In this document: piece by piece, positions 1 through 64,000 of the stretch
Layout of the letters: each line of letters starts with the position of its first letter
How positions within the stretch are numbered: the first letter of the stretch is position 1
Virus record (IMG/VR): IMGVR_UViG_3300035682_000015
From: a virus
Lineage: Duplodnaviria; Heunggongvirae; Uroviricota; Caudoviricetes
Direction: 5' to 3' (one strand)
DNA length: 64,000 bases
The notes under the pieces: model-generated
Database searches by the model: none
What the model saw: only the letters and a program-made list of their open reading frames with translations
Told to the model about the DNA's origin: nothing
Made by a program: the position numbers and the translations under genes

Positions 1-162
1 GATAGAAGTGGGGAAAAGGGTAAGTTTCTACAATTAAGAAATGATACTCAACCACCATATATTAATAGTAGATTACAGAGAGAAATCCCGGAAGAAGAAC
101 CTATTGTTGAAAGAGATGGGGTAATAAAAAGATTATTAAAAAAATTAAAATTAAAATTATGA
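1..162 (+). CDS. 3' end of upstream gene (partial), hypothetical
   Basis: Frame 1 is open from window edge to TGA 160-162, overlapping next start (ATGA). Confidence 0.4.
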   Translation, partial: DRSGEKGKFLQLRNDTQPPYINSRLQREIPEEEPIVERDGVIKRLLKKLKLKL

Positions 163-368
163 ATATGCAATTATTAAAGTTTAATAGTACGGACAAAACA
201 GCGGTACTTAAAGATGAATTTGGTGGGGATGAAATAATATATTTCAAAAATGTTCCGACCGTAAAAGTGGAAAATGGGTATTACGAGGTAATGCAAAAAA
301 CAGAAACAGGTGTAATACCTGTGTTAAGAGTACCAATAGCGAATACAAATATGTTAATTTTGAAATAA
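159..368 (+). CDS. hypothetical small protein
   Basis: ATG ORF 69 aa, start overlaps upstream stop. Confidence 0.4.
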   Translation: MNMQLLKFNSTDKTAVLKDEFGGDEIIYFKNVPTVKVENGYYEVMQKTETGVIPVLRVPIANTNMLILK

Positions 369-370
369 TA

Positions 371-1003
371 TTAAATATTTTTCCAAGTAATTTTATTGAT
401 TATTTTCCATATACAAGGTTTTTTAACATTATATTTAATTGCCAGTTCATCATAAGTAATTTCACCCTTATTGTAATCATTTCTAATTTCTTTTACGATT
501 GATTCAGTGAGTTTGGAATTACTATTATTTTCACCAGAACTGCTCAACTGAAATTTTTTAATAGTTTCTTTAGAATGGTTAAAACCTTTGTGATTTATTG
601 ACATTTTTTCTCGACTACTTTCACTATGTTTTTTACCAAACATTGGGTTATTCTTACCGGAAACATTATGATGGTTTTGTGATATTTTTAATCTATGTTC
701 GGGTGTTAATTTTTTATTTAAGAAAAAATTATTAGTAGACCCACCATCACCACCTTCACTTATATTATAACCTATATTTTTATTGGTTGAATTATATTGT
801 TTTATCCAATATTTTTCTCGTTCAGATAATTCGGATTTGGTTTTACAATATTCTAGAATTTCTCTTGTAAAATTATATTTACCATTTTTTTTTATAGATT
901 GTTTTAATATTTTACCGGAACCTAAATATGTTTTAGATTCTCTAACTAATTTACCTATGTAAATTTTACCATTAAGATTATTTGTTGTTTTATATATGAA
1001 CAT
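371..1003 (-). CDS. GIY-YIG homing endonuclease
   Basis: Internal Met start MFIYKTTNNLNGKIYIGK...; GIY..YIG motif, R/E/N catalytic core, NUMOD-like repeats (NPMFGKKHSE). The ORF-track N-terminal extension is low-complexity and probably not translated. Confidence 0.8.
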   Translation of the reverse strand: MFIYKTTNNLNGKIYIGKLVRESKTYLGSGKILKQSIKKNGKYNFTREILEYCKTKSELSEREKYWIKQYNSTNKNIGYNISEGGDGGSTNNFFLNKKLTPEHRLKISQNHHNVSGKNNPMFGKKHSESSREKMSINHKGFNHSKETIKKFQLSSSGENNSNSKLTESIVKEIRNDYNKGEITYDELAIKYNVKKPCIWKIINKITWKNI

Positions 1004-1084
1004 AATTTTACACGACTTAATTGAAGATATATTAGATAAATATAAAAAATAGTTGAAAAGTTTTGTTTTTAATAAAAAAAAAAT

Positions 1085-1092
1085 TATCTTTG
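1085..1092 (+). promoter_or_regulatory. Bacteroidetes-type -7 promoter element TATCTTTG
   Basis: TAnnTTTG consensus 25 nt upstream of ATG 1118. Confidence 0.5.
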
Positions 1093-1117
1093 TGTTATAA
1101 TTAAAAAAATTAAAATT

Positions 1118-1687
1118 ATGAATTATGTAGATTGGTGTATAGAACAACACCGCAAAACGAATCATCAATACGACCTCTACCTTCCGTATGAATTTCACCT
1201 ACGAATGGTGAATAACGTATGTGAAGATTTCCAACATTTATTGGATGATACCAAAGATTATTTTACGGGAGAACCATATCGTGGTCCAATGCAAAACCAA
1301 GTAACTTTAAAAGATGCTTGCCGTAAAGCTAGTTTTGGTCACGACCTTATAGAGGACACAAGAGTGTCTTACAACGATGTTAAAACTGAGTTGGGTGAAG
1401 AAGCCGCAGATATTATCTACGCAGTTACCAACGACAAAGGTAAGAATCGTAAAGAGAGAGCGGGAGATAAATACTACGAAGGTATTAGGAATACTCCGGG
1501 AGCTGTGTTTGTAAAACTATGTGATAGAATTGCTAACGTTCAGTATGGTAAGATGACTAAATCCCGTATGTTTGAGCAATATAAAAATGAGAATCCTGAG
1601 TTCATCCGTCAGTTGGGTTACGATATTAATGAGTATAATGTATATGGAGATATGTTCCATTATTTGAATAATTTATTTAGAAATTAA
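1118..1687 (+). CDS. RelA/SpoT-family HD-domain hydrolase (small alarmone hydrolase-like)
   Basis: Motifs HDLIEDT, LGEEAADIIYAVTN and KLCDRIANVQY parallel SpoT hydrolase motifs HDVIEDT / FGxxVAxLVEGVTK / KLADRLHNMRT. Confidence 0.6.
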   Translation: MNYVDWCIEQHRKTNHQYDLYLPYEFHLRMVNNVCEDFQHLLDDTKDYFTGEPYRGPMQNQVTLKDACRKASFGHDLIEDTRVSYNDVKTELGEEAADIIYAVTNDKGKNRKERAGDKYYEGIRNTPGAVFVKLCDRIANVQYGKMTKSRMFEQYKNENPEFIRQLGYDINEYNVYGDMFHYLNNLFRN

Positions 1688-1691
1688 AAAT

Positions 1692-1922
1692 ATGAAAAGT
1701 TTATTAAAATTTATGGGAGTTCTAATCGGACTCTTCACTTGGGTAGAATTGATTAAGTTATCATTCTACCTTATGAAACTATCTAATACCTTTGTGTTTT
1801 ATGGTGGCGTTTTATTGTTGGCGTTGGTAACGGTTGGACCAATAGTCTATTTTGGGGATAATATTGTTATGTTTTTACGTAATATGAAAGGTGTTTTCTT
1901 TGATAAAGAAAAAAAAGATTAA
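1692..1922 (+). CDS. small membrane protein
   Basis: 76 aa, two hydrophobic helices. Confidence 0.45.
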   Translation: MKSLLKFMGVLIGLFTWVELIKLSFYLMKLSNTFVFYGGVLLLALVTVGPIVYFGDNIVMFLRNMKGVFFDKEKKD

Positions 1923-1950
1923 AAAAGTTTGTGTATTAAAAAAAATGGTA

Positions 1951-1958
1951 TATCTTTG
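1951..1958 (+). promoter_or_regulatory. -7 promoter element TATCTTTG
   Basis: upstream of 1996. Confidence 0.45.
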
Positions 1959-1995
1959 TACCCAATTAAAAAAGTAATAATTAAAATAGAAAAAA

Positions 1996-2853
1996 ATGAA
2001 AAGAATTTTAGTAGTTGTTAGTGTAGTGTTATTGTTAATTTTTGGAGTGTCTTCTTGTAAAATTGCTGATTCAGCTGAAGTTGCTTTAGTGGTAGACCAA
2101 ATTGGAACCAACAAGGGTGTTCCCAATATAGAGATGGCCTCGGGATTTATCTTTTATTTCCCCCCAACACAGGATGTGTTTATGTATCCAACATCAGTTC
2201 AACACAAAGTATGGTCGGCAGAATCAAACGAGGATTCCCCAACGGATGAACATATTGATGTAACATCTGCGGATGGTGCGACATTCGGATTAGATGTATC
2301 GATTAACTTACAATTACAGAGAGCGAGAGCGTCCGAGTTATTTATTAAGTATAGAGTTGATATGGAGGACTTAATTAATACAAGAGTAAGAACTATTGTT
2401 AGAAAAGAATTATTAGACAACGCTGTTAATTTTGCGTCAGATAGTTTATTACAACATAGAAATGTATATGAGGCGAATGTGACTAAAACATTAACCGTGT
2501 CGTTAGAGAAAGAAGGGTTCACATTAAATAACATCGCAATCCTTAAAATGGCGTTACCGGCTTCGTATAAGGCAGCTATTGAGAGAAAGATTGCTGTTCT
2601 TCAGGAGACAGCAACCATTATATCTCAAACAAAACAAGCGGAACAAACGGCACTTAAGAAAGTGGCTTTGGCTAAGGGTAACTTTGAAGCGGCACAATAC
2701 GACGCTAAGACAAAGGAAATTTTATCTCAACCTAAATTGTTAGAATTGTATAGAGCGGAGACCGAAAGAATAAGAGCGACAAATGGTACATCAGAATACG
2801 GACAGAATAATGTCTTTGGTTCGGCTCAGGGAATATTGTTAAATAGAAAATAA
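1996..2853 (+). CDS. SPFH/band-7 (prohibitin/stomatin-like) membrane protein
   Basis: N-terminal TM/signal; C-terminal coiled region typical of band-7/HflK family (ALPASYKAAIERKIAVLQE...). Confidence 0.65.
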   Translation: MKRILVVVSVVLLLIFGVSSCKIADSAEVALVVDQIGTNKGVPNIEMASGFIFYFPPTQDVFMYPTSVQHKVWSAESNEDSPTDEHIDVTSADGATFGLDVSINLQLQRARASELFIKYRVDMEDLINTRVRTIVRKELLDNAVNFASDSLLQHRNVYEANVTKTLTVSLEKEGFTLNNIAILKMALPASYKAAIERKIAVLQETATIISQTKQAEQTALKKVALAKGNFEAAQYDAKTKEILSQPKLLELYRAETERIRATNGTSEYGQNNVFGSAQGILLNRK

Positions 2854-2862
2854 TATAAAATT

Positions 2863-3228
2863 ATGACAGTATTATTAGTGGTTTTAGGTTTTGTATTATT
2901 CGTAGGAATTTTATGGGACATAGTTGGTATGTGTATTGTTGGGTTTCCAACATCAGATGAAAAAATCTTAAACTTCCTTGAGGAAATTAAGAATAATAAT
3001 CCACAAGATGAGGGTTATGATAGTGAATTTAGTAAATCTATTTCACATATGTATAAAACAAAGATTCTTGATGAGACAATGATTTATACTTTTGGTAAAA
3101 GTTATATATCAAAGTCACCCCAAGGTGTTAGTTATAAATGGTATGTTGATGGTTTAGGTGTGGTGCCAAGATGGTACAAATCACATTCGGAGATTGAGAA
3201 ATTATATAATGAATTAAAAAATAACTAA
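2863..3228 (+). CDS. membrane protein, paralog pair member
   Basis: N-terminal TM; paralogous to 3231-3584 (FLEEIKNNNP / VPRWYKSHSEIEKLY). Confidence 0.55.
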   Translation: MTVLLVVLGFVLFVGILWDIVGMCIVGFPTSDEKILNFLEEIKNNNPQDEGYDSEFSKSISHMYKTKILDETMIYTFGKSYISKSPQGVSYKWYVDGLGVVPRWYKSHSEIEKLYNELKNN

Positions 3229-3230
3229 TT

Positions 3231-3584
3231 ATGGTAGGATTAATAGTATTTTTGGTTTTAGGTTTTGTGTTTTTTTTAGGTACTGAAATTGCCTTGATAA
3301 GTACAACAGGTTTACCCCCAAAAGACAAGGATGTTTTGGAATTCCTTGAGAAAGTTAGAAAGAGTAATCCGGAACTTACAGATGGGGCAAAACCAGAATC
3401 TATGATTTGGTCAAGTGGTAATCCATATATTTCAACATCTTTAAAGAGTTGTTTAATTGGGTGTTACATTAGTGATGTTGGTGGAATACCGAGATGGTAT
3501 AAATCGTATGGTGAGATTCAAAAACTATATATTGAGTTGGGTGCAAAAGGTGGTAAAACAAAAAGAGAAATGTTAGGGTTATGA
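3231..3584 (+). CDS. membrane protein, paralog pair member
   Basis: Tandem paralog of 2863-3228. Confidence 0.55.
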   Translation: MVGLIVFLVLGFVFFLGTEIALISTTGLPPKDKDVLEFLEKVRKSNPELTDGAKPESMIWSSGNPYISTSLKSCLIGCYISDVGGIPRWYKSYGEIQKLYIELGAKGGKTKREMLGL

Positions 3585-4126
3585 GATTAAATAAAAATTC
3601 AGTTAGTTCAAGATTATATAAATGGTTTTATGGTGTTAGTGAGTGGAAAGGGTTACCAAACAACCTTTGTCCTTACTTTTGGCGAGTAGTTCTAATGTAC
3701 GTTACAATCATTCCTTACACGTTATTCTCAATCCCGGTGGTTGTTTATGATATGTTTGATAAAGGATATGATAATGGGGATAGAAAGACCGGTGAGAGAT
3801 TAGGTATTAGTTTTGGGGTTTATTTTGCCTTATGGTTATTGGTTGCGGTTATAACAACAATTGTTGGACTATTCGTAAAAATTGAACCAAAAAGTTTTTG
3901 GGAATTCACTCAACTTTTAGGTTATTTGATTTGGTTTATAGCAATTATTGTTGGTGCGGTTGAAGGGTTTAAATATTTGAGAGAATATTCAACAACAGAT
4001 AAAGGTTATTGGGACTATACCCAAGACAAATGGGTTGTTAAGAAAGCTAAGGTTAATCTAACCACAGAGTTTATCAAAGCTAAGTATAATAAGTATTGTC
4101 CTAAAATTGATTGGTATAAGGAGTAA
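3581..4126 (+). CDS. multi-pass membrane protein
   Basis: ATGA overlap with upstream; several hydrophobic helices. Confidence 0.55.
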   Translation: MRLNKNSVSSRLYKWFYGVSEWKGLPNNLCPYFWRVVLMYVTIIPYTLFSIPVVVYDMFDKGYDNGDRKTGERLGISFGVYFALWLLVAVITTIVGLFVKIEPKSFWEFTQLLGYLIWFIAIIVGAVEGFKYLREYSTTDKGYWDYTQDKWVVKKAKVNLTTEFIKAKYNKYCPKIDWYKE

Positions 4127-4428
4127 TGGTTGGTGTTAAATCTTTTAGAAAAATATTGAAACGTCAATATCCTGAATATTATGATAGAATAAGTGTTAGT
4201 ATTAATCAGTATTCAAATTACTCACAATTTCTTGGTGTGGATGGTAGAATGAGAGAGGAACTTAATTATAATTTAAAAGTTACTGAAGTTAGGATTTCAT
4301 TTCCCGGAAATTCAGGTAATCTTTATCCCGACATTAGTTCTTTTATAAGGATTATTTGGGGTGGAAAAGTCGATGTGATGGCAACATTTGATTCTTGTGG
4401 AACTAATCATTTCGAATTTAAAATATAA
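4126..4428 (+). CDS. hypothetical protein
   Basis: TAATG coupling; followed by terminator. Confidence 0.5.
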   Translation: MVGVKSFRKILKRQYPEYYDRISVSINQYSNYSQFLGVDGRMREELNYNLKVTEVRISFPGNSGNLYPDISSFIRIIWGGKVDVMATFDSCGTNHFEFKI

Positions 4429-4460
4429 AAAAAACCCCCATTAAGTTGGGGGTTTTTTAT
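4428..4460 (+). terminator. intrinsic terminator
   Basis: CCCCCA-ttaagt-TGGGGG hairpin + T-run. Confidence 0.7.
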
Positions 4461-4481
4461 TTGTAAGATATTTATATAGGT

Positions 4482-6086
4482 ATGAAATTAATTGAAAGTA
4501 TAAAACAAATCATTTCGGAGGCATCCAAGAAACAAATCTTAATGGATAAGATTAGGTTTAACGAGGAGAATGCTGACTTATTGGATACAATTTGTGGTCC
4601 ATTATCTGTTTGGATGGGAAATAAGTTTATTGATTTTTATTCAAAACGTTTAGAATCAGTACTCCCAGAATATGAAAACGAAAAAGATTATAGAAAGGCT
4701 GTGATTAGAAACCTTAATAACAATTTTGCGATTAATTCACATAGACAAGATATTGTATCAATAATGGATTGGATTAGAGTTGGTTTGAATGGTAATTTAG
4801 GTGAAAATAAAGAATTAAATTTAAATGAATTACATCATAAATCAAAAGAATGGCGCGATAGTTTAGAGATTGGTCAAGGTACTATTAACTATAAAGAAGA
4901 AAATCCAACTATATTAGATTTTACTGATGAGGACGGGAATGGATTCTATTGGGCGGATTTGAATACAAAGAACTCATCAGAGGAATGTGATAGGATGGGG
5001 CATTGTGGAAGAAGTTCTTATGGATATCTTTATTCATTAAGACAAAATATCCCTATTAATAACAAATATAAATTAAACAAATCGGTTCTAACTGCGGCAA
5101 TCGGTGAGGATGGTATTTTGTATCAATTAAAGGGTGTTAAAAACTCTAAACCAAAAGATGAATATCATCAATATATTCTTCCATTATTTTATGTGTTAGG
5201 TGGAGATGGTGAACAGGATGATTACTTGATTCAAGGATTTGGTAGTGAATACGCGTCAGACCAAGATTTTAAACTATCTGACCTACCGGAAGAAACAATC
5301 AAAGATTTATATCAAAACAGACCGGAGTTATTCTCATCAAGAACTATGCAGAGATTGTTAGGTAAGATGGGAATTGTGGATGTTCAACCACTCCCAACAA
5401 CATTTGTGTTAGAGGTTAGTCCGGATGATTTTAGTGATTATATTGATGGTGGAACTTACAGAACATATACCAATAGAACTACAGGGGTTAAAACAACAGT
5501 GAGTCTCTTTGTTGAGATAATGTCGGGTGATGCTTGGGACTTATGGAGTCAAGATAATTACGAAGATTTTGGGGGTTATTTCCAATATACAATAGACAAC
5601 CCAACAGAAGAAAAATTATGGTCAATTGTTAGAGGTTTTGCTCAGAGAGATGGTATTGAATTAGATGAGAATTTAGGTTTGGAAGATGCTATTGATGAAG
5701 TAGATAGTAATGGTGAAATTAAACTAGCGATTGGTAGTGCTATAAGTGATGCTGATGCTAACGATTATGTTGACCACTTACAAGATGAAATAAAATCGGC
5801 TTTAGAGTTTTACGGTAATGTTTATGAATTTAATGATACCGGAGCCAAAATACAAGTTGATTTAAGTAATTTTGTTAATATTGATGACGAAGAAATTGAT
5901 GAGATGTTTGAAAACAATATGAATAGAGATGGTAGTTATAATTTAGAGGGTGTTTTAAATGAATTATTATCTGAAGATATGGTTGAAAAACCTGATTTTG
6001 ACCCCGATGACCGCTGGTACCCTTCACCTGATTCTAGTGTTGTAAATGAAAATGTGAGATACAGATTAGATGATATTAGTATATGA
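4482..6086 (+). CDS. large acidic hypothetical protein
   Basis: 534 aa; preceded by terminator + GATATTTATA motif. Confidence 0.6.
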   Translation: MKLIESIKQIISEASKKQILMDKIRFNEENADLLDTICGPLSVWMGNKFIDFYSKRLESVLPEYENEKDYRKAVIRNLNNNFAINSHRQDIVSIMDWIRVGLNGNLGENKELNLNELHHKSKEWRDSLEIGQGTINYKEENPTILDFTDEDGNGFYWADLNTKNSSEECDRMGHCGRSSYGYLYSLRQNIPINNKYKLNKSVLTAAIGEDGILYQLKGVKNSKPKDEYHQYILPLFYVLGGDGEQDDYLIQGFGSEYASDQDFKLSDLPEETIKDLYQNRPELFSSRTMQRLLGKMGIVDVQPLPTTFVLEVSPDDFSDYIDGGTYRTYTNRTTGVKTTVSLFVEIMSGDAWDLWSQDNYEDFGGYFQYTIDNPTEEKLWSIVRGFAQRDGIELDENLGLEDAIDEVDSNGEIKLAIGSAISDADANDYVDHLQDEIKSALEFYGNVYEFNDTGAKIQVDLSNFVNIDDEEIDEMFENNMNRDGSYNLEGVLNELLSEDMVEKPDFDPDDRWYPSPDSSVVNENVRYRLDDISI

Positions 6087-6793
6087 ATTTAAGTAAAGAT
6101 TTAACGATAGTAATACCCTGCAAAAACGAGGGGTTAATCATAAAGAAAACTTTGGGGTTAATAAACCTGCAAAACAATATCAAAGGTGTAAATATTATTG
6201 TTGCCGATTCTTCTAATGACGATGGTTTTACACAAAAATGTATATTAAACTCGTCCAATACTAATATCAATGTAAAGATTGTTAAAGGTGGGTTCCCTGC
6301 TGAGGCCAGAAACAACGGAACCAAAAAGATAAAAACACCTTATGTTTTATTTTTGGATGCTGACATATACCTTAATGATTATGATTTGTTAAAAGATATG
6401 GTTGAGGTTATGAAAGAAAATGATTATCATTTATCGACAACTAAAATGAGAACTGACGATGGTGATTACAATTATGTATATAAATCATTTGATGTTATCC
6501 AATACTTAACCAAATTCTCCACACCATTTGCGGTCGGTGGATTTATGTTATTTAATTTAGAAATATTCAATTCATTGGGTGGGTTTAATCCGGATGACAA
6601 GTTCGCTGAGGATTATCATTTAAGTTCAAAAATAAAACCAAATAAATTTTATGTGTCAGACAAAATTGTTTATACCACATCAAGACGATTTAAGAACAAA
6701 GGTTTATTCTATATGGTTAAGATGATGATTAAATCTTGGTTTAATAGAAATAACGATGAGTTCTTTACAAAGGAACATAATTACTGGACATAA
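6083..6793 (+). CDS. family-2 glycosyltransferase
   Basis: IVIPCKNEG ... DADIYL (DxD) GT-A signature. Confidence 0.7.
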   Translation: MNLSKDLTIVIPCKNEGLIIKKTLGLINLQNNIKGVNIIVADSSNDDGFTQKCILNSSNTNINVKIVKGGFPAEARNNGTKKIKTPYVLFLDADIYLNDYDLLKDMVEVMKENDYHLSTTKMRTDDGDYNYVYKSFDVIQYLTKFSTPFAVGGFMLFNLEIFNSLGGFNPDDKFAEDYHLSSKIKPNKFYVSDKIVYTTSRRFKNKGLFYMVKMMIKSWFNRNNDEFFTKEHNYWT

Positions 6794-7512
6794 TGAAATA
6801 CAAAACAATAATTCTATCAGACATTCACTTGGGTTCCAAATCAAGTAGAGCCAACGATGTTATAGAATTTCTTGAAAACAACACCACAGAGACCTTAATT
6901 TTGAATGGGGATATCGTTGATGGTTGGGCTCTTAAAAGAGGTGGTAAATGGACTGAAAGTCACACCAAAGTATTAAGGAAGATAATGAAGATGAGTGAGA
7001 AGGGAGTGAATGTTATTTGGATTAGAGGAAATCACGATGAGTTCCTAAAAGATTTCATCCCATTCCAATTATCCAATCTAACAATCACGGAGGATTATAC
7101 CTTTACATCACTTGATGGTCGTAAGATGTATGTGTTTCACGGAGATGTGTTAGATGTGTTTATTACCAAAGCAAAATGGTTGGCTCACATCGGTTCGATA
7201 GGTTATGATATAGCGTTATGGATGAATAGAGTGTACAACAAATATCGTGAGACGAGAGGGTTACCTTATTATTCCATCTCTAAAGATATAAAGAATGGTG
7301 TTAAGAAAGCGGTTAACTTTATTAATGATTTTGAAGAGAATGCTGTGTTATTGAGTAAGAAAAAAGGATGTGATGTTGCTGTATGTGGCCACATTCATCA
7401 ACCGGAACTTAAAGAGAATTATATGAATAGTGGTGATTGGTGTGAGAATTGTACAGCTCTTGTTGAGACAAAAAAAGGTGTGTGGGAAGTTATTGAGTTT
7501 CACAAAAAATAA
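6793..7512 (+). CDS. calcineurin-like metallophosphoesterase, LpxH-like topology
   Basis: DIHLG, GDIVDGW, GNHDE, HGD, GHIH, NSGDW motifs in the order seen in UDP-2,3-diacylglucosamine hydrolase. Confidence 0.6.
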   Translation: MKYKTIILSDIHLGSKSSRANDVIEFLENNTTETLILNGDIVDGWALKRGGKWTESHTKVLRKIMKMSEKGVNVIWIRGNHDEFLKDFIPFQLSNLTITEDYTFTSLDGRKMYVFHGDVLDVFITKAKWLAHIGSIGYDIALWMNRVYNKYRETRGLPYYSISKDIKNGVKKAVNFINDFEENAVLLSKKKGCDVAVCGHIHQPELKENYMNSGDWCENCTALVETKKGVWEVIEFHKK

Positions 7513-7513
7513 A

Positions 7514-7636
7514 ATGAAAAAGAAAGATTATATGGAGATGGAAAAAGAATATAAAAAAGGAACAAAAATGTTAATAATTATGTTTATAATGATTGTTATT
7601 GGAGCATTAGTAATAAATTATTGTAATGGAATATAA
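7514..7636 (+). CDS. small membrane peptide
   Basis: 40 aa hydrophobic ORF after stop of 6793-7512. Confidence 0.3.
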   Translation: MKKKDYMEMEKEYKKGTKMLIIMFIMIVIGALVINYCNGI

Positions 7637-7814
7637 AATTAATTCGGAAGAGAAAACTATCACAATATTTAATAGTGAGGGAAAGGTTGATGAGATTAAA
7701 TCATTGATGAAACTATTCCCCAATTATACACTAATCACGGGACAACCAAAGAAAGAATGTGTTTGTAACCCATCTAAAGGTGGTGATGGGATTTGTAAAT
7801 GTGAAAAAAAATGA
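7626..7814 (+). CDS. small Cys-rich protein
   Basis: 62 aa; CVCNPSKGGDGICKCEKK C-terminus. Confidence 0.4.
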   Translation: MEYKINSEEKTITIFNSEGKVDEIKSLMKLFPNYTLITGQPKKECVCNPSKGGDGICKCEKK

Positions 7815-7845
7815 CCCTAAGAGTTGAATTCTTAGGGTTTTTTAT
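7813..7845 (+). terminator. intrinsic terminator
   Basis: CCCTAAG-loop-CTTAGGG + T-run, followed by TATATTTG-N4-ATG. Confidence 0.6.
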
Positions 7846-7858
7846 TTATATTTGTGCT

Positions 7859-8005
7859 ATGGATAATTTAAAAAAGTTTATAATAAAAAGAAAGTATGAC
7901 CTTTTGGCTGTGGTTAGTATTATTTTAATGATTTCAATTAATGTTATATTTGCAGTCCCGGCAATTATTTTTCTTATAATCGGAGAAAGTAAAACAAAAC
8001 ATTAA
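7859..8005 (+). CDS. small membrane peptide
   Basis: ATG 4 nt after TATATTTG (7847-7854). Confidence 0.4.
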   Translation: MDNLKKFIIKRKYDLLAVVSIILMISINVIFAVPAIIFLIIGESKTKH

Positions 8006-8526
8006 TGGGTAAGTTATTACCTACCCCATATCCCGGACAATCGATGGAAGAATACCGGAAACAATTAATTAATTTCCAAAACAACTATTGGAACTTTTTA
8101 AAACCATCAAAAGGTGGAAGTAAGTTTATACCACTACCTCCTGAACATTTAAAACCAAAAGAAATGAGACCAAACATTATTCCTGCCGTTGTGGCATCAA
8201 ACAAAAGAAAAAACGAAACAAAAAGAATGTCAAGAAAATTAAGTGAGCACGTTGAAGATGAATTATTCAACAAAGAAAAAAGAACAATTGTGGAACCAAA
8301 AATTAAAAAAGTAGTACCTAAACCACCACAATCAGAACCAAGAGTAATTAAAGAAGGTGAGCAACCGGTCAAAAAGAAAAAACCATACTACAGAAAGAAA
8401 TACTCAACACCGAAACTTGTTGAGGTTATTGTTCCGGAACCTGTTGAACAACATTTGTTTATTAAAGGGTTGATAATTGGTACTGTACTAACGGCTATTA
8501 TTAGTCATCTAATTTATTCAATATAA
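8005..8526 (+). CDS. lysine-rich tail-anchored membrane protein
   Basis: K/P-rich with single C-terminal TM. Confidence 0.5.
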   Translation: MGKLLPTPYPGQSMEEYRKQLINFQNNYWNFLKPSKGGSKFIPLPPEHLKPKEMRPNIIPAVVASNKRKNETKRMSRKLSEHVEDELFNKEKRTIVEPKIKKVVPKPPQSEPRVIKEGEQPVKKKKPYYRKKYSTPKLVEVIVPEPVEQHLFIKGLIIGTVLTAIISHLIYSI

Positions 8527-8527
8527 A

Positions 8528-8917
8528 ATGAAAAAACTATTATTAGTATTAGCGTTATTTTTAACAACATTAGTGTTCTCTCAGGAGAAACCATTCTTAA
8601 TGAGAGCGGAAACATTCCAAGCAGGGGTGGTTGATAATAAGGGGAATGTTGTGTGGGATAAATCTACAATTAGAAATTGTAATATTTTAATTAAGTTAGA
8701 GGATAGTAAAGTGACCATTTATTCAAAAACATCACAAGTTTATAATGTGATTACAATTGTAACAAAAAGTGATGAAGGAAATCAATGGTGTTGTCTTGAT
8801 GATAAAGGGGTTCGTTGTAATATCTATTTTATGCCGTTAAAAAATAACCCGGATAAATTAACATTGGGTGTTGAATATAGTGATTATGTTTGGTACTATA
8901 TTTGTAAAGAGAATTAA
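8528..8917 (+). CDS. secreted protein (signal peptide)
   Basis: N-terminal signal-like MKKLLLVLALFLTTLVFS. Confidence 0.55.
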   Translation: MKKLLLVLALFLTTLVFSQEKPFLMRAETFQAGVVDNKGNVVWDKSTIRNCNILIKLEDSKVTIYSKTSQVYNVITIVTKSDEGNQWCCLDDKGVRCNIYFMPLKNNPDKLTLGVEYSDYVWYYICKEN

Positions 8918-9547
8918 TATGTGGGAATATATTTTAATTAGTATTTTTGTAATCTTAGGGTTAGGGTCTTGGTTATTTATAATGTCGGAGTTACTTAAAA
9001 ATATTGTTAGACGATTAAAAGAAAGAAAAAAATAGGAAAACTTATCAAAATTGATGATAAATCAAAATAGATAACTATTTATGCGATGAAGATGTTTTAA
9101 TCTTCCCTAATCTATAAGTAATCTCAACAAAAATGAATTTCATTGCACCTGCCGCAATTCTCGTGATTTTAGTATCACTTGTTCTTTATTTAGTAAAGAA
9201 AACCCCTAAACAAATAGTTCAAGAGGAAGTGGTTATTGAACCACCGGTCAAGAAGAAAAGAGTGTATAAAAAGAAAACAAAAAAGGAATAATGGAAACAT
9301 TAGACCCTTCTGTTCCACTACCAATATTATTTGGTGTGATTTGTGTGTTAATGTTAATAGTGATAAAAGATGAGTTTAAAAAAGATAAAAATAAAAGTTA
9401 AATTATTGTTTGTGTTCTTCGGATGGTGTATATTAGATATACGAGAGAACTATAATGATATGAAATCTCGTTATCTTTTGGAAACGGACCCTGAACTATT
9501 AGAAATTCAGGAACATATTAAAGAATTAATGAAAAAGAAATAAAATT

Positions 9548-9578
9548 AACCCCCATTTAAACGATGGGGTTTTTTATT
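9548..9578 (+). terminator. intrinsic terminator
   Basis: CCCCAT-loop-ATGGGG + T-run. Confidence 0.65.
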
Positions 9579-9598
9579 TTTGTGATATATTTATAGAA

Positions 9599-9967
9599 AT
9601 GGAAATTAAAATTAGTCAGGAACGTTTAAAATATTTTGAAGATTTCATTTTTAATAGTTTTTATATTGATAATGAAGATTTATCTAAATGTTTTCACCCT
9701 CAAATGGGTTATATTAAATTTTTAACTCCTGGAACAAGACGAGATTTAATTGCTCAATATGATAAACAGTATAATTATATTACAGTATTTGATGATAAAT
9801 TATATGAATTAGTTAATCGTTGGGTTGGTTCTCGTACCATTTATGATTTAATTAAAGAAGATTTAATTAGGAGAGTTTTTAAGGTATATACCGAAAAATA
9901 TAAAGGAATATATAAAAAAGAACCAAAGGAGGTTAAGTTTGTTGATAAAGATTTTAATAAAGTTTAA
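9599..9967 (+). CDS. hypothetical protein
   Basis: 122 aa ATG ORF after terminator/ATATTTATA motif. Confidence 0.5.
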   Translation: MEIKISQERLKYFEDFIFNSFYIDNEDLSKCFHPQMGYIKFLTPGTRRDLIAQYDKQYNYITVFDDKLYELVNRWVGSRTIYDLIKEDLIRRVFKVYTEKYKGIYKKEPKEVKFVDKDFNKV

Positions 9968-9985
9968 TAATAAATGAAAAAAAAA

Positions 9986-10012
9986 TGAAGAAGTGTTTGG
10001 CACTTCTTTTTT
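9986..10012 (+). terminator. intrinsic terminator
   Basis: GAAGTG-loop-CACTTC + T-run, followed by TATATTTG-N4-ATG. Confidence 0.55.
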
Positions 10013-10030
10013 TATGCCTATATTTGTGCT

Positions 10031-10552
10031 ATGGAAATGGACTTTACAAAATACTCGGTAGAAGAATTAAGAGAACTTCAAAACAAGATTGGTTATTATT
10101 TACAAACTCGTAATGATGATTTTGTTTATATCTGTGAGATTAGGTCGTATGGTAAAAATTGGGTGAATAAATACACCAATGAACTTGCTGTGAATGATTT
10201 GTGTGCTGATTACGATGGTTATGATGGTATCGTGGATGTATATACAACCAATCCGGATGCAGATATTAATAACTACGGTGAGGTTAATTACATCAAATCG
10301 GATGAACAATACCGTAAGTGGAAAGATAGTGAGAAATTAATATCTTCAATAAAAAGTGCTGAGGAGAGGTTGGCAAAATGGAAAGATAGAGATAACATTC
10401 CATTCCATTCAAGACCAACCTTTGCTCCGATGTGGACAGAACAAGATATTCTTGGGTGGAGAAATGAATTAGAAACCATTGGTGAGTATGAAAAACCTAC
10501 ATCAATTAAAAAAAGTGAAGAGTATGAAGAATCTGACTATGAAGGAGATTAA
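10031..10552 (+). CDS. hypothetical acidic protein
   Basis: 173 aa. Confidence 0.5.
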   Translation: MEMDFTKYSVEELRELQNKIGYYLQTRNDDFVYICEIRSYGKNWVNKYTNELAVNDLCADYDGYDGIVDVYTTNPDADINNYGEVNYIKSDEQYRKWKDSEKLISSIKSAEERLAKWKDRDNIPFHSRPTFAPMWTEQDILGWRNELETIGEYEKPTSIKKSEEYEESDYEGD

Positions 10553-10886
10553 CAAGAAATATGTTAATCGTATTATTGAGTCATTAGAGAATGACAAAGA
10601 ACTTTGGACAAGAGAAGTTATGTGCGGGATGGATGGATGTTTTGTCGATTATTATAGTCCAAAATATCCAACAAAAAATGGGGAAACTTTATCATTTTCT
10701 GATAGGGACTACGTTAGTGCTTATATTGATGGTAAATTTGCGTGGGAAATTCCATTTTGGATGTATCACAATCCATTTAGTGATTCGTCAAGACAATTAA
10801 GAAGAGCAATGGATACGATGAGAGTATATCTTAATGATAAAGATGACCAAGAACATAAAAATAAATTAACAGATTCAATTGAATAA
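10539..10886 (+). CDS. hypothetical protein
   Basis: ATG MKEINKK in frame with ORF 10479; 14-nt overlap. Confidence 0.45.
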   Translation: MKEINKKYVNRIIESLENDKELWTREVMCGMDGCFVDYYSPKYPTKNGETLSFSDRDYVSAYIDGKFAWEIPFWMYHNPFSDSSRQLRRAMDTMRVYLNDKDDQEHKNKLTDSIE

Positions 10887-10887
10887 T

Positions 10888-11634
10888 ATGAAAAAAATTA
10901 AACTTATAAAGTTGTACCCGGGGAGTCCTAATAATTTAGGTATTACATTAACACCTAAAGTGGATATAGATAATAATGATGCCAATAACTTCTATTGGGA
11001 AGGGAGTTGGTTTAATCCAAATCATTATCCTGAATTTTGGGAAGAAGTTGTTGAATTGAATTACGAAATAGTTGCTATGAAAACTCTTATGGGTACTGTT
11101 TTAGAATATGAAGATGGTGTTTGTGTTAAGAGGTCAGATACTAATTGTCCAAGTACAACAAATATATTACAGGTCACTCTCCGTGGAAATAAAAGTACTA
11201 TTTACTCAGTTAAACGTCTATCAGATGGTGAGGTATTCACAATAACCAATAAGGTTCAATTTATGGATACAAAAAGTGTTAACGGGTTTATCACTAAGTT
11301 TGAAATTGTTAATGATAGAATACTTGTTAGTTATGGTAATCAAACATCTAATTTAGATTCACTTGTTTTAGTAAAATTAGTAACATTCAAAACTGAAGAT
11401 GGTGTTGATGTGTTTGAGGGGGGTAAAGTGTGGTATGTTAGAAAAGATTTGACATATAACAATTCTTTTATTGTTAGTAATAATTGTTTTGTTGCTGGTG
11501 AGAATTTATATTTCTCAAAAAAAGAATTGATGAAAAATTATATTAGATTAAATACTCGTTGTTTAAGTTTAAATGATGTTTTGCGTAATACTTTAAATGA
11601 GTTAGATAGAATATCGTATAAAAGAGTGAAATAA
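10888..11634 (+). CDS. hypothetical protein
   Basis: ATG MKKIKLIK; ORF-track start 10879 is TTG. Confidence 0.55.
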   Translation: MKKIKLIKLYPGSPNNLGITLTPKVDIDNNDANNFYWEGSWFNPNHYPEFWEEVVELNYEIVAMKTLMGTVLEYEDGVCVKRSDTNCPSTTNILQVTLRGNKSTIYSVKRLSDGEVFTITNKVQFMDTKSVNGFITKFEIVNDRILVSYGNQTSNLDSLVLVKLVTFKTEDGVDVFEGGKVWYVRKDLTYNNSFIVSNNCFVAGENLYFSKKELMKNYIRLNTRCLSLNDVLRNTLNELDRISYKRVK

Positions 11635-11635
11635 T

Positions 11636-11836
11636 ATGTGGGTGGAAACTAAAATAGTGATGGATGGTGGTTACCAAGAGGCAATCATCTCACAAAATGA
11701 GACACAAAACGCGATTGTCTTAAAAATCGTTGAGGTGGAAGAGCCGGGTTCGGCAAGATTGTATATGTCTTACGATGAGGCGTTACGATTAGCAAATGAG
11801 TTAATAGATTTTGTAAGTAAAAATAGAAATAAATAA
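11636..11836 (+). CDS. hypothetical small protein
   Basis: 66 aa. Confidence 0.45.
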   Translation: MWVETKIVMDGGYQEAIISQNETQNAIVLKIVEVEEPGSARLYMSYDEALRLANELIDFVSKNRNK

Positions 11837-12156
11837 TGAAAGAAGAAATTAAAAGAATTGGGAGATTACCCAATAGTGTGAAGTTTTGGAATGGGTTGGT
11901 GTTAGTTGGTTTAATCGTTACCGGAGTATTAAGTTTAGATATTCTTTCGGTTGTGTTGGCAATAATATCGATTGCTGCTTTAGCGATGTTTATTGATGGT
12001 ATGGGTAGAGAAACTGATGATTATTTGGATAATCATATATGGATATATTTTGCACCATTAACTTGGGGTTTATATATCCTCGCTTTGATTGTTATTGGTT
12101 GTTATAAACTTTATGAGGGAACAATAGTTAAGTTTAATAATTGGTTAAATAAATAA
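11836..12156 (+). CDS. membrane protein
   Basis: TAATG coupling; three TM helices. Confidence 0.5.
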   Translation: MKEEIKRIGRLPNSVKFWNGLVLVGLIVTGVLSLDILSVVLAIISIAALAMFIDGMGRETDDYLDNHIWIYFAPLTWGLYILALIVIGCYKLYEGTIVKFNNWLNK

Positions 12157-12159
12157 GGT

Positions 12160-12495
12160 ATGGAAAAGAAATTAGGAAAAATTGAAGAAGTTCGTTTTGG
12201 TCTTGGTGGATATCAAGGTGCGATGTTAGGACTTCACGTTACATTAGGTAACGGAAGTTGGGGTGTTGGTGATTCAAAATGTAATTGGGACGCTGAACAA
12301 ATAATTTGGACCGAAAATACCCAATGGACTGAAGAAGATAGAGACGGATGGTATTCTGGGATTATGAGATATGTTTCAAAGTTACTATCAGAAGCCAAAG
12401 TGGATTCTGTTGATAAATTAAAAGGAAAACCTGTTGAGGTTACTTTTGATGGGAATCAGTTGAAGAGTTGGAGAATACTAACTGAAGTACTATAA
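12160..12495 (+). CDS. hypothetical protein
   Basis: 111 aa, followed by terminator. Confidence 0.5.
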   Translation: MEKKLGKIEEVRFGLGGYQGAMLGLHVTLGNGSWGVGDSKCNWDAEQIIWTENTQWTEEDRDGWYSGIMRYVSKLLSEAKVDSVDKLKGKPVEVTFDGNQLKSWRILTEVL

Positions 12496-12499
12496 AATA

Positions 12500-12528
12500 A
12501 ACCCCCATTCAACGTGGGGGTTTTTAAT
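12500..12528 (+). terminator. intrinsic terminator
   Basis: CCCCCA-loop-TGGGGG + T-run. Confidence 0.7.
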
Positions 12529-12547
12529 TTGTAAGATATTTATAATT

Positions 12548-12745
12548 ATGAAGTTAATAATTACAGAGTCACAATATAAAACCATCAACGAGATGATTAA
12601 TCTTGATATTAAAGTTGGGGACACCATTATGGGTGGAAAGTTTAAGAATAAAAAGGTTGTTGTGAAGACAATCGGTAAGAATGAAAAGGGTGATATTACT
12701 ATAAATGGTAAGCCGTTGTTACGTTTTAGAATTATAGAAAAATGA
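12548..12745 (+). CDS. MKIIITESQ-leader family protein
   Basis: N-terminus MKLIITESQYKTINEM. Confidence 0.5.
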   Translation: MKLIITESQYKTINEMINLDIKVGDTIMGGKFKNKKVVVKTIGKNEKGDITINGKPLLRFRIIEK

Positions 12746-13071
12746 GAATAATAATTAAAGAAAATAAAAGAGATAAAATAGCCAAGAAGATATTAACTGA
12801 TGAGTTCTCCGGTATGTATGAAGATGTTAATTATATAACAGATTCAAGGGGGGAACACAAAGCAATTGAATATCGTAATGGTAATGGTGTTATTATGATT
12901 TATGGTGATAGAAATGAATCTTTATATATTTGTGAAGATATTACAAATCCCCTTAGAGTATTAACATATACGCCACAACAACTTAAAAATGTTATTGGTG
13001 AATGGTTCTCAGAGTTTTTTGAGTTACCCGTTGAAAATGTTCATCACGTAAATAAAGAGAAATTAAACTAA
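12742..13071 (+). CDS. hypothetical protein
   Basis: ATGA overlap; MRIIIKENKRDKIAKKIL. Confidence 0.5.
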   Translation: MRIIIKENKRDKIAKKILTDEFSGMYEDVNYITDSRGEHKAIEYRNGNGVIMIYGDRNESLYICEDITNPLRVLTYTPQQLKNVIGEWFSEFFELPVENVHHVNKEKLN

Positions 13072-13072
13072 T

Positions 13073-13390
13073 ATGAAAATTTTAATAACAGAAAGTAAAT
13101 TAGAGAGAGTTGCCATTAATTGGTTGAACGATAACTATGGTAATTTGGAACCATATGAAACTAAAGAGTTTCCTGGGTTAATTCTTTACTTAGAAGGTAG
13201 AACAGTAATTATTGAATATAATAAAAAAAATAAAGATGTTTATGTGAATTATGAAAAGATTTGGAAGTTTTTTAAATCCTATTTTAGTTTGGAAAATGAA
13301 CAAATTCAACATTTAATAAAGATGTGGATAGAGGAGAATTACAAATTAAAAGTAAAATCTGCGTCTTATAATAATGTGTATTTACCATAA
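13073..13390 (+). CDS. family-C paralog (MKIxITESK...WLxxNYG...YNKKNG)
   Basis: Paralogous to 20176, 20554 and 49405 genes. Confidence 0.55.
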   Translation: MKILITESKLERVAINWLNDNYGNLEPYETKEFPGLILYLEGRTVIIEYNKKNKDVYVNYEKIWKFFKSYFSLENEQIQHLIKMWIEENYKLKVKSASYNNVYLP

Positions 13391-13391
13391 T

Positions 13392-13790
13392 ATGATAGAG
13401 TTAATAAAAAGAGTATTAAGAGAAGAAATAGAGACCAAGACAAAAGTTTTGGTCTATATCTATTTTTGTGACTACAAAGATGAGAACTTTAGGGAGTATG
13501 TTGATAGATTTAGAAATATGGATATTGATTTTTGGGTTAAACCGAGCAAAGGGCATCACAAAGGGTTCTCCATTCAATCTATATTAGATACTGATGATAT
13601 GTATGAGGCCAAACACATTTCAAGGGACATTTCCCGTGAATTTGATGATGATATATTAATTGTGTTATCAAAACAAAGAGTAACCAATATAGAACCTGTG
13701 GGTGAGAATAATGAAGATGTGTTTGTTAAACCCGGAAGAAAGTTTGATGAGTTGGTTTATAAAGGTAAGAAAGGGATTTATGTAATATGA
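13392..13790 (+). CDS. hypothetical protein
   Basis: Start at MIELIKRVLREE after upstream stop. Confidence 0.5.
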   Translation: MIELIKRVLREEIETKTKVLVYIYFCDYKDENFREYVDRFRNMDIDFWVKPSKGHHKGFSIQSILDTDDMYEAKHISRDISREFDDDILIVLSKQRVTNIEPVGENNEDVFVKPGRKFDELVYKGKKGIYVI

Positions 13791-14368
13791 AAGATTTAAT
13801 TAAAAAGATATTGAGAGAGGAAGTTCAGAAGAGATTTACAAAATCTAATCAAACTTTTGAAAAAATTATTATTAGACATATGGAGAATTTAATCTCTAAT
13901 ACAACAAGAGTTGTTGTGCCACCGGAAGATAATTATGGTAATTATGGGGAAGAATGGTGTAAAGATGGTAAAGCTGTTATTGATGTTAGATATAATTTTT
14001 TTGGTGAAGAAAAATTTGGTTCAGGTAGTTTATTTATTGCGGAAGATGAGGTTAATTTCTTATTCAAAATGTTACGGGTTAGAAAGTCTTATATTCTTAA
14101 TGTAATAACGGAATGGTATGATGATAAATATGCAACAAAGTTTGGACAAGAAACCAATCATCCGGAGTTTGAGATTGATAAAACAATTGAAACAGACAGT
14201 CCTCGTAAATGTTATCAGATGGTTAATACTGATAATTTGAGTAGAGATATGATGATTGATTATATTGATACTCAAACTTCATATAGTACTGAGGAAATAG
14301 AAGAAATGAATGATGAGGAATTAATAAAAACATACATAAGAGTTTATAATATCCAATTAAATAAGTAA
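13787..14368 (+). CDS. hypothetical protein
   Basis: ATGA overlap; MKDLIKKILREE leader. Confidence 0.5.
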   Translation: MKDLIKKILREEVQKRFTKSNQTFEKIIIRHMENLISNTTRVVVPPEDNYGNYGEEWCKDGKAVIDVRYNFFGEEKFGSGSLFIAEDEVNFLFKMLRVRKSYILNVITEWYDDKYATKFGQETNHPEFEIDKTIETDSPRKCYQMVNTDNLSRDMMIDYIDTQTSYSTEEIEEMNDEELIKTYIRVYNIQLNK

Positions 14369-14436
14369 TGAAATATATTACCAATCACCACAAGATAAAC
14401 CCCAATATACTAGGTTTATCCTACCACAAAAGGTAA

Positions 14437-14733
14437 TTACGACATATTCTTCAACACAGCTTCCAACATGGAGATAGATATCTTATCTTGTTTGGATTTC
14501 ACAGATTTTTTATTAAGATATTCCAACGACTCAATCATCTCTTGTTTCTTATCCATAGGTTTAAAAGGTGAGTTTGGAACGTTGATAGGTTGTTTAACAA
14601 CTTCCATAGGTTTATCCTTATAGATGATAGTGGTGGATTCACCAATCATTGCCATAATATCCTGAGCAGTTTTCTCCACTATAGATTTAACTAATTTCTT
14701 ATATTCCTTCTTGGTTAATTTTATTTTTTTCAT
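14437..14733 (-). CDS. hypothetical protein
   Basis: Real ATG at 14733 (MKKIKLTKKEYKK); track start 14763 is TTG. Confidence 0.5.
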   Translation of the reverse strand: MKKIKLTKKEYKKLVKSIVEKTAQDIMAMIGESTTIIYKDKPMEVVKQPINVPNSPFKPMDKKQEMIESLEYLNKKSVKSKQDKISISMLEAVLKNMS

Positions 14734-14734
14734 A

Positions 14735-14899
14735 TTATTTAAACATTGGTGTAAAGTATTCAATTAGATATTTTGCGTAATTAGTTAAAAACTCATTACC
14801 ATCAAAGATGAATGTTTCTTTAGAATTATTCACAGCGTTTTGATATTCGTTTTTTAATCTTGAGAATGTTGGTAAATCAACTGACATAGTATTTGACAT
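14735..14899 (-). CDS. hypothetical small protein
   Basis: 54 aa, 1 nt upstream of next gene; rc TATCTTTG at 14923-14930. Confidence 0.35.
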   Translation of the reverse strand: MSNTMSVDLPTFSRLKNEYQNAVNNSKETFIFDGNEFLTNYAKYLIEYFTPMFK

Positions 14900-14997
14900 A
14901 ACGGTTTATTTTAATTAGAGTACAAAGATACACTAATATTTTAACTTACCAAATTATTTGACAAAATAATTCATTATGTCTATTATTGTGAGGTAAA

Positions 14998-15573
14998 ATG
15001 ATTGATATGAAATTAAACGAACAATTAACAAAAATTAAATCAATGATGGGAATCAATGAAAACAAACAATCTTATCCATACTCTTGTGCTATGTTATACT
15101 TTAACCCGGATTCGGTTACAGAACTACATAGTAAAATAAACCCGGAGGACCTATACACAGAAGAAGATGGGTTTGGTTTAGAACCGGAATCACACTGTAC
15201 GTTACTATACGGATTACACGATAATGAGGTTGATATTGAAGATATTATTAACGTAATAAACAAATACTCTTACACAAATTGTAAGGCACATAACCTATCT
15301 TGTTTTAACAATCCAAAGTATGATGTGTTAAAATATGATATAATGGGGGATAATCTAAGTGAAACTAATGAGGAGTTAAAACAATTCCCATTCACAAGTG
15401 ATTACCCGGACTATCACGCCCATATGACCGTGGCATATCTTAAACCGGGTAAAGGTAATCATTATATTAATATGTTGGGTGATGAATACAAAGAAATGGT
15501 AATGACACCTCAACACGCTGTGTATTCAAGAACTGATGGTACCAAACACAAAATACCGGTTAGGTTTACATAA
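14998..15573 (+). CDS. 2H phosphoesterase superfamily protein (LigT/Acb1-like)
   Basis: Two H-x-T-x motifs 76 aa apart: HCTLLYGL (aa 66) and HMTVAYL (aa 142), matching HxTLxFxG / HxT[LV]A of LigT-type 2H enzymes. Confidence 0.55.
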   Translation: MIDMKLNEQLTKIKSMMGINENKQSYPYSCAMLYFNPDSVTELHSKINPEDLYTEEDGFGLEPESHCTLLYGLHDNEVDIEDIINVINKYSYTNCKAHNLSCFNNPKYDVLKYDIMGDNLSETNEELKQFPFTSDYPDYHAHMTVAYLKPGKGNHYINMLGDEYKEMVMTPQHAVYSRTDGTKHKIPVRFT

Positions 15574-15646
15574 CAATCTAACTCAGATTTACAATTCGGG
15601 TAATACCTGAGGAGTAGGAGTGACGGTCAGGAAAGACTGACAACTT

Positions 15647-15799
15647 GGTCAAGTGGCGAAAATGGTAGACGATAAGCACAGTGCGTGTGTGAGAGTTGTG
15701 ATGTAAGCTGGGGTGTACAACCCGGAGATTCCAATTATGGATTCAGTGGCGAACGCAAATAGCCATTAACTCGTACAGGTTCGAATCCTGTCTTGACCA
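15647..15799 (+). tRNA. tRNA gene with ~65-nt insertion (candidate intron); type-II (Leu-like) D-arm; anticodon unassigned
   Basis: Perfect 7-bp acceptor stem GGTCAAG/CTTGACC. T-arm ACAGG-TTCGAAT-CCTGT. D-loop GGCGAAAATGGTAGACG. Discriminator A. 153 nt total. Confidence 0.55.
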
Positions 15800-15839
15800 C
15801 AAATATATAAAAAAAGTTTGGATATATAAAAAATAGTAT

Positions 15840-15847
15840 TATCTTTG
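15840..15847 (+). promoter_or_regulatory. -7 promoter element TATCTTTG (copy 1 of duplicated 47-nt promoter unit)
   Basis: Identical unit at 16246-16292. Confidence 0.5.
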
Positions 15848-15874
15848 TGCTCAATATTAATTAAAAAAAAGACT

Positions 15875-16252
15875 ATGACAAAAACTCAGGAATATTTGAA
15901 AAACAAAAAAATACAAGAAATGGGTTTACCTAAATTGTATGTTGTTAAATCTTCCCCTGATGGGGTTGAAAAACCTATTGAGAGACAGGTTGTTGAAATC
16001 GAAGAAAATGTTGCGTTTAGAGGTAAAGAAAGATTACCGATTGACCGATACAAAGTTGAAAATGGTTATCCTTATGAAATAGATTTTCTTAGAGGTGAAA
16101 ACACTACAAAAGAAGATGGATACGGTTCAGGGATAGGTGATTTATGGGGTTGGTCGTATTTTTCAACCTTTTTAGAAGAAGAGGCTAAGATGTATTACAA
16201 CTTAGAGTTAAGTAGAGTTCAAAAAAAATATAATAAAAGTTTAACTATATAA
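15875..16252 (+). CDS. hypothetical protein
   Basis: ATG MTKTQEY; track start is TTG inside promoter. Confidence 0.5.
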   Translation: MTKTQEYLKNKKIQEMGLPKLYVVKSSPDGVEKPIERQVVEIEENVAFRGKERLPIDRYKVENGYPYEIDFLRGENTTKEDGYGSGIGDLWGWSYFSTFLEEEAKMYYNLELSRVQKKYNKSLTI

Positions 16253-16262
16253 AAAATAGTAT

Positions 16263-16270
16263 TATCTTTG
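16263..16270 (+). promoter_or_regulatory. -7 promoter element TATCTTTG (copy 2)
   Basis: Duplicate of 15823-15870. Confidence 0.5.
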
Positions 16271-16299
16271 TGCTCAATATTAATTAAAAAAAGAAAATT

Positions 16300-16815
16300 A
16301 TGATTTCAGAAGGTCAGTTTTTAGTGGGTTTGTTGATTGTGTTGACATTTGGTTTAACGTTTTTATTTAGAAAACTTGATAGTGATGGGGGTGTTCCTTG
16401 GTTATTATCGTCACTATTATCATTTTTTGCGTCGTGTCTATTGATTATTATAATCTTTTTCACAGTTAGATGGATAGATTCAAATGAAACTGAGTATTAC
16501 TCACGAAGAGCTAACATCACATCAATAAAGAATAATGATGAGGTTGGTGGCCATTTTATGTTGGGTTGTGGTAATATTGAACAAACGGAGTATTACTATT
16601 ACTATTACAAATCAGTAGATGGTTATGTGAGAGGTAAAAAACCGGTTAATAACACCTTCATTGTTGAGGATAGTTCAGTTAGACCACACGTTGAGGTTAA
16701 TATGACACATTTTGAATCAAAATCGGGGTTATTCACATATCACGATGAGGAAAATGAGAAATACAAAATAGTGGTACCAAAAGGTACTGTTGTTAATAAA
16801 TTTGAGGTATATTAA
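16300..16815 (+). CDS. membrane-anchored hypothetical protein
   Basis: N-terminal TM helices; C-terminus VVNKFEVY recurs as remnants downstream. Confidence 0.5.
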   Translation: MISEGQFLVGLLIVLTFGLTFLFRKLDSDGGVPWLLSSLLSFFASCLLIIIIFFTVRWIDSNETEYYSRRANITSIKNNDEVGGHFMLGCGNIEQTEYYYYYYKSVDGYVRGKKPVNNTFIVEDSSVRPHVEVNMTHFESKSGLFTYHDEENEKYKIVVPKGTVVNKFEVY

Positions 16816-16963
16816 TTATGATAGAAGATAAGATTGAAACATTTAAAAACAAATAACATGAAACAAACAAATATTGAACCACAATTAATTCCCTTAAAAG
16901 ATTTGATAAAAGAGTGGAAAAAAATAAAAGAATGGTTTAGTAAATTTAAAAAGAAATAAAGAT

Positions 16964-17410
16964 ATGAAACAAACAAAATTTGATATAGTTAAAGATGAAA
17001 AAGAAATAATAGATATTTTTAAATGGATTTCAAACAATAAATATGATGGTGAATATCCTAATTTTCAATTGCAAGGAACTTCTGAAAATATTAAATTACA
17101 TTTTCAAACATTTTTTGGTGAAAAAGAATTTGTAATAGATGATTGGTTAATTGATGGGGTTAAATACATTATGGAAGTTTATGGATATAAGTATAGTACA
17201 AACATAAAACCAATTAGTATTTCATTCAAAATTGATAATCCTAATTATGATGTGATTAATGACTTGATAAATGACTATGAAGGTGTTACTGTAGGTGGTA
17301 AATTACTTAAGAACTCAAATAAAAAAATAGTAAAATGTAAAACTTTTGATAAAATTGAAAAGGTTTTAAACTTAAAAGTTAGTAAATTATCTATTAAAAT
17401 ATCAAAATAA
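16964..17410 (+). CDS. hypothetical protein
   Basis: 148 aa. Confidence 0.5.
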   Translation: MKQTKFDIVKDEKEIIDIFKWISNNKYDGEYPNFQLQGTSENIKLHFQTFFGEKEFVIDDWLIDGVKYIMEVYGYKYSTNIKPISISFKIDNPNYDVINDLINDYEGVTVGGKLLKNSNKKIVKCKTFDKIEKVLNLKVSKLSIKISK

Positions 17411-17445
17411 ATACGCAAAAAAAAACAATTATAAAAAAATAAATT

Positions 17446-17712
17446 ATGAATATATTAGATATTGAAAAATTAAAACAACTTATATCAAGAACTGATATAA
17501 GTGGTAACGATAAGGTAAAATGGCTTACAGACTTTATAGATGGTAGAGAATTTCATCAACAAGAAAGAAGTTATAGTGAGGAAGAAGTATTTAGATTAAC
17601 ATTAGAAGCTTTAGACTTAGGAATGAGAATCAGGCAAGACCAATTAAATGGTTATTCTGAAAAATCTGGTAAAGAATTACATGAAGAATGGTTTGAACAA
17701 TTTAAAAAATAA
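17446..17712 (+). CDS. stand-alone C-module protein (QQERSYSEEE...WFEQFKK)
   Basis: Same module as C-termini of 28226, 29076, 30037 and 31280 genes. Confidence 0.5.
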   Translation: MNILDIEKLKQLISRTDISGNDKVKWLTDFIDGREFHQQERSYSEEEVFRLTLEALDLGMRIRQDQLNGYSEKSGKELHEEWFEQFKK

Positions 17713-17749
17713 AAATTATGGTGGTAAATACAATTGAGGTATATTAATT

Positions 17750-17965
17750 ATGATAGAAGATAAGATTGGGGGTCTAAATGATTCCGAAATTAACTTTCTA
17801 AAAGATTTTGGTACAGACCCTGTGTTAAGAAAGTTTATGACATCTGAAGAAATTAAGGTTTCAAATAAATTAGTTAAGAAAGGATTGATGGAAAAAGGAA
17901 TGTCTGACGATAAAAAGTCAAATGTTGTTTATTATGTTGATTCATTTATATATACAAGATTATGA
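17750..17965 (+). CDS. hypothetical small protein
   Basis: 71 aa. Confidence 0.4.
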   Translation: MIEDKIGGLNDSEINFLKDFGTDPVLRKFMTSEEIKVSNKLVKKGLMEKGMSDDKKSNVVYYVDSFIYTRL

Positions 17966-18054
17966 TAGTAAATACAATTGAATTCCCAACACCAATAGGG
18001 GTAAAATGTAATATGATGCCGTTCTATGGCAATACGAAGGTAGATAAAATTAAA

Positions 18055-18085
18055 CAAAGGAGATGTAACATTCTCCTTTTTTTTA
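18055..18085 (+). terminator. intrinsic terminator
   Basis: AGGAGA-loop-TCTCCT + T8, then TATATTTATATATATG start. Confidence 0.55.
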
Positions 18086-18096
18086 TATTTATATAT

Positions 18097-18594
18097 ATGA
18101 ATTTACAAGAGAATATAATTAGAATACAGGAAATGATGGGGATTATCTCTGAGGCTAAATCTTCATATACTGTATCTCAGATAAAGAAGGGGTTAAATAA
18201 GTCAGAAAACGACAAAGATATAACAATTAATACGAGTATTGATAATGTTATAGATAATATTGACCAATTTGAGTTTGAGATTGGTTCTGTAGAATCATTT
18301 TTAGATGATGAGAACAGTTTCACATCGGATTCGTTGGTGGATAAACTTATATCTTACGTCAAAGATAAGAATTTAAATATTGATATATCTAAATTGATTG
18401 AGTACAACAATTATAGAAAGGAGTACGATAAGAATGATGATAAAGTGTTTGAACTTTTATATAACACACACCCTGATGATGACTATTCAGAGGAGATAGA
18501 TAGGTTACGTGATAGAAATGATGAGTTATATAAGTATTTTGATTTACTAAAACAGGAAACCTTAAAGATTAAACAAGAGATTATTAATTTATAA
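18097..18594 (+). CDS. MNLQENI-leader family protein
   Basis: MNLQENIIRIQEMMGIISE. Confidence 0.5.
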   Translation: MNLQENIIRIQEMMGIISEAKSSYTVSQIKKGLNKSENDKDITINTSIDNVIDNIDQFEFEIGSVESFLDDENSFTSDSLVDKLISYVKDKNLNIDISKLIEYNNYRKEYDKNDDKVFELLYNTHPDDDYSEEIDRLRDRNDELYKYFDLLKQETLKIKQEIINL

Positions 18595-19364
18595 TGAATT
18601 TACAAGAAGATATACAGAGAATAAGACAGATGATGATTTCGGAAGAAATGGTTCAATCTGATGCGTGGAAATCAATCAAGAAAACATTAGACATTCTTAA
18701 AAAGAAAAAGAAAGTTTTAATCTTAAGTTGTTCCAATAGATATAATTGGGATGAGAAAAACCTTGACATACCAAAATCAAAGATGATTGCAATGTATCTT
18801 AACGATGAGTTAAAAAACTCAGTGTTAATTGATGTTTCCGAACTTAATATTGTTCCTTGTGAGGGGAATGTGTCGAGAAAAGACGGGAACAGTTGTGGTT
18901 TATTAAAAGCGATGCTCAAAGATAAGAAAAAGAATCCATCCGGTGACCATAGATGTTGGGCGAGTTATAACAATCCAAAGGATGAGTTATGGAAGATATC
19001 TAAGGAGTTATTTGAATCTGATGCTGTTGTATTCTTTAGTTCCGTAAGATGGGGACAGACCAATATGTTTTATCAGAATTTAATTGAGAGATTGACTTGG
19101 ATTGAGAACAGACACGCAACCTTGGGTGAATCAAATCTTGTTAAAGATATTGAGACAGGATTCATTTGTGTTGGACAGAATTGGAATGGTGAGAATGTGA
19201 CTGAAACACAGAAAGAAGTTCATAGGTTCTACGGATTCAAACCAAATAATGATTTATATTGGAATTGGCAATACACCAAGAATGTGAACGATGAAACCCA
19301 AAAATCATATAAGGATTCACACAAGAAATTTATCAAAGATACTAAATTATCTGATACCAAATAA
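18594..19364 (+). CDS. MNLQE-leader protein with flavodoxin-like/NADPH-FMN reductase-like fold
   Basis: KVLILSCSNR ... AVVFFSSVRWGQTNMFYQNLIER pattern resembles flavodoxin_2 family; weak. Confidence 0.4.
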   Translation: MNLQEDIQRIRQMMISEEMVQSDAWKSIKKTLDILKKKKKVLILSCSNRYNWDEKNLDIPKSKMIAMYLNDELKNSVLIDVSELNIVPCEGNVSRKDGNSCGLLKAMLKDKKKNPSGDHRCWASYNNPKDELWKISKELFESDAVVFFSSVRWGQTNMFYQNLIERLTWIENRHATLGESNLVKDIETGFICVGQNWNGENVTETQKEVHRFYGFKPNNDLYWNWQYTKNVNDETQKSYKDSHKKFIKDTKLSDTK

Positions 19365-19365
19365 T

Positions 19366-19800
19366 ATGAACTTACAAGAAAACATAGATAGAATACAAAT
19401 AATGATGGGAATTATCACAGAAAACAAGACAATTCAAAAAATGGTTGATGAGTTAGGTTTGGTAACGGCTATCAAATATTATGGGGGTTTTGATAATTTC
19501 ATTAAACATTATAGATTTCCACCTAAGGAGGAGATTCTTAATTTAATTAAGAAAGTATTCAAGGATTCAAAGACAAATGAATTTTATGATACAAATATTA
19601 ATATTTTAAATAGAAGAGATGATGAGGTGGATATTGTCAGTGTATTTCATCCTGATTCAATGTTTTTTGAGACCTACGAAACATTGGATGGTAGATTAAT
19701 AAAATTAAAAACAGAAAAAACAGTTAGATATGAGGATTTACCGGAGAATATTCTTAATAGAGTATTTTATGATATAATAAGATTGTCTGAAAAAAAATAA
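19366..19800 (+). CDS. MNLQENI-leader family protein
   Basis: MNLQENIDRIQIMMGIITE. Confidence 0.5.
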   Translation: MNLQENIDRIQIMMGIITENKTIQKMVDELGLVTAIKYYGGFDNFIKHYRFPPKEEILNLIKKVFKDSKTNEFYDTNINILNRRDDEVDIVSVFHPDSMFFETYETLDGRLIKLKTEKTVRYEDLPENILNRVFYDIIRLSEKK

Positions 19801-19806
19801 AACAAT

Positions 19807-20157
19807 ATGGACTTACGAGAGAACATAAGAACAGTATTAAGGGAGGAAACCAAAGTAGATTTAACTCGAGCAATACAAAGATTATTAAATGTGTTTGTTG
19901 ATAACCACAAAGACATTCTTTGTAGGGTTGAGGTTATCCATCCAAATAAGAGAATCAAACTACCGGAACATATGTATGACCACGAACACTACGCGGTTTA
20001 TTTCTATTTCATCGGGGGATATGGTAGTGTTAATTGGCCTGCCACCCGAGAGGTTTTGGATAAGTTTGATAAATTAATGAATGAAGCGTGGGGTTTGGTA
20101 TATAATTACACAAATCAAACAATAGATGTTTTTGCTAAACACGTAAAAGAATGTTAA
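19807..20157 (+). CDS. hypothetical protein
   Basis: MDLRENIRTVLREE leader variant. Confidence 0.5.
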   Translation: MDLRENIRTVLREETKVDLTRAIQRLLNVFVDNHKDILCRVEVIHPNKRIKLPEHMYDHEHYAVYFYFIGGYGSVNWPATREVLDKFDKLMNEAWGLVYNYTNQTIDVFAKHVKEC

Positions 20158-20175
20158 AACCTTATAAACGGGGGA

Positions 20176-20529
20176 TTAATTAATATGATATTTAGTGAGA
20201 TGATACTTACCACACTCATTACAATGCCAAGTAGTATATGTAACTTCTGTAACGTGTTGATTATAATTTTCTTCAATCCAAGGTATAAAGATTTTATTCA
20301 AGTCGTGACTATCAACACTAAATATAGAAACTAAAAATTGTTGTAGTTCATCATCCTCTATTGTGACAATACCGTAATCGTTACGAAATGTAAAAATGGT
20401 TGTCCCGTCTTTTTTTTTATAGTAAACTATTCCGTGACTATTCTCCATTCCAATTAAATCACCATAGTTATCGTCTAACCATTTAATAACAATATTGTTT
20501 CTTCTATTCTCTGTTAGTATTATTTTCAT
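20176..20529 (-). CDS. family-C paralog
   Basis: MKIILTENRRNNIVIKWLDDNYGDL. Confidence 0.55.
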   Translation of the reverse strand: MKIILTENRRNNIVIKWLDDNYGDLIGMENSHGIVYYKKKDGTTIFTFRNDYGIVTIEDDELQQFLVSIFSVDSHDLNKIFIPWIEENYNQHVTEVTYTTWHCNECGKYHLTKYHIN

Positions 20530-20553
20530 ATTATCTTAATTTTTAATGTTCCT

Positions 20554-20877
20554 TCACCCCCAATTTGATAACTCAGTAGTAGAAAGTATTCTTGTTACTC
20601 TTAAATTGTAACGTTCCTCCACCCATACCTTTGTTAAACTCTCAATTTGTTGGTTAGACATACTAAACATACGTTCAAAAAATGACCAAATTTCTTCATA
20701 AGTCACATAAACATACCCATTTTTTTTATTGTAATCAAAAATTATTTCTTCACCTTTTCGGTAAAAAATGTGGTTAGGAAATTTTTTTGGTTCATATGGT
20801 TTCAAATCACCATAGTTATTGTCTAACCATTTAATGGCGACTTTTTCTATTTTACTCTCAGTTATTATTACTTTCAT
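20554..20877 (-). CDS. family-C paralog
   Basis: MKVIITESKIEKVAIKWLDNNYG...YNKKNGYVYV; rc TATCTTTG at 20895-20902. Confidence 0.55.
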   Translation of the reverse strand: MKVIITESKIEKVAIKWLDNNYGDLKPYEPKKFPNHIFYRKGEEIIFDYNKKNGYVYVTYEEIWSFFERMFSMSNQQIESLTKVWVEERYNLRVTRILSTTELSNWG

Positions 20878-20960
20878 ATCAAATAAATATCTAACAAAGA
20901 TAAAACATTTTATTGATTATATGGGGGAAATTATATATTATTATAATAAAATTAAATACT

Positions 20961-21590
20961 ATGGAATTAATAGAATCGTTACAGTGGAGATATGCCACCA
21001 AGAAAATGAATGGGGATAAAATCCCACAAGATAAATTAGATAGAATCTTAGAGGCAACAAGATTGGCTCCGAGTTCATATGGGCTAACACCTTATCAGGT
21101 AATCGTGGTAGAGGACCAAGACTTAAAGGAACAATTGGTGGGAGCGTGTTATAACCAAACACAACTAAAAGATTCATCGGCTGTATTGGTATTCGCGGTG
21201 TGGGATACAATAGATGAAAATGAGGTGGAGTATTACATTAAGACTATGGCATTAGAAAGAAATATCCCGGTAGAAGTATTAAATGATTTCAAAGGAATGA
21301 TGTTAGGGACATTATCTAATATGACAGAGGAACAAAAAACTATATGGGCACAGAAACAAACGTATATAGGATTAGGATTCTCATTAGTGGCATCAGCAGT
21401 AGAAGGAATAGACTCTACTCCAATGGAGGGATTTGTACCATCACAGGTGGATGAGATATTAGGACTAAAAGAATTAGGGTTAAAGTCCACATTAGTTCTT
21501 ACGTTAGGATATAGAGATACAGAAGGAGATTCACTATCTACTATGAAGAAAATAAGAAGAGATGGTGAGAATTTCTTTATAAGAAAATAA
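20961..21590 (+). CDS. NAD(P)H nitroreductase family protein
   Basis: RYATKKM..DKIP..LDRILEATRLAPSS.GLTPYQVIVV nitroreductase N-terminal signature. Confidence 0.75.
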   Translation: MELIESLQWRYATKKMNGDKIPQDKLDRILEATRLAPSSYGLTPYQVIVVEDQDLKEQLVGACYNQTQLKDSSAVLVFAVWDTIDENEVEYYIKTMALERNIPVEVLNDFKGMMLGTLSNMTEEQKTIWAQKQTYIGLGFSLVASAVEGIDSTPMEGFVPSQVDEILGLKELGLKSTLVLTLGYRDTEGDSLSTMKKIRRDGENFFIRK

Positions 21591-21603
21591 TAGATACTAA
21601 TAA

Positions 21604-21630
21604 CCTCACCAATTAAAGGTGGGGTTTTTT
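21604..21630 (+). terminator. intrinsic terminator
   Basis: CCTCACC-loop-GGTGGGG + T-run. Confidence 0.65.
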
Positions 21631-21866
21631 ATTATAAGATAAAATACTAAACGATAAATCTATTCGTTCATAGTCCTACGTTCCACTCCGGAATTCACTC
21701 ATAGTTTCATCCTTTACTATTTTCTGTATATATTATAATTGTTTTACTCACCGTATATACATTTTACTTTTTACTATACATAGTAAAATAACAATATGTT
21801 CATAATTATTTTTGTTTCAGTGTTCATTTTTACTAATTTACCTATATTTATAATAAAAGATAAGTT

Positions 21867-22373
21867 ATGATTAATTGTACAAAATGTGGGGAAAATAAAG
21901 ATGAGTGTTATTTCAGACCAAGACCAACATTAAAAAGGGGGTTTCAATCTTGGTGTAAAGAGTGTGAATATAAACAAAATCGTCAAAGATATATACCAAA
22001 AGAACGAATTAAAAACGATATAAATCCTGATGAGGTAAAACTATTGGCAAAGAAACGAATGTTAAAACATAGATATTCATTAGAGTATGATGAATATAAT
22101 CAAATGTATAATAATCAAAATGGGGAATGTCTTATATGTGGGGTTAAAAAAAAATTAGGTAGTTCTAAAGGTTTATTAGTAGACCATTGTCATAACTCTA
22201 ATAAAGTTAGAGGATTACTATGTAGTAATTGTAATTCAGGGTTAGGTAAATTTATGGATAACACAAATATACTATTAAAAGCAATTAACTACCTTAATAA
22301 AACAATCCCCCCATTTAATGTGGGGACATTCTGTCCCCCCGTACAGAGTGGGACTTATGAGGGACACGATTAG
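21867..22373 (+). CDS. HNH endonuclease
   Basis: CxxC...LVDHCHNSNKVRGLLCSNCN HNH/EndoVII motif; N-terminal Cys4 zinc ribbon. Confidence 0.75.
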   Translation: MINCTKCGENKDECYFRPRPTLKRGFQSWCKECEYKQNRQRYIPKERIKNDINPDEVKLLAKKRMLKHRYSLEYDEYNQMYNNQNGECLICGVKKKLGSSKGLLVDHCHNSNKVRGLLCSNCNSGLGKFMDNTNILLKAINYLNKTIPPFNVGTFCPPVQSGTYEGHD

Positions 22374-22955
22374 TAATCCGGTATGGTGTTCATTTGTAGT
22401 TATATGTTCATTTGCAATGAACATTCTCATATTTTGAACTTAAACGGGATGTTATGGTAAGTTATGTTTTGTATCAGTGTAGTCAGTTTAAAACTCACAT
22501 GAGTGATACAAATAATAACTTTTAATGGTATTTTGTGTCTCTGTGGTGTCCCATATATAAACAATTTAGTTCGTTGATTAGTGGTCAATTATATACCCCT
22601 GACGGGTCGTTGAAGTAATCCTTCTAACACCTAACGGTTCCAACGCGTCACTAACCATTACTTACATAATTTACTGGGAAACGTATATAGTAAAATAATT
22701 GGTCCTGAGAGTACCTACAGAGGGGAAAAAGTGACTCTACACTATACTTAGACACAATAATGGTGGGAAAAAGTGGTAACAAAGGGTAATGTCCTACACC
22801 TAAAAGGGGGAAAAAGGATTATCCCCAATGAAGAAAGAGACTGACATTTTGTCAAAATCAAGAATTTTAACATAAAAAGTTATTAACAATTCCCCCTGAC
22901 AGTGTTGATAAGTCAATTGTTGATAACTATATTTAGAAAAAGTTATTAACAATAT

Positions 22956-23303
22956 ATGTACTTAGAATCATTTACCTCAAAGTATTCCGGTGAACCTTCA
23001 TACTTATCGGGTTTTACCCCCACTGTCACTATGTCACTTCCTTCGGTTGGTCTATCGACAGATAACACTTATATCGTGGATTACGGTATAGGAGAGTGTG
23101 TTTATTCCTATCAGAGGATGGGAAAAAGAATCAAGCAGGATGTCCTTCAACTAATCAAATGTGATATGTGGAAGGTTATAACTGTAATTAACGAAGAGTC
23201 CCCACTGAATGAGGGGGATTACAAGGACCTGAATATGGAAATCCGGAACCATTCTCTACAGTGTGTTACTGATTTTATAAATCGTAGGGGTCTTTCTGAC
23301 TAA
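22956..23303 (+). CDS. hypothetical protein of island
   Basis: 115 aa ORF starting right after repeat set. Confidence 0.3.
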   Translation: MYLESFTSKYSGEPSYLSGFTPTVTMSLPSVGLSTDNTYIVDYGIGECVYSYQRMGKRIKQDVLQLIKCDMWKVITVINEESPLNEGDYKDLNMEIRNHSLQCVTDFINRRGLSD

Positions 23304-23684
23304 TATGTTTTCTCCACCACTTAGAGAGGATACTATCCGGAGATAGAGTGGGGATAAGAAGTGCCTCAATGATAACAAAACATAACAGGATAAAGGTCAG
23401 ACATAGTAGAACAATAATAATAATCATAGTTTAATTATTTAAGGGTTACCGGTGGTTATCACCGTCAATCCCCAAAGATATGAATAAATTATGACATTAT
23501 CAAACAATCCCCCATTTATTTGAGAATAGTTATTAACCTATAGGATAAAGTACTGAGGGTGAGATGATTATTCGTAATGAAATCCCCATTCTACTGAGAA
23601 TACTAATGATTCCGGGGATAATCCCACCCCCAAGATGGGGGAAATTAAACGATTCTTAATGAAACCCCCAATCTACTGAGAATA

Positions 23685-24380
23685 ATGGGGGAATTAAAAA
23701 TAAAGTACTTACTCCGATTATCATATTCTCAAAGAATGGGGATTTATATTAAATATAAAGCAGGTTGGAGTCTACTCTTCCACCACTCGGTACGCCCCCA
23801 TCCGGACTATCTACCGGTAATGTGGTACAAAGATATAACAAATAATCTACACCACCAAATAAAATGGGGAAAGATTATTAATTATTATTTCAATATATTT
23901 ATATGTATGATAGAGACAAAACCTAAAGATATAACCCCAATCAAAAGAAAGGGGATAGATATGACCGTTAAAGGTCTACAAAAGAAATACCCATTCATAA
24001 TAGGATATAAGGATGATACAACAACTCAATATATATCATTACACTACATTGATTTAATAATAGACCTCAACAAACTATCTGAGTATGCGGATGTCCCGGT
24101 TAACCCATATTGGGAATCATATGTACTTGCGAACCCCCAATACGAAAAAGTATATGCCTTATGGTCCTATTTAGAATTCCCCAATAATGATTTGTTTGGG
24201 GATATTAAAGACCATCCCGGATATATAATACAACAGAAGGTAGTAGAGGACCTCGAATTTATATACTCACACCTACCATCTCAACTAACACTACACTATA
24301 CTCCCAAATCAACTTTCTTCCCCGATGACCCACCAACTTATACCGTGAGATTAAAACCTAACGCATATCTAATGAGGTAA
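23685..24380 (+). CDS. hypothetical protein of island (candidate initiator; start uncertain)
   Basis: 231 aa ORF; stop is immediately followed by 3x23-bp iterons. Confidence 0.35.
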   Translation: MGELKIKYLLRLSYSQRMGIYIKYKAGWSLLFHHSVRPHPDYLPVMWYKDITNNLHHQIKWGKIINYYFNIFICMIETKPKDITPIKRKGIDMTVKGLQKKYPFIIGYKDDTTTQYISLHYIDLIIDLNKLSEYADVPVNPYWESYVLANPQYEKVYALWSYLEFPNNDLFGDIKDHPGYIIQQKVVEDLEFIYSHLPSQLTLHYTPKSTFFPDDPPTYTVRLKPNAYLMR

Positions 24381-24449
24381 CACTCCCGTTGGTTGGTCTC
24401 TGACACTCCCGTTGGTTGGTCTCTGACACTCCCGTTGGTTGGTCTCTGA
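24381..24449 (+). repeat. 3 perfect tandem copies of 23-bp unit CACTCCCGTTGGTTGGTCTCTGA
   Basis: Read directly: copies at 24381, 24404, 24427. Confidence 0.9.
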
Positions 24450-24558
24450 CACCATGTCATGTTAATAACTTTGTTGATAACTTTTTACCTTAACTTATTA
24501 ACAATGTCATACTGTCATGTTGATAAGTTTTTTTGGATATGTCAAATATACCCCCACT

Positions 24559-24589
24559 CCCCCCATCTTTTACCGGGGGGTTTTTTTTT
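24559..24589 (+). terminator. intrinsic terminator
   Basis: CCCCCC-loop-GGGGGG + T9. Confidence 0.5.
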
Positions 24590-24846
24590 AACCCCTCCCC
24601 TAAACACCCCCCATACCCCCTCCCTATCCCCCGTGGGGGTATCCCCCCTCCCCTCCCTCCCCCTTATATAACCCAAATAGGGGGGATAATCCTCTCGATG
24701 ACGTGTATGGGGGAAAAAAACTTTATATGAAAATCGTTTTAAAATTTCTAAAAAAATTTTTGGAAAAAATCCCCCGGTATAAATGGGGTGGTCAAATAGT
24801 GAAAAAAAATTTTTGGAAAAAAATTGATTGTAAAAGGGGAATATCT

Positions 24847-24854
24847 TATCTTTG
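24847..24854 (+). promoter_or_regulatory. -7 promoter element TATCTTTG
   Basis: upstream of 24913. Confidence 0.45.
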
Positions 24855-24912
24855 TTGACTATGGAAAAGATATATTCAATTTGTGGGAATAAAAAACCGA
24901 AAGAAAAGTAAT

Positions 24913-25401
24913 ATGATGATAAGTAAATTAAAGATGTTAAAGATTGGGGAGACCTTGAAGGATTTTAAGTGTTTGGTTTCAAGATTTAATGAGGTAAAGG
25001 GTGATAGAATATTATTGAGGGAGTTCTGTTTAAGAAATAGAAATCCCATATGGGATTTAACGGGTATAAATTATTTCAAGACCGGATTAAAATCTGAGGG
25101 ATTGATTCGGGATGGGGGTAAGAAAAAGGATGACCATTATATTCAAAGGTCTTTATGTATGGAGATTATCTTTAAGGAATTGAATGCTAACCCGGATATG
25201 AATGTTGATGAATTTATTGAATTACTTCGTAAGTATTCATCTACAGTTCAATTGACGGAAGAGGAACATAAGAAAATAACATTATATACGAGGAATACTG
25301 ATATTATGAATTATACGGCTTATGGTGATGTTGGTATAATTGTTAAAGGTCTTAAGGAGATTATTAATTCTACCCCCGCTTATGTAGTTGGGGGTTTGTG
25401 A
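24913..25401 (+). CDS. hypothetical protein
   Basis: ATG MMISKLK; track start is GTG. Confidence 0.5.
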   Translation: MMISKLKMLKIGETLKDFKCLVSRFNEVKGDRILLREFCLRNRNPIWDLTGINYFKTGLKSEGLIRDGGKKKDDHYIQRSLCMEIIFKELNANPDMNVDEFIELLRKYSSTVQLTEEEHKKITLYTRNTDIMNYTAYGDVGIIVKGLKEIINSTPAYVVGGL

Positions 25402-25402
25402 A

Positions 25403-25449
25403 CCCGAACTCCCTCCGGTCGGGATTCAATCCCCCCGCCCCCTTTTTTT
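25403..25449 (+). repeat. conserved C-rich post-gene element, copy 1
   Basis: AACCCnnACTCCCTCCGGTCG..ATTCAA.CCCCCCGCCCCC-T7 shared with 26877 and 33227. Confidence 0.7.
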
Positions 25450-25473
25450 ATGAAAATTAATATATTTATTAGT

Positions 25474-26067
25474 ATGAAAAATTTGTTAAACGAAGAGATT
25501 GGTAAAATTAAAAAAATGATGGGTATATCTCATAAACCAATCAACTTACCTTATCACGAACATCTTATTGAAATTTATTCTGATATTCCCACCGAAATTA
25601 CTGAAAACTCTGAGGTTGATGATAGATATATTGTTATAAATAAAATTAAACATAACGATTTTATTCATAGTCCAAAATTATTTTTGAAGTCTATTAGAAA
25701 ATCATCTCGTGGTGAGATGTTAACCGAATATTCTTTGGAAGAATTGGAGGATATGTTAACATTTAAGTTGGATGGTTATGATATTGGTTATGCTTTGAAG
25801 AAAGGTGATGGTGATGAGTATAATGAAATTGTGTCTGTTTTCAATAATTCGGGAATTAAAGGTATTGGTGATGCGTTAATTAAGTCAGCAATTAAAAATG
25901 GTGGTCGTTATTTGGACCATTATGATGGATTTCTAAGTGGTTTTTACTCCAAACACGGGTTTGAGGAGTATAAACGAGATAAATTTGACCCCCAATATGA
26001 CCCAAACGGTGAATTTAGAGATAAATACGGAGAATCTGATATTATCTATAGAAAATACAACACTTAA
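25474..26067 (+). CDS. GNAT-family acetyltransferase-like protein
   Basis: Motif A-like NSGIKGIGDALIKSAIKNG and GFYSKHGFEEY; weak. Confidence 0.4.
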   Translation: MKNLLNEEIGKIKKMMGISHKPINLPYHEHLIEIYSDIPTEITENSEVDDRYIVINKIKHNDFIHSPKLFLKSIRKSSRGEMLTEYSLEELEDMLTFKLDGYDIGYALKKGDGDEYNEIVSVFNNSGIKGIGDALIKSAIKNGGRYLDHYDGFLSGFYSKHGFEEYKRDKFDPQYDPNGEFRDKYGESDIIYRKYNT

Positions 26068-26105
26068 TAATTGTTTTTGATGTTAATTTATCTTATTATT
26101 TTAAT

Positions 26106-26876
26106 ATGAACGTATTAACAAACACTTTATTGGGGAACGATGTAATCATTGACATAATTGAAGGTCAAATGATTCTACATATTCCACATTCAAAAACAGA
26201 AATACCATTTTATGATGGATTTAATATGAATTATATTGAAAATGAGACCAAATTATTGGTTGATTTTGCTACTGATAAAATTTTTGACATCCCTAATGTC
26301 GAATCTCTAACTTTTGAGTATAATAGAATATTTTGTGACGTTGAAAGATTGGACGATAATGATGAACCATTATTTAATCTTGGTAGAGGTTTTTTTTATA
26401 CCAAAACTGATGACGGAAAAGACCTTAGAGTGTTAGATGATATGGTGAAAAAAAAGATTAAAGAAGAATTTTATGATATTCACCATAATAAATTGAATCA
26501 AATGGTTGAATATAGGTTGAATGAGTATGGTTGTGCAGTAATTATTGATTGTCATTCGTTTAGTGATATCCCATTTATAACTGATTTAGATAAAAGTGAG
26601 GTTAGACCGGACATTTGTTTAGGTGTTGATGATTTTCACACACCAAAATGGTTAATTAATCAAATTAAATCATATTTTGAATATCATAATTTATCTGTTA
26701 AAATAAATTCCCCGTACTCAGGGACAATAATTCCATTAAAATATTATAATAAAAACAAAAATGTTATTGGAATTATGATTGAGGTGAATCGAAAACTTTA
26801 TATGGATGAATTTATTGTTGATGATAATAAGGTTGATGAATTAAATTCTATTATTAAAAAATCTTTATTCATATAA
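26106..26876 (+). CDS. N-formylglutamate amidohydrolase-like zinc amidohydrolase
   Basis: HIPHS...IP and IIDCHS motifs reminiscent of FGase family; weak. Confidence 0.35.
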   Translation: MNVLTNTLLGNDVIIDIIEGQMILHIPHSKTEIPFYDGFNMNYIENETKLLVDFATDKIFDIPNVESLTFEYNRIFCDVERLDDNDEPLFNLGRGFFYTKTDDGKDLRVLDDMVKKKIKEEFYDIHHNKLNQMVEYRLNEYGCAVIIDCHSFSDIPFITDLDKSEVRPDICLGVDDFHTPKWLINQIKSYFEYHNLSVKINSPYSGTIIPLKYYNKNKNVIGIMIEVNRKLYMDEFIVDDNKVDELNSIIKKSLFI

Positions 26877-26923
26877 CCCGGACTCGTTTCACTCGTATTC
26901 AAATCCCCCCGCCCCCTTTTTTT
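26877..26923 (+). repeat. conserved C-rich post-gene element, copy 2
   Basis: see 25403. Confidence 0.7.
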
Positions 26924-26956
26924 TGGATAATATTTGGTGGAATGAAATGTTTGTAT

Positions 26957-26964
26957 TATCTTTG
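26957..26964 (+). promoter_or_regulatory. -7 promoter element TATCTTTG (duplicated unit AATGAAATGTTTGT.TTATCTTTGT also at 27509)
   Basis: direct read. Confidence 0.5.
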
Positions 26965-26982
26965 TTCTTTAAATTTTATAAA

Positions 26983-27495
26983 ATGGTTGATTATCAAACT
27001 TACGAAGAATTACCTAAACGGATTCAATACTATGTGAACTCAATAAAAGAAACGGGTTATGACGATATTAGAAGTTTTCAATTCCCTTGTAAATATTTTG
27101 GGGGTAATTCTTTTGGATGTAGTATTTGGATTGATGCTGAAGAAATGGTAAAAGGTCTCATTCCTTACCGAGGTGTGATTCAAAATATGATAACGAATAG
27201 TTTAACAAAAAATATATTCAATATTGGGTATTTGCATATTTCTGTTCATTATAAAAACAAACAACAGTTGGGTAAGAAATTCCTCCCGGAATTAAAAAAA
27301 CGATTAAAGGAATCTCTTGCCGGTAAATATATTCATTCTGTTCGTTTTGATGAAAACTCTCGTAACAATGACCCCGAAGTTTTTGTTGTGTTAAGACGTG
27401 ATAACGATATTGAAACTTGGGGTATTGTGAAAAATATTCTTGAGGATTTCAAAATTGAAAAAGGTTATCCTAATTTGTATGTTAAAATTTCTTAA
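26983..27495 (+). CDS. hypothetical protein
   Basis: ATG MVDYQTYEEL 18 nt after motif. Confidence 0.5.
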   Translation: MVDYQTYEELPKRIQYYVNSIKETGYDDIRSFQFPCKYFGGNSFGCSIWIDAEEMVKGLIPYRGVIQNMITNSLTKNIFNIGYLHISVHYKNKQQLGKKFLPELKKRLKESLAGKYIHSVRFDENSRNNDPEVFVVLRRDNDIETWGIVKNILEDFKIEKGYPNLYVKIS

Positions 27496-27546
27496 TATTT
27501 GGCCGTATGAAATGTTTGTTATATCTTTGTCGGAAATAAATTGATT

Positions 27547-27690
27547 ATGAGAGATAGAATAAAAAAATGGTGGAATAGGACTTGGTCCAATTGGGAGGTT
27601 GATACTAAGAGTAAGTGGTATTTTTATATTATACTTAAGAGAACATCCAACGATGGTTTAATCCAATTTAAAAAAATAAAAACTGGGGTA
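27547..27690 (+). CDS. small basic protein
   Basis: 47 aa; ATGA overlap with next. Confidence 0.3.
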
Positions 27691-28217
27691 TGAAAAACAT
27701 TTATTTAATTCCGACAGATAAACGGACTCGATTACATTATGACCACACCGGTTTATTTTTATCTCACCATTATCAGGTAAGTAAGGAGATTAATTCAATT
27801 GTTGAAGGCAGATATATCTACATTACATCGGATGAATACATTGGGTTGAATTGGTATATTGATGGTGGCTGGGTAAGAAAGGGTGTTATTGATGATAAGG
27901 ATTATTGGTCTGTTAGAAAGGATTATAAAAAAATCGTTATAACCAATGACCCCAAGTTAATTAAGGATGGCGTTCAGGATATTGGGGACGGTGTGATGGA
28001 TTGGTTCATTGAGAACCCCACCTGTGAATACTTCAATATTGAACAGTACAATTCATATGGGATTGATAATTGGAAGTACTTGGTAACTCTTCCAACGGAT
28101 AAGATTGACTTTGAAAAGGAGTTATCTAAATGGGGTTACAATAAGGGTAATTCAATTGACGTTGAGATTTTGGTTAATGAGATACTTCCAAAATTATTTG
28201 AACAATTTAAAAAATAA
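27690..28217 (+). CDS. modular paralog 1 (N-module MKNIYLIPTDK + diverged central module)
   Basis: Tandem array member. Confidence 0.55.
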   Translation: MKNIYLIPTDKRTRLHYDHTGLFLSHHYQVSKEINSIVEGRYIYITSDEYIGLNWYIDGGWVRKGVIDDKDYWSVRKDYKKIVITNDPKLIKDGVQDIGDGVMDWFIENPTCEYFNIEQYNSYGIDNWKYLVTLPTDKIDFEKELSKWGYNKGNSIDVEILVNEILPKLFEQFKK

Positions 28218-28225
28218 ATAAGATT

Positions 28226-29071
28226 ATGAAAAACATACACGTATTAGGAACAGATAAACCAACTTTTTTACATAAAAGTACAAAAACAGGTATTTTAATG
28301 AAATCATCCGCTTGTATTAATGATATGAAACAAGCACAAGGAATGAACATTTACATCACTTCTGATGAAATAGTTACAAAATATTCAAATGGTTTGTATT
28401 TTATTGATATTTACACAAACACAAGACATATATTTTCACCGATTTATATTAATAAAGATACTATTGCTTTTGGAAAATTTCACACATATATGAATGATGG
28501 TGGTATGTGTAAAAAAATCATCCTAACAACAGACCAAGACTTAATCAAAAATGGTGTACAAGCTATTGATGATGAGTTTTTAGAATGGTTTGTTAAAAAT
28601 CCAAGTTGTGAAAAAATTAGAACTTATTTGACTAAAGTTTTACAAAGTGGTAATCCAACATTTTATAAAGATGATTACAGAATAATCATTCCAAAAGAAG
28701 AACATAAATGTACTTGTGAAAATGGACACCCATATAACAATCTTTGTTGTAAAATACATGGTAAATTCATAAAAGAAGAACCTAAACAAAAATATAAAGA
28801 CTGTAATGGCAATTTAACAGATTGTACTTGTATAGAAGATACTATTGAAATGAAACAAGAAACACTTGAAGAAGTAAGAGATTTATCATATTATAAAGCT
28901 AATGCTGAAGAAGATTATTTAGCAGTTCCAATAAGCGTATTGAGATATATTTCTCAATTAGAGCAACAAGAAAGAAGTTATAGTGAGGAAGATTTAGAAG
29001 TAGCTTATTTTGAAGGTAGAGAAGGATTATATTCATTCAATGATTGGTTTGAACAATTTAAAAAGAAATAA
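28226..29071 (+). CDS. modular paralog 2 (N + central + Cys-rich insert + C-module)
   Basis: MKNIHVLGTDK ... ILTTDQDLIKNGVQAIDDEFLEWFVKNPSCE ... QQERSYSEED..WFEQFKKK. Confidence 0.55.
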   Translation: MKNIHVLGTDKPTFLHKSTKTGILMKSSACINDMKQAQGMNIYITSDEIVTKYSNGLYFIDIYTNTRHIFSPIYINKDTIAFGKFHTYMNDGGMCKKIILTTDQDLIKNGVQAIDDEFLEWFVKNPSCEKIRTYLTKVLQSGNPTFYKDDYRIIIPKEEHKCTCENGHPYNNLCCKIHGKFIKEEPKQKYKDCNGNLTDCTCIEDTIEMKQETLEEVRDLSYYKANAEEDYLAVPISVLRYISQLEQQERSYSEEDLEVAYFEGREGLYSFNDWFEQFKKK

Positions 29072-29075
29072 AATT

Positions 29076-30035
29076 ATGAAAAACATACACATTTTACCAA
29101 CAGATAAACCAAGTAGGTTATGGATGACTAAATTAGGTAATCTAACAAGATGCCACGATATAAAACCTATTAAAGAAGCATTAGGAAATAATGTAAATAA
29201 CTACATCACTTCTGATGAAGAAATTAAAGAAGGAAATTGGTTTGTAAAACCTAAATATTCAAAAGCAATTAAAATTGGATATGAGATTAGTCAAGCTGAT
29301 TCATCTTTTTTTGGAGGGTATGGTTATGATTGGACTGATTGTAAAAAAATCATCTTAACAACAGACCAAGACTTAATCAAAGACGGTGTACAAGCTATTG
29401 ATGATGAGTTTTTAGAATGGTTTGTTAAAAATCCAAGTTGTGAGTTTGTTGAATTGAATAGAAACTATAATCGGGGTAATGGAAAATATTATTACAAAAT
29501 CATCATTCCAAAAGAAGAAGCTAAACAATTATTTACAGACTACCCAATTATTGAATTAGGTGATGACGAATTTAAAGAAGCACCAATAAGAGAATGTGAA
29601 TTACTTTCTTTTGATGATGATGATAATAAGTACTGCTATGTAAAAGTAGGAGGTATTGAAAAAGAAATTAAACGTTGTTATATATACCCACAAAAAGGTA
29701 GATGCGGTGACGTTAATTGTGTTTCAATTAAAGAAATAAAAGAGTTGTTAAAAGAAGAACCTAAACAAGATGCTATTGAATATTCATTAAATGCTTTTAA
29801 AGTTCCAAAAGAATATTTTGGAAAACAAGAAACACTTGGAGAAGCATTATCTGAACATATAAAAGATATAAAATATCCTACTCTAATACAATGTGCTAAA
29901 TTTGGTGCTAAATGGCAACAACAGAGAAGTTATAGTGAGGAAGAAGTTTTAGACTTATTACAAGATTTTGCTAATGACTTATCTGATAATGTAATTAATA
30001 TTAAATTTTGGTTTGAAAAATTTAAAAACAAATAA
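29076..30035 (+). CDS. modular paralog 3
   Basis: MKNIHILPTDKPSRL; central module 97% nt-identical to paralog 2. Confidence 0.55.
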   Translation: MKNIHILPTDKPSRLWMTKLGNLTRCHDIKPIKEALGNNVNNYITSDEEIKEGNWFVKPKYSKAIKIGYEISQADSSFFGGYGYDWTDCKKIILTTDQDLIKDGVQAIDDEFLEWFVKNPSCEFVELNRNYNRGNGKYYYKIIIPKEEAKQLFTDYPIIELGDDEFKEAPIRECELLSFDDDDNKYCYVKVGGIEKEIKRCYIYPQKGRCGDVNCVSIKEIKELLKEEPKQDAIEYSLNAFKVPKEYFGKQETLGEALSEHIKDIKYPTLIQCAKFGAKWQQQRSYSEEEVLDLLQDFANDLSDNVINIKFWFEKFKNK

Positions 30036-30036
30036 G

Positions 30037-30261
30037 ATGAAAGAAACACTTGAAGAAGCTGCTGAAAGAAGATTTCCAAGTAAAACGGAAATGTACGATG
30101 TTTTTATTGAAGGCTCTAAATGGCAACAAGAACAAGACAAGAATAAGTATAGTGAGGAAGATATGCACAATTTAATGGATGAATACCAAAATTGGTTATT
30201 TAATACTAATACCGTAGTATTAACTTTTAGAGAATGGTTTGAACAATTTAAAAACAAATAA
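30037..30261 (+). CDS. stand-alone C-module protein
   Basis: KWQQEQDKNKYSEEDM...WFEQFKNK. Confidence 0.45.
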   Translation: MKETLEEAAERRFPSKTEMYDVFIEGSKWQQEQDKNKYSEEDMHNLMDEYQNWLFNTNTVVLTFREWFEQFKNK

Positions 30262-30265
30262 AATT

Positions 30266-31276
30266 ATGAAAAACGTACACGTACTACCAACAGATAAAAC
30301 GAGTAGGTTAGTTTTAGATGTAAACAATAATTTAGCATTAGCCTTTAATAAATCTATTGAAGAAAATGCGCTGTATAAAAGAACCATCTACATCACTAAT
30401 GATGAAGAAATTAAAGAAAATACCAATGTAAAAGACAAATGGGTAATTTCTGAATATGGTTTTGTTGTAAAAGCAGATAGGATTGAAAACAATTACCTTA
30501 TACACTCAACTGGAGGTTCTAATTTTTTACATCATTATAAATTTATAATTATGACAACAGACCCTCAACTTATTCAAGATGGTGTACAACCTATTGATGA
30601 TGAGTTTTTAGAATTTATAGTTAAGAATCCAAGTTGTGAGTGGGTTGAGGTTGACAAAAATTGGAATTACCCATTAGATAAAAGTTGGGAATATAAATTA
30701 AGAATCATTCCAAAAGAAGAACCTAAACAACTATTTACAAAAGGAGATAAAGTATTGTTTACAGGAAAAATGTTAGATGAAAATGTTGTTGATAAAGTAG
30801 TAACAGTATTTTATACATTAGGTAGAGGAGAGATAGATGATATGTCAGATATAATGGATGAATACACTCACGTTTATAGAGTTTGGAATAAAGATTTAAA
30901 ACACACTTCAAAAGAAGAACCATTAAGTTTTGAAGAATTTAGAAAAATTGCTTCTAAAGAATTACTTGAAAAATTTGATACTGATTGTTTAGAATATTCA
31001 GAAGATGGAGATTTTGATAATTACTTTTACGCTAATTGTAAATATTGGGAAAGTAAACTAAAAGAAGAACCTAAACAAGAATTTGGTTATACTACTAAGA
31101 TGGGTGTTGAGGTTAAGGATGAGATGGTTAGACCACTTATGGTTCCAAAGAAATATTTTGGTGAGGTGGAACATCCGGATTATAGTTCAGTGTTTGATTT
31201 TTTATCCGATAAGGATTACTTAACAGACAAACGAGAAGTTATTGAGAAAGAATTTAAAGAATATTTAAAAAAATAA
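30266..31276 (+). CDS. modular paralog 4
   Basis: MKNVHVLPTDKTSRL; PKEEPKQ linkers x2. Confidence 0.55.
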   Translation: MKNVHVLPTDKTSRLVLDVNNNLALAFNKSIEENALYKRTIYITNDEEIKENTNVKDKWVISEYGFVVKADRIENNYLIHSTGGSNFLHHYKFIIMTTDPQLIQDGVQPIDDEFLEFIVKNPSCEWVEVDKNWNYPLDKSWEYKLRIIPKEEPKQLFTKGDKVLFTGKMLDENVVDKVVTVFYTLGRGEIDDMSDIMDEYTHVYRVWNKDLKHTSKEEPLSFEEFRKIASKELLEKFDTDCLEYSEDGDFDNYFYANCKYWESKLKEEPKQEFGYTTKMGVEVKDEMVRPLMVPKKYFGEVEHPDYSSVFDFLSDKDYLTDKREVIEKEFKEYLKK

Positions 31277-31279
31277 AAT

Positions 31280-31753
31280 ATGAGTAAATGTTATGACAAC
31301 CCCGAGTTTGACGACCAAGAACCTGAAACACAAAATACATGGAAACAATCTATACCAAAAGACAATTTTGACAATGCTTTGGAAAGTTTCAAGGAATCGT
31401 TAATTAAGAAGTGTGACCCCACCCTTAGTGAGAAGTTGGAAAAGGTTGTCTCTAAGGAACCAAGTAAGTTTTGGTCCGAGAGTGATGAGAGGGTTAGAAT
31501 TAAAGAAGAGAAAAAACTTAGAGAGGCGTTTGATGAAATATACGACTCAATTGATTTTAGAGAATTTGACTTTGCGTCGTTTAAGTTGGGAGTTAAATGG
31601 GGACAACAACAAGACGAGAATAAGTATAGTGAGGAAGATATGAGAGATGCTCATCAAATGGGTGCTATTTTTGCTTATGGAAAAAAGGAAGTAACAAGAG
31701 AGGATAGAGTAAAACATTTTGAGGGATGGTTTAATCAAATTAAAAATAAATAA
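31280..31753 (+). CDS. protein with C-module
   Basis: KWGQQQDENKYSEEDM...WFNQIKNK. Confidence 0.5.
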   Translation: MSKCYDNPEFDDQEPETQNTWKQSIPKDNFDNALESFKESLIKKCDPTLSEKLEKVVSKEPSKFWSESDERVRIKEEKKLREAFDEIYDSIDFREFDFASFKLGVKWGQQQDENKYSEEDMRDAHQMGAIFAYGKKEVTREDRVKHFEGWFNQIKNK

Positions 31754-32367
31754 TGGAGTATTGTGAATTACCTAAGGATTCGTTATTAACGAAACTACCC
31801 AATTTTAATTATGTTGGTGAGGATAAGAAGAGATTGAATGTTGTAATTGCCGGTGGTGCTGTCCGGGATAGTTTATTTGGTGACGATTATAGTGATATCG
31901 ACATATTTGGTCTTACCAAAGGTGAATTAGATTCATTTGTGGAGATAAATCTGTCAAAATCACAAGGATATAAGATGGTTTATTTCAACGAGAACCTAAG
32001 AACTTACAGAAAAGGGAAGATTAAGGTTCAAATTATCTACCGAGAGTACGAAAAACTAACAGATATTATTGATTTGTTTGATTTTACCGTATGTCAGTTT
32101 ATGTATGACGGTGAAAAGGTCATTTGTAACCCCTCCGGAATACTAGATGTTCATCATAAGAGGATTATTATCAACCATTTGGAACCTTTATTTGTTTTTG
32201 ATTCGTTAAGACGGGTTCAAAAGTACGTTCAGAAGGGATATACTATCTGTAATGGGGGAATTAAGGACATTTTGGACAAATGTCGGGAATTAACACAGGA
32301 ACAATACGACGAAAACGTAGAATTTTACCCAAATACTGAGGAATATAGGATAATTAGGTTCGATTAA
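31753..32367 (+). CDS. polymerase-beta-type nucleotidyltransferase, CCA/poly(A)-polymerase head-domain-like
   Basis: VVIAGGAVRDSLFGDDYSDIDIF matches the hGGxVRD...DhDh signature of tRNA nucleotidyltransferase/PcnB head domain. Confidence 0.55.
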   Translation: MEYCELPKDSLLTKLPNFNYVGEDKKRLNVVIAGGAVRDSLFGDDYSDIDIFGLTKGELDSFVEINLSKSQGYKMVYFNENLRTYRKGKIKVQIIYREYEKLTDIIDLFDFTVCQFMYDGEKVICNPSGILDVHHKRIIINHLEPLFVFDSLRRVQKYVQKGYTICNGGIKDILDKCRELTQEQYDENVEFYPNTEEYRIIRFD

Positions 32368-32385
32368 AATTAAAAAAAATAAGAT

Positions 32386-32556
32386 ATGAAAACAATTTTG
32401 TGGTTTATAGTTAGTCATTTGGTGTTATATGTGTTGGGAAGTTTTATTGCTTGGGATTTGAACCCTTTGAATTGGTGGTTATTCACCTCATCCTTTGGTA
32501 GGGTGTTGTTTGTTATTATTGAATTGTTTTGGATTGGTAATTCTTTGAGTGATTAA
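32386..32556 (+). CDS. small membrane peptide
   Basis: 56 aa, two hydrophobic segments. Confidence 0.3.
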   Translation: MKTILWFIVSHLVLYVLGSFIAWDLNPLNWWLFTSSFGRVLFVIIELFWIGNSLSD

Positions 32557-32595
32557 CCCTTTTTTATTTCAAAATAATTTATTATACTTGTTACT

Positions 32596-33000
32596 ATGGA
32601 AATAGAAGAATCAAAATTAACGACTGAGGAGATTAGACAATTATATGATAATGCCTTCAAAAGAGAGATTGTGTTACCTGAAACATATAAACTTGTGATA
32701 TCAAAAATGTGTTCTGAGATTGAAGAGGTTTTGGTTCAGGGTTATGATACTACCACGGTATATAATCCAAATAATTTTGAACCGATGAAGAGATTTTTGG
32801 TAAATGTTAATATTCGATTTAAACCGGAATGTGCCATTTCTGGAAATAAGAAAAAATATGAAGAACAATTAAACAATTATTTCACAATGACTTTTGGTAG
32901 TCAGATTGATTTTATTAAGTTCAGTGTTCTATCATTCATTATCCCTCCCGAGAAGAGTAATGAAGATAAATTTTTTGAATTGTTTGGTATAAATAAATAA
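32596..33000 (+). CDS. hypothetical protein
   Basis: 134 aa. Confidence 0.5.
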   Translation: MEIEESKLTTEEIRQLYDNAFKREIVLPETYKLVISKMCSEIEEVLVQGYDTTTVYNPNNFEPMKRFLVNVNIRFKPECAISGNKKKYEEQLNNYFTMTFGSQIDFIKFSVLSFIIPPEKSNEDKFFELFGINK

Positions 33001-33009
33001 ATAAATATT

Positions 33010-33225
33010 ATGAGTGAATTAGTTAATGTCGGTAAGACAATGAAGGGAACCTATCAACAAATTTGTGATGGAGGATTTTTGACCCAATTCCCGGGGTCAG
33101 AGTTTAGAAATGAATCCAAGATAACAGGATTCGGTGATGTGTATGTTAAAAGTGATTTGGTTCAAACTTTTAATGAATTGAAAGAACAAATGACTGAGGC
33201 TAACGGAAGTTTCCCCATTTTGTAA
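33010..33225 (+). CDS. hypothetical small protein
   Basis: 71 aa, followed by C-rich element. Confidence 0.45.
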   Translation: MSELVNVGKTMKGTYQQICDGGFLTQFPGSEFRNESKITGFGDVYVKSDLVQTFNELKEQMTEANGSFPIL

Positions 33226-33226
33226 C

Positions 33227-33277
33227 CCATACTCCCTCCGGTCGATTTCAAACCCCCTCTCCTTTTTTGGTGTTGGG
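33227..33277 (+). repeat. conserved C-rich post-gene element, copy 3
   Basis: see 25403. Confidence 0.65.
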
Positions 33278-33291
33278 GGATATTTATTTAT

Positions 33292-33609
33292 ATGGGTAAG
33301 AAGAAACAAATCGTGTTTAAGTATTTTGATATAATATATTCCAGTTATAAGAAACATGGGAGACGGTCAATAAATATGAAATCACCTCACGTTCTATTTG
33401 AATATATGGATGATAATGGTCGTACCGCTTTTGATTATGACACAGAAAGAGAATCAATACAATTTGATTATGGTGATTTTTACACCGCCCAAAAAATGTT
33501 TGGGGTTTCTATACCTGATTTGGTGGATATCTGTAAAGAATATGTTGCCAATAAATTTGATATACCTAAAGCAGCCAATTCAAGTTTTCTTCCTAAAAGA
33601 TTAAATTAA
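33292..33609 (+). CDS. family-D paralog (xVFKYFD...)
   Basis: Paralogous to 35799 and 37192 genes; preceded by TGGGGGATATTTATTTATATG. Confidence 0.5.
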   Translation: MGKKKQIVFKYFDIIYSSYKKHGRRSINMKSPHVLFEYMDDNGRTAFDYDTERESIQFDYGDFYTAQKMFGVSIPDLVDICKEYVANKFDIPKAANSSFLPKRLN

Positions 33610-33610
33610 T

Positions 33611-33976
33611 ATGAAACTAATAATAACAGAAAATAAATTTAAGAGTTTAATAAATCGGGTGGTAGGATATGATTTGTCCGACCATATTGAGATGATTACC
33701 AATTGGATTGAATTGGGTTCCGAAGGTCAAAAATTATTTACAGATGGTAGAGATGAGCTTAGATGGTTACTTAATAATTTTGGTCCGATGTATTTATTTA
33801 CAATTGATGATAAAAAGTATCTTGTACAAAATCAAAATAAGGAATATGGTTGGTTAATTTTAAGTTATGAGAAAAATAGGAGAATTAATGAAGATGATTT
33901 TCTAAAAATTCTTGGTATTCGTTCATTGGGAATTGATTTTTTAAATAAAATAATCAATGAATTTGTTGAAGAATGA
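33611..33976 (+). CDS. MKIIITE-leader family protein
   Basis: MKLIITENKFKSLINRVVG. Confidence 0.5.
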   Translation: MKLIITENKFKSLINRVVGYDLSDHIEMITNWIELGSEGQKLFTDGRDELRWLLNNFGPMYLFTIDDKKYLVQNQNKEYGWLILSYEKNRRINEDDFLKILGIRSLGIDFLNKIINEFVEE

Positions 33977-34293
33977 AAATACTAATAACTGAGAGACAGA
34001 GTAAATTATTAATGGAGAATTTACCGCCAGGAATCCGTAGAAGGTATAATTATAATACGATTAAAGACCATTTGGATTTTACCGTTATAGAGTCCATTAG
34101 CCCTTGTGATTATTTTGGTTCAAGTTATTTTATTACTGAGATGTGTAATATGATTACGAATGATTTAATTGAGGATTTTGAAGATGAAACCCAACAAATT
34201 TTGACCTCAAAAGTTAAAGATAATATGTATTATTTTATTGTTGATAATTTTGCGGACTATCTTCAAGATATTTACGATAAACAATGCCAATAA
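33973..34293 (+). CDS. MKIIITE-leader family protein
   Basis: MKILITERQSKLLMENL. Confidence 0.5.
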   Translation: MKILITERQSKLLMENLPPGIRRRYNYNTIKDHLDFTVIESISPCDYFGSSYFITEMCNMITNDLIEDFEDETQQILTSKVKDNMYYFIVDNFADYLQDIYDKQCQ

Positions 34294-34319
34294 CCATATA
34301 TTTATATTAAACAATTAAA

Positions 34320-34784
34320 ATGAAAAAAATTATAAAATTAACGGAATCTGATTTAAGAAATATTGTGATGAGAATCATTAACGAACAATTTGATTCTGAA
34401 TACTACGACATTATTTTGGATTTATATAACGAAGTTGGGCTTGAGGGTATGACTGATGAAGAAATTAAATATCTGAAAAGTGGTGGTGAGAGCAATGTCC
34501 CTGAAAGATTTTTGGGTGGTGATTTAAATATTGATTTTGATGACGAATCGGAAGGCGATTATGATGGTCTTGATAGATTCAAAGAAATTATGGATGGTTT
34601 CAATCATAAGATTGTCGATACCGCTCCGGATGGTAAGTTAAGAGTTGTCTTTAAAGAAAGACCTGAGATATTAGAGAAACTTAAAGGTGTGGTTTCCGAA
34701 TCATCAATTGAAGTTAGACAAGGTCATATAATTATTCTTGTTCCTGAGAATTGGACTGATGATATCTTTGGAGAAGAAATATAA
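34320..34784 (+). CDS. acidic protein with LTESDLRNI leader
   Basis: MKKIIKLTESDLRNIVMRIINEQ, same leader as 59994-60230. Confidence 0.5.
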   Translation: MKKIIKLTESDLRNIVMRIINEQFDSEYYDIILDLYNEVGLEGMTDEEIKYLKSGGESNVPERFLGGDLNIDFDDESEGDYDGLDRFKEIMDGFNHKIVDTAPDGKLRVVFKERPEILEKLKGVVSESSIEVRQGHIIILVPENWTDDIFGEEI

Positions 34785-34805
34785 ACATACAAATAAATAA
34801 AAATT

Positions 34806-35201
34806 ATGAATAGAAGTTTTAGTAAAATTAGACACATACAAGAATCCAACATGAGATTGGAACAAAGAATGTTATCGGAACAAGTGACACCAACAACCAC
34901 AAGTGCAGCAACACCTACGATGAACATTACGACAACACCGGCTAAATCTCCAATGTTTGGAACACCTGAACAAAGAGCTGCAGCCAAAGCTAAACGAGAT
35001 ACTCAAGCTCAAAAAAATGAGGCAGCATTTGTAAAGGCGGCTCAAGATGCTGGAATGACAAGAGAAGAATATTCTGATTGGTTAGATAAAGAAAATAAAA
35101 AACCAACTTTAGGTCAAGCTAATCTTAACGATACAGGGAGAAAAGTAAGAAATAATAATCCCCCACCTTGTAAAAGAGGTAAATGTACCGGAGAGAATTA
35201 A
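34806..35201 (+). CDS. hypothetical T/P/A-rich protein
   Basis: 131 aa; locally higher GC. Confidence 0.4.
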   Translation: MNRSFSKIRHIQESNMRLEQRMLSEQVTPTTTSAATPTMNITTTPAKSPMFGTPEQRAAAKAKRDTQAQKNEAAFVKAAQDAGMTREEYSDWLDKENKKPTLGQANLNDTGRKVRNNNPPPCKRGKCTGEN

Positions 35202-35216
35202 GATAGTTAAATTATA

Positions 35217-35243
35217 ACCCCACCTTGACAGTGGGGTTTTTTA
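35217..35243 (+). terminator. intrinsic terminator
   Basis: CCCCAC-loop-GTGGGG + T-run. Confidence 0.65.
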
Positions 35244-35272
35244 TTTGTATCTTTATCTAAAACTTATACATT

Positions 35273-35455
35273 ATGTCAAAACATTATCAGGTAGATTATT
35301 ATTTAATCTATGAAGGAGGGGGTAAAGCGTCTCAATCAACAACACTAATTATGGAATCAGACTCTGATTCGGAAGCAATTAGAAAAATTAAAGGTAAGAA
35401 TAATTTAACATCCAATGTTAAAGAAATTCAAATAATTAAAATAAAAAAATCTTAA
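35273..35455 (+). CDS. hypothetical small protein
   Basis: 60 aa. Confidence 0.35.
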   Translation: MSKHYQVDYYLIYEGGGKASQSTTLIMESDSDSEAIRKIKGKNNLTSNVKEIQIIKIKKS

Positions 35456-35459
35456 CATT

Positions 35460-35744
35460 ATGTCAGAACAAACACCAAAAACAATTGCTGTATTCGCTAC
35501 AGAATATTATGAAACATCAATCACCCGAGAACCGGTAGAATTAAACCTTGATGACTATCCTGAATTGGAAGGTATGACAACACAAGAAGCTATTGATTAT
35601 GTTGAATCAAATGCCTGGGAAATGGCCTCATCAAATCCTGATATGTATGAATCATTGGGAGAAGAGTTAAATGATATGGATATTCGTAGAGATAAAATCA
35701 CGAATGAAACCCAAGAAATCAATGCTGTCGATAAAATGTTTTAA
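35460..35744 (+). CDS. acidic small protein
   Basis: 94 aa. Confidence 0.45.
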   Translation: MSEQTPKTIAVFATEYYETSITREPVELNLDDYPELEGMTTQEAIDYVESNAWEMASSNPDMYESLGEELNDMDIRRDKITNETQEINAVDKMF

Positions 35745-35749
35745 TAAAA

Positions 35750-35786
35750 AAATCCCCAATTATTTTTTAGTTGGGGATTTTTTTAT
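35750..35786 (+). terminator. intrinsic terminator
   Basis: TCCCCAA-loop-TTGGGGA + T7. Confidence 0.65.
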
Positions 35787-35798
35787 TATCTTTGTCGA

Positions 35799-36059
35799 AT
35801 GAAAAAATGGGTGTTCAAATATTTTGATACGTTTTGTTATGGGGAACTAATTGAGGATGAAAAAGACCCTAATTGGACTAAACCAAATTCGTCTTATGAA
35901 GGATTTGGATATTCAATAGATGCAAAATATGTTTTTTACAATCAGTCATTGGAAAATATCGTTTTTTCTATGTTTTGTGTTGGAAGGACTGATTTTAAAA
36001 AATATTTGGGTGAGTGGTTTGAAAGTAGATATGATTTACCGGTATCGTTGGTTTTGTAA
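35799..36059 (+). CDS. family-D paralog
   Basis: MKKWVFKYFD; TATCTTTG 4 nt upstream (leaderless class). Confidence 0.5.
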   Translation: MKKWVFKYFDTFCYGELIEDEKDPNWTKPNSSYEGFGYSIDAKYVFYNQSLENIVFSMFCVGRTDFKKYLGEWFESRYDLPVSLVL

Positions 36060-36076
36060 TTAAAAAAGTTAGAAAT

Positions 36077-36505
36077 ATGAAAAAAGTATTAGTGTTATTA
36101 ATGTTAGGGTTTTTAATAGGTTGTCAAGGAATTCCACCGGACAAAGATTTACATAGTGAAAAAATTTATCTAAGACAATTGGTAAATCGTAATGTAACGG
36201 AAACCCACACATCAGGTATGTTCTTTTTGGTTGCTGGTTCAATGAGTTCTGACACTGAAACTTCTACGGTTGTAAAACTTATGGGTGAGGTTAAAGGGGA
36301 ATATCGGTTTATGCAATTTGATTTTACAAAAGTTAGAATCAGAATTGATAATAAGGTGACCACTCCGTATATTGTTTTGAATTACAATAATCGTGATGTT
36401 GTAGAAACTGATTACCTATTAAAATATCCGTATTATATTGAGAGTATTACCATCGTATGTCCGGAACAATATCTACCTGAGAAATTATTACCAATTCAAA
36501 TATAA
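36077..36505 (+). CDS. lipoprotein
   Basis: Signal + lipobox LIGC. Confidence 0.55.
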   Translation: MKKVLVLLMLGFLIGCQGIPPDKDLHSEKIYLRQLVNRNVTETHTSGMFFLVAGSMSSDTETSTVVKLMGEVKGEYRFMQFDFTKVRIRIDNKVTTPYIVLNYNNRDVVETDYLLKYPYYIESITIVCPEQYLPEKLLPIQI

Positions 36506-36511
36506 AACAAA

Positions 36512-36790
36512 ATGGATGAATTAACAGTCGCGGTAACGTATAGACGAGAAGATAAAAAAAATTATTTTGATATCGCTTTTCCAAAGGGTCAAGAGTTAAT
36601 CTCCGTTAAGGAAGCTACGATGATATTGGCGGCCGGGATGTCTTTATTGATTAAAGCCGGGCATAAAAAAGGTGATGTTAAAGATTATGAAATGTTAGAG
36701 ATGATAGTTGGTTATTTAAATAGTGAGTTTGTTTCTACTGATTCATTTGAGGATGCTACCATTCAACCAAATACATTGAGAGATGAATAA
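36512..36790 (+). CDS. hypothetical protein
   Basis: 92 aa. Confidence 0.45.
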   Translation: MDELTVAVTYRREDKKNYFDIAFPKGQELISVKEATMILAAGMSLLIKAGHKKGDVKDYEMLEMIVGYLNSEFVSTDSFEDATIQPNTLRDE

Positions 36791-37199
36791 TTATCAAGTT
36801 CATAAAGTAGATGCGACCAGATTTAAGGATTTTATAAAACTTAGGGTACATTTCCAACAAAAGGTTATGTTTCTTAAAACTTTGATACAACATAATTCTC
36901 GATATAAAGGTGGTGATACAATTAAAACTCATTCTTGTAATCAAAATTTATTTGACAACAGTAACCAACATTTATTGGATATGTATTATTTCTTTGACGA
37001 TACATTAGAAAAGAACATTGTTATTATTGAATGTTGTGAAATATTAACTAATTTAAAATTTATCCCAAAAACGACGGAACCAAATGAAGAGGGTCAATTT
37101 GGGACAATAGAATTTGTTCTAGTTAATGAATGTTCGGAAGAAGACATTCAAAATTATAAAAATGGACTCGGATGTATAATAGAAATTGTTTATGACTGA
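36783..37199 (+). CDS. hypothetical protein
   Basis: 138 aa. Confidence 0.5.
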   Translation: MNNYQVHKVDATRFKDFIKLRVHFQQKVMFLKTLIQHNSRYKGGDTIKTHSCNQNLFDNSNQHLLDMYYFFDDTLEKNIVIIECCEILTNLKFIPKTTEPNEEGQFGTIEFVLVNECSEEDIQNYKNGLGCIIEIVYD

Positions 37200-37434
37200 T
37201 AAAAAAGAAAAAATCGTTATTAAGTATATGGATTTCGCCTATGGTGATAGAGAAACATATGAAAGTGAAAAGTCTATTGGAATTAACGGTGTTTGTGTTT
37301 ATTACAAAAATCTCAAGCAAGTTGGTTTTATAGGTGAGATTCATTTAAATTTATCTAGCCGCTTTGGTGTGGGAAGATATCAACCGACCATGACTAAATG
37401 GTTCTCAGAAAAATATAATTTAGAAGTTATCTAA
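37192..37434 (+). CDS. family-D paralog
   Basis: ATG MTDKKEKIVIKYMDF; track start 37186 is TTG. Confidence 0.5.
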   Translation: MTDKKEKIVIKYMDFAYGDRETYESEKSIGINGVCVYYKNLKQVGFIGEIHLNLSSRFGVGRYQPTMTKWFSEKYNLEVI

Positions 37435-37473
37435 ACCTCCAGTTTCTTTTTAGATTGGGGGATATTTATTTAT

Positions 37474-37971
37474 ATGAAACTTATTATAACTGAAAAACAA
37501 GAAGAACTATTAAAGGATTATTTGACCGAAGGTGAGAATAAACCAACCAATCCGGCACTTTGGTCACAATGTTTATCTTGGGCAAGGTCTAAATACAAAG
37601 TATGTCCAAGTGCGTATTGTAATGGTGCTGCTGCCAAACGATATAAATCAAAAGGTGGTGGTTGGAAAAAGAAACCTAAAAACGAATCTGTTAATGAAGA
37701 CCTCAAAAGATGGTTTAAAGAGAAATGGGTTGATGTGAGTAAGAAAGTTGATGGGAAACACCCACCTTGTGGAAGAAAGGATGCTGACGGAAAGTCATAT
37801 CCAAAATGTCGTCCATCAAAAAAGGTTTCATCTGAAACACCAAAGGTGGCTTCCTCATATGATAAGGATGAGAAGAAATCTATGACCCAACAAAAGAGAA
37901 GAGCGGAAAAGAAAGACCCAAAAGTGGGAACCGGAAATAAACCAACAATGACACACTACGAAAAAAAATGA
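37474..37971 (+). CDS. MKIIITE-leader family, basic Lys-rich protein
   Basis: MKLIITEKQEELLKDYL. Confidence 0.5.
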   Translation: MKLIITEKQEELLKDYLTEGENKPTNPALWSQCLSWARSKYKVCPSAYCNGAAAKRYKSKGGGWKKKPKNESVNEDLKRWFKEKWVDVSKKVDGKHPPCGRKDADGKSYPKCRPSKKVSSETPKVASSYDKDEKKSMTQQKRRAEKKDPKVGTGNKPTMTHYEKK

Positions 37972-38339
37972 AAATAATAATATCAGAATCACAATATAAC
38001 AAACTATTCAATGAATTAGACGATAGTTTCTATGGTTCAGTTGAGGAGACCGACTTTGTTGTTGGTGACTTAATAAATGAAGCTGAATATCAGGGACGTA
38101 AAGTTCAACTTGGTAAAATTATGCAAGGTGATGTAAAAAAATCGAAAGTGTATGTTAAGAACGACAAAGGAAAAGTTGTTAAGGTAAATTTTGGTTTTGG
38201 TGGAAAATCTGCTCACGGAAAACGAATGGTAATTAAGAAAAATAATCCAGCGAGAAGAAAATCGTTTAGAGCAAGAATGAATTGTGATAATCCGGGGCCA
38301 AGATGGAAAGCGAGATATTGGGCTTGCAGGACGTGGTAG
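37968..38339 (+). CDS. MKIIITE-leader family protein
   Basis: MKIIISESQYNKLFNEL. Confidence 0.5.
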   Translation: MKIIISESQYNKLFNELDDSFYGSVEETDFVVGDLINEAEYQGRKVQLGKIMQGDVKKSKVYVKNDKGKVVKVNFGFGGKSAHGKRMVIKKNNPARRKSFRARMNCDNPGPRWKARYWACRTW

Positions 38340-38361
38340 TAAAAACAATTGTGAAAATATA

Positions 38362-38763
38362 ATGAATATAGAAGACGAAATATCAATAAGAATTATTGAT
38401 AAGTATATGAACACACTTGGTAATAAACTAATAAATAAAATGACTTGTTCTGATGTGAAATATAATTTCAGTGTTAGGATTGTTAATTTATATAAGGGTG
38501 AGGAGCGTTGGGATTTTTCAGATAGTTGGAGAAATAGTTACGATTATGTTGTTGTTATTGATTCCGAAATTCCGGTTTCCCGGGTTGTATGTAATGAATA
38601 TAAGGAAAAATATCTGAAGGATGAAGTTGCGATTAGTTATCCGTTATTGTGGGCGTTTGTTCCGGTGATGAAAGAAGAATTAAAAAAATATTTAAGTGTT
38701 GATTTAGATAGTGTTTCGTTTGGTAAAGCCGGTATACATTTTAATAATTACAAAAAATTATAA
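38362..38763 (+). CDS. hypothetical protein
   Basis: ATG MNIEDEISIR. Confidence 0.45.
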   Translation: MNIEDEISIRIIDKYMNTLGNKLINKMTCSDVKYNFSVRIVNLYKGEERWDFSDSWRNSYDYVVVIDSEIPVSRVVCNEYKEKYLKDEVAISYPLLWAFVPVMKEELKKYLSVDLDSVSFGKAGIHFNNYKKL

Positions 38764-38790
38764 TAATATACTTATATATAAATCATTATT

Positions 38791-38907
38791 ATGTCTAAAT
38801 CAAAAAAAATAGGGAAACCTAAAAAAAACAGAGTGAATGTTGTTAAGAAATTAAAAATAATGAATAAAAACAACGAAATTCTTTCAAGATTAAAATCAGA
38901 AATGTAA
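38791..38907 (+). CDS. small basic protein
   Basis: 38 aa. Confidence 0.3.
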   Translation: MSKSKKIGKPKKNRVNVVKKLKIMNKNNEILSRLKSEM

Positions 38908-38909
38908 AA

Positions 38910-38941
38910 ATTAACCCCATCCTAATCGGTGGGGTTTTTTG
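38910..38941. terminator. bidirectional intrinsic terminator
   Basis: CCCCATC-loop-GGTGGGG with A-run/T-run flanks; overlaps stop of minus gene. Confidence 0.65.
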
Positions 38942-39944
38942 TTCCATATTTAATTATGATTTCAGTTGTTTCTTTTTGTCTTGAACCACTAATATAAGTT
39001 CTGGATATTTTAACACCTTCATCTATAACCTCATCAATTTGAGGACCCCACTTAATATATATGAGATTGGTTTTTGGGTCGGTATATCCGGCTGCCACAG
39101 TTTCTTTAACACCATTCTCAATCACATCATCAATCATTTTGGGAACACTATTGGTTTCATTTTCTTCCAACCAATCAAGAACACCAACAAGGTCACCATC
39201 TTCACCGGGTGTTTTTGTTTCTTTAACACCATTTTTAATCACACCAGCAATTCTTCCTTTGTGGTGATATACATCATCGTGAGTTTCTATTACACCCTTG
39301 TCAATCACTTTATCAACTATATCTCCACCTACATATTGACGTGGGTGAGAAGTTTTTACACCATTTCCGAGAACCTCATCAATGTCTCCTGTATATTCAC
39401 GAGATTGTAAGGGTGAAATTATTTTAACACCATTTTGTAGGACATCTTCAGCTAAAGTAGAACCACCTACAAAGGCAAAAATGGTTTCCTTCACACCATT
39501 TTCAAGAGTATCATCAACTGATAAGATTCTTTTATCACCCCAATAATTGGTGTTCTTTACCCCATTTTCAATAGTATCCTCAACCGACCAATCCGTTTTC
39601 ATATGAGCCATTTTAGTTTTTTTCACACCATTTTCAAGAGTGTCCTCAAATTGTTGTTTTCTATCCCGGGCATCTCTAAAGAGTGTAACATAAGTTAACT
39701 CTTTATTTATAATATTATCTTCCACCCATTTGGTGATGAGGTGTTGGTTCTGAACGCAATCCAACGAAGCGTAAGCAAAAATACTTTTGAAGAAGTTGTA
39801 ATTATACCATAGAGTTTTATTCTCAGTTAGTTCAATCATCCATTGTTTGGACTCAGTAAAGATTAACCAAGTGGAACCATTATGGGTATAAGTGTCCACC
39901 CCTTTAGTAAATTCATTAATTAATTTATTTATAATTCTTTCCAT
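38922..39944 (-). CDS. repeat protein with ~9 copies of D[TV][LI]ENGVK[EK]T unit
   Basis: Internal ~28-aa repeats read in translation. Confidence 0.6.
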   Translation of the reverse strand: MERIINKLINEFTKGVDTYTHNGSTWLIFTESKQWMIELTENKTLWYNYNFFKSIFAYASLDCVQNQHLITKWVEDNIINKELTYVTLFRDARDRKQQFEDTLENGVKKTKMAHMKTDWSVEDTIENGVKNTNYWGDKRILSVDDTLENGVKETIFAFVGGSTLAEDVLQNGVKIISPLQSREYTGDIDEVLGNGVKTSHPRQYVGGDIVDKVIDKGVIETHDDVYHHKGRIAGVIKNGVKETKTPGEDGDLVGVLDWLEENETNSVPKMIDDVIENGVKETVAAGYTDPKTNLIYIKWGPQIDEVIDEGVKISRTYISGSRQKETTEIIIKYGTKNPTD

Positions 39945-40000
39945 AGAACAAAGATAATAAAACTATTTCTTATCATCAAATAATAAATTATATTTTTTAA

Positions 40001-40297
40001 ATGAAGAGATTGGTTATAGTAAGAAAAGTTTTTGAGATATTATATCCTGATTTAACGGTAATTGTTCGATATAATAAAAAACGATATGTTGAAATAATAT
40101 TGAAAAATGTTAAACAAATGTCTGTCGATGGCACAACTTATAAAGTTATATTATTAATTCCCGGTAAAGATAGTTTGGTTTTAGAAGATTTTGTATCTAA
40201 GTTATTTGCATATTGTTCCATAATAAATGAGGATAATTGTATTATAAAATATTTGGATAAAAAAGGTTCTCGACAAATAACAAAAAAATTAGAATAG
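40001..40297 (+). CDS. hypothetical protein
   Basis: 98 aa. Confidence 0.45.
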   Translation: MKRLVIVRKVFEILYPDLTVIVRYNKKRYVEIILKNVKQMSVDGTTYKVILLIPGKDSLVLEDFVSKLFAYCSIINEDNCIIKYLDKKGSRQITKKLE

Positions 40298-40336
40298 GTT
40301 ATTGATTGGTAAATAAGTTTTATTTATGATTATCAC

Positions 40337-40519
40337 ATGGAAGAAATTAAAATCACAAGAACTATTAAGTTCGCGGACAAAAAATGTATTATGAAACCTA
40401 TGGATGGTGAGACCGGTTTGACTGAAACTTGGAACACCCACCCAAATGTTGATAATCCAAGGGATGTGTTTATGAAACACGAAGGAACCACGTATTATTT
40501 AGTTTCGTCTAAAGAATAA
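40337..40519 (+). CDS. hypothetical small protein
   Basis: 60 aa. Confidence 0.4.
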   Translation: MEEIKITRTIKFADKKCIMKPMDGETGLTETWNTHPNVDNPRDVFMKHEGTTYYLVSSKE

Positions 40520-40523
40520 TTTT

Positions 40524-40552
40524 AACCCCCAGTTAATTTTGGGGGTTTTTTA
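40524..40552 (+). terminator. intrinsic terminator
   Basis: ACCCCC-loop-GGGGGT + T-run. Confidence 0.7.
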
Positions 40553-40565
40553 ATTTAATGTAATT

Positions 40566-41060
40566 ATGAAATTTATTATTTGTTTATTGTTTTGTTGTCT
40601 TGGGTATTCCCAATTACCAACAAATATTGTTATTGGGGATTCTCAAACTCCATATGTTGATTTAAATTCAAAAAAAGTTGTGAAAGTTGTTGGTCTATGG
40701 AAAAAAGGTATTCGCGTCCCAGAGCTTACCAAAATGATTAAGAGACATAATGTCTCACCAATAATTCAAAATGTTTTTTTGTGTATTGGAACCAACGACC
40801 TTTATTATAGAAATGGTGTTGAGAAATTATTTAATTCCATTTGTGTTACATTCCCAAATGCGAAGATTTACGTCATCCAAGGTTCTTGGGGTTGGGGAAA
40901 TCTTAGACACACCAGATATGGTAAAGTTAAAAAATATTACAAACGATACGAGGAATTGGGTGGAACCATAATTGAACCTCCAATTGGAAAAGGTGACCCC
41001 CACCATAACTCTCCGGTGTATAAGAAAATTGGGGAAGTCATTGATAATATGTTATTGTAA
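40566..41060 (+). CDS. secreted SGNH/GDSL hydrolase
   Basis: Signal peptide; blocks IGDSQT, GTND, DPHHN. Confidence 0.65.
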   Translation: MKFIICLLFCCLGYSQLPTNIVIGDSQTPYVDLNSKKVVKVVGLWKKGIRVPELTKMIKRHNVSPIIQNVFLCIGTNDLYYRNGVEKLFNSICVTFPNAKIYVIQGSWGWGNLRHTRYGKVKKYYKRYEELGGTIIEPPIGKGDPHHNSPVYKKIGEVIDNMLL

Positions 41061-41073
41061 TATATTTATTGAT

Positions 41074-41460
41074 ATGAAAATAATAATAACGGAGAGTAAA
41101 TTAAATCAGGCGGTCATTGATTACCTGAACAAAACATACGACACCAATAACATTGGTTGGGAATATGGTATTGATGATTGGGGTAATGAAGTGGATTACG
41201 CAATAAAGTTTTATCAAGGTGATTATGATGAAGACGATACCTTATTTAGATGGTATGGTGAAGATTATTGGGGTAGTGAAGAATCTGAAAGTTATTCGGA
41301 TAAACTTTGTCAAGAAAAAAAAGATAAATCACCAATATTATACTTTGAAGATGATGTTATTTTAAGAACTTTGAACGGGTATTTCGGTAATAATTGGAAA
41401 CAACCATTTATTGAATGGTTTTGGGATAAATTCCATGTTCCTGTCAAAACAATAGAGTAG
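41074..41460 (+). CDS. MKIIITE-leader family acidic protein
   Basis: MKIIITESKLNQAVIDYL; track start 40972 is TTG. Confidence 0.5.
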   Translation: MKIIITESKLNQAVIDYLNKTYDTNNIGWEYGIDDWGNEVDYAIKFYQGDYDEDDTLFRWYGEDYWGSEESESYSDKLCQEKKDKSPILYFEDDVILRTLNGYFGNNWKQPFIEWFWDKFHVPVKTIE

Positions 41461-41812
41461 TGGAAAATATTTAACAAAACACCCTTTTTAGTGGAAAAAA
41501 ACGTCTATTTTAAAGATTTTTTTAATTTTTAATGGAAAATACCTTACATTTGTAATATGATATACCTTATTCTTTATTTTAATATTGGTCTTATACTCTC
41601 ATTACTTTTTTTTATACTGATGAGTATTTCAGAACAAGACATAACTTTTAACGACATTCTTGTTGTTATATTTTTATGGCCTTTAGTAATTTATTATATA
41701 ATCACCGAACACTTTTAAAAATTTGAGATATTTATAAAAACTAGTATATTATTTTACTAGTTTTTATATTAAATAATTCATTATTAATAGTTTAAAAATA
41801 TCAAGACCCAAA

Positions 41813-41840
41813 TTCCCTCCTTACCGGAGGGTTTTTTATT
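41813..41840 (+). terminator. intrinsic terminator
   Basis: CCCTCC-loop-GGAGGG + T-run. Confidence 0.65.
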
Positions 41841-41859
41841 TATACAGATATTTATAATT

Positions 41860-42978
41860 ATGAAAATTAGAATTAAAGAATCTCAATATACTAAATTGAA
41901 TGAAGCCGTAGGTGTTCCAACTAACATTGTTTCAGTTGCACAACAATTATTTGACAAAATGATGATGGAGCTTAAACCAACATCTGATTTACAAACTCAA
42001 TTTAAAAAAACAATTATATTAAAAGGTGATTTCCAAATTAACGATTATAAATTTAAGAAGATAAAATTATCCTTCAACATTGAAGATATTAATGATTATA
42101 GTTTTGATGGGGTTAAAAAACCTAAAGTATTGGTAAATGGTATGACCCACCACGGGAAGGTTGAGATAAACGCTAAATTTAATTATGAAAGAACTCAAGA
42201 CATAAATAATGTGGTGTTATCAATCACTTTTGCCGTTGATTATGGTGTAACCACTCAGGACGTTATTGATGAGTTTAATAAAGAAAGAGTTGTTATGGTT
42301 TCAAGTTTGGCTCACGAACTAAAACACGCATATGATGAATCTGTTAACCCAATAGTTAAAACACCTGAAAGAGTTGAATATCATATTGGTTCTCAAAGAA
42401 GGTTCGGAAATATACCCCCATTAAATAAATTGTTAAATTATATGTATTTTGCTCACACCACAGAAAACTTGGTAAGAGCAACTGAGTTATATGCCGCCTT
42501 AGAAGAGAGTGGGATTACAAAGAAAGATTTTTATAAGTTCATAACAAACCACAGAGTCTATGTTGCGTATAAAGAGGGTTCCGAATTAACTTATGAAGGG
42601 TTGAGGGAAGAATTAAAATTAATTATCCCCCAAATAAAACAAACTTTTGATGATAATGATATGGATTATCCGGATAATGTAACCGACGATGAAATGGTTG
42701 ATTTAACATTACAACAATATTTTAAAACACTATTACAGTGGAGAGGAGGATTAATGAAAGATTTTTTAACTAACGACTTTATGGAAAATATGTTTGGATT
42801 CAGAGGTGCAAAACAAAGGTATTTTGATAAATATTTAAATAAAATAACTAGATTTGGTACTGATTATGAAAAATTCTTTAGATATGAAATTAATCAAACA
42901 AGAAACATTTGTCTTAAGATGATGAAAAAACTAAGTAAAATATATTCCTTAATAAAAGATGAAAACCCCCAACAATAA
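41860..42978 (+). CDS. MKIRIKESQ-leader large protein
   Basis: 372 aa. Confidence 0.55.
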   Translation: MKIRIKESQYTKLNEAVGVPTNIVSVAQQLFDKMMMELKPTSDLQTQFKKTIILKGDFQINDYKFKKIKLSFNIEDINDYSFDGVKKPKVLVNGMTHHGKVEINAKFNYERTQDINNVVLSITFAVDYGVTTQDVIDEFNKERVVMVSSLAHELKHAYDESVNPIVKTPERVEYHIGSQRRFGNIPPLNKLLNYMYFAHTTENLVRATELYAALEESGITKKDFYKFITNHRVYVAYKEGSELTYEGLREELKLIIPQIKQTFDDNDMDYPDNVTDDEMVDLTLQQYFKTLLQWRGGLMKDFLTNDFMENMFGFRGAKQRYFDKYLNKITRFGTDYEKFFRYEINQTRNICLKMMKKLSKIYSLIKDENPQQ

Positions 42979-42994
42979 TTGGGGGTTTTTTTTT
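42964..42994. terminator. bidirectional intrinsic terminator
   Basis: CCCCCAA-loop-TTGGGGG + T9. Confidence 0.7.
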
Positions 42995-43334
42995 AGATTG
43001 AGATTGAATCTATGGTTTTAAAATTACCATTTTTGTAATTATCTTGAGGTGTTGGTTCTCCTACTTGTAGTTCACCTTCAAAATAGTTTTGATAAGAACC
43101 CCAATATTCTTCCATTGACCCGTTTTTTAATTCATACAATGCGTCTTGTGTTTCCTCATCAAACGATGGTTCGCCTTCTCCGTCAACCCATTCATCCAAA
43201 TTTTCAGAGATGTATTGTAAAAAGTCTTCTTCTGTTTCTCCCTTGAAGTTAGGGAATTTTTCGCTATCCAACTCTACCGGAGTGTTTGCGTTGTGGGAGG
43301 TGTAATACTCCGTTTTTCTAAAATGTGATTTCAT
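42993..43334 (-). CDS. acidic hypothetical protein
   Basis: 113 aa. Confidence 0.5.
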   Translation of the reverse strand: MKSHFRKTEYYTSHNANTPVELDSEKFPNFKGETEEDFLQYISENLDEWVDGEGEPSFDEETQDALYELKNGSMEEYWGSYQNYFEGELQVGEPTPQDNYKNGNFKTIDSISI

Positions 43335-43353
43335 AATTGTTTTTTATAATGGT

Positions 43354-43878
43354 TTAATTTTCTTCTACACTTCTTTCATCCATCACCTCACGATAACCTT
43401 CATATAAAGAATCTCGAAGTTCGTATAGACCGTCATACATTTCATCCATATAATCATCGTCCTGAAACATTTTATCATATTCAAACTCTTCATAATTTTC
43501 AATATCATCGTAGTTCTCAGCATATACAAATGCTCCAAGTGGGTCGTAACCTTCGTCTTCATAAGTACCATATATTACAACATCTCCACCAATAACCTCA
43601 ACTATCTTTTGAAAATACTCTGTCGGGACTGACCAAGCAGTTTCAAGAATCAAATCTATCGTTTCTCGATATTCTAAATCTTCACACTCAATCTCTAAAA
43701 ATGTTGACCCAACATTTAACAACATCCAATCTTTATCAATCTCTTTAAAGTCGGTTCCGTATAATGTGTTGACGTGATTTAATAGGTCGTCAGATTTTTC
43801 AAATAACTCAACAAATTTTTTGTGTGTTTCTTCGTTAAGGCCGCCAACCTTAACATAACTTGTCATTGTGTTTGCCAT
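43354..43878 (-). CDS. acidic hypothetical protein
   Basis: 174 aa. Confidence 0.5.
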   Translation of the reverse strand: MANTMTSYVKVGGLNEETHKKFVELFEKSDDLLNHVNTLYGTDFKEIDKDWMLLNVGSTFLEIECEDLEYRETIDLILETAWSVPTEYFQKIVEVIGGDVVIYGTYEDEGYDPLGAFVYAENYDDIENYEEFEYDKMFQDDDYMDEMYDGLYELRDSLYEGYREVMDERSVEEN

Positions 43879-43882
43879 CGTA

Positions 43883-44209
43883 TTAAGATTTAAATTTTTC
43901 TCCTTTTATTTTAACCCATTCCAAATCACCATCCAAGATTAATACATCACTATGTGATGGGACATCTTTAGTGTTTTCTTCGGTGTGTTCATTATCATCA
44001 CCAACAGATTCAATAACCTTAACGAAATCAGTTCCTTTCTCATCGATTGTAATTTTCCATTCACCGTCGTAAAAAAATGACCCTTTGGTTCCTGAGGGAG
44101 TTTTGAATTTAATAGGTTCCCTGTCGGCTGAGTAAGCCTCAACCTCATCAATAATTTGTCCGTCAATTTCTATCAAATCATCGGATGCTCCGTAAATTCT
44201 TGTAATCAT
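43883..44209 (-). CDS. hypothetical protein
   Basis: 108 aa. Confidence 0.5.
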   Translation of the reverse strand: MITRIYGASDDLIEIDGQIIDEVEAYSADREPIKFKTPSGTKGSFFYDGEWKITIDEKGTDFVKVIESVGDDNEHTEENTKDVPSHSDVLILDGDLEWVKIKGEKFKS

Positions 44210-44319
44210 ATTATCGTTTTTTATTTAAGTATAAATAAAAAAATAAATAAAAACAATACCACCGGAAGTAAAACTATGATTTTACATAATTTGTTGATAT
44301 TTATAATAAAAGATAAGTT

Positions 44320-45219
44320 ATGAATACATTTATTTATGGGTTAGTCAGTAAAGAATCACCTAATGAAATTAGATATATTGGGAAATCGGATAATCCTTCT
44401 TATAGATTGAAAAGACATATATATTTAACAAAATACTCGGTTAAAAAAAATAAAAATTTAACACATAAAGATTATTGGATAATTAAAAACAATTATGATA
44501 TTGATTTTATTATCCTTGAAGAGTGTGATAATTTATTATGGAGTGAAAAAGAAAAAGAATATATCTTAAAACACACAAATTTGACAAACACTTCGTCGGG
44601 TGGGTTAGGTGGTTGTGGAATAACTTATAAAATGACTTATGATGAAACTAAATCTTGGATTCAAAAAAATTTAAAAATTAAATCAAAATCAGATTGGTAT
44701 CGTCAAATTAAAACACTTAAATTGCCTGATTATATTTGTAAATATCCCGACCAATCCTACGAAAAAAGAGGTTGGATTAGTTGGATTGATTTTTTGGGGT
44801 CAAATAATAAATTTGATAATGATGTTACCTATATTTCATATGATGAGGCAAAATTTAAATTACGTAATTTTAAATTTAAATGTTCCGAAGATTATCGGAA
44901 ACATCATAGAAATGGGTTAATCCCGTTTGATGTTCCGTTAAAACCTTTCAGATATTATGGTAAAAGGGGGTGGGTTAGTTGGTCAAATTATTTGAGTAAT
45001 AATAAGGTTACCAATATTGATAAAAAATTTGTTTCTTTTGATGAATTTATTAAAATAGTTAAAAAACTTGACATTAAAAGTGGTTATCAGTATAAAAAAA
45101 TAGATAAAACGATTAGAGATAAATATTGTCTTCCCTCAGTCCCATCAACACAATACAAAAATGAGGGTTGGAATGGTTGGGGGTTTAAAGTAAAAAAGTC
45201 CGGAAAACCGGACTTTTAA
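44320..45219 (+). CDS. GIY-YIG-type homing endonuclease-like protein
   Basis: IYGLVSKESPNEIRYIGKSDNPSYRLKRH GIY-YIG N-terminus; repeated KRGW[IV]SW DNA-binding-like modules. Confidence 0.6.
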   Translation: MNTFIYGLVSKESPNEIRYIGKSDNPSYRLKRHIYLTKYSVKKNKNLTHKDYWIIKNNYDIDFIILEECDNLLWSEKEKEYILKHTNLTNTSSGGLGGCGITYKMTYDETKSWIQKNLKIKSKSDWYRQIKTLKLPDYICKYPDQSYEKRGWISWIDFLGSNNKFDNDVTYISYDEAKFKLRNFKFKCSEDYRKHHRNGLIPFDVPLKPFRYYGKRGWVSWSNYLSNNKVTNIDKKFVSFDEFIKIVKKLDIKSGYQYKKIDKTIRDKYCLPSVPSTQYKNEGWNGWGFKVKKSGKPDF

Positions 45220-45220
45220 T

Positions 45221-45958
45221 TTATTTATTGTAAATTTCTTTTGAATAGTAATCTTCAAAACCTTCCATCATTTGACTGATTGAGGGACTATTTTCTAAAC
45301 CAATAATGTTATCAATTAATCCAATTTCTTTTGATTCTTCAGAGTTAAACCATTTATCTCGTCTTGAAATTTCATAAATCTCATCAAAAGTTTTATCACA
45401 ATTTTGAGATAATATTTTGAATAACATATAGTTATATTTTTCGGCTTCCATATGACTTATACGAGTATCTTGGATATTCCCCGATGTCCCATAACTTACA
45501 AAATGAGTCATAACTTTAGAAAAAATTAATGAATTTCTTTTACCTTTAGCTCCCGAAGACAATAATATTGAACCCATAGATGCACACATTCCAAGATTAG
45601 TTGTTGAAACATCTGCTTTAACATAATTCATAACATCTCTTATACCAAGTCCCATCATCACTGACCCACCAGGACTATTTAAGTAAAGACTAATATCTTT
45701 TTTATCTGTGGTGTCTAAAAAAATTAATTGTGCTTGGATAATATCACCCATTCTATCATCTACAGGTCCTGATGCCCAAACAATTCTATCAAGAATTAAT
45801 CTTGAAAAAATATCCATCTGAGTTGCTCTCATTTCTCGTTCTTCCAAAATATACGGGGTTAATGAATTTTCCATATGTTTTTGGTAGTAATCTAAATTAA
45901 GTCCTGAAATACCTCTGTCGCTCATTGCGAACTTTTTAAAATCGTTTCCGTAATTCAT
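45221..45958 (-). CDS. clpP: ClpP-family serine protease
   Basis: Ser-His-Asp triad context: GMCASMG, KVMTHFVSYGTSGNIQD, RRDKWFNSEESKEIGLID. Confidence 0.8.
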   Translation of the reverse strand: MNYGNDFKKFAMSDRGISGLNLDYYQKHMENSLTPYILEEREMRATQMDIFSRLILDRIVWASGPVDDRMGDIIQAQLIFLDTTDKKDISLYLNSPGGSVMMGLGIRDVMNYVKADVSTTNLGMCASMGSILLSSGAKGKRNSLIFSKVMTHFVSYGTSGNIQDTRISHMEAEKYNYMLFKILSQNCDKTFDEIYEISRRDKWFNSEESKEIGLIDNIIGLENSPSISQMMEGFEDYYSKEIYNK

Positions 45959-46182
45959 TATGCTTTTTGTTTGGTTGGAACTAACGTTAATGCTTTTGCC
46001 ACGGCAGCATCTTTTGATTTTAATCCTTTCTCAACAAGTTTCCCTGATTTGAAGATACAATAATCATAAGACATCGTGTATCCGTGTTTTTTTGTTGTGT
46101 CCGGTTTAGACATGATTTTAACATAAATGTCATAAAGACCTGCTTTAACAACATATTTCCCTTTCGTGTTTAATTTTCCCAT
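45958..46182 (-). CDS. hypothetical protein translationally coupled to clpP
   Basis: TAATG overlap; rc TATCTTTG 30 nt upstream (46213-46220). Confidence 0.5.
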   Translation of the reverse strand: MGKLNTKGKYVVKAGLYDIYVKIMSKPDTTKKHGYTMSYDYCIFKSGKLVEKGLKSKDAAVAKALTLVPTKQKA

Positions 46183-46281
46183 TTTTAAATGTTTTAGATT
46201 ATTATTATTCGACAAAGATATACAAAAAATCTTATTACAACAACTTTTTATTAAAAATATTTTTCTTATATTTGTATTGTT

Positions 46282-46512
46282 ATGGAACAGAAAAAGTTTG
46301 AAAGAATATTATATGGTTTATTTCCCAATCTTAAAATTATAGATTATAAATTATGGGAAAGATATGAAGTTGATGAAAATGGTGAATTTATAAAACCAAA
46401 TTCTCCTGCAATATTTGTTGAGGTGACTGGTGAAATTGAACCGGGTGTTAATATTGGTGAGCATATAACTCGTATGACGGGGTTAGAAGTTATTATAGAT
46501 AAATTTAATTAA
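46282..46512 (+). CDS. hypothetical small protein
   Basis: TATATTTG 7 nt upstream. Confidence 0.45.
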   Translation: MEQKKFERILYGLFPNLKIIDYKLWERYEVDENGEFIKPNSPAIFVEVTGEIEPGVNIGEHITRMTGLEVIIDKFN

Positions 46513-46539
46513 AAAATTGTGAGATTAAAATAAATATTA

Positions 46540-46547
46540 TATCTTTG
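46540..46547 (+). promoter_or_regulatory. -7 promoter element TATCTTTG
   Basis: 19 nt upstream of 46567. Confidence 0.45.
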
Positions 46548-46566
46548 CTGAATAAAATTAAAAAAT

Positions 46567-46770
46567 ATGGGTAACACAAAAATAACAATTGAGCTTAGTG
46601 ATAAGCAACAAGAAAAATACGATAAATGGATTTTAACCATTAAAAGTTTATATGGTAAATACGGAAATATGACTTGGTCGGTTTCCGACTGTGGTATTGG
46701 ACAAACAATTAAAGTCTATAATGACTTAACTAAATTAACCTTAGATTTAACTGACGTAGATGAGTGGTAA
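46567..46770 (+). CDS. hypothetical small protein
   Basis: 67 aa. Confidence 0.45.
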   Translation: MGNTKITIELSDKQQEKYDKWILTIKSLYGKYGNMTWSVSDCGIGQTIKVYNDLTKLTLDLTDVDEW

Positions 46771-46928
46771 AAAGAATAGTTTTAACGATATGATTATTGG
46801 ACATTCAATGAAACACGACAAGTCCCACAATTGTCATATGATATCACCCGAGAAAAGAGGTGGTCTGTGGGAAACAAAAGAAGAAACTAAATGTATTGGT
46901 AGAAAACAATTTGAAAACAACAATTAAA

Positions 46929-47132
46929 ATGGAACAAACAGAATTAGAATTTGTGTGCTTTATGAGAGGTACATCCGGGTCGTTTAGAACGAATTTATTT
47001 CAAACAATTTTTAGTGCTGATATTGAAAATTTAACTAAATTGTCGTTAGGATTTCCTAACGAGGTTGAAGTGGTTTATAGATATAGAAACGAAGAGGGTT
47101 ATTGGCAAAAATTATTAAAAAAATTAGAATAA
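46929..47132 (+). CDS. hypothetical small protein
   Basis: ATG MEQTELEF. Confidence 0.4.
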   Translation: MEQTELEFVCFMRGTSGSFRTNLFQTIFSADIENLTKLSLGFPNEVEVVYRYRNEEGYWQKLLKKLE

Positions 47133-47135
47133 GAT

Positions 47136-47312
47136 GAAAAAATCAGTAATATTCTTAATTTTTGGGTTCATGGGGTCATTATTAGGTATATATTTGGAAT
47201 GTATCACTATTGTTACGATAGGTGTGGTAATTCAATTATATTCCATAATTGTAAAACTTAGAGAAAATGATATGGGATTAAAAAGAAAAACAATAGAAGA
47301 TAAATTATGAAA
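47136..47312 (+). CDS. small membrane peptide
   Basis: 58 aa hydrophobic. Confidence 0.3.
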
Positions 47313-47741
47313 AAAATACTATTAATGTTCCTAATTGGAACGATGACGATGTTCTCACAAACAATAAAAGTGAGAGGTGTAACATTATCTTACGATAAGG
47401 TTAAAAAAATAATGACTTTAACTACAACGCCCAAAATTATGTATACCAACGATATTGATATGGATGTGAAGATTGAGATACATAAAGAGTTTGCTCTTAA
47501 AATGACGATTGGTGGTGTTAATTATTCTGTAACTGAAGCATTTTTTGAACATTCAGGTCACGTAAGAGAAATGGGTTGGTCATTTATAACATATAAATCA
47601 GGTGGGTGTAAGGAGATTAAGAAAAATTATGTTTTTCAATTTACGAGTGTTGAACCGGGTGAGTATATTTTGACAGTAAGTAACGTATGTAACGATAAAT
47701 ATGTAACTAACGAACAAACAATGTCAATTCAAATTAATTAA
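47307..47741 (+). CDS. secreted protein
   Basis: Signal peptide MKKILLMFLIGTMTMFSQ. Confidence 0.5.
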   Translation: MKKILLMFLIGTMTMFSQTIKVRGVTLSYDKVKKIMTLTTTPKIMYTNDIDMDVKIEIHKEFALKMTIGGVNYSVTEAFFEHSGHVREMGWSFITYKSGGCKEIKKNYVFQFTSVEPGEYILTVSNVCNDKYVTNEQTMSIQIN

Positions 47742-47742
47742 G

Positions 47743-48405
47743 ATGGATAACGCAATTTACGAATATATAAAAAATGGGATAACCATTAATGGTGACCCGG
47801 TTGGTGGATATCAAGTATTCACAATCCCAACCCAACATTTTAAAATTGATTCTTTACATCAATTAACTCCGGAAACTTTTGAAAGGGAAATTCAAAAACA
47901 AAAAGAACACGATGAATTAACTTCCGAGATATTCAAAGAAGTTCAAAAAGAAATTGACCAAGAGATTGTAAACCAATTACGTGGTGGTGAACCTAATCCT
48001 GATATCATTCCGATGAATACAAACGATAGATTGTATAAGAATTATTTGGTTTATGTTATTGAGGGTGTTAAAAACGGATTTGATAGGATAAAAGGTTATT
48101 TAGATGGATGTTTAGTTGAGTTTGATGGGTATTATGAACATTTCACAAACCCATCTTTTCAATACGGATTTAGACCCTTAACACAAGAAGAGTTCATTAA
48201 TAAGTTATTATTTGATGATGACTTCTACCAAAAGTGGGGTGAGAATTGTTGTAAGGAATTGACTTACGAGGAAAGATATAAAATATGGTTCAGTAAAAAC
48301 TATGAAACCGGATTTGAATATGACGACGAAAAAATGATTACTATTATTGACTTTGATAACTCATATTGGACACCAACACCAAAAAGAAAATTAAAATGGA
48401 ATTAA
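47743..48405 (+). CDS. hypothetical protein carrying ThyA-insert-like motif
   Basis: PLTQEEFINKLLFDDDFYQKWGEN. Confidence 0.5.
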   Translation: MDNAIYEYIKNGITINGDPVGGYQVFTIPTQHFKIDSLHQLTPETFEREIQKQKEHDELTSEIFKEVQKEIDQEIVNQLRGGEPNPDIIPMNTNDRLYKNYLVYVIEGVKNGFDRIKGYLDGCLVEFDGYYEHFTNPSFQYGFRPLTQEEFINKLLFDDDFYQKWGENCCKELTYEERYKIWFSKNYETGFEYDDEKMITIIDFDNSYWTPTPKRKLKWN

Positions 48406-48983
48406 GTGTGATGGAAAGGTATGTAGCATTCATCTGTAATGAACTACCAAAAACGAGAAGAGTATTATTAAATCCCCCACCTCCAATGGAGAACGGAGAG
48501 TATGGATATAAGAGAATGAGTAAAATCGGACCTCACGTTTATATGTCTGTGGAAATTGAGATTGTTGAAAAATACACTCGTTCTGCTAAGTTATGTGTCA
48601 AATTTGAGGATTATCAAATGAACGATATATTCTATATGTCCCGTCATAAGGGGCCGGATAAACTATTGGAGGAAATTGACAAGAAGATTGATAAGATTGT
48701 TAATAGAACTTTGATTGATGATGGAAGACAGGAGTGGGTGAGAGAACAATATAAAATCAAGAGTGATGATTTCAAAAGTAAATTTAAGTTATTACTACCG
48801 GAAATTGATTTGTTTAGTAATTTGTATAAGAGATACGAACTTAATTGGATGAAGGAGAATCCCCCATTTTCAGGTCCATATACTGATGTGTGTTTAACTA
48901 AACAAGAATTTATTGATAAGTTAAGAGACGACAAGGAGTTTAACAAAGTGTGGGGTGGTAACAGAGAAAATATTTTAGAATAA
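48396..48983 (+). CDS. hypothetical protein carrying ThyA-insert-like motif
   Basis: CLTKQEFIDKLRDDKEFNKVWGGN. Confidence 0.5.
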   Translation: MELSVMERYVAFICNELPKTRRVLLNPPPPMENGEYGYKRMSKIGPHVYMSVEIEIVEKYTRSAKLCVKFEDYQMNDIFYMSRHKGPDKLLEEIDKKIDKIVNRTLIDDGRQEWVREQYKIKSDDFKSKFKLLLPEIDLFSNLYKRYELNWMKENPPFSGPYTDVCLTKQEFIDKLRDDKEFNKVWGGNRENILE

Positions 48984-49174
48984 TGTATATTATAGTTTGG
49001 AGAAATAGTCACCGGGAACCTTTTTTAGATACGGATTCTCGTAGTTTTTTGGAGTCGTATTATAGTTACGAGGAGGCTAAGGCTGCTGCCGAAGAAATTG
49101 TTAAAAACGAAAATGAGGGGGAACAAAGTCCCTGGTATTTTGATTATAAAATTTATGAAGAATCAAATGGATAA
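48983..49174 (+). CDS. hypothetical small protein
   Basis: TAATG coupling. Confidence 0.4.
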   Translation: MYIIVWRNSHREPFLDTDSRSFLESYYSYEEAKAAAEEIVKNENEGEQSPWYFDYKIYEESNG

Positions 49175-49412
49175 AGAAAAATTTATTGAAAAAGTAATTG
49201 AAAATGTTAAACACCTAACGGGAAAAATTATTGAATTTATACCTATGGAATTTAACGTTGGTATGTTTATAATAATTGATGGTGTTTCTAAGGGTTTAAC
49301 TAATTCAGTTTTACGTGATTATAAAAACACTATCGATTATTATGAAATAGATATTATCACGGATTTTAGTAATATGATTATTAAAGAATTTAATTTGAAA
49401 TCAAATGACTAA
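49167..49412 (+). CDS. hypothetical small protein
   Basis: ATG MDKEKFIEK overlapping upstream stop. Confidence 0.4.
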   Translation: MDKEKFIEKVIENVKHLTGKIIEFIPMEFNVGMFIIIDGVSKGLTNSVLRDYKNTIDYYEIDIITDFSNMIIKEFNLKSND

Positions 49413-50010
49413 ATTAGAGAATCTTTGTATTAAGTGGTTGAATGAAAATTTTAACCCTATGGAACCATTCATTATGGAAGAATACCCTGATTATATTTTT
49501 CATATGAAAGATGGGAAATGTATTTTACAATACAATAAAAAAAATGGGTATGTTTATGTGAGTTATAGAGAAATTTGGAAATTTTTTGAATCCTATTTTA
49601 GTATGTCTAACCAACAAATTAAGGACATTACAAAGATATGGGTGGAGGAATACTACAAAGTGGGGGTAACAACAACTAAATTACATGAGAGAATTGGAAG
49701 AAGAATGGTGGAGGAACACTACAAAATGGGGGTGACAACAACTTTTGGTTTGGATAGATTGAATTACAGTAAGGTGGAGGAACACTACAAAATGGGGGTA
49801 ACAACAACTGGATTAATCCATCAACACCACCTAAGTCAGGTGGAGGAACACTACAAAATGAGGGTAACAACAACACTATCTGATTTTGGTAACGCAACTC
49901 TACCGGTGGAGAAACAATACAAAGAAATTCAAACAACCAACAACCAATTACAATTTTACTCTGAAAAGGATGTTGAAGAATTATATGAACAAAAAACAAA
50001 TGGAAAATAA
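49405..50010 (+). CDS. family-C paralog with C-terminal 22-aa tandem repeats (VEEHYKMGVTTT)
   Basis: N-terminal domain paralogous to 13073 and 20554 genes. Confidence 0.55.
   Translation: MTKLENLCIKWLNENFNPMEPFIMEEYPDYIFHMKDGKCILQYNKKNGYVYVSYREIWKFFESYFSMSNQQIKDITKIWVEEYYKVGVTTTKLHERIGRRMVEEHYKMGVTTTFGLDRLNYSKVEEHYKMGVTTTGLIHQHHLSQVEEHYKMRVTTTLSDFGNATLPVEKQYKEIQTTNNQLQFYSEKDVEELYEQKTNGK
49642..49941 (+). repeat. 66-bp tandem repeat, 4 good copies + 1 degenerate
   Basis: Unit starts at 49642, 49708, 49774, 49840, 49906. Confidence 0.85.
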
Positions 50011-50401
50011 ATACGAAGACAGAACGATTAAACTAAATGAATTATCTGAAGGTGATGAGTTTATTGGTAAATGGTCTCCCACAAAAATTAGATACTTAAA
50101 AAATTTAGGTGGGGATAGACATTTATTAAAGGATGTTGAAACCGGACGAGAATGGGAAGTTCCTCACGGAAGATTTCCTTCGTTTAAGAAAATAACAACA
50201 TTCATAAATGAACCAATTGAAACTATTTTGGAAAAACCTGACCTTAATAGTTGGAAATATTATTCAAAATTACTATCTTTATCGGAAAAGATATATTTGG
50301 AGATGTTTGGTGAGCCAAAATCTCACACAGAATGGGCGGATAGTATCAATAAAATAGGGAGAATAAACAGATTAATAATAAAACACGCAAATGGCAACTA
50401 A
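49985..50401 (+). CDS. hypothetical protein
   Basis: ATG MNKKQMENKYED; alternative ATG at 50000. Confidence 0.45.
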   Translation: MNKKQMENKYEDRTIKLNELSEGDEFIGKWSPTKIRYLKNLGGDRHLLKDVETGREWEVPHGRFPSFKKITTFINEPIETILEKPDLNSWKYYSKLLSLSEKIYLEMFGEPKSHTEWADSINKIGRINRLIIKHANGN

Positions 50402-50708
50402 AAAAGAAAAAAAAGTTAGAGAAAAGATTGATTTGGACCACGATACCCTTATGGATTTATGGGATAATGTTAATTATAAAGGTGATAGTCACGAATTAAA
50501 CGGTGAGAAATATACTCACGTAGATAAAATAAACACATCTGATAAGTCAGATGGTGATTCTTGGGATTATATTGTACAAAGAAAATCTGATGGAAAACAT
50601 TTCAAATTTAATGTTTGGGATGCAGGTTCACATAATGGTTATGTCTTTGAAGATAAGTTCTTAGAAGAAGTATTTCCTAAAACAGTTACAACAACCAAAT
50701 ATAAATAA
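50391..50708 (+). CDS. hypothetical protein
   Basis: 105 aa. Confidence 0.5.
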   Translation: MATKKEKKVREKIDLDHDTLMDLWDNVNYKGDSHELNGEKYTHVDKINTSDKSDGDSWDYIVQRKSDGKHFKFNVWDAGSHNGYVFEDKFLEEVFPKTVTTTKYK

Positions 50709-50709
50709 A

Positions 50710-51213
50710 ATGGCGAAATACGATAATAAAAACAGAAAACCCCATTTAGGGTTACTAAATTTTGAAGGGGATACATTCAGAGCATACAAACTTGGTGTCT
50801 CTGATTACGTAATTGTGGATGACCAACACGAGATAATTGAGATGACCAACACAAAAGGTATCATCTACATTATGAATGGTGGTAAATCTTTAACAACAAG
50901 TTATGGTAGAACATATACCATTCCAAATGAACATAAAGATGCGAGACCAACTGACGAAAAGTTAAGAATTTTCTTGGGATTGGATTCTTTAGAAGATGAG
51001 GAAGATGATTTGGAACTTTGGGAATCAGTTCAGTACAGAATGGATGAAGAAGGATTTGACTATTGTTTTGAAAGTTATAGTCATTGGGATGAAATCAAAG
51101 ATGAAGAGTTCCACCGATTAAGATTGGGATTCTTACAATCTATGGAAGACCTTAGAAATTATATTAATAAAAAAGTTGAAGAAGGTAGAGAAAAAGAATT
51201 GGATGGAGAATAA
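50710..51213 (+). CDS. hypothetical acidic protein
   Basis: 167 aa. Confidence 0.5.
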   Translation: MAKYDNKNRKPHLGLLNFEGDTFRAYKLGVSDYVIVDDQHEIIEMTNTKGIIYIMNGGKSLTTSYGRTYTIPNEHKDARPTDEKLRIFLGLDSLEDEEDDLELWESVQYRMDEEGFDYCFESYSHWDEIKDEEFHRLRLGFLQSMEDLRNYINKKVEEGREKELDGE

Positions 51214-51496
51214 CAATCATAAATACAATACAAGAATCCCCCCAGAAATGAAGGGAAAATATAAACAACTTGATGAGGTTTATAATGATTGGAATGATTT
51301 TTTTGACAAATATGCTGATGGTAAAAGACAAAATAATGGAATAATCTCATATTTTTTGGGGTCATCAAATGAAGTTACGTTATTTTGGTTTGAAGGTGAA
51401 GAATTTCCATTTGCTTACGTTTTTAGTAGTGGGATTTATGAAATTAATGGTGAATATAAACGAGGATATAGATTTTATTTAAAAGATGGAGAGTAA
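51203..51496 (+). CDS. hypothetical protein
   Basis: ATG MENNNHKYN. Confidence 0.45.
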   Translation: MENNNHKYNTRIPPEMKGKYKQLDEVYNDWNDFFDKYADGKRQNNGIISYFLGSSNEVTLFWFEGEEFPFAYVFSSGIYEINGEYKRGYRFYLKDGE

Positions 51497-51788
51497 AGAA
51501 TATAATTTTAGATGTACCTATAAGAAAGGTGAACATCGTTGTAACGGAAGTCACCTTTTTGAATTGAACGATTCTATTTTACCGTTACTATCATATTATA
51601 TGATTTTCAGAGGTAACTTAACTATTGATAAGGAAATGGTGTTATCTGAAATGAAAGAGTTTGAAACTTATCTTGATGAATTATACCTTGATAATGAAAG
51701 TAAAGGTGGTGAAATATTTATACATTTCACCACAATTGATATACAAGCCGAATTAATACATTCCTTTGTGGATAAAAAATATGAATAA
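51486..51788 (+). CDS. hypothetical protein
   Basis: 100 aa. Confidence 0.45.
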   Translation: MESKEYNFRCTYKKGEHRCNGSHLFELNDSILPLLSYYMIFRGNLTIDKEMVLSEMKEFETYLDELYLDNESKGGEIFIHFTTIDIQAELIHSFVDKKYE

Positions 51789-51927
51789 ACCGGAAATAAT
51801 TGACGATGAATTATGGGACCATTACAGTGGGTTACCAAATCCAATGTGGTATCAACGTAATAAAGAATTAGAGGATGAAGAAGAAGATACAAGTGATAGT
51901 GATGATACTGAAGTTACTACTGAATAA
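51781..51927 (+). CDS. small acidic protein
   Basis: 48 aa. Confidence 0.3.
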   Translation: MNKPEIIDDELWDHYSGLPNPMWYQRNKELEDEEEDTSDSDDTEVTTE

Positions 51928-51951
51928 AATAAAACGAAAAAGAAAAAGTAT

Positions 51952-52125
51952 ATGGGACTTATAAATAATCTTTATGCTGTGTATGAAAAATCACCGGCAC
52001 ACGGGAGCAAAGAACATAATGTAATTTTGGCTCCTTTCAAAACTAAAGAAGAGGCAGAACAAAACAGAATTAAATACGGTTATAACACCGATAATTATTA
52101 CGTAGATATTTTGAAATATGAATAA
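51952..52125 (+). CDS. hypothetical small protein
   Basis: 57 aa, stop overlaps thyA start. Confidence 0.3.
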   Translation: MGLINNLYAVYEKSPAHGSKEHNVILAPFKTKEEAEQNRIKYGYNTDNYYVDILKYE

Positions 52126-53266
52126 ACTAGATAAACAATACACAGACCTTCTCCAAGACATTCTTGACAACGGAGTAACAAAACAAGACAGAACAGGTAC
52201 AGGGACAATCTCAGTATTCGGAAGACAAATACGTCACGATATGAAAGATGGTTTTCCTCTTTTGACTACAAAGAAAATGCCATTCAAAACAATCGTAACA
52301 GAACTTCTTTGGTTCTTACGAGGAGATACCAACATTAAGTTTTTGGTTGATAATAATTGTCATATTTGGGATGGTGATTGCTACAAATCTTATAAACAAA
52401 GTATTTTAGAATCCTTTGATAGATTATCAAATGACCCCGTAATAGATGCGATGCCACCTAGAATATTAACACAAGAAGAATTCACCAACAAAATCAAAAC
52501 AGATGATGAGTTTGCTAAGAAGTGGGGTGAGTTAGGTCCTGTGTACGGTAAGCAATGGAGAAAGTGGGGTTATGATAGTGATAAATGGAGAGAAGACTAT
52601 AACAAATTACAATTTGGTTCTAAAGAAGAAATTGAACACCTTAGTAAAAAAGGTATAGACCAAATCACAAACCTAATCAACGACCTTAAAACAAATCCAG
52701 ACTCAAGACGATTGATGGTTAATGCTTGGAATGTTGGAGAATTAGACCAAATGGTTCTTCCACCTTGTCATTATGGATTTCAAGTTTATACAAGAGAGTT
52801 GAGTTTAGATGATAGAAAAGATATTTGGAATAAAAACAATTTCAGTCAAGATATGTCGTGGCATAATATGGAAGAACACGATATTATGGATTTACTAAAC
52901 GATAATGACATCCCAAAACGAGCAATCTCTTTAATGTTTAATATGAGGTCAAATGATGTTCCATTAGGGCTTCCATTTAATATATCATCTTATGGTTTAT
53001 TATTAGAAATTATTGGGAAAATGGTTAATATGATACCTGACGAATTAATTACTAATTTAGGTGATGCTCATATCTATAAAAACCAAGTAGATGGTGTTAA
53101 AGAACAATTAACAAGGAAACCATTTGAATTACCTAAATTAGTTATGTCTAACCAAATTAATTTTAATGAAAGTGTTGCTGAATTTTTGAATAGTTGTCTA
53201 ATAACTGATTTTATTGTTGAAAATTATCAATCACATCCAACCATAAAAATGCCATTATCTAACTAG
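52118..53266 (+). CDS. thyA: thymidylate synthase family (ThyA, long-insert type); possibly pyrimidine hydroxymethylase
   Basis: DRTGTGT, ELLWFLRGDTN, LGPVYGKQWR, LPPCHYGFQ (catalytic Cys), DVPLGLPFNISSYG; L. casei-like small-domain insert plus extra ~35-aa insert. Confidence 0.8.
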   Translation: MNKLDKQYTDLLQDILDNGVTKQDRTGTGTISVFGRQIRHDMKDGFPLLTTKKMPFKTIVTELLWFLRGDTNIKFLVDNNCHIWDGDCYKSYKQSILESFDRLSNDPVIDAMPPRILTQEEFTNKIKTDDEFAKKWGELGPVYGKQWRKWGYDSDKWREDYNKLQFGSKEEIEHLSKKGIDQITNLINDLKTNPDSRRLMVNAWNVGELDQMVLPPCHYGFQVYTRELSLDDRKDIWNKNNFSQDMSWHNMEEHDIMDLLNDNDIPKRAISLMFNMRSNDVPLGLPFNISSYGLLLEIIGKMVNMIPDELITNLGDAHIYKNQVDGVKEQLTRKPFELPKLVMSNQINFNESVAEFLNSCLITDFIVENYQSHPTIKMPLSN

Positions 53267-53322
53267 TTTTTTCATAATTTTATGATATTTATATTAAAGA
53301 GTAATCCTTAAACTAAATCAAT

Positions 53323-54153
53323 ATGAAAAAGTTTTTAATCTATGAAATAAAAAACAATATAAATGGTAAATCTTATATTGGACAATATAGTGGTGAGTCA
53401 TTTGAAAAGTATTTTGGAAGTGGAAAATTAATTAAGTTATCAATAAAAAAATATGGGTTAGAAAATTTTTCTAAAACAATTTTAGAAGAGTGCTTTAATA
53501 AAAATGAATTGAATGAAAAAGAAATTTTTTGGATAGATAAATTAAAAACTATTGAAAATGGTTATAATTTGACTGAAGGTGGAACAGGGGGTGATTTGTC
53601 TGAATTTATAAAGTATGGTGAGAATTGGGTTGAAAAACAAAGAATCTCCACAAAAAAATATTGGGACAATCTAACTGAAGATGAAAGAAAAAAAAGAAGT
53701 GAAATTGTTTCAGGTGAAAAAAATGGGATGTATGGTAAAGATGGATTTTGGAAGGGTAAAAAAATACCAATAGATATTATTAAAAAGTCATTGGAGAATA
53801 GAAGAAGTTACGATAAAGAACAAAACCCAAATTGGAAAGGTGGTGTTACATATGTTTATTGTGAATGTGGTAAAAGAATAGGTTATGGTCACATTCATTG
53901 TAACAAATGTAGACCTAGAACTAAAAACAATAATCCATTTTATGGGAAACAACATTCCGAAGAGACTAAAAAAAAATTAAGTGAAAAAAGGAAAGGGGTA
54001 AAACCAACAAATATGAAACCGGTAATGATTGATAATATTATTTATGAAAGTTTGGCGGAAGCGTCAAATATACTTAAAATTCCAATGGTTACAATTCGTT
54101 GGAGAGTGAAAAGTAATAATGAAAAATTTAATAATTACCAATATAAAGAATAA
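53323..54153 (+). CDS. GIY-YIG homing endonuclease
   Basis: IYEIKNNINGKSYIGQ ... NGYNLTEGGTGG; NUMOD-like repeats; Cys4 zinc finger CECGKRIGYGHIHCNKCR. Confidence 0.75.
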   Translation: MKKFLIYEIKNNINGKSYIGQYSGESFEKYFGSGKLIKLSIKKYGLENFSKTILEECFNKNELNEKEIFWIDKLKTIENGYNLTEGGTGGDLSEFIKYGENWVEKQRISTKKYWDNLTEDERKKRSEIVSGEKNGMYGKDGFWKGKKIPIDIIKKSLENRRSYDKEQNPNWKGGVTYVYCECGKRIGYGHIHCNKCRPRTKNNNPFYGKQHSEETKKKLSEKRKGVKPTNMKPVMIDNIIYESLAEASNILKIPMVTIRWRVKSNNEKFNNYQYKE

Positions 54154-54156
54154 AAA

Positions 54157-54393
54157 ATGTTAATACATATTCAGACACAGGAATTGGAAAAAGAATTCAT
54201 AAATCCGGTTAAAAATGGGTTTGTGTCTCATCCGGCGATTGATTACCAAACAAATGCCATCCACGCACAATACGAAGGAAAAGATGTGATAATCTTTAAC
54301 TTCAAAAAGTATGGGTGGTTAAACGATAATAGATTTAACACCTACAACCTATCATTAGGACCGGCAGGTATAACAATTGAAATAATATTATGA
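54157..54393 (+). CDS. hypothetical small protein
   Basis: 78 aa. Confidence 0.4.
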   Translation: MLIHIQTQELEKEFINPVKNGFVSHPAIDYQTNAIHAQYEGKDVIIFNFKKYGWLNDNRFNTYNLSLGPAGITIEIIL

Positions 54394-54593
54394 CTATAAC
54401 ACAAATAACGACATCGACTTTTGAATATAATGATGAAAAATATAGTGTATGTACCCGAAGATTTATAGATTTTAATGATTTTCAAAATTACTTGGAAAGA
54501 AATCGTAAATTAGGTAAAACAAAATTATTCATTCATTCCATATTTACATTACCTGAACAAACAGAAATTTGGATTAAATACCAACTAATATAA
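54390..54593 (+). CDS. hypothetical small protein
   Basis: ATGA overlap. Confidence 0.4.
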   Translation: MTITQITTSTFEYNDEKYSVCTRRFIDFNDFQNYLERNRKLGKTKLFIHSIFTLPEQTEIWIKYQLI

Positions 54594-54598
54594 ATATT

Positions 54599-54802
54599 AT
54601 GAAAAGTCCATTAACCGGAAAAGAAATGAAATTAATGTCGGAACCATCCACATTAAATTACAGAGGAAAACAATACAATGTGAATCACCACTTCTACCTA
54701 TGTGAATTAACAAACGAACAATTCACAACAACAGAGTTAGATGAACAAAATTTAGACGAATTATATAAACAAGTAGAAAATGAACGAAGCAACAGAATTT
54801 GA
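54599..54802 (+). CDS. hypothetical small protein
   Basis: 67 aa. Confidence 0.4.
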   Translation: MKSPLTGKEMKLMSEPSTLNYRGKQYNVNHHFYLCELTNEQFTTTELDEQNLDELYKQVENERSNRI

Positions 54803-54971
54803 GATGATGAGGTCACTCCATACATTATGGATGAAAGGTTTGATAACTTGGGACCAAGTTGAGGAATTATTAGTGGCAAGTATCCAATTAGAACTAACAT
54901 TCTTAAATAAGGATGAATTTACGGCAGAAACATTAGATGGAAAAACAAAATATAGACTCGGAGAACAATAA
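54780..54971 (+). CDS. hypothetical small protein
   Basis: 63 aa. Confidence 0.35.
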   Translation: MNEATEFEMMRSLHTLWMKGLITWDQVEELLVASIQLELTFLNKDEFTAETLDGKTKYRLGEQ

Positions 54972-55293
54972 TTACTTTAAGAAAAATAAAGTAAAAATTA
55001 ATAAAATTGTTAAGGAATATAAGAGTGCAACACCAAAAGAAATTTGGGTGGGTGTAAGAGATAATTTTACCTTTGGGTTCTTAGGTGCTACCTTAGTTGT
55101 TTTCATCTCTACACGTACCGATATTGCGGTATTCTTAGATTATTTAGTATATTATTTCTTTATGGGTAAGATTGTTAATAGAACAAAATATGTGACTGAT
55201 TTGGGTAAATTAATTGTGTTTCCATTACCATCTGCTTTAGGAGCGTTCACCGGATACAAATTAAGTTATATTTTATTACACTTTATTAAATAA
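54937..55293 (+). CDS. membrane protein (start uncertain)
   Basis: Hydrophobic helices; overlaps upstream ORF by 35 nt. Confidence 0.35.
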   Translation: MEKQNIDSENNNYFKKNKVKINKIVKEYKSATPKEIWVGVRDNFTFGFLGATLVVFISTRTDIAVFLDYLVYYFFMGKIVNRTKYVTDLGKLIVFPLPSALGAFTGYKLSYILLHFIK

Positions 55294-55295
55294 AA

Positions 55296-55322
55296 AAACC
55301 GACATATGTCGGTTTTGTTGTT
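55296..55322. terminator. bidirectional intrinsic terminator
   Basis: AACCGACAT-ATGTCGGTT palindrome, A7/T-run flanks. Confidence 0.7.
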
Positions 55323-55925
55323 TTAAGCGATTTCTGATTTATTGATTGGGTGTGGTTTTGGGGAATGACCGGAAACATATCCTTGAGTTACTTTACGTAA
55401 TAAATCTTTAGTACCCCATTTTGAATTTATAACTGCATCGGATAATTGAGATAAACCTACATCATTTTTTAGTCCATCGATAATATTATAATATCCGTAT
55501 TTATCTCTACCATTTTTAAGAGTTTTACAGGTTGCTTCAATACCTTCTTCCGGAGTTGAATAATTTTTAACACCTACGGAAGTATTACTAATATTTGTTG
55601 CTCCAGGCATTTTCATAGTAGTATTGAATGGGTTGTTTTTTGCTTTACCACCTTCAGCTTGTCTCCAAGCGTACATAAATAACATATTATTTTTAGTTGG
55701 TTCAGCACCTAAACATTTTAAAACTGATTTATAAAAATCGTCATCAGTTGTTGTTATGTTATTTGAAGTGTTATCGTCATCATCATTAAACTTGCCTGTT
55801 TTTAACATATTGGATATTTTATCGGTTAATCCTTTAAAAATATCATCGGCCCCCTGTTCATTAATATTATATAATAATTTAATGTGGTTTTTATCTTCTT
55901 CTGTTATTAAAATTTTCTTAGACAT
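55323..55925 (-). CDS. hypothetical protein with KILITEED leader
   Basis: MSKKILITEEDKNHIKLLYNINEQ. Confidence 0.5.
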   Translation of the reverse strand: MSKKILITEEDKNHIKLLYNINEQGADDIFKGLTDKISNMLKTGKFNDDDDNTSNNITTTDDDFYKSVLKCLGAEPTKNNMLFMYAWRQAEGGKAKNNPFNTTMKMPGATNISNTSVGVKNYSTPEEGIEATCKTLKNGRDKYGYYNIIDGLKNDVGLSQLSDAVINSKWGTKDLLRKVTQGYVSGHSPKPHPINKSEIA

Positions 55926-55976
55926 ATAAAATTTAGTTTATTATAAATACTAACAAATTTTAATATATTTATAAAT

Positions 55977-56366
55977 ATGAAAGTAATAGTTAAACATATT
56001 GATTCTGATGTTCCAAAAGAGAATTATAAATTCTTTAATGACTTCATCAAATACTTACAAAAACTGTATCCATTAAAAAATGATATAACGATTAAGTTTG
56101 TTGGTGAAAGAGTTGGTAATATGACAACAGGTCAAAGAAATGATAAAGATGAGTTATTAATTTTATCTAAGGGTAGAATGAATAGGGACATTTTAAGAAC
56201 ACTTGCCCACGAATGGGTTCACGAATATCAAAGAACAATTTTAAAACGTAATCAAGGTCCTGATATTGGTGGTAAGAATGAAGATGAAGCGAATTCTGAA
56301 TCCGGAGCAATTATTAAAAAATATGAAAAGAAATATCCAAAAGACGAAAAAAAGATGTATAAATAA
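55977..56366 (+). CDS. putative HExxH zinc metallopeptidase-like protein
   Basis: LAHEWVHEY motif; weak. Confidence 0.35.
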   Translation: MKVIVKHIDSDVPKENYKFFNDFIKYLQKLYPLKNDITIKFVGERVGNMTTGQRNDKDELLILSKGRMNRDILRTLAHEWVHEYQRTILKRNQGPDIGGKNEDEANSESGAIIKKYEKKYPKDEKKMYK

Positions 56367-56369
56367 AAA

Positions 56370-56392
56370 AAGGGACAATTAAGTCCCTTTTT
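56370..56392. terminator. bidirectional intrinsic terminator
   Basis: AGGGAC-aattaa-GTCCCT with A/T flanks. Confidence 0.65.
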
Positions 56393-56394
56393 AA

Positions 56395-56823
56395 TTATTC
56401 AGAAATTTCAATAACTTCTAAATCAAATATAAGATTTTTACCGGCTAACGGATGATTTGCGTCTAATGTGACAGTTTCATCATTCACGGCAACGACTTGA
56501 ACATTAACGGGCCCTTGAGGTCCCATACCTTGTAAAGATTCACCAACTTGAATTCCTTCAGGAACATTAGTTTTTGGAACTTCATTGATAAATTCAGGTT
56601 TTGGCTCACCGTAAGCGTCTTCCACAGAAATCTCAACAGTTTTTTTATCACCTTCAGACATATCAATTAATCCTGATTCAAATCCTTTAATAAGTTGTCC
56701 TAAACCTAGTTCAACTTCTAATGGTTCTCTACCTTCAGCGATTGATGTATCAAAAATTGTTCCGTCTTCTAATCTACCTGTGTAATGTACTTTTACTTTA
56801 CTTGTTGTTTCTACTTTTTTCAT
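56395..56823 (-). CDS. FKBP-type peptidyl-prolyl cis-trans isomerase (SlyD/FkpB-like)
   Basis: VKVHYTGRLEDGTIFDTS ... IKGFESGLIDMSEGDKKTVEI ... YGEPKPEF. Confidence 0.8.
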   Translation of the reverse strand: MKKVETTSKVKVHYTGRLEDGTIFDTSIAEGREPLEVELGLGQLIKGFESGLIDMSEGDKKTVEISVEDAYGEPKPEFINEVPKTNVPEGIQVGESLQGMGPQGPVNVQVVAVNDETVTLDANHPLAGKNLIFDLEVIEISE

Positions 56824-56943
56824 AAAATTAAATGTTTTAGATAATTATAAGATTAATAAAAATAAAAATCAAACCATATTGATTAAAAAACAAAATATTA
56901 CTATAATTATTAGTAATTAACCCCCTAAAACTTTTATATTATT

Positions 56944-57138
56944 ATGTCAAACGAAGAACACGTTGAGGAAATGTACTATTTCGCACATATTTCAGGAGTA
57001 TTCAGAGAATTCTCAAATGAAGTAACTAAAATTAGAAATAATGACCCAAAAATTAATTTTTCTACGGTCGTCCAGGAAGTGTTTGAAAGTTTTACGACAG
57101 AAGGTTTAATTCAATCTGATTTACATTTATTTATTTAA
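56944..57138 (+). CDS. hypothetical small protein
   Basis: 64 aa. Confidence 0.4.
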   Translation: MSNEEHVEEMYYFAHISGVFREFSNEVTKIRNNDPKINFSTVVQEVFESFTTEGLIQSDLHLFI

Positions 57139-57400
57139 CATCGATTGAGTGACTTATGTTAATATTTTCTCTAAGTCCCGTATATTTCCAACTCTCCATC
57201 ACTAAAAGAATTAATCCATCAGGGAAAAAATCTTCACATAATTCAGGGTCGGTTGTAAGTAATTTACAATCGATTGTGAAACATTTATTATTGGTTGAGT
57301 ATTTGATAAAATTAATAACAACTTGGCTACCTTCACCAAATAAGGTTTCCATCTCATCTTTTCGTAAATTGTTTATGTAAAATTGAACTGACCTTTTCAT
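57131..57400 (-). CDS. hypothetical protein
   Basis: ATG MKRSVQFY; track start is TTG. Confidence 0.45.
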   Translation of the reverse strand: MKRSVQFYINNLRKDEMETLFGEGSQVVINFIKYSTNNKCFTIDCKLLTTDPELCEDFFPDGLILLVMESWKYTGLRENINISHSIDVK

Positions 57401-57486
57401 ATTGTTAAATATAAGATTAAATAATGGTAATTTCAATTGAAAATTTGATTTAACCAAATTAATGATTTATTCTTAAAGAAAAAACT

Positions 57487-57747
57487 ATGTATTTAAATGT
57501 AATTTTAACAATTTTCGTGATTGTCCAAGTGGTGACAATAGTATTAATTTATAAATGGTGGAAAAAATATGGAAGAAAACTTTTCACATCATTTACTGAA
57601 ATAAAAAAAAGTTTTCCATCTCAAATGATGAATTCTGTTAGTAAAGATGGTATTAAAAACCCTAATTTATTCGCAAATATCCCGGACATGAGTGAAATGA
57701 TGAAACAATTAGAGTCTATGACTAAAAATATGGGTAAATTCAAATAA
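57487..57747 (+). CDS. membrane-anchored small protein
   Basis: N-terminal TM. Confidence 0.45.
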   Translation: MYLNVILTIFVIVQVVTIVLIYKWWKKYGRKLFTSFTEIKKSFPSQMMNSVSKDGIKNPNLFANIPDMSEMMKQLESMTKNMGKFK

Positions 57748-57959
57748 TGGACGTATATCAAATTCACCAGGAGTTCAATTGGGTTAATAAGGTCTTATTT
57801 TCATCCCAAACTGATAAACATATAGAATGTTGTATTAATTTATTCAATAATTTTATGAATAAATGGAGTTTTGAGATGACTCAAGATTTAAAAATAAATT
57901 TTAATCGAGATTTTAATGAAAATTATTTGTCTCATAAAGAAAAATTACTATCTTTGTAA
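57747..57959 (+). CDS. hypothetical small protein
   Basis: TAATG coupling. Confidence 0.4.
   Translation: MDVYQIHQEFNWVNKVLFSSQTDKHIECCINLFNNFMNKWSFEMTQDLKINFNRDFNENYLSHKEKLLSL
57949..57956 (+). promoter_or_regulatory. -7 promoter element TATCTTTG
   Basis: 16 nt upstream of ATG 57973. Confidence 0.45.
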
Positions 57960-57972
57960 AAAAATATTAGAA

Positions 57973-58620
57973 ATGGAACCAGAAAAAGACATATTCGACG
58001 AATGGGCGGAAAAATCTGAAAAAAAATCGTGGATTGTACGAAAAATACAGTTTATTCCGTTGTGGTGGAATCACGATGGTAGATATTACCACAAATACAT
58101 CAAACAAGGTGTGAAGAACCTAATTTATTGGTTCCCAATTATATGGAAAGACCGAAATTGGGATAGTCATTATATCTTTGAGATTATGAAACATAAATTA
58201 TCAGGACAAGCTGAATATATTGGTCGTAGAGACTTACATACTCGAGCTCAAGAAGATGTAAAAAGAATGAAATTGTGCGTAAAATTGATGGGGTTAGTTC
58301 AAGATGAATTTTATTCAGGCGAATACACTGACTATCATAATACAAAACATTGGTTTGAACCCGTACCGGGAAAAGAAGGGTATAGTTCTTGGGAATCACG
58401 ATTATTAGAAGAAAACTTCGATGACTACTTTAAAAAATATCCACGAATTTATAAAAGAGTCTTAAATGGTGAAGGTATTTTTTCATTAGAAGACCACGAT
58501 AACGTCAGTACCGATAAAAAACAAAGAATTGCTATGAATATCGGACATATTAACCACGATAGAGCTCGAAAATTGTTATTCAATATTATGAGTGATAATA
58601 TTGAAAAATGGTGGGATTGA
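57973..58620 (+). CDS. hypothetical protein
   Basis: ATG MEPEKDIFDEW. Confidence 0.5.
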   Translation: MEPEKDIFDEWAEKSEKKSWIVRKIQFIPLWWNHDGRYYHKYIKQGVKNLIYWFPIIWKDRNWDSHYIFEIMKHKLSGQAEYIGRRDLHTRAQEDVKRMKLCVKLMGLVQDEFYSGEYTDYHNTKHWFEPVPGKEGYSSWESRLLEENFDDYFKKYPRIYKRVLNGEGIFSLEDHDNVSTDKKQRIAMNIGHINHDRARKLLFNIMSDNIEKWWD

Positions 58621-58925
58621 GCGAAAACACAAAAGGACATTCAACAAGACACAAGGCTAAAGAATGGCCACTAACAAATAAAGAAAATATGAAAAATTAT
58701 GTGGTAGGGATTTTAAGTTTGTTTGAAAACGACTTACAATTATTTAAAGTTGAAGCTGAAGACAAATATGAAGCTTTGAAAAAAGGAATGGTAGATTATA
58801 CTTCGGAAGAGTATAAACAAGATGAAATTGAATTTCAAAATGGTGACGTATGTCCCCCAAATTTTAAATCATTAACTGATTACTATTCCGTAGGAGAATT
58901 AATGACAAATGTTATAGAAATCTAA
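58608..58925 (+). CDS. hypothetical protein
   Basis: 105 aa. Confidence 0.45.
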   Translation: MVGLSENTKGHSTRHKAKEWPLTNKENMKNYVVGILSLFENDLQLFKVEAEDKYEALKKGMVDYTSEEYKQDEIEFQNGDVCPPNFKSLTDYYSVGELMTNVIEI

Positions 58926-58935
58926 GATTTTTTAT

Positions 58936-58943
58936 TATCTTTG
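58936..58943 (+). promoter_or_regulatory. -7 promoter element TATCTTTG
   Basis: 17 nt upstream of 58961. Confidence 0.45.
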
Positions 58944-58960
58944 TAAAAAAAATAGAAATT

Positions 58961-59653
58961 ATGAAAGTGACTTTTTTATCTGATACGCACAATAAACACA
59001 AACAAGTGACGGCCGATTTACCGGGAGGTGATTTGTTAGTTCATAGTGGAGACATTTCTTCTATGGGTTACGAACACGAAATCAGAGAGTTCTGTAAGTG
59101 GTTTAACAACATAGAAGGTTACACTCACAAGGTATTTATTGCTGGAAATCACGATTGGGGTTTTCAAGACAACGTTGATAAGGTAAAAGAAATATTAGAT
59201 TTCTACTCCGGAATCACATATCTTCAGGATAGTGAATTGGTAATCAAAGTTGGTGATGAGAGAGAAGTAAAAATCTATGGTAGCCCTTGGCAACCTTGGT
59301 TTTACGATTGGGCATTTAATTTACCTAAAAATGGTTTTGGGTTAGCTAGTAAATGGGAAGGAATCCCTGATGATACCGACATCTTACTTACCCACGGACC
59401 AGCATTTGGAATATTAGATACTGTTGATGGTAGAAGACACGACAACTTAGGTTGTGAGTTATTAGTTGAAAGATTAGAGAGATTGAATGTTAAACTTCAT
59501 AATGTTGGTCACATCCATACCGGATATGGTTACGTTAGAAAAGGAGATACCCACCACTTTAATTCTGCGGTGTTAGATGAGAGATACATCTACACTCAAA
59601 AACCAATGACTATTGATTGGAATCCGGAAACAAACGAAGTTGAGTTTGTGTAA
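58961..59653 (+). CDS. calcineurin-like metallophosphoesterase
   Basis: LSDTH, GDLLVHSGDI, GNHDWG, THGP, GHIHTGYG motifs. Confidence 0.65.
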   Translation: MKVTFLSDTHNKHKQVTADLPGGDLLVHSGDISSMGYEHEIREFCKWFNNIEGYTHKVFIAGNHDWGFQDNVDKVKEILDFYSGITYLQDSELVIKVGDEREVKIYGSPWQPWFYDWAFNLPKNGFGLASKWEGIPDDTDILLTHGPAFGILDTVDGRRHDNLGCELLVERLERLNVKLHNVGHIHTGYGYVRKGDTHHFNSAVLDERYIYTQKPMTIDWNPETNEVEFV

Positions 59654-59662
59654 TAATAAAAC

Positions 59663-59690
59663 CCCTACTGAAGAGTGGGGGTTTTATTTT
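59663..59690. terminator. bidirectional intrinsic terminator
   Basis: CCCCTACT-gaag-AGTGGGGG. Confidence 0.65.
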
Positions 59691-59992
59691 GTTTTAATTG
59701 ATATTGTGTTACCAGTGACGTATTCTATTGTATATTCGTCCGGTGTTAAATAATACGTTTTATAATAGTATTCTTGAATTAATTCTTTTAATTTTTCATC
59801 CATTTCATACCCATCATCAAATTTATGTCTTTGGTATTTTTGTATTAAATCATAAAATTCATCACTAACACATCTTGTTCTTTGTTTCCATTGGCCAACA
59901 ATTCGTTTATAAACGTGAAATGTTACTTGAGTTGGACAGGTTTCGTATCTACCAATTTTTTCATATTGGTCTTCAGTAATAATTATTTTCAT
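59684..59992 (-). CDS. MKIIITE-leader family protein
   Basis: MKIIITEDQYEKIGRYE. Confidence 0.5.
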   Translation of the reverse strand: MKIIITEDQYEKIGRYETCPTQVTFHVYKRIVGQWKQRTRCVSDEFYDLIQKYQRHKFDDGYEMDEKLKELIQEYYYKTYYLTPDEYTIEYVTGNTISIKTK

Positions 59993-59993
59993 A

Positions 59994-60230
59994 TTACAAA
60001 TTTTGCCAAACCACTTGTGGTATTTTAGTCCATACTTCGTCAGAACCTTCTTTTTTTAAGTGCGGTAATGTTTTGATATATTTATGAATAAATTTTGGAC
60101 CTCTTTCAATTCTTTTAATCATAGATTCCCGTCTATATAATTGGTCAGGTTTATAATGGTCTTGTTCAGAAATAACTCTTCTAATAATGTTGGTTAAATC
60201 TGATTCGGTTAATCTTACTATTTTTTTCAT
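59994..60230 (-). CDS. LTESDL-leader small protein
   Basis: MKKIVRLTESDLTNIIRRVISEQ. Confidence 0.5.
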   Translation of the reverse strand: MKKIVRLTESDLTNIIRRVISEQDHYKPDQLYRRESMIKRIERGPKFIHKYIKTLPHLKKEGSDEVWTKIPQVVWQNL

Positions 60231-60255
60231 AATGATAAATATTAACTAAAATAAA

Positions 60256-60287
60256 AAACCCCACATTTACGGTGGGGGTTTTTATTA
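60256..60287. terminator. bidirectional intrinsic terminator
   Basis: CCCCAC-atttac-GGTGGGGG. Confidence 0.65.
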
Positions 60288-60473
60288 TCCATTCATAATC
60301 TGTTGTAATTGACCCATAATTCTTTGTTGTTGTTCTAAAAGTTTGTTTATTTTAGATTGTTGTTCTTGGTTTAGGTCAATATTCTCCCCTTTAATTGAGG
60401 CGATTTCATTAGCAATTCTATCGAAACCATACGTTAGATTGTTGTACTGTTGGGCTTTTTGTTCTTCGTTCAT
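60285..60473 (-). CDS. coiled-coil small protein
   Basis: 62 aa Q-rich. Confidence 0.4.
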   Translation of the reverse strand: MNEEQKAQQYNNLTYGFDRIANEIASIKGENIDLNQEQQSKINKLLEQQQRIMGQLQQIMNG

Positions 60474-60598
60474 ATTTTAATTATAAATAGATTAATAAAA
60501 AAGTAAAACATATTGACTTTTTATCTCAATATAGTATATTTATTACCAATGAACCGATATGAATTATACACGCCGAACAATTATATTACTGAAAAGTA

Positions 60599-60632
60599 AG
60601 TCCCTATTTTATTTTAGGGACTTTTTTTTGCC
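60599..60632 (+). terminator. orphan intrinsic terminator after 16-codon mini-ORF
   Basis: AGTCCCTA-loop-TAGGGACT + T8 in divergent intergenic region. Confidence 0.5.
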
Positions 60633-60666
60633 CATATGTTAAAAATTAAAATTAAATATAAAAACC

Positions 60667-61497
60667 ATGAAAAACACAAAAACTTACCACGAGTTGGTAC
60701 AAAAATTAAGAACGTTCTTCGTAAATAAGAACTTTATTGAGGTTCCGACCCAATCAAGATTATCTATTTTAGCTGCTTGTGAAAACCCACACTCAGTAAA
60801 AACCTTTGAATATGGGGGTGAAATTTGGCCATTACCACAAACCGGGCAAATGTGGTTAGAATTGGAATTATTGAAGAATCCTGAATGGGATGGAGTGTTC
60901 TGTATTTCAACATCATATAGAGAAGAGAAAAATCCAATCCCGGGTCGTCACGAATTAATCTTTCCCATGTTTGAATTTGAATCAAAGGGCGGTATGCTTC
61001 ATTTACTCGTATTAGAACGTGAATTATTACAATATTTAGGTTTCTCAGAACCAGTTCCCGTAGATTACGAACAAGTTTGTAAAGAATATGGAGATGTTTC
61101 TATTTTAGAAGATGAACACGAATCGAGAATGTGGAAAGAAAAAAGTGAGGTTATATCATTACAAAACTTTCCAATTAGAACAAACCCATTTTGGAATATG
61201 AAACACGATTCAGATAACATCTTCAATAAGGTTGACGTAATCCTTTTTGGTCAAGAAACTATTGGTTCTGCTGAAAGAAGTTGTGATGTTGAAAAGATGC
61301 GAGAGATGTTCTATACAATTGAAGGTGGTGGTTACTCTCAGAAATTATTTGAATTATTTGGAAAAGATAGAGTTGAGAAAGAATTAAAAGAATTCTTATC
61401 TTTGGACTTTTTCCCAAGATTCGGAGCCGGAATTGGTTTAACAAGATTGGCAAGAGCTTATGAATTAAATCAAAAAGTTTTGGAAGTTATAGAATAA
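60667..61497 (+). CDS. class-II aminoacyl-tRNA synthetase catalytic-core paralog (EpmA/GenX- or AsnA-like), no anticodon-binding domain
   Basis: Motif 1 FFVNKNFIEVPTQ; motif 2 YREEKNPIPGRHELIFPMFEFE; motif 3 RFGAGIGLTRLARAY. Confidence 0.6.
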   Translation: MKNTKTYHELVQKLRTFFVNKNFIEVPTQSRLSILAACENPHSVKTFEYGGEIWPLPQTGQMWLELELLKNPEWDGVFCISTSYREEKNPIPGRHELIFPMFEFESKGGMLHLLVLERELLQYLGFSEPVPVDYEQVCKEYGDVSILEDEHESRMWKEKSEVISLQNFPIRTNPFWNMKHDSDNIFNKVDVILFGQETIGSAERSCDVEKMREMFYTIEGGGYSQKLFELFGKDRVEKELKEFLSLDFFPRFGAGIGLTRLARAYELNQKVLEVIE

Positions 61498-61502
61498 TTT
61501 AT

Positions 61503-61510
61503 TACCTTTG
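61503..61510 (+). promoter_or_regulatory. -7 promoter element TACCTTTG, 4 nt from ATG (leaderless class)
   Basis: direct read. Confidence 0.4.
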
Positions 61511-61514
61511 TCCT

Positions 61515-61697
61515 ATGAGTAAAGTGGTAAAAGAATTAGGAAAAAAGTGGGAACAGATTTATGATGACCCCGATGAAACAGTTATTTGGAGATATGATAC
61601 TTCAAAAAGTAAATTTGGACCTTATGAGGTCGAAATAAAATACAAACGACCAGTGGTTAGAACCAAGAAAGTCACAAGAAAGGTTACTGTAAAGTAA
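61515..61697 (+). CDS. small basic protein
   Basis: 60 aa. Confidence 0.4.
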   Translation: MSKVVKELGKKWEQIYDDPDETVIWRYDTSKSKFGPYEVEIKYKRPVVRTKKVTRKVTVK

Positions 61698-61781
61698 CCT
61701 TTTTCGTTTTTAATACTAACAAATACACAAATAAATTTTACAATATTTATTATAATATAAACAATTGTAAAATTAAAAATT

Positions 61782-62600
61782 ATGTTATTAAAAATAGGGT
61801 CGACAGGTGATGACGTAAAAAAACTACAAACAAAACTAGGGGCAACACCTGATGGAACTTTTGGTCCTGGTACAGATAAATTGGTGAAAGAATGGCAAGC
61901 CAAAAATGGATTAACCGCTGACGGACTTGTTGGTGATGGAACTTGGATAAAAATGTTTGGTTCGGTAATTAAAGAAGATGTTATAATACCTTCTTCAGGG
62001 AATTTAAAATTGGAAAAATTAAAAGGACATATCCCGGATTCCGTTATTACTCAAATTCCTGAAGTTGCTTCTAAATTTGGTATTACTAGTAATTTAAGAC
62101 TGGCTCACTTCTTGTCACAGGCTAGTCACGAATCAGGGGGTTTTAAAGCGGTTCAAGAAAATGTGAATTATTCGTCGGATGGTCTTAAAAAAATATTCCC
62201 AAAATATTTCCCTGGTAACTTATCAGAATCTTACGCTAGAAATCCTGAAAAAATCGCATCTCGTGTTTATGGTGGTAGAATGGGTAATGGTGATGAAGCA
62301 TCAAAAGAAGGTTATAAATTTCGTGGAAGAGGATTTTTACAAACCACAGGTAAAGAAAACTACACAAAATTTACAAAATTTATTGGTGAAGATTGTGTTA
62401 GTAATCCAGACCTTGTGGCGACAAAATATCCATTGGCATCTGCGGCATTTTTCTTTACATCAAACAGTCTTTGGTCTATTTGTGATAAAGGAGCGACAAC
62501 TGATGTTGTGACTCAATTAACTAAGAGAATAAATGGTGGGACAATAGGGTTAGACCAACGAATTAAAGAGTTTAATGAATTTTATAACTTATTGAAGTAA
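61782..62600 (+). CDS. endolysin: PG-binding domain + GH19-like muramidase/chitinase domain
   Basis: N-term LQTKLGATPDGTFGPGTDKLVKEWQAKNGLTADGLVGDGTW; C-term AHFLSQASHESGG ... YGGRMGNGD ... FRGRGFLQTTGKENY. Confidence 0.8.
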   Translation: MLLKIGSTGDDVKKLQTKLGATPDGTFGPGTDKLVKEWQAKNGLTADGLVGDGTWIKMFGSVIKEDVIIPSSGNLKLEKLKGHIPDSVITQIPEVASKFGITSNLRLAHFLSQASHESGGFKAVQENVNYSSDGLKKIFPKYFPGNLSESYARNPEKIASRVYGGRMGNGDEASKEGYKFRGRGFLQTTGKENYTKFTKFIGEDCVSNPDLVATKYPLASAAFFFTSNSLWSICDKGATTDVVTQLTKRINGGTIGLDQRIKEFNEFYNLLK

Positions 62601-62610
62601 CTTACTTATT

Positions 62611-62886
62611 ATGGAAAAAAAAGAAAATACGGGAGGAATAACGGATACTTTTTTTAATAAATTAAAGGAACAATCATTTACCATTATATTATTGGTGGGG
62701 ATTATGTATTATCAAAATATGACCTTTAACAATCAACTTGTTGAGTATAAAAAAATGATTGATGATAAAGAAACATTAATTTTAAAACTCACTGACGACG
62801 AAAGACAGAGATTAATTGAAAGAACTGAATATTTATTAGAACAACGTGATAAGTATGTTGAGGAATTAATAAATAATAATAAATAA
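62611..62886 (+). CDS. membrane protein downstream of endolysin (holin/spanin candidate)
   Basis: Single TM then coiled-coil. Confidence 0.4.
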   Translation: MEKKENTGGITDTFFNKLKEQSFTIILLVGIMYYQNMTFNNQLVEYKKMIDDKETLILKLTDDERQRLIERTEYLLEQRDKYVEELINNNK

Positions 62887-62889
62887 AAA

Positions 62890-63327
62890 ATGAATAAGAA
62901 ATTAATTAATGAAGATATTGCAAATATGAAATATCTTTTTGGGTATAAGGCTGGTAGAGTTATTTCAGAACAAGATTTTGATTATACTACCGACGATTAT
63001 TTGGATACTGAAATAGATGAAAGTGGTTTACCTGAAAGATTAGTGAAACATATGGATAGTGATAAGATTGTTGGAACCCACAAACACGGAATAGGTTTTA
63101 CCCCAAATCGTCACGGAGAAGAATTAGGTTTTGACATCCATTTAACAGATATACCACACGAAACTAAATTTGGTGGTGTTGAAGTTGGTGATTTTGATGA
63201 AGAAATGGAAGAAGGTTATGGATACGACGATGTTGATGAAACTAACCCTGATGATTTTGAAGACGATACTTTTGGGGATTTTGATTTAAGTAAATTAGGT
63301 CTTGATGACGAAGATGAAGAATATTAA
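62890..63327 (+). CDS. acidic hypothetical protein
   Basis: 145 aa D/E-rich C-terminus. Confidence 0.45.
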   Translation: MNKKLINEDIANMKYLFGYKAGRVISEQDFDYTTDDYLDTEIDESGLPERLVKHMDSDKIVGTHKHGIGFTPNRHGEELGFDIHLTDIPHETKFGGVEVGDFDEEMEEGYGYDDVDETNPDDFEDDTFGDFDLSKLGLDDEDEEY

Positions 63328-63331
63328 TATA

Positions 63332-63358
63332 AAAACCCCCAATTAAGGGGGTTTTTAA
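63332..63358. terminator. bidirectional intrinsic terminator
   Basis: CCCCC-aattaa-GGGGG with A5/T5 flanks. Confidence 0.7.
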
Positions 63359-63360
63359 TT

Positions 63361-63957
63361 TTAAGATAAGTCCTTCGACATATTGATTGCTGCTTGTAAA
63401 GCTTCAGGATTATTCTCAATTACTTTATGACCTCGTTTAGTATAAGGCATTACATAAGATATTCCGGATTTTACCATCCATTTTTTATCTAAGTCATCAC
63501 TTTCATCAAATAATTTGTCGTATTTTTGTTTCCAGCCAACCCATTCCCACTCTTCGTAGTCCTCTTCTTTTGGTTTATAAGATGGGTCAAATAATCTATC
63601 ACCAATTTTAAATGTTTGTCCCCCTCTGTGGGTGTATCCGTGATATCCGGCAATAAATTGTTGGTCGGGATACATATCATTGTATTCAATAATTGTTGCA
63701 ACTCCGTGGGGGTATTCATCATTCACCACCATATTGTTTTGATAATACCACCAACCTATCTCAATATCTCCAATATATTCACCCGTCTTTGATAAAAATG
63801 AATTAGGTAATTCATGTTCATTTTCATCCCCAAATGTATGATTTTTAATGATTCCACCAGTATATTTTTGAATTTTATAAACGCATTCGGGATTAACAAC
63901 CCATCCGGCAGATGTTCTAACTGGTGTAATTCTTGAAACAAGTTTTGTAAAACCCAA
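63361..63957 (-). CDS. hypothetical protein (probable TTG start)
   Basis: 198 aa; no in-frame ATG near 5' end. Confidence 0.4.
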   Translation of the reverse strand: MGFTKLVSRITPVRTSAGWVVNPECVYKIQKYTGGIIKNHTFGDENEHELPNSFLSKTGEYIGDIEIGWWYYQNNMVVNDEYPHGVATIIEYNDMYPDQQFIAGYHGYTHRGGQTFKIGDRLFDPSYKPKEEDYEEWEWVGWKQKYDKLFDESDDLDKKWMVKSGISYVMPYTKRGHKVIENNPEALQAAINMSKDLS

Positions 63958-64000
63958 ATTTAAGTGAATTTTGTTTAATTTATCTTTTCCGGTGTATTCT

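Follow-up and report, generated by a model that had tools for sequence, protein, structure and literature searches.

Why should so many different proteins of one phage begin with the same few residues? The question is raised by a stretch of 64,000 nucleotides from a virus of the Caudoviricetes (IMG/VR record IMGVR_UViG_3300035682_000015; hereafter the window). It belongs to a large freshwater phage, and at least 23 of its about 135 genes, roughly one in six, begin with a leader of 7-22 conserved residues; the leaders fall into five related types (A, A', B, C and D; Table 1). A first-pass annotation had noticed the recurrence, placed all its genes correctly (those on the minus strand by their low coordinate) and rightly denied that the leaders are signal peptides. 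It offered two readings: capsid-targeting or ejection signals, or translation-initiation cassettes spread by recombination.

Table 1. Class-2 promoter motifs, leader genes and a leaderless paralog in the window
Feature	Position	Strand	Motif or leader	Length (aa)	Remarks
Class-2 (late-type) promoter motif	12534..12543	+	AGATATTTAT		after GGGGG-TTTTT hairpin; 4 nt before ATG
Further class-2 copies	4466, 9585, 18083, 25460, 33278, 34296, 37460, 41060, 41846, 44295, 53283, 55963	+
Further class-2 copies	20883, 55943, 60235	-
Possible leader gene, C-like	4482..6086	+	MKLIESIKQIISEA	534	IMG/VR homolog L025 begins MKIIITESQ
Leader A gene	12548..12745	+	MKLIITESQYKTINE	65	first of five leader genes in its run; class-2 promoter 4 nt upstream
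Leader A variant gene	12742..13071	+	MRIIIKENKRDKI	109	in 13073 paralog family
Leader A gene	13073..13390	+	MKILITESKLERVAI	105	paralog family
Leader C gene	13392..13790	+	MIELIKRVLREE	132	JGI gene call has same start
Leader C gene	13787..14368	+	MKDLIKKILREE	193
Acb1-like 2H phosphoesterase, leader B	14998..15573	+	MIDMKLNEQLTKIKSMMGINE	191	Pfam Acb1 3.6e-6
Leader B gene	18097..18594	+	MNLQENIIRIQEMMGIISE	165	first of four leader genes in its run; class-2 promoter 4 nt upstream
Leader B gene	18594..19364	+	MNLQEDIQRIRQMMISEE	256
Leader B gene	19366..19800	+	MNLQENIDRIQIMMGIITE	144
Leader C gene	19807..20157	+	MDLRENIRTVLREE	116
Leader A gene	20176..20529	-	MKIILTENRRNNIVI	117	paralog family
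Leader A gene	20554..20877	-	MKVIITESKIEKVAI	107	paralog family; class-2 promoter 5 nt upstream
Leader B gene	25474..26067	+	MKNLLNEEIGKIKKMMGIS	197	weak GNAT match
Leader A gene	33611..33976	+	MKLIITENKFKSLIN	121	in run with class-2 promoter at 33278
Leader A gene	33973..34293	+	MKILITERQSKLLME	106
Leader A' gene	34320..34784	+	MKKIIKLTESDLRNIVMRIINE	154
DUF5872 protein, leader A	37474..37971	+	MKLIITEKQEELLKD	165	Pfam match from residue 24
Leader A gene	37968..38339	+	MKIIISESQYNKLFN	123
Leaderless 13073-family paralog (natural control)	38922..39944	-			no MKIIITE overhang; class-1 (TAnnTTTG) promoter
Leader A gene	41074..41460	+	MKIIITESKLNQAVI	128	paralog family
Leader A variant gene	41860..42978	+	MKIRIKESQYTKLNE	372	IMG/VR homologs start MKIIITESQ
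Leader D gene	55323..55925	-	MSKKILITEEDKNHIKLLYNINE	200
Leader A gene	59684..59992	-	MKIIITEDQYEKIGR	102
Leader A' gene	59994..60230	-	MKKIVRLTESDLTNIIRRVISE	78

The recurrence is real. Leader A, M[KR]ΦΦΦ[TKS]E, heads 11 of the 135 genes against a mean of 0.004 (maximum 1) when residues 2-30 are shuffled; under position-wise permutation the mean is 0.12 and the maximum 2. This count permits S at position 6. The stricter M[KR][IVL]{3}[TK]E has 10 matches in a six-frame translation of the window, all at the starts of ORFs of at least 65 aa and none elsewhere. The leader A list is extended by 12742 (MRIIIKENK), and the assignments of A' at 34320 and 59994(-) and of B at 18097, 18594 and 19366 stand. 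Of the supposed degenerate forms of leader B, 14998 and 25474 hold up; 13392, 13787 and 19807 carry instead a separate recurring leader, class C ([IL][IL][KR]x[IV]LREE). The gene at 55323(-), taken for a leader A variant (KILITEED), does have a leader, but one of class D (ITEE[ED]KxxI).

The leaders can sit on many different proteins and are all but confined to phages. In IMG/VR, at least 71 BLAST clusters of unrelated proteins start with leader A; the domains behind it there include the mutually unrelated Pfam families sigma70, lysozyme, DHH and DUF5872, and its positions 10, 13, 14 and 15 are also conserved, though outside the search pattern. The A' profile matches 8,252 protein clusters (50% identity clusters); the match begins at residue 1 in 136 of the top 150, and conservation ends exactly after E22. 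These 22 residues are near-invariant on thousands of unrelated tails, many of just 10-50 residues, and some proteins have a second copy, internal or C-terminal. A pattern scan for A' gave only 5 matches in 185,579 bacterial and archaeal species genomes. The description of the downstream sequences as mostly unrelated fails for the paralogs 12742, 13073, 20176(-), 20554(-) and 41074 and is borne out by BLAST for the remainder.

It is the peptide that is conserved, not the DNA. The codon-level alignment proposed at first pass gave a codon identity, for the same amino acid, of 0.547 against 0.516 expected: synonymous sites are randomised. They vary as much as in gene bodies, and both TCN and AGY codons serve for serine. 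Because of this randomisation, the idea of a start cassette acting at the nucleic-acid level (in translation initiation, leaderless mRNA or recombination), with the leader peptide a by-product, is refuted for the coding part and largely so as a whole. Conserved internal leader copies count against it too, and we regard it as highly improbable. A slight surplus of A-ending codons in the leaders favours it, as does the DNA upstream, where a hairpin plus promoter is conserved as a nucleotide cassette, though one not specific to leaders, with the ATG 4 nt past the motif, a spacing that suggests leaderless mRNAs. T4-type phages are known to shuffle genes by such promoter-stem-loop cassettes (PMC2839356).

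The upstream context said to be shared by leader genes does exist as the motif GATATTTAT, but only before the first gene of each run. All leader genes but three sit in runs so headed, and more than half are internal to their runs, with unrelated upstream sequence, a further point against a start cassette. Within the window, leaders are found on 11 of 17 genes behind this class-2 motif against 0 of 14 with class-1 only (Fisher p = 1.5e-4); the promoter of the Acb1-like gene 14998 is sigma70-like, not class-2. Across 80 head loci, chosen by their protease, the class-2 motif lies 5' of p238 in 44 of 45, of the protease in 66 of 78 and of the scaffold in 31 of 37, and also upstream of terminase and portal genes, while no class-1 motif precedes p238, protease or scaffold. 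The class-2 motif may simply mark every non-early gene; this and the promoter of 14998 count against the capsid-targeting reading.

Comparison of homologs indicates that the leader is an added part. The genes 49405 and 38922(-), true paralogs within the 13073 family, lack the MKIIITE overhang, as does a DHH homolog. Among Acb1 homologs the leader is long, short or absent, and the PDB Acb1 alignment to the 14998 protein starts only past it. AlphaFold models predict leaders detached from confidently folded domains (overall, pLDDT about 50 or lower against domains above 90; in 14998, about 50 for the leader helix and about 90 or higher for the domain). The 13073 model shows residues 1-6 disordered, with helix 7-22 lying within the confident domain.

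Such a helix, belonging to the domain in the 13073 and DHH families, would suit leaders that are self-associating or otherwise functional (oligomerisation, condensates, nucleic-acid binding), kept in the mature proteins with no sorting role. Their amphipathic, basic pattern would suit this as well, and proteins with two copies would be multivalent. We nonetheless hold it unlikely: 22 near-invariant residues on thousands of unrelated tails argue against it, the leader B helix is set apart from its domain by AlphaFold, at low confidence, and the restriction to one lineage and the late-type promoters are left unaccounted for. Still less probable is an amphipathic helix lying in the plane of the inner membrane and bringing phage proteins to it. 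Leader A' is net positive with a hydrophobic face and some cargo proteins have predicted membrane segments, but such helices are seldom conserved residue by residue, leader A offers just three hydrophobic residues before T-E, and soluble enzymes are among the cargo.

The lineage itself points towards the phage head. Judged by their genes, leader-bearing contigs include 'bS21'-type phages, distantly T4-like, which are large (up to about 300 kb or more) freshwater phages with a gene for ribosomal protein bS21 and whose hosts are probably Flavobacteriia; the reverse strand carries the bS21 gene, in agreement with PMC9723584. Three leader loci (L022, L095 and L125) have the T4 gp20 portal and gp21 protease (E values 1e-16 to 1e-28), six others have the gp18 sheath, and the capsid protein is a gp23 homolog. 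All of the at least 120 gp21 relatives among the matches listed are PF03420. L125 has two leader-A genes in the interval from portal to protease, the protease gene of L022 is followed by four leader-type genes, and homologs of the DUF5872 gene 37474 are immediately 3' of the capsid gene in 20 of the 80 head loci. In head modules sampled irrespective of leaders, leader-type N-termini occur in only 22 of 922 genes, which counts against capsid targeting. Shared accessory genes, leader families and the promoter motif link the window to these contigs, and its own genome may likewise encode gp21.

Cleavage by the gp21 family falls after Glu, and in T4 the capsid-targeting sequences (CTS) and propeptides span 10-20 residues (PMC5694885). 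Like MKTYQEFIAE↓A and MELITELFDE↓D of T4, the leaders end in Φ-x-E; the other T4 N-termini read were ..TITE↓A and MAKINELLRE↓S; Φ-x-E carries little information as a motif, and the likeness to the T4 CTS is in pattern only, with no significant sequence similarity.

The best explanation, held tentatively and at somewhat less than an even chance, is that a large repertoire of proteins is packaged and that the leaders serve these as N-terminal capsid-targeting propeptides, the functional counterpart of the T4 CTS. The first of the two original readings thus gains circumstantial support from the gp21-family protease in the lineage, the Φ-x-E ends, the head-gene promoter motif and the tags detached in AlphaFold models. 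Leader genes would be transcribed late, from the promoter type shared with head genes. The short tag, which is a flexible overhang (MKIIITE) in some proteins and an amphipathic helix of 12-22 residues plus linker in others, would dock unrelated proteins on the prohead scaffolding core, and a gp21-family (Peptidase_S77) prohead protease would cut after the conserved Glu of the terminal Φ-x-E. Docking to the core, cleavage, packaging and ejection are steps that we infer.

A propeptide confined to the N-terminus accounts less well for the internal and C-terminal A' copies than a docking helix of general use. Such helices might serve a hub other than the prohead, with the tag controlling how a protein folds, how fast it turns over or where it lies in the infected cell; the phage's own DnaK or ClpP might be that hub, with the leaders as client or degron tags, or it might be a replication or assembly factory. 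Within the window lies a gene for a cellular-type ClpP, with a bona fide DnaK encoded just outside, DnaK adjoins leader genes in four IMG/VR loci, and cytoplasmic enzymes and sigma factors are among the cargo. We also count in its favour that MKIIITE resembles NRLLLTG, which we take to be a DnaK model peptide. A hub of this kind is nevertheless rather doubtful, as conserved polar residues (T, E, S, D/Q, with invariant E9 and E22) are unexpected for Hsp70/Clp recognition, leaders A' and B have no DnaK-type hydrophobic stretch, and the head-gene promoter link and Φ-x-E ends are left unexplained. Against packaging, in turn, we count that we know of no phage that packages sigma factors.

As known from T4 (IPI, IPII, IPIII, Alt and gp24), the CTS and propeptides are likewise 10-20-residue N-terminal peptides common to unrelated proteins and ending in Φ-x-E, in a lineage with a gp21-family protease, T4-type portal, gp23-type capsid protein and sheath, with defence-countering cargo and cargo genes scattered outside the head module. 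The leaders here, known from sequence alone, differ in lacking detectable homology to MKTYQEFIAE, in forming at least five classes, some of 22 residues, in heading dozens of genes per genome against about five in T4, and in a cargo that includes enzymes and sigma factors, with occasional internal or C-terminal copies. The large phages phiKZ, 201phi2-1 and SPN3US also process many inner-head proteins by a gp21-family cut after Glu, and paralogs there may have identical N-termini (PMC5694885); the propeptides of these phages, however, mostly exceed 100 residues and do not recur from one unrelated family to another, and the reported cleavage motif is S/A/G-x-E. The PeSLs of T4-type phages (PMC2839356) similarly repeat a hairpin and then a promoter, here GGGGG-TTTTTT and GATATTTAT, before small accessory genes, but theirs are early promoters whereas the motif here is late-type and found before head genes, and a cassette accounts for the upstream DNA only, not the conserved peptide. 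Microcompartment encapsulation peptides and encapsulin cargo-loading peptides are also short amphipathic helices with a flexible linker, at either cargo end, that dock unrelated enzymes inside a protein shell. The PduP N-terminus (..SELETLIRTILSEQ) presumably resembles A' (..SDLVRIVKRVISEQ) in this way. A window-wide Pfam scan found no microcompartment or encapsulin shell genes; in this phage the prohead is the likely shell.

The internal proteins of T-even phages are defence proteins of diverse kinds with only the CTS in common (PMC3012670). Candidate cargo of the capsid-targeting leaders would be the Acb1-like phosphodiesterase; related contigs would add lysozymes, sigma factors and DHH phosphoesterases. 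If this reading is true, roughly 17% of the region's genes would be packaged, a proportion that we count against it, and the mature proteins would remain in the head and enter the next host along with the DNA.

The recurring N-terminal peptides of this phage fall into several classes. Leader A (MKIIITESQ type) was sought as M[KR][IVL]3[TK]E, which occurs 10 times in the six-frame translation, each time at the start of an ORF of at least 65 aa. With Ser permitted at position 6, leader A is found in 11 of 135 genes, against a mean of 0.004 matches expected from within-protein shuffles and 0.12 from column-wise permutation. The gene coordinates in the first-pass annotation are all correct, with 12742 to be added, and its leaders A' and B (MNLQENIxRIxxMMGI) are confirmed. 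Its ‘degenerate B’ set holds only in part: genes 14998 and 25474 do carry B, but 13392, 13787 and 19807 fall into a separate class C, [IL][IL][KR]x[IV]LREE, which recurs on other contigs. Gene 55323(-) represents class D, ITEE[ED]KxxI. Of the window's roughly 135 genes, at least 23 bear a leader. Positions of leader A outside the search pattern are also conserved (10 is Y/L/F; 13 is L/I, 2.4 bits; 15 is E/N), and it is therefore about 15 residues long; conservation of A' ends directly after an invariant E22. Because hybrids connect them, MSKIIEITESQLKKIISRIINEQ combining A with A' and MKNIITEISRIRQMMGLLENE combining A with B, the leader classes appear to make up a single superfamily, whose core is Φ-[TQ]-E-[SN]-x-Φ-x-[RK]-Φ-Φ. 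Four tandem paralogs at 27690-31276 (+), one with a weak DUF5854 match, begin with a MKNIHVLPTDKPSRL-like sequence that differs from leaders A-D, and the motif K[IV]VFKY[FM]D is found close to the N-terminus of three small proteins (33292, 35799 and 37192, all +).

The proteins behind the leaders had been described as mostly unrelated. By BLAST this is so for the majority, but seven form one true paralog family even with 25 residues removed (12742, 13073, 20176(-), 20554(-), 41074, 49405 and 38922(-)), of which 49405 and 38922(-) are without the MKIIITE overhang. The leader appears as an addition to folded domains: the Pfam DUF5872 match in the 37474 protein begins at residue 24, and the PDB Acb1 alignment of the 14998 protein lies only downstream of leader B. 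Among homologs of this Acb1-like protein, some have the B leader in full, some shorten it to 10 residues (MIKLLDLLKE-EKQ) and some lack it. A rival explanation is that the leaders are a functional helix retained in the protein. In the AlphaFold2 model of the Acb1-like protein, the domain from residue 29 is confident (pLDDT about 90 or higher), and the leader helix (residues 3-17) has a pLDDT of about 50 and is followed by a disordered linker. In the 13073 family, residues 1-6 are unstructured and helix 7-22 lies within the confident fold; a DHH homolog from a 635-kb phage is without MKIIITE and keeps the subsequent helix.

The leaders are widespread. The DNA pattern for MKIIITE[S][QK] matched at least 118 IMG/VR stretches, many of them on contigs of 100-320 kb. 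Among the matches listed, about 200 leader-A ORFs, stripped of the leader, fell into 71 clusters, 44 of them singletons, and the Pfam domains behind leader A include sigma-70, phage lysozyme, a SleB-type hydrolase, DHH, PG_binding_1 and DUF5872. The same loci also contain A' and B leaders. With an A' profile, 1,422 proteins were matched among 5.8 billion, every one unnamed and the tails unrelated; a profile of the same kind matched 8,252 cluster representatives among 1.84 billion, beginning at residue 1 in 136 of the best 150 representatives. That A' is a bacterial motif was rejected, the pattern MKKxI[RK]LTESDL occurring on only five contigs in 185,579 species at one genome each. A perfect A' leader also heads a gene of 53 aa (L130:10001-10162) on the chromosome of a Bacteroidota MAG, in a small island flanked by housekeeping genes (BamA, OmpH, PolA). 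A literature search for the leader peptide strings found no paper mentioning them, and a PDB profile search with A' gave only chance matches, to the eL34 tail.

The first-pass annotation had also offered shared translation-initiation cassettes, spread by recombination, as an explanation. The element upstream, a hairpin plus promoter, is indeed conserved at the DNA level and is a PeSL-like feature, but the coding part is not: Ser is encoded by TCA, TCT or AGT, Thr by all four of its codons, and Leu by TTA, CTA or CTT. In 81 non-redundant leader-A genes, identical residues were encoded by identical codons at a frequency of 0.547, against 0.516 expected from the codon usage of those genes, with a mild excess of A-ending codons only. 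A cassette is thus largely excluded and, as synonymous codons are near-random, selection acts on the leader peptide. The refuting condition set in the first-pass annotation, conservation at the nucleotide level only, is thereby answered.

As the first-pass annotation had concluded, the leaders are not signal peptides; none has the hydrophobic core of about 7-15 residues after a basic N-region that marks Sec, lipoprotein or Tat signals. Leader A has three aliphatic residues only, followed by T-E-S-Q, and A' and B are charged helices. An unlikely rival view is that the leaders bind membrane. Double-glycine (class II bacteriocin) leaders were rejected, no leader ending in GG, and no C39-peptidase ABC transporter appears in the Pfam summary of the window; a ribbon-helix-helix N-terminus, a TonB box and a ClpX N-motif were likewise dropped, the required downstream features being absent. 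Targeting peptides of microcompartments or encapsulins would call for shell protein genes in the same genome, and no BMC-H/BMC-P or encapsulin shell genes are among the window's Pfam matches.

The closest parallel is with phage T4, in which IPI, IPII, IPIII, Alt, gp24 and gp22 are cleaved at the positions marked here by a slash. The N-termini (AF158101) are MKTYQEFIAE/A for IPII and IPIII, ..STITE/A for IPI, MELITELFDE/D for Alt, MAKINELLRE/S for gp24 and MLKEQLIAE/A for gp22. All characterised proteases of the gp21 (Peptidase_S77) family cut after Glu, and the T4 propeptides are 10-20 residues long (PMC5694885), and the T-even internal proteins are diverse defence proteins with only the capsid targeting sequence (CTS) in common (PMC3012670). 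Here too a short N-terminal peptide is common to otherwise unrelated proteins of one phage, and like the CTS the leaders are short, amphipathic and end in Φ-x-E. Sites resembling the [LI]-x-E of T4 can be predicted by motif at IITE in A, at LTE and [IV]xE22 in A' (where E9 and E22 are both invariant), at LQE and a Φ-x-E around residue 19 in B, and at LREE in C. The resemblance is one of pattern only, as there is no significant sequence similarity to MKTYQEFIAE. The likeliest reading, to which we give a little less than an even chance, is that the leaders target capsids as the CTS does, in new sequence classes and on a far wider set of cargo. Against it stand the second leader copies, internal or C-terminal, in the top-scoring A' proteins, and the rarity of leader-type N-termini within head modules (22 of 922 genes).

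A prohead protease, sought as a check on capsid targeting, was found with a T4-type head on related leader-bearing contigs, but no gp21-family member was found in the 64-kb window or about 27 kb of its flanks. When T4 proteins were compared with all fetched loci by tblastn, the gp20 portal and gp21 protease were matched in L022, L095 and L125 (gp21 at about 33% identity, E values 5e-16 to 5e-20) and the gp18 sheath in six other leader loci. The Peptidase_S77 homolog of L125 lies at 5764-6489. Two tandem leader-A genes lie between portal and protease in L125, the gp67/gp68 slot of T4, and four consecutive leader-type genes follow the protease in L022, the gp22 slot. With the protease as query, more than 590 IMG/VR relatives were obtained, all PF03420 Peptidase_S77 among the matches listed, and 80 loci were kept. 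Their head modules run terminase, portal, p238, bS21, p150, protease, p70, scaffold (about 520 aa) and capsid protein, the last a gp23 homolog. As bS21 lies on the reverse strand in these modules, they are identified as those of the ‘bS21 phages’ (PMC9723584). That paper describes phages of freshwater lakes, up to 331 kb, with Flavobacteriia and other Bacteroidetes as predicted hosts and a head region that is transcribed late; the words ‘promoter’ and ‘motif’ are absent from it, and ‘N-terminal’ is used there of the bS21 helix.

The window appears to belong with this bS21/gp21 group through an indirect link. Non-leader homologs in common with the window were found in 67 of the 118 leader-A loci, among the matches listed; L125 has a 13073-family homolog; of the 80 head loci, 20 have homologs of the window's DUF5872 protein directly behind the gene for the capsid protein; and window and head loci have a promoter motif in common. 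Of the 169 kb of T4, about 100 kb in four segments was compared with the window lineage, and only homing endonucleases (Seg/Mob) and EndoVII matched. In the head loci, class C leaders ending ..[IV][IL]KEA[TP] are found on proteins encoded directly after the capsid gene, this group having a DUF5872-like C-terminus, or directly before the terminase gene. Such class C proteins are promising initial candidates for head proteins that undergo processing. The head region of Microcystis phage Mel-JY01, the nearest isolate by capsid protein, has no such leaders.

The promoters may bear on when the leader genes are expressed. A class 2 motif, [GTA][GAT]ATATTTAT, precedes 17 window genes, usually after a hairpin and close to the ATG; it also precedes the homing-endonuclease genes 44320 and 53323, at a spacing of 15-30 nt. 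If the motif is a -10-like element, its 4-nt distance from the ATG would give mRNAs beginning at or beside the start codon, which suggests that class-2 transcripts are leaderless. We take class 1, TAnnTTTG, to be the Bacteroidetes sigma-A -7 element; genes behind it may be early and dependent on the host sigma factor, and their mRNAs could be leaderless too. Leaders occur on 11 of 17 class-2 genes but on none of 14 class-1-only genes in the window (Fisher p = 1.5e-4), and the paralog without a leader, 38922(-), has a class-1 promoter. The remaining leader genes lie downstream in class-2 runs, except for 14998 and the possible leader genes 34806 and 62890. Gene 14998 differs from its neighbours in having a sigma70-like promoter (TTGACA-17-TATTAT) together with a GAGG ribosome-binding site. 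In the 80 head loci, class 2 is found upstream of p238 (44/45), protease (66/78), scaffold (31/37), terminase (13/26) and portal (11/28), and class 1 upstream of none of p238, protease and scaffold. Since the same motif heads both, leader genes and head genes appear to be co-regulated, although class 2 might mark all non-early genes. Matches to the T4 late promoter, TATAAATA, were rejected: their surplus reflects only the TATTTATA core read in reverse complement, and they lie on the wrong strand.

Coordinates of candidate anti-defence genes, proteostasis genes, promoter elements and head-locus genes (window positions unless a locus is named)
Feature	Position	Strand
Acb1-like 2H phosphoesterase, candidate anti-defence gene	14998-15573	+
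Tad6-like protein, candidate anti-defence gene	about 63361-63957	-
ClpP, cellular type	45221-45958	-
DnaK	L137:13565-15430	
FKBP prolyl isomerase	56395-56823	-
Ferritin	L139:11-607	
Class 2: hairpin (GGGGG..TTTTTT) then GATATTTAT, 4 nt before ATG	4466-4475, 12534-12543, 18083-18092, 25460-25469, 37460-37469, 41846-41855, others	
Class 1: TAnnTTTG, 4 nt before ATG of leader-free genes	10031, 35799, 38922(-), 41557, 61515	
bS21 in head modules of L145-L224, example	L171:5523-5708	-
Class C leader proteins of head loci	L167:12822-13766, L171:11791-12507, L158:1100-2470	

The window itself is AT-rich (about 30% GC), with small, tightly packed genes that include homing endonucleases, thymidylate synthase and the Acb1-like and Tad6-like genes. 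Its sequence is found again on many metagenome contigs (JGI, ENA), and the phage is abundant in lakes represented by JGI samples 3300042296 to 3300043570. Its relatives attain 312-322 kb, one in IMG/VR being 322 kb, and close homologs of the Acb1-like gene lie on contigs of 225 kb and 313 kb. Among GenBank phages there is no near DNA match to the window and no tblastn match to the 13073 protein or the consensus leader peptides. The region at about 22400-24900 has few genes and slightly higher GC, and its only ORFs are odd ones rich in proline and glycine; searches for tRNAs and Rfam families at 22-26 kb found none. The phage encodes a proteostasis set unusual for a virus of this kind: besides a ClpP of cellular type it has an FKBP prolyl isomerase, a ferritin and a bona fide DnaK, which is full-length and scores 971 bits with the NCBIfam DnaK model. 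A further rival explanation is that the leaders dock to some other hub, such as the phage DnaK or ClpP. The ClpP is the only protease of the window; it was rejected as a prohead protease, scoring 217 bits as cellular ClpP against 63 bits as a head-maturation protease, with no portal or capsid gene nearby.

Capsid targeting could be taken further. Classes A, A', B, C, D and their hybrids would then be an address code by which a single genome would load dozens of unrelated proteins, enzymes and regulators, into a jumbo capsid and inject them with the DNA, and the classes might specify different head positions or an order of ejection. We think this extended form unlikely. Were it true, it would embrace thousands of protein families across the lineage, including Acb1-like anti-CBASS nucleases, sigma factors, lysozymes and DHH phosphoesterases, and no repertoire of injected phage effectors known so far would come near it in size.

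To our knowledge, early delivery of counter-defence proteins has been described for only a few model phages (for example IPI* and Alt of T4, the Dar proteins of P1). Should the leaders prove to be packaging signals, the injected proteome of an abundant group of uncultivated freshwater phages of Flavobacteriia would be predictable from sequence by a simple rule, and thousands of proteins without known function would become candidate injected effectors. Being short and portable, the leaders could in that case also serve for loading capsids with foreign proteins. If packaging is not their role, a conserved peptide shared by over 8,000 protein clusters that are otherwise unrelated would still represent an undescribed recognition system.

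Follow-up and report, generated by a model that had tools for sequence, protein, structure and literature searches.

The gene analysed here almost certainly encodes a 2H phosphoesterase with an intact active site, and its N-terminus is very probably a separable module that recurs on unrelated proteins of this phage. The enzyme is of a known kind; its fusion to such a leader is new. The product can be described as a phage-restricted 2H phosphoesterase of ~170 residues, predicted to be active and lying behind a detachable leader of 18-21 residues, although we regard this composite description, taken whole, as about evenly poised between right and wrong. We will refer to the entire 64,000-nucleotide stretch analysed (IMG/VR record IMGVR_UViG_3300035682_000015) as the window, and residues are numbered from the ATG at 14998. 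The gene and its parts are located as follows.

14958 to 14986, + strand: sigma-70-like promoter match (TTGACA-17-TATTAT) just upstream of the 2H gene, 11 of 12 consensus positions
14998 to 15573, + strand: 2H phosphoesterase ORF, 191 aa from ATG 14998, stop codon at 15571-15573
15007 to 15060, + strand: leader M4-E21 (MKLNEQLTKIKSMMGINE), type B, ending in I-N-E
15061 to 15570, + strand: catalytic 2H phosphoesterase domain, N22-T191, beginning NKQSYPYSCAMLYF...
15193 to 15204, + strand: first H-x-T-x motif, H66-C-T68-L
15421 to 15432, + strand: second H-x-T-x motif, H142-M-T144-V

The preliminary description had drawn attention to two H-x-T-x motifs, HCTLLYGL and HMTVAYL, spaced 76 aa apart; their His residues are H66 and H142. 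The alignment of 58 homologues (46-86% identity) confirms this observation and takes the motif pair far beyond chance, since H66, T68, H142 and T144 are invariant in all of them; the second motif sits within the block DYPDYHAHMTVAY, common to Acb1 proteins. Membership of the 2H superfamily, proposed in the same description, is upheld by this conservation together with the predicted structure (AF2, pLDDT 88, pTM 0.81), which has the 2H alpha+beta fold and ends in beta strands. All Foldseek matches against the PDB at E<=0.1 are 2H enzymes, headed by phage BCSR5 PDE-9 (9Q2G, E=4.6e-5), which is the top PDB match by sequence as well, and followed by Usb1, FBB1 Acb1 and the penguinpox cGAMP PDE; rotavirus VP3 and MHV ns2 are also among the structural matches, with identities to these enzymes of 8-15%. 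The top match among viral predicted structures is gp180 of Maribacter phage Colly_1 (TM 0.71/0.83, 33% identity, E=2e-12). H66 and H142 would act by metal-independent acid-base catalysis while T68 and T144 keep the phosphate in place, in a reaction proceeding via, or acting on, a 2',3'-cyclic phosphate.

The true start is probably ATG 15007, giving 188 aa, rather than 14998, because most homologues, at 188 aa, begin at the equivalent of M4 (MKLNEQ.../MELNEQ...) and because DNA-level homology with relatives, a block spanning 15005-15563, sets in at 15005/15006. The promoter match ranks first among 14 promoter-like sites, where shuffled sequences lead one to expect 10.0 +/- 3.6; being a consensus match in an AT-rich genome, it is a weak candidate promoter and does not count as evidence of function.

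Homologues occur at 245 IMG/VR loci, whereas 185,579 species genomes yielded 7, all of these on MAG contigs, most of which are large and probably phage. The family is almost entirely phage-borne, and the clade is common in huge freshwater and marine phages. Colly_1 gp180 and its orthologues in Molly phages belong to the same family (tblastn, 36-37% identity over 86-88% of the query), although the Colly_1 genome, at 124 kb, is not that of a huge phage, unlike the window phage. Colly_1 gp180 (YP_010357429.1) appears as "2H PDE 11" in Suppl. Table 1 of a viral catalogue, and is a single-domain phage 2H enzyme that was chosen for purification (Doherty et al., 2025, bioRxiv 10.1101/2025.08.21.671373). 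A HAD_SAK protein is encoded 4 kb upstream of it.

As to the N-terminus, it had been assigned from the letters to a MNLQENIxRIxxMMGI family found on unrelated proteins, and a profile comparison supports the assignment. Four further window ORFs, which start at 18097, 18594, 19366 and 25474, supplied the only N-termini used to build an HMM; among 432 stop-to-stop ORFs it picked out the N-terminus of the 2H protein at E=1e-5 (20.2 bits), the next match standing at E=0.65. The first of the four ORFs is given here as an example; the other three likewise carry type-B leaders.

18097 to 18594, + strand: unrelated ORF with the same type-B leader (MNLQENIIRIQEMMGIISE)

Pfam assigns no family to the ORFs at 18097, 18594 and 19366, and merely a weak GNAT match to that at 25474. 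Counted over unrelated protein clusters, leaders of type B are found on at least 7, type C on 20, type D on 6 and type E on 5, always at the extreme N-terminus, and about a quarter of the window ORFs, by a count from their listing, carry some stereotyped N-terminus. Furthermore, 2H orthologues from other phage lineages bear at least four mutually dissimilar leaders, each matching other proteins of its own genome, an exchange that the preliminary description does not mention; the motif is MNLQENIxRIxxMMGIxxE in the window, while related phages have MKHIKLFEEFLNE, MKxLIKKILKEE and xxLRMQMLAGIITE. The leader probably lies outside the catalytic core, since gp180 of Colly_1 does without one: only 9 residues (MSDSKNNRR), lacking [ILV]-x-E, precede its first strand, whereas the window protein has the full leader. 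Sharing at the DNA level, as a common promoter or ribosome-binding site, was considered and rejected; upstream DNA is unconserved, and the similarity is restricted to coding sequence and shows conservative substitutions. Neither KLFEEF nor NLQENI, two of the leader motifs, turned up in the literature searched.

All 175 members of the 2H family have the triplet [ILV]-x-E 2-9 residues ahead of strand 1, and in 166 of them the distance is 4-5 residues; the background is 30% of other ORF N-termini and 14% of control windows, figures to be read bearing in mind that the motif is short and that the leader seed ends were chosen at Glu. E21 itself is kept by at least 90% of the 2H family. Leaders A, C, D and E have a terminal Glu that is 93-100% conserved, with I, L or V at P3, and the ending of type B is less regular. 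The model renders the leader as a low-confidence helix and linker, with a mean pLDDT of 56 for residues 1-10 and 45 for residues 11-20, falling below 50 at residues 14-23. We would consider it more likely to be a tag common to several proteins, for addressing or processing, with [ILV]-x-Glu at its end.

The N-terminal segment might instead belong to the enzyme, serving as a lid or as an extension that binds substrate in the manner of residues 1-15 of BCSR5 PDE-9, its likeness to the other leaders then being that of a common amphipathic helix. The N-terminal lid of PDE-9 closes over the ligand, lids too are modelled with low confidence, and a conserved E21-x-K-Q-x-Y-x-Y lies where the PDE-9 lid would be; moreover, the near-constant distance of [ILV]-x-E from strand 1 would suit an element that the enzyme needs for structure or function, and the motif occurs by chance at 30% of other ORF N-termini. 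Against this stand the occurrence of the same 18-20-residue leaders on at least 5-20 unrelated clusters per type, the exchange of four dissimilar leaders among 2H orthologues in step with their own genomes, the leaderless Colly_1 orthologue, and the want in the leaders of aromatics of the kind that lids stack on bases (PMC9117128). We consider a lid somewhat doubtful as the explanation.

If the leader is a shared tag, one specific destination suggests itself by analogy with phage T4, where a capsid-targeting sequence (CTS) is likewise a short N-terminal peptide on unrelated, fast-evolving accessory or anti-defence proteins, ending in [IL]-x-Glu, and where the prohead protease cuts once at that Glu site (CTS MKTYQEFIAE; IPI MKTFKEFTSTTTPVSTITE|A). 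Type C leaders (MKHIKLFEEFLNE) resemble the T4 CTS in sequence. That the leader is a capsid-targeting signal or cleaved propeptide is, in our estimate, unlikely. Slightly less likely again is the full version, in which the leaders of huge phages would be T4 CTS-like signals by which the 2H enzyme and dozens of accessory enzymes are packed in the prohead, trimmed after [ILV]-x-Glu and injected with the DNA; other leader-bearing cargo would then, as sequence reading suggests, include ATP-grasp, GNAT and ParB-nuclease-like proteins. Under such packaging the phage would arrive already armed against nucleotide-based immune signalling, and a leader swap with the enzyme core kept would amount to a re-addressing of horizontally acquired cargo in each lineage. 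The two systems also differ: stereotyped N-termini are far commoner among the window ORFs than in T4, and, where T4 internal proteins are basic, the pI of the mature 2H protein is 5.0, on the acidic side. The only protease found in the window is ClpP-like, and the matches listed by a tblastn search for a prohead protease with T4 gp21 were dominated by T4-like phages.

Turning to the substrate, Acb1 and LigT had been put forward as comparators, and both proved appropriate, since Pfam or NCBIfam profiles of the two kinds match the window protein or its relatives. Pfam Acb1 (PF23474) matches the window protein at a borderline 27.2 bits against a gathering threshold of 27 (E=3.6e-6), over residues 66-148 only, and 58 of 58 relatives at E<=0.01. 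PF13563 (2_5_RNA_ligase2) matches 56 of the 58 with E-values similar to those of PF23474 (best 4.2e-8), TIGR02258 (RNA 2',3'-cyclic phosphodiesterase) 42 of them (best 6.3e-6), and LigT_PEase 4, weakly. The window protein itself falls under threshold for every LigT-type model tried (TIGR02258, PF02834, PF13563), with 15.4 bits against a gathering score of 27 for PF13563, and has no NCBIfam match at E<=0.01. Read from sequence, the protein appears about equally distant from Acb1 and from LigT/ThpR, and profiles of this type fail to separate the two for the family.

Acb1 (T4 gene 57B; FBB1, PDB 7T26/7T27; PF23474) and BCSR5 PDE-9 (9Q2G/9Q2Y) are likewise small phage 2H enzymes with an HxT/HxT tetrad, and they share with the window protein a DYPDYxPHxT(L/I/V)(A/S)Y block and an aromatic residue at the F107 stacking position. 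The profile search of PDB sequences returned Acb1-type chains as its only 2H enzymes (E 0.013-0.1), besides one weaker non-2H match (E 0.26), and the DYPDYxPHxTxxY block is common to those chains and our protein: DYPDYHAHMTVAY aligns with DYPDYRPHITLSY of FBB1 Acb1, HPEYNAHLTLAY of BCSR5 PDE-9 and DFDDYTPHITLSY of T4 Acb1. Y136 falls opposite F107 of T4 Acb1, a base-stacking residue (PMC9117128). The differences are nonetheless considerable. Identity to Acb1 and PDE-9 is merely 15-19%, the window core is ~20 residues larger, and hhalign against T4 Acb1 aligned only 20 columns, at a probability of 41%. Acb1 has a C-terminal lid with a Trp (W147) and the aromatic base-stacking residues Y12, W74 and F107 (PMC9117128); the window protein, unlike it, has no Trp in its whole sequence and no C-terminal lid, so that the W74 and W147 lid contacts are absent. 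Aromatics are kept at the Acb1 position F107 (Y136) and possibly W74 (F103), and at no others.

We place an immune-messenger phosphodiesterase, rather than an enzyme of RNA-end healing, a little short of an even chance. The most likely substrate would be a small cyclic or linear oligonucleotide messenger of CBASS, type III CRISPR or a similar system, as for phage Acb1 and other viral 2H enzymes, and by degrading it the enzyme would blunt abortive-infection signalling. The sequence links to Acb1, the phage distribution, the location of the gene in a mosaic accessory region and a match to Pfam Tad6 (Thoeris inhibitor) elsewhere in the window are consistent with this function.

RNA end healing by a LigT/ThpR-type RNA 2',3'-cyclic phosphodiesterase, which we judge possible and on the unlikely side, would act on RNA broken by host anticodon nucleases or other RNase toxins, opening its cyclic-phosphate ends for phage kinase, phosphatase and RNA ligase to reseal tRNAs or mRNAs. 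The breadth of the TIGR02258 and PF13563 matches among relatives speaks for it, as do a PHROG 755 "RNA ligase" match (3.3e-9) and the repair-type genes that accompany some homologues: an Rnl5-type RNA ligase (PF21189 and PF09414) lies 2-4 kb from the 2H gene in 14 loci of 5 lineages, HAD_SAK_2 (PF18143) is found in 7 loci, and in about a dozen an array of 11-28 tRNA genes follows 1.2-2 kb downstream; the HAD_SAK protein upstream of Colly_1 gp180 may be added to these. The comparators in this case are E. coli LigT (5LDI) and P. horikoshii PH0099 (1VGJ), with TIGR02258 and PF13563/PF02834. LigT, however, is a cellular housekeeping family, whereas the window family is phage-restricted and has no conserved operon with a ligase or kinase. 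The second motif of LigT is HxTLxR, whereas the window protein reads HxTxAY, as Acb1-type proteins do, and its own scores against the NCBIfam and PF13563 models argue in the same direction.

Gene neighbourhoods do not favour healing either. When 1,418 ORFs from 80 related loci were clustered, no conserved operon emerged and no neighbour recurred in more than 9-11 of 37 lineages. In 10 of the 37 the gene has at least one of three neighbours within 6 kb, namely an Rnl5-type RNA ligase (5 lineages), a protein with a HAD "Swiss Army Knife RNA repair" domain (HAD_SAK_2, likewise 5) or a tRNA array, which is no commoner than thymidylate synthase (8), glycosyltransferase (9) or GIY-YIG homing endonucleases (11). 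Linkage to an RNA-repair cassette (ligase, kinase or phosphatase) is thus not conserved across the lineages, and within the window no RNA ligase was found among 93 ORFs at E<=1e-5, nor any HAD_SAK_2 among its ORFs.

The position of the gene beside a tRNA had also been taken as a clue, fitting either RNA repair or immune-signal degradation. The elements concerned lie immediately downstream.

15647 to 15799, + strand: tRNA-like RNA, starting 74 nt after the 2H stop codon
15801 to 15869, + strand: 69-nt intergenic direct repeat (family D2), with a second copy at 16224-16292, 93% identical

The adjacency stands, but the element is a tRNA-like RNA only. In the local Rfam search it scores 29.5 bits against RF00005 (gathering 29), with an 87-nt insertion, and neither ARAGORN at defaults nor Rfam at the gathering threshold reports a tRNA in the whole window. 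Canonical acceptor, D and T arms are present, with ~87 nt of other hairpins in place of the anticodon arm, and no fold of 15647-15799 contains a canonical anticodon stem-loop. An intron-bearing decoding tRNA was considered and rejected, since ARAGORN in intron mode at default stringency found none; at a lowered threshold it gave just a poor "tRNA-Ala" with an 83-nt intron, to which a tRNA-like RNA is preferred. The local Rfam search (E<=10) detected no group I intron or tmRNA there. Likenesses may be drawn, by description, with T4 rnaC and rnaD (species 1 and 2 RNAs), which are also 119-153-nt RNAs in or beside phage tRNA regions and not decoding tRNAs, rnaC having a canonical T arm (CCGGGTTCGAATCCCGG); the window element differs in keeping, besides, a class-II-like D arm and a clean 7-bp acceptor stem. 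RNAs of the same class occur in the IMG/VR loci L009, L010, L012-L014 and L016.

Beside this gene, the tRNA-like RNA is confined to contigs of the same strain (L001-L004) and is missing next to 2H orthologues 80-88% identical; at locus L020 the 2H gene is directly continuous with the sequence found 3' of the element in the window. The element is an incidental insertion peculiar to this strain and has no functional tie to the 2H gene, and its value as a functional clue is not borne out. Neither could tRNA proximity separate the two functions, because T4 gene 57B, a proven anti-CBASS gene that also lies beside the internal-protein gene ipI, is itself ~1.4 kb from the T4 tRNA cluster. As to the repeats, the two 69-nt copies flank an ORF at 15875-16249, relatives have single copies, and they mark cassette boundaries.

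Another phosphodiester substrate, such as 2'-5' oligoadenylate-like signals, ADP-ribose 1'',2''-cyclic phosphate or an undescribed messenger, is improbable: the structural matches rotavirus VP3 and MHV ns2 cleave 2'-5' oligoadenylate, and the viral catalogue reports two tested structural groups that cleaved 0 of 18 messengers, for which its authors suggest unknown signals (Doherty et al., 2025, bioRxiv 10.1101/2025.08.21.671373), but nothing points to any one candidate, and identity to the enzymes named is as low as stated above.

This enzyme is a further entry in the expanding list of viral 2H phosphodiesterases, and the substrate of its clade, for which an immune messenger is our preferred proposal, bears on whether huge phages use such enzymes in countering CBASS or type III CRISPR signalling or in RNA repair. 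The leader is the more valuable lead, with one enzyme core placed behind at least four interchangeable tags common to unrelated proteins. Should these tags be capsid-targeting signals like that of T4, the "first-strike" proteome that uncultured huge phages inject would be predictable by a simple sequence rule, and anti-signalling enzymes could be delivered pre-made.

The gene in question is a genuine open reading frame:

14998-15573 (+): 2H gene, putative 2H phosphoesterase, 191 aa

The two H-x-T-x motifs, 76 residues apart, on which the preliminary description relied were confirmed: HCTLLYGL starts at residue 66 and HMTVAYL at residue 142 (numbering from the ATG at 14998), and H66, T68, H142 and T144 are invariant in an alignment of 58 sequences (46-86% identity). 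Among about 5.8 billion metagenomic proteins searched, 342 homologues were retrieved, nearly all of 175-190 aa. Because the close homologues (mostly 188 aa) begin at the position of M4, and DNA homology to related contigs runs from 15005/15006 to 15563, the true start is probably the ATG at 15007. The gene acts as a discrete module.

The proposed 2H fold was borne out by structure prediction. The AlphaFold2 model, obtained with the family alignment, has a mean pLDDT of 88 and a pTM of 0.81, and is weak only in the first ~25 residues (a helix at 3-17, then a linker with pLDDT <50). Since all Foldseek matches in the PDB at E≤0.1 are 2H phosphoesterases (Burkholderia phage BCSR5 phosphodiesterase 9Q2G best, then Usb1, FBB1 Acb1, penguinpox cGAMP PDE and LigT), the assignment of the modelled protein to this superfamily is secure. 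The predicted fold does not pick out a subfamily: fold comparison gave 12.9 for Usb1, 12.6 for archaeal LigT, 11.4 for PDE-9 and 10.5 for FBB1 Acb1, the highest identity among the fold matches being that of Acb1-type chains (18-19%). Sequence profiles are ambiguous as well. The protein barely passes Pfam Acb1 (27.2 vs a gathering score of 27) and lies under the threshold of 2_5_RNA_ligase2; among the 58 relatives, Acb1 matches 58, 2_5_RNA_ligase2 56 and TIGR02258 (RNA 2',3'-cyclic phosphodiesterase) 42, with similar best E-values. The family profile retrieved Acb1-type chains from the PDB sequences, on the basis of a common block, DYPDYxPHxT(L/I/V)(A/S)Y, together with one weaker non-2H match (E 0.26). 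Of the Acb1 contact residues given in PMC9117128, the base-stacking F107 (T4 Acb1) is matched in the alignment by Y136; the protein lacks tryptophan and a C-terminal lid, in both sequence and model, and thus two hallmark Acb1 contacts are missing.

The best viral predicted-structure match is gp180 of Maribacter phage Colly_1 (TM 0.71/0.83, E=2e-12; 36% identity over 88% of the query), which Doherty et al. (2025; bioRxiv 10.1101/2025.08.21.671373) enter as "2H PDE 11" in their Supplementary Table 1; by that catalogue, the family is therefore already recognised as a viral 2H phosphodiesterase. The same preprint describes structural groups of viral 2H PDEs which differ in substrate range, two of them reported to cleave none of 18 messengers, and lids that are either N- or C-terminal (Doherty et al., 2025). 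Gordonia phages GMA2, Lilbeanie, Tardus and MelBins also appear among the BFVD matches to the model; in these actinobacteriophages the 2H domain lies within a larger protein (550-1100 aa) that carries the annotation "putative structural protein" (GMA2) or "RNA ligase". The family is essentially phage-borne, judging from its distribution: IMG/VR has 245 confirmed loci, many of them in contigs between 100 and 320 kb long, uncultured megaphages of 480-640 kb also carry homologues, and 185,579 species genomes yielded just 7 loci, each on a MAG contig and in most cases a large one. The window is itself phage DNA: it codes for thymidylate synthase, a pair of GIY-YIG homing endonucleases, endonuclease VII and an endolysin, and gives a tail-fibre match. 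Its GC content is ~30%, and no close cultured phage was found. Three of these genes are:

52118-53266: thymidylate synthase ORF, 382 aa vs a 266-position profile, and hence with a ~115-aa insertion
53323-54153: I-TevI-like GIY-YIG homing endonuclease, directly after the former
371-1198 (-): second GIY-YIG endonuclease

The first two recall the td/I-TevI arrangement of T4. As separate observations, one of the 93 ORFs matches Pfam PF25188 Tad6 (type I Thoeris inhibitor; E=1.3e-7), and others correspond to two metallophosphoesterases, a ClpP-like protease (E=1.8e-48), FKBP, N-formylglutamate amidohydrolase and a class II aminoacyl-tRNA-synthetase-like fragment. Four paralogous genes, all starting MKN(I/V)H(V/I)LPTDK and one with a weak DUF5854 match, follow one another at 27690-31276. 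In the region covered by 24380-24450, 24540-24720 and 25347-25463, a 23-nt unit, cactcccgttggttggtctctga, occurs in three tandem copies, and after these come non-coding stretches very rich in runs of C and of G (GC as high as 0.71, against 30% for the genome); an origin, terminus, pac site or mobile-element boundary are possible explanations.

An insertion-bearing tRNA had also been described beside the gene, and this stood only in part. Neither ARAGORN nor Rfam at default thresholds found a tRNA anywhere in the window; a local Rfam search gave 29.5 bits (gathering 29), with an 87-nt insertion, for the first of the following elements:

15647-15799 (+): tRNA-like RNA; acceptor stem clean (7 bp), D arm class-II-like, T arm canonical
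15801-15869 and 16224-16292: intergenic 69-nt direct repeat, copies 93% identical, flanking ORF 15875-16249

In the tRNA-like element, unrelated hairpins stand where the anticodon arm should be. Within the 2H comparison, the element occurs only in the same-strain contigs (L001-L004) and is absent from close relatives; in the related locus L020 the 69-nt repeat lies directly 3' of the 2H gene, and in the window just 3' of the tRNA-like element. The element is a strain-specific insertion, with no functional weight for the enzyme. The repeat, found in relatives as single copies beside other genes, suggests a portable promoter or cassette junction. The same tRNA-like architecture, with inserts of differing length, was found in six other IMG/VR contigs (L009, L010, L012, L013, L014 and L016). 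As a class, these phage RNAs keep a canonical acceptor stem, D arm (GTGGCGAAAATGGTAGACG) and T arm (GGTTCGAATCC) and have 50-170 nt of lineage-specific hairpins in place of the anticodon arm. Default tRNA finders overlook them; the T4 stable RNA rnaC is a loose precedent and possible analogue.

The argument from the tRNA neighbour to function consequently does not hold, the more so because T4 Acb1, the one proven anti-CBASS 2H enzyme, also sits near tRNAs (gene order 57A, 57B, ipI, trna.4-.2, eight tRNAs, rnaD, rnaC). The possibility that the enzyme heals RNA ends is still alive as a rival to immune-messenger cleavage, and draws on the wider neighbourhood: an Rnl5-type RNA ligase, a HAD "Swiss Army Knife RNA repair" protein and large tRNA arrays each lie within 6 kb of the gene in 5 of 37 lineages, and at least one of the three does in 10. 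This linkage is, however, not stronger than that with thymidylate synthase, glycosyltransferase or homing endonucleases. The neighbourhood is mosaic, with the genes around 80-88% identical 2H genes shuffled in relatives and no gene common to more than 9-11 of the 37 lineages.

The N-terminus had been attributed to a leader family present on unrelated proteins, and the comparison upholds this. The N-termini of four other window ORFs, combined into an HMM, match that of the 2H protein with E=1e-5 (next best, E=0.65). This leader, type B, is restricted to the window lineage (the window and L017-L021), where it is found on at least seven unrelated protein clusters; DNA upstream of leader-bearing ORFs is not conserved, and protein-level substitutions are conservative. 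In other lineages the orthologue carries a different N-terminal peptide, matching proteins of its own genome well above the cross-lineage null:

Leader C: MKHIKLFEEFLNE, 94 hits, 20 protein clusters, 17 loci
Leader D: MKxLIKKILKEE, 10 hits, 6 protein clusters; on the 2H protein in L059, L074 and L089, and in the window on ORFs 13374 and 13787
Leader E: xxLRMQMLAGIITE, 13 hits, 5 protein clusters, 6 loci

Since orthologues bear different, genome-matched leaders, and that of Colly_1 has none, the leader is a separable, lineage-matched module outside the catalytic core. By manual count, about a quarter of the ORFs in the window start with one of a few stereotyped peptides: MK(I/L)IITE(S/N)K (12548, 12742, 13073, 20529(-), 20877(-), 33611, 33973, 37474, 37968, 41074, 41860 and 59992(-); many of these ORFs form one paralogous family, cluster 12), MKxLIKKILREE (13392, 13787 and 19807) and MNLQENIxRIxxMMGIxxE (18097, 18594, 19366 and 25474). 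All three have [ILV]-x-E near their end.

The consensus of leaders A, C, D and E ends in a near-invariant [ILV]-x-Glu, beyond which conservation drops; most copies of leader B end likewise, less regularly. All 175 distinct N-terminally extended 2H members have [ILV]-x-E within the 12 residues before the first strand motif (166 with the Glu 4-5 residues before it), against a background of 14% in control windows and 30% in the N-termini of other ORFs. The pattern, an N-terminal tag common to diverse proteins and ending in [ILV]-x-Glu, matches the capsid-targeting sequence (CTS) of T4, whose diverse anti-defence internal proteins have in common only a ~10-19-residue N-terminal tag (MKTYQEFIAE; in IPI, MKTFKEFTSTTTPVSTITE followed by A) that directs them into the core of the prohead and is removed by a single cut after Glu. 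A tblastn search with T4 gp21 gave matches dominated by T4-like phages. A CTS-like role, argued by analogy, seems rather unlikely. On another reading, the conserved E21-K-Q-x-Y segment would form an N-terminal lid, as in PDE-9. In T4 (NC_000866, 3592-4411), Acb1 (57B) starts MMEFKDFSTG and the adjoining ipI starts MKTFKEFTST, its capsid-targeting leader; both show F-K-(D/E)-F-(S/T)-(S/T), which may be coincidence.

Overall, the enzyme belongs to a viral 2H phosphodiesterase clade, with immune messengers or RNA ends as candidate substrates. What is new is its fusion to an exchangeable, genome-matched leader, of which no description was found in the searchable literature.

Follow-up and report, generated by a model that had tools for sequence, protein, structure and literature searches.

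The window, a 64,000-nucleotide stretch of viral DNA, carries at positions 15647–15799 of its plus strand a 153-nt tRNA-like element whose limits we read from the sequence; the features of the RNA given below all lie on this strand. Upstream, in the same orientation as the element and the genes that flank it, lies a gene for a 2H/Acb1-like phosphodiesterase (14998–15573), identified by a match to PHROG 755 and by a score of 27.2 bits against PF23474 (cut-off 27). No terminator was found between this gene and the element, and a leader hairpin, GUCAG-GAAAGA-CUGAC, preceded by GAC (15626–15641), ends 5 nt before the 5′ end of the RNA. The 2H phosphoesterase neighbour named in the original prediction is real, but it is no feature of the wider family described below. 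The Acb1-like gene adjoins only one or two other family loci, and four relatives found by synteny through this neighbour (80–88% amino acid identity) all lack the element there.

A tRNA top half with a non-canonical lower half

Direct reading bears out the predicted tRNA top half and its span of 153 nt. The 5′ strand of the acceptor stem, GGTCAAG (GGUCAAG in the RNA; 15647–15653), pairs perfectly over 7 bp with CTTGACC (15792–15798), and the stem contains U3-A70, not G3·U70. U8, G9 and a Leu-type D-arm, GCG / AAAAUGGUAGA / CGA, occupy 15654–15672; the D-arm proper (GCG-AAAATGGTAGA-CGA, 15656–15672) has the form of bacterial tRNA-Leu apart from a G10·A25 mismatch, which leaves two Watson-Crick pairs in the D-stem. 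On the 3′ side, U48 (15774), the Levitt-pair partner of A15, is followed by a canonical T-arm, ACAGG-UUCGAAU-CCUGU (15775–15791), and then by the 3′ acceptor strand CUUGACC with A73 (15799) and C74 (15800), together spanning 15792–15800. The 3′ tail reads CAA, so that CCA is not encoded. Compared with a canonical tRNA, the element has the acceptor stem, a T-arm with the GTTCRANNC loop and a D-arm with G18G19, and its length lies outside the usual ~73–93 nt.

In a local permissive scan, the Rfam tRNA model scored the element at 29.5 bits against a cut-off of 29 (E = 2.7 × 10−4), aligning the acceptor stem, T-arm and D-arm at high posterior probability and reaching the cut-off only by skipping 87 nt. 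ARAGORN called 0 genes in the whole window, a scan of the whole window at Rfam gathering thresholds returned no match, and the Rfam intron, ribozyme, tmRNA and YrlA families gave no match to the element at E ≤ 10.

The anticodon-plus-variable region, 102 nt long (15673–15774), is wholly non-canonical. An anticodon arm (5-bp stem, 7-nt loop, U33, purine 37) is absent between the D- and T-arms in every fold, in agreement with the original prediction, which had found no canonical anticodon stem. That prediction had also described about 65 nt of extra sequence; extra sequence is indeed present, but not as a single insert between intact halves, since all 102 nt depart from the canonical form.

At the anticodon-arm position, constrained folds and folds of the middle alone place a short hairpin, GCACA-GUGCG-UGUGU (15676–15690), a purely thermodynamic prediction whose 5-nt loop is not an anticodon loop. 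The variable-arm position is occupied in the predicted folds by a branched 80-nt domain (15693–15772), closed by GAGUUG/UAACUC (15693–15698 with 15767–15772), and this closing helix would end at 15772, leaving a gap of 2 nt before the T-stem begins at 15775. Within the domain, the folds, together with the enrichment of UGUACA in the family, point to a hairpin CUGGG-GUGUACAA-CCCGG (15708–15725) whose loop holds the palindrome UGUACA; the hairpin GGGT-GTACA-ACCC (15711–15723) reported earlier is therefore real, but is better drawn in this longer form. Two further hairpins are predicted from folding only: GA(U)UCCA-AUUA-UGGA(U)UC (15727–15744) and, in both constrained and middle-only folds, GUGGC-GAACGCAAAUA-GCCAU (15746–15766). 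The unconstrained minimum free energy (MFE) structure, at −47.4 kcal/mol, beats the tRNA-like fold by 4 kcal/mol and disrupts the D-arm, GCCAUU of the last hairpin pairing with the D-loop instead. The folding z-score of the window middle is −1.0. An exact 5′ pattern specific to the window had 0 matches in IMG/VR and in metagenomes, and because no close homolog of the window middle was found, its internal fold is a thermodynamic one only.

Relatives in viral and metagenomic sequences

Pattern scans, with an extraction filter that called for at least 6 of 7 acceptor pairs and at least 4 of 5 T-stem pairs, recovered 141 distinct relatives of 71–178 nt, plus two outliers, nearly all on viral or metagenomic contigs. 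The shared search pattern had 44 matches in IMG/VR and at least 120 in metagenomes, and matched once in 185,579 cellular species genomes. No family match was found among 50,697 cultured phages, and searches of GenBank phage DNA with the locus, its 6-kb context, a scaffold chimera and two subfamily members matched generic tRNA-Leu arms alone. Literature searches returned no description of such a GGUCARG tRNA-Leu-like family, which is apparently large and undescribed.

The members share the scaffold GGUCARG-UG-GCGRAAWUGGUAGACGC ... U48-ACAGG-UUCGAAU-CCUGU-CYUGACY-A73-C74, which is ~92% identical on average across ~100 lineages with unalignable middles, a conservation partly imposed by the search patterns and the extraction filter. 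It is 98.4% paired with 55 double-sided changes, a result reached by 0 of 500 shuffles. Pairing amounts to 98.2% in the acceptor stem, where pair 6:67 switches from G-C to A-U in 9 of 71 sequences, and to 99.4% in the T-stem, where four of the five pairs show double-sided changes. The T-loop UUCGAAU is conserved, and A14, A15, G18, G19, U20 and A21 are invariant, although most of these lie inside the search pattern. Although position 48 was left free by the extraction and sits beside hypervariable sequence, it carries U in 94 of the 98 independent clusters. The discriminator is A73 in 81 of the 98 clusters, and in 159 of the 185 elements taken singly, with G73 in 14 of the 98 clusters; the 3′ tail begins with C in ~174 of 185 elements, CCA is encoded in only 5, and about half of the members have G1·U72. 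The window copy agrees with the consensus at 46 of 52 scaffold positions (family range 41–52), and its deviations are all seen in other members (A13, A16, A25) or compensated (A6-U67). Together with the Rfam score, this agreement exceeds chance. As far as sequence and distribution tell, the family is virus-specific and derived from type-II tRNA-Leu.

The lower halves, in contrast to the scaffold, are unrelated between members. They measure 40–120 nt, are often branched and vary continuously in insert length, and clustering by sequence splits the middles of 139 relatives into 105 unrelated groups. In some members (L004, L024, L064) the D-loop is expanded as well. These middles are nonetheless structured: their mean folding z-score is −0.74 (P = 3 × 10−8, n = 76), a gap of exactly 2 nt separates the last helix from the T-stem in 38 of 98 clusters, the commonest spacing in the family, and a 124-nt subfamily shows the same architecture as the window lower half, with compensatory changes and covariation. 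A search for motifs shared by the middles across the family found UGUACA alone to be enriched (8 occurrences in 76 clusters against 1.9 expected, z = 4.4); it lies in hairpin loops of the otherwise unrelated L082, L128, L101, L013, L047 and 124-nt group. Anticodon-type loops appeared in our fold survey only in three bona fide tRNA-Leu genes of 84–85 nt that share the 5′ pattern, to which direct reading adds L138 as a fourth, and in none of the oversized family members. The comparison thus shows that the tRNA top half (acceptor, Leu-type D-arm, U48, T-arm and A73) has been kept, while structured domains, unlike one another in length and sequence, have taken the place of the anticodon arm and long variable arm. 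Being structured and covarying within subfamilies, the middles are under selection.

The genomic surroundings are those of phage tRNA genes in part. A tRNA lies within 500 nt of 51 of the 185 elements, and a leader motif, tGAC-N5-G[GAAAGA]C-N5-AAnn, stands ahead of family members and also of ordinary tRNA genes at many loci in phages; the 23 distinct contexts in which we found it include at least 11 stems that differ and covary, with U·G pairs among them. Only a subset of members, the window copy among them, have this hairpin. Fifteen loci hold 2–4 copies, with up to four paralogs per phage, which often sit within tRNA clusters; in the arrays, 3–4 copies lie within about 1–3 kb, and the cargos of the paralogs differ within a genome. 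Some copies (L001/L170, L110, L150) have a promoter-like box of their own just upstream. Among the genes within 2.5 kb of the 185 elements, examined for a partner protein, no protein family recurs at more than 13 loci, the commonest neighbours being DUF932, HNH, GIY-YIG and unknowns.

Proposed leucine identity and role

[quoted passage not shown] The window copy has A73, A15-U48, G18G19 and A20a, along with the nucleotides for U8:A14, G18:U55, G19:C56 and U54:A58, and these are conserved in the family. Since what the family keeps is the set of nucleotides that bacterial LeuRS reads, and what it varies is what LeuRS ignores, the window RNA is probably leucylated by the host enzyme, with the proviso that the rules come from E. 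coli and Aquifex and may differ in the hosts of these phages, which are probably Bacteroidota. G73, present in 14 of the 98 clusters, is an anti-determinant for LeuRS in tRNA-Ser and counts against leucylation. The conserved determinants could also reflect only what RNase P, RNase Z or the CCA-adding enzyme needs of an L-shaped type-II core.

On this evidence we consider it somewhat better than an even bet that 15647–15799 encodes a non-decoding tRNA-Leu-like RNA, probably leucylated, with a lineage-specific effector domain. The RNA would be co-transcribed with the upstream Acb1-like gene, as the lack of a terminator between the two suggests, and RNase P would release it just downstream of the leader hairpin that it has in common with ordinary phage tRNA genes. 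The 3′ end would then be trimmed and CCA added, and the RNA would fold into an L-shape and be charged by host LeuRS. Lacking an anticodon, such an RNA cannot read codons, and whatever it does should therefore depend on tRNA-binding proteins that its top half, charged or uncharged, would engage, while the bottom domain, which differs between lineages, would supply the specificity.

The virus-only distribution, the paralog arrays, the hypervariability and the patchy presence among close relatives suggest a role in phage-host conflict. One guess is that the RNA and host type-II tRNAs compete for a defence nuclease that attacks tRNA; such a target has a precedent, since defence nucleases are documented to act on type-II tRNAs in their lower half (PMC13096335, PMC11555353). 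T5 and T6 tRNA-Tyr, which counter the tRNA-cleaving defences retron-Eco7 and Septu PtuAB, are likewise phage derivatives of type-II tRNAs whose variable-arm region is unlike that of the host (PMC13096335, PMC11555353), but they are decoding tRNAs of normal size, whereas competition or decoy action is all that would be open to the window RNA. More tentatively, and with the chances rather against it, the family may represent leucine-accepting, non-decoding tRNA mimics of phages from uncultivated lineages, whose modular hypervariable lower domains, including the self-complementary UGUACA loops, direct them to different partners. They might then divert or inhibit immune nucleases directed at tRNA, or else act as dedicated sources of the aminoacyl group for a reaction away from the ribosome, much as Mom uses Gly-tRNA to modify DNA (PMC13219725), and would form a new functional class of viral RNA beside tmRNA and the Y RNAs.

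Should these RNAs prove stable and charged, they would represent a widespread viral use of the tRNA top half, and with it of RNase P, the CCA-adding enzyme, LeuRS and possibly EF-Tu, without decoding. There is a practical consequence as well: tRNA finders overlook members of the family, or report them as intron-containing tRNAs of arbitrary anticodon once introns are permitted, and the tRNA inventories of phages, with any conclusions on codon usage or recoding drawn from them, can be corrupted as a result.

Alternative explanations and known RNAs

A near-invariant scaffold with free cargo is a natural counterpart of engineered tRNA scaffolds, which stabilise foreign RNAs, and the element might by the same token be a regulatory sRNA in which the top half provides processing and stability and the variable domain pairs with phage or host RNA. 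The conserved scaffold, the variable and structured cargo and the several paralogs with different cargos in one genome would all fit. The longest perfect complementarity between the window middle and the other 64 kb, however, is 11 nt, typical of shuffles, and processing and stability alone need neither A73 nor the exact Leu-type D-loop, so that we regard this explanation as unlikely.

The absence of a terminator after the Acb1-like gene and the shared orientation of the element and its flanking genes also suit a role as processing punctuation, in which the tRNA-like fold would recruit RNase P or RNase Z to cut the polycistron and to define or stabilise the 3′ end of the Acb1 mRNA, the excised RNA having no role. 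After the RNase P cut, the leader hairpin would form the 3′ end of the upstream mRNA. Under such a scheme no selection would be expected for large, covarying, lineage-specific lower domains or for arrays of 3–4 copies, and the copies with their own promoter-like box do not fit it; we therefore think it quite unlikely.

That the element is a decaying tRNA-Leu pseudogene without function could be argued from its rejection by ARAGORN, its D-stem mismatch, the MFE structure that breaks the D-arm and the lack of the element at this locus in the closest relatives of the phage. Decay would hit every region, yet the scaffold has stayed 92% identical over ~100 lineages, U48 persists in 94 of 98 clusters, the stems covary, the middles covary within subfamilies and the scaffold deviations of the window recur elsewhere in the family or are compensated. 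A pseudogene is accordingly very unlikely, and of the earlier suggestion of a decoy or pseudo-tRNA, the comparative evidence upholds a non-decoding tRNA-like RNA but not a decayed gene, as the family is conserved and selected.

The original prediction had further raised a small intron or an inserted element, removed after transcription to leave a genuine decoding tRNA-Leu. Bacterial tRNA-Leu(UAA) genes are a classic site of group I introns, the top half is that of a perfect tRNA-Leu, and the Rfam tRNA model meets its cut-off when a large insertion is allowed. The halves of an anticodon stem do not flank the extra sequence, however, and ARAGORN, run with introns allowed as had been proposed, leaves the window copy uncalled. 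In relatives it produces forced fits, with anticodons that span nearly all amino acids, Leu at about chance, and intron sites from 31 to 41; an intron of the group I or bulge-helix-bulge kind would sit at one site, usually 37/38, and leave relatives with a consistent anticodon, and was rejected on these arbitrary anticodons and shifting sites. The continuous lengths, the inserts in 105 unrelated clusters, which are not copies of one mobile element, and the expanded D-loops likewise speak against it, as does the lack of any Rfam intron or ribozyme match. At 65–100 nt, moreover, the extra sequence leaves no room for a self-splicing group I intron, whose ribozyme core (P3–P8) takes roughly 200 nt or more. 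Both suggestions thus fall away, and a spliced, decoding tRNA-Leu is in our judgement highly improbable.

Least credible of all is a tmRNA-like or YrlA-like (bacterial Y RNA) molecule acting with SmpB or Ro60, for although the tmRNA tRNA-like domain also joins acceptor and T-arm to a long helix (helix 2) in place of the anticodon arm and is aminoacylated without decoding, YrlA is also a tRNA mimic with D- and T-arm equivalents that occurs in some phages, some jumbo phages encode Ro60 with tRNA-like partners (PMC7824862) and the relative L003 adjoins a phage tmRNA, the G3·U70 of alanine identity, the missing D-stem, the pseudoknots, the tag ORF and the SmpB need of tmRNA have no counterpart in an RNA with U3-A70 and a full Leu-type D-arm; YrlA ends in a Ro60-binding stem, has a closed acceptor and is encoded beside Ro60 (rsr), whereas here the RNA ends in an open acceptor stem and a scan of the ten larger window ORFs found no TROVE/Ro60 domain; and neither ARAGORN nor Rfam gave a tmRNA or YrlA match.

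Returning to the non-decoding tRNA-Leu-like RNA that we favour, its nearest kin are bacterial type-II tRNA-Leu molecules, with which it shares the 7-bp acceptor, U8, a 3-bp D-stem with a GGAAUUGGUAGA-type loop, U48, the T-arm GGUUCGAAUCC and A73, a set that amounts to the complete published E. coli LeuRS identity set. Unlike them, the family has no anticodon arm or loop, a lower half of 40–120 nt and lengths of up to 178 nt, and its acceptor and T-stem sequences form a virus-only lineage. Among phage RNAs, T4 RNAC and RNAD, known also as the stable RNAs of species 1 and 2 and still without an assigned function (PMC3014915, PMC9697503), are likewise phage-encoded, lie at the end of a tRNA cluster and measure 119–139 nt. 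In RNAC, an acceptor-like helix closes a canonical T-arm (CCGGG-UUCGAAU-CCCGG), and the anticodon arm is missing. The T4 RNAs and the GGUCARG family differ in that there is no sequence similarity beyond the generic T-arm and that RNAC lacks a Leu-type D-arm and has a 45-nt 5′ extension; RNAC reaches 17.5 bits against the tRNA-Sec Rfam model, compared with 29.5–40 bits for the GGUCARG family. The window RNA would thus belong in kind only, as a functional analogy, to a class of oversized tRNA-cluster RNAs with a T-arm and acceptor-like helix and without an anticodon arm, and the family may shed light on RNAC and RNAD. The Acb1-like gene of the window has a counterpart in T4 gene 57B, with homology at the profile level only, and 57B lies ~1.4 kb upstream of the T4 tRNA cluster.

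Anatomy of the element and its relatives

The element at 15647-15799 (+) spans 153 nt, as the original prediction had it, and direct reading recovers the tRNA parts on which that prediction was built: a perfect acceptor stem (GGTCAAG/CTTGACC) with U8 and G9 directly 3' of its 5' strand, a canonical T-arm (ACAGG-TTCGAAT-CCTGT), and a D-arm (GCG/AAAATGGTAGA/CGA) of bacterial tRNA-Leu form except for a G10.A25 mismatch. The discriminator is A73, followed by CAA instead of CCA. The canonical anticodon stem that could not be located before is indeed absent, with no fold of the element containing a 5-bp stem and 7-nt loop at the anticodon position. ARAGORN called no tRNA or tmRNA across the full 64-kb window, and Rfam returned zero matches there at gathering thresholds. 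In a permissive local Rfam scan the sole match was the general tRNA model (29.5 bits, cut-off 29, E = 2.7e-4), in an alignment that must jump over 87 nt.

No DNA match to this locus was found in 50,697 GenBank phage records, and we found no close cultured relative of the window phage. Scanning viral and metagenome collections with a pattern for the 3' end (T-arm plus acceptor) gave matches; degenerate 5' and 3' patterns matched 44 and 22 IMG/VR loci, respectively, and a broader 5' pattern matched at least 120 metagenome contigs. From these scans 185 complete elements were extracted (141 distinct; loci carry L-numbers below), with lengths forming a continuum from 71 to 178 nt plus two outliers. 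Because the same 24-nt pattern matched only once among 185,579 bacteria and archaea (one genome per species), and because two well-sampled subfamilies and a scaffold chimera had no counterpart among cultured phages, the family looks virus-specific and confined so far to uncultivated genomes. The single match in the cellular set was a 156-nt family member on a 41-kb MAG contig. Another pattern match, not an oversized member, fell in Tenacibaculum phage pT24 (L002, LC168164). This phage holds a 73-nt tRNA-like gene (394-466) with two acceptor mismatches and the family's T-arm and 3' acceptor strand, as well as two 80-nt tRNA-Ile(UAU) genes (231-310 and 598-677) whose anticodon stems both appear lengthened to 8 bp with one mismatch.

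A conserved scaffold around a hypervariable lower half

The extra sequence between D-arm and T-arm had been tentatively ascribed to a small intron. With introns allowed, ARAGORN left the window copy uncalled and 'called' 113 of 142 sequences, with anticodons spanning nearly all amino acids, Leu at chance frequency, and intron positions ranging from 31 to 41. Anticodon loops occurred only in bona fide 83-85-nt tRNA-Leu genes that share the 5' pattern and whose T-stems are unlike the family's ACAGG/CCUGU; the fold survey found UUUAAGC and CUCAAAA loops in three such genes, and direct reading and ARAGORN added L138 (loop UUUAAGC, anticodon UAA). Nor is expansion restricted to a single site, since some members also carry D-loop insertions (17-24 nt, 5' of G18G19; L004 ~6420-6480, L024 from 6107, L064 from 5387). 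Arbitrary anticodons, shifting intron positions, several expansion sites and unrelated inserts make an intron very unlikely. An insertion element, also proposed, fares no better: the middles of relatives are not copies of one mobile element, as 139 sequences fell into 105 clusters and are therefore essentially unalignable between lineages.

The scaffold averages 92% identity across the family, a conservation that the search patterns themselves impose in part. The window copy has the consensus base at 46 of 52 scaffold positions (family range 41-52), and its deviations (A6-U67, A13, A16, A25, C72) are each compensated or present in other members. Across 71 distinct scaffolds, 98.4% of cells were paired and 55 cells showed double-sided changes, compared with 29-44% pairing in slid controls and 0 of 500 shuffles attaining the observed values; the extraction filter inflates these figures for the acceptor and T-stem, and the D-stem, which lies outside it, reaches 97% pairing and includes a switch from C-G to U-A. 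The strongest signal comes from the base directly 5' of the T-stem, which was free in the search and adjoins hypervariable sequence: 94 of 98 clusters have U there. This base corresponds to U48, which forms the Levitt pair with the invariant A15. Scaffold conservation and covariation contradict a pseudogene; of the suggested decoy or pseudo-tRNA, the comparison favours a tRNA-like RNA that does not decode.

The lower half is itself selected rather than junk. Middles are more stable than their dinucleotide shuffles (mean z = -0.74, p = 3e-8, n = 76 clusters; window, z = -1.0). In a 124-nt subfamily, RNAalifold yields a cloverleaf in which three pairs of the arm 3' of the D-arm show double-sided compensatory changes (ACAG/CUGU, CUAA/UUAG, ACAU/AUGU), together with a large branched 'variable arm' closed by the helix GGGU/GCCC. 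The commonest endpoint of the last helix in the family is exactly 2 nt 5' of the T-stem (38 of 98 clusters), and in about half of members a single helix closes the entire middle. The fold of the window middle, a purely thermodynamic prediction, fits this architecture, with a short hairpin (15676-15690, +) followed by a branched domain of 80 nt that the helix GAGUUG/UAACUC closes (15693-15698 with 15767-15772, +) and that contains three hairpins. In the unconstrained minimum free energy structure of the element (-47.4 kcal/mol), some of the D-arm is paired with the middle, and this structure beats the tRNA-like fold by 4 kcal/mol.

One of the three hairpins in this domain (CUGGG-GUGUACAA-CCCGG, 15708-15725, +) has a loop with the palindrome UGUACA. 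No other motif is enriched among the unrelated middles (UGUACA observed 8, expected 1.9, z = 4.4), and UGUACA occupies hairpin loops in L013, L047, L082, L101, L128 and the 124-nt subfamily (L048 and others). Being self-complementary, such a loop might let two copies of the RNA pair as a kissing dimer or serve as the site for a dimeric protein. In a 126-nt subfamily (L070, L095, L176, L021, L121), the complementary segments of CUGGAU...AUACAC...AUCCAG...GUGUAU cross one another, so that the variable domain may form a pseudoknot; a nearby hairpin in L121 shows a compensatory change from CGGA/UCCG to CAGA/UCUG. Within the middles (76 clusters), GATC, CATG and CTAG are each ~3 SD rarer than in dinucleotide shuffles, possibly because the phages avoid restriction sites genome-wide and not because of the RNA itself.

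Genomic setting and a shared leader hairpin

A conventional tRNA or tmRNA lies within 500 nt of 51 of the 185 elements; at L003, a phage-encoded tmRNA (992-1347, Rfam 77 bits) sits ~130 nt upstream of a 125-nt member. Fifteen loci hold two to four elements with differing middles, and all further oversized matches in multi-element loci were variants of the same scaffold. Many members are preceded, 3-6 nt upstream, by a leader hairpin (tGAC-N5-G[GAAAGA]C-N5-AAnn) with an invariant loop and covarying stems (23 contexts, at least 11 stem variants including U.G pairs). It occurs in the window at 15626-15641 (+; region 15620-15646) and at L006 (4371), L007 (2914), L045/L093 (two sites), L064 (5829), L069 (3505), L118 (3815), L123 (11433), L129 (2534), L136 (3286), L150 (9048), L161 (886), L162 and L175, and Rfam scans of the window and of several loci left it unmatched. 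The hairpin may act as a signal for processing or stability, or may be bound by a protein. Because it also precedes ordinary tRNA genes in these uncultivated phages, it suggests that the element is expressed and processed within the phage's tRNA-gene system.

The upstream gene, earlier described as a 2H phosphoesterase, is an Acb1-like 2H phosphodiesterase ORF (14998-15573; Pfam threshold match and PHROG 755), with no terminator between it and the element. An Acb1-like gene adjoins only one or two other family members, and the element is missing here from the four closest relatives of the window phage, which have contigs of 115-322 kb and Acb1 proteins 80-88% identical to that of the window. 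The stretch from this gene to the next promoter is a variable hotspot (window 15574-15810; L065-L068 ~3560-3900): the window has the leader hairpin and tRNA-like gene, L065-L067 have a small Cys/His-rich, HNH-like ORF instead, and L068 lacks both. L068 does share the promoter-like stretch on the downstream side (TTTGG...TATCTTTG, ~15817-15850), which agrees with the -33/-7 consensus of Bacteroidota; Bacteroidota-type boxes (TAnnTTTG) adjoin several members besides lying downstream of the window element. A search for partner proteins near the elements turned up no family at more than 13 loci, the recurrent neighbours being DUF932, HNH and GIY-YIG/Seg-like proteins.

Possible functions and known analogues

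In E. coli, charging by LeuRS depends on A73, the Levitt pair A15-U48, G18G19, A20a and the D/T-loop tertiary pairs. [quoted passage not shown] Since the family's conserved/variable split closely matches this list, with LeuRS rules extrapolated from E. coli and Aquifex, the best-supported reading of the element, a family member without decoding capacity, is a non-decoding tRNA-Leu mimic. It would be processed like a tRNA and probably charged with leucine, with specificity coming from the lineage-specific lower domain.

Among rival explanations, a tRNA-scaffolded antisense RNA would use the middle for pairing, and complementarity between the window middle and the 64 kb of phage sequence searched does not exceed chance. 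A pure RNase P punctuation signal would leave the selected lower domains and the arrays unexplained, and the defining features of tmRNA-like or YrlA-like RNAs were looked for and not found, the search for a TROVE domain covering the ten larger ORFs of the window.

For the tRNA-Leu mimic, virus-only distribution, paralog arrays, hypervariability and patchy presence among close relatives point to phage-host conflict, a role at which we can only guess. Precedent for conflict centred on tRNA comes from the Septu and retron-Eco7 nucleases, which cut the variable arm of a type-II tRNA, and from a phage tRNA-Tyr that resists them or serves as decoy or supplement (PMC13096335). Mom, a phage enzyme that uses charged tRNA non-ribosomally, provides a precedent for such use (PMC13219725).

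The nearest analogues are T4 RNAC and RNAD, oversized stable RNAs that end the T4 tRNA cluster; RNAC combines a canonical T-arm with an acceptor-like helix and has no anticodon arm. Because neither has sequence in common with the family or a Leu-type D-arm, we class the element as a new form of tRNA-like RNA. Rfam 15 contains no separate entry for the family, and the literature that could be searched yielded no account of it.

Elsewhere, the window encodes four enzyme-like proteins (loci 52118-53266, 26106-26876 and 6083-7512): a thymidylate-synthase-family protein, an N-formylglutamate amidohydrolase-like protein, a family-2 glycosyltransferase and a calcineurin-like phosphoesterase. At 382 aa, the first exceeds a typical ThyA and is possibly a pyrimidine hydroxymethylase. 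Together these enzymes hint at nucleotide or DNA modification functions in a jumbo-phage-like genome.
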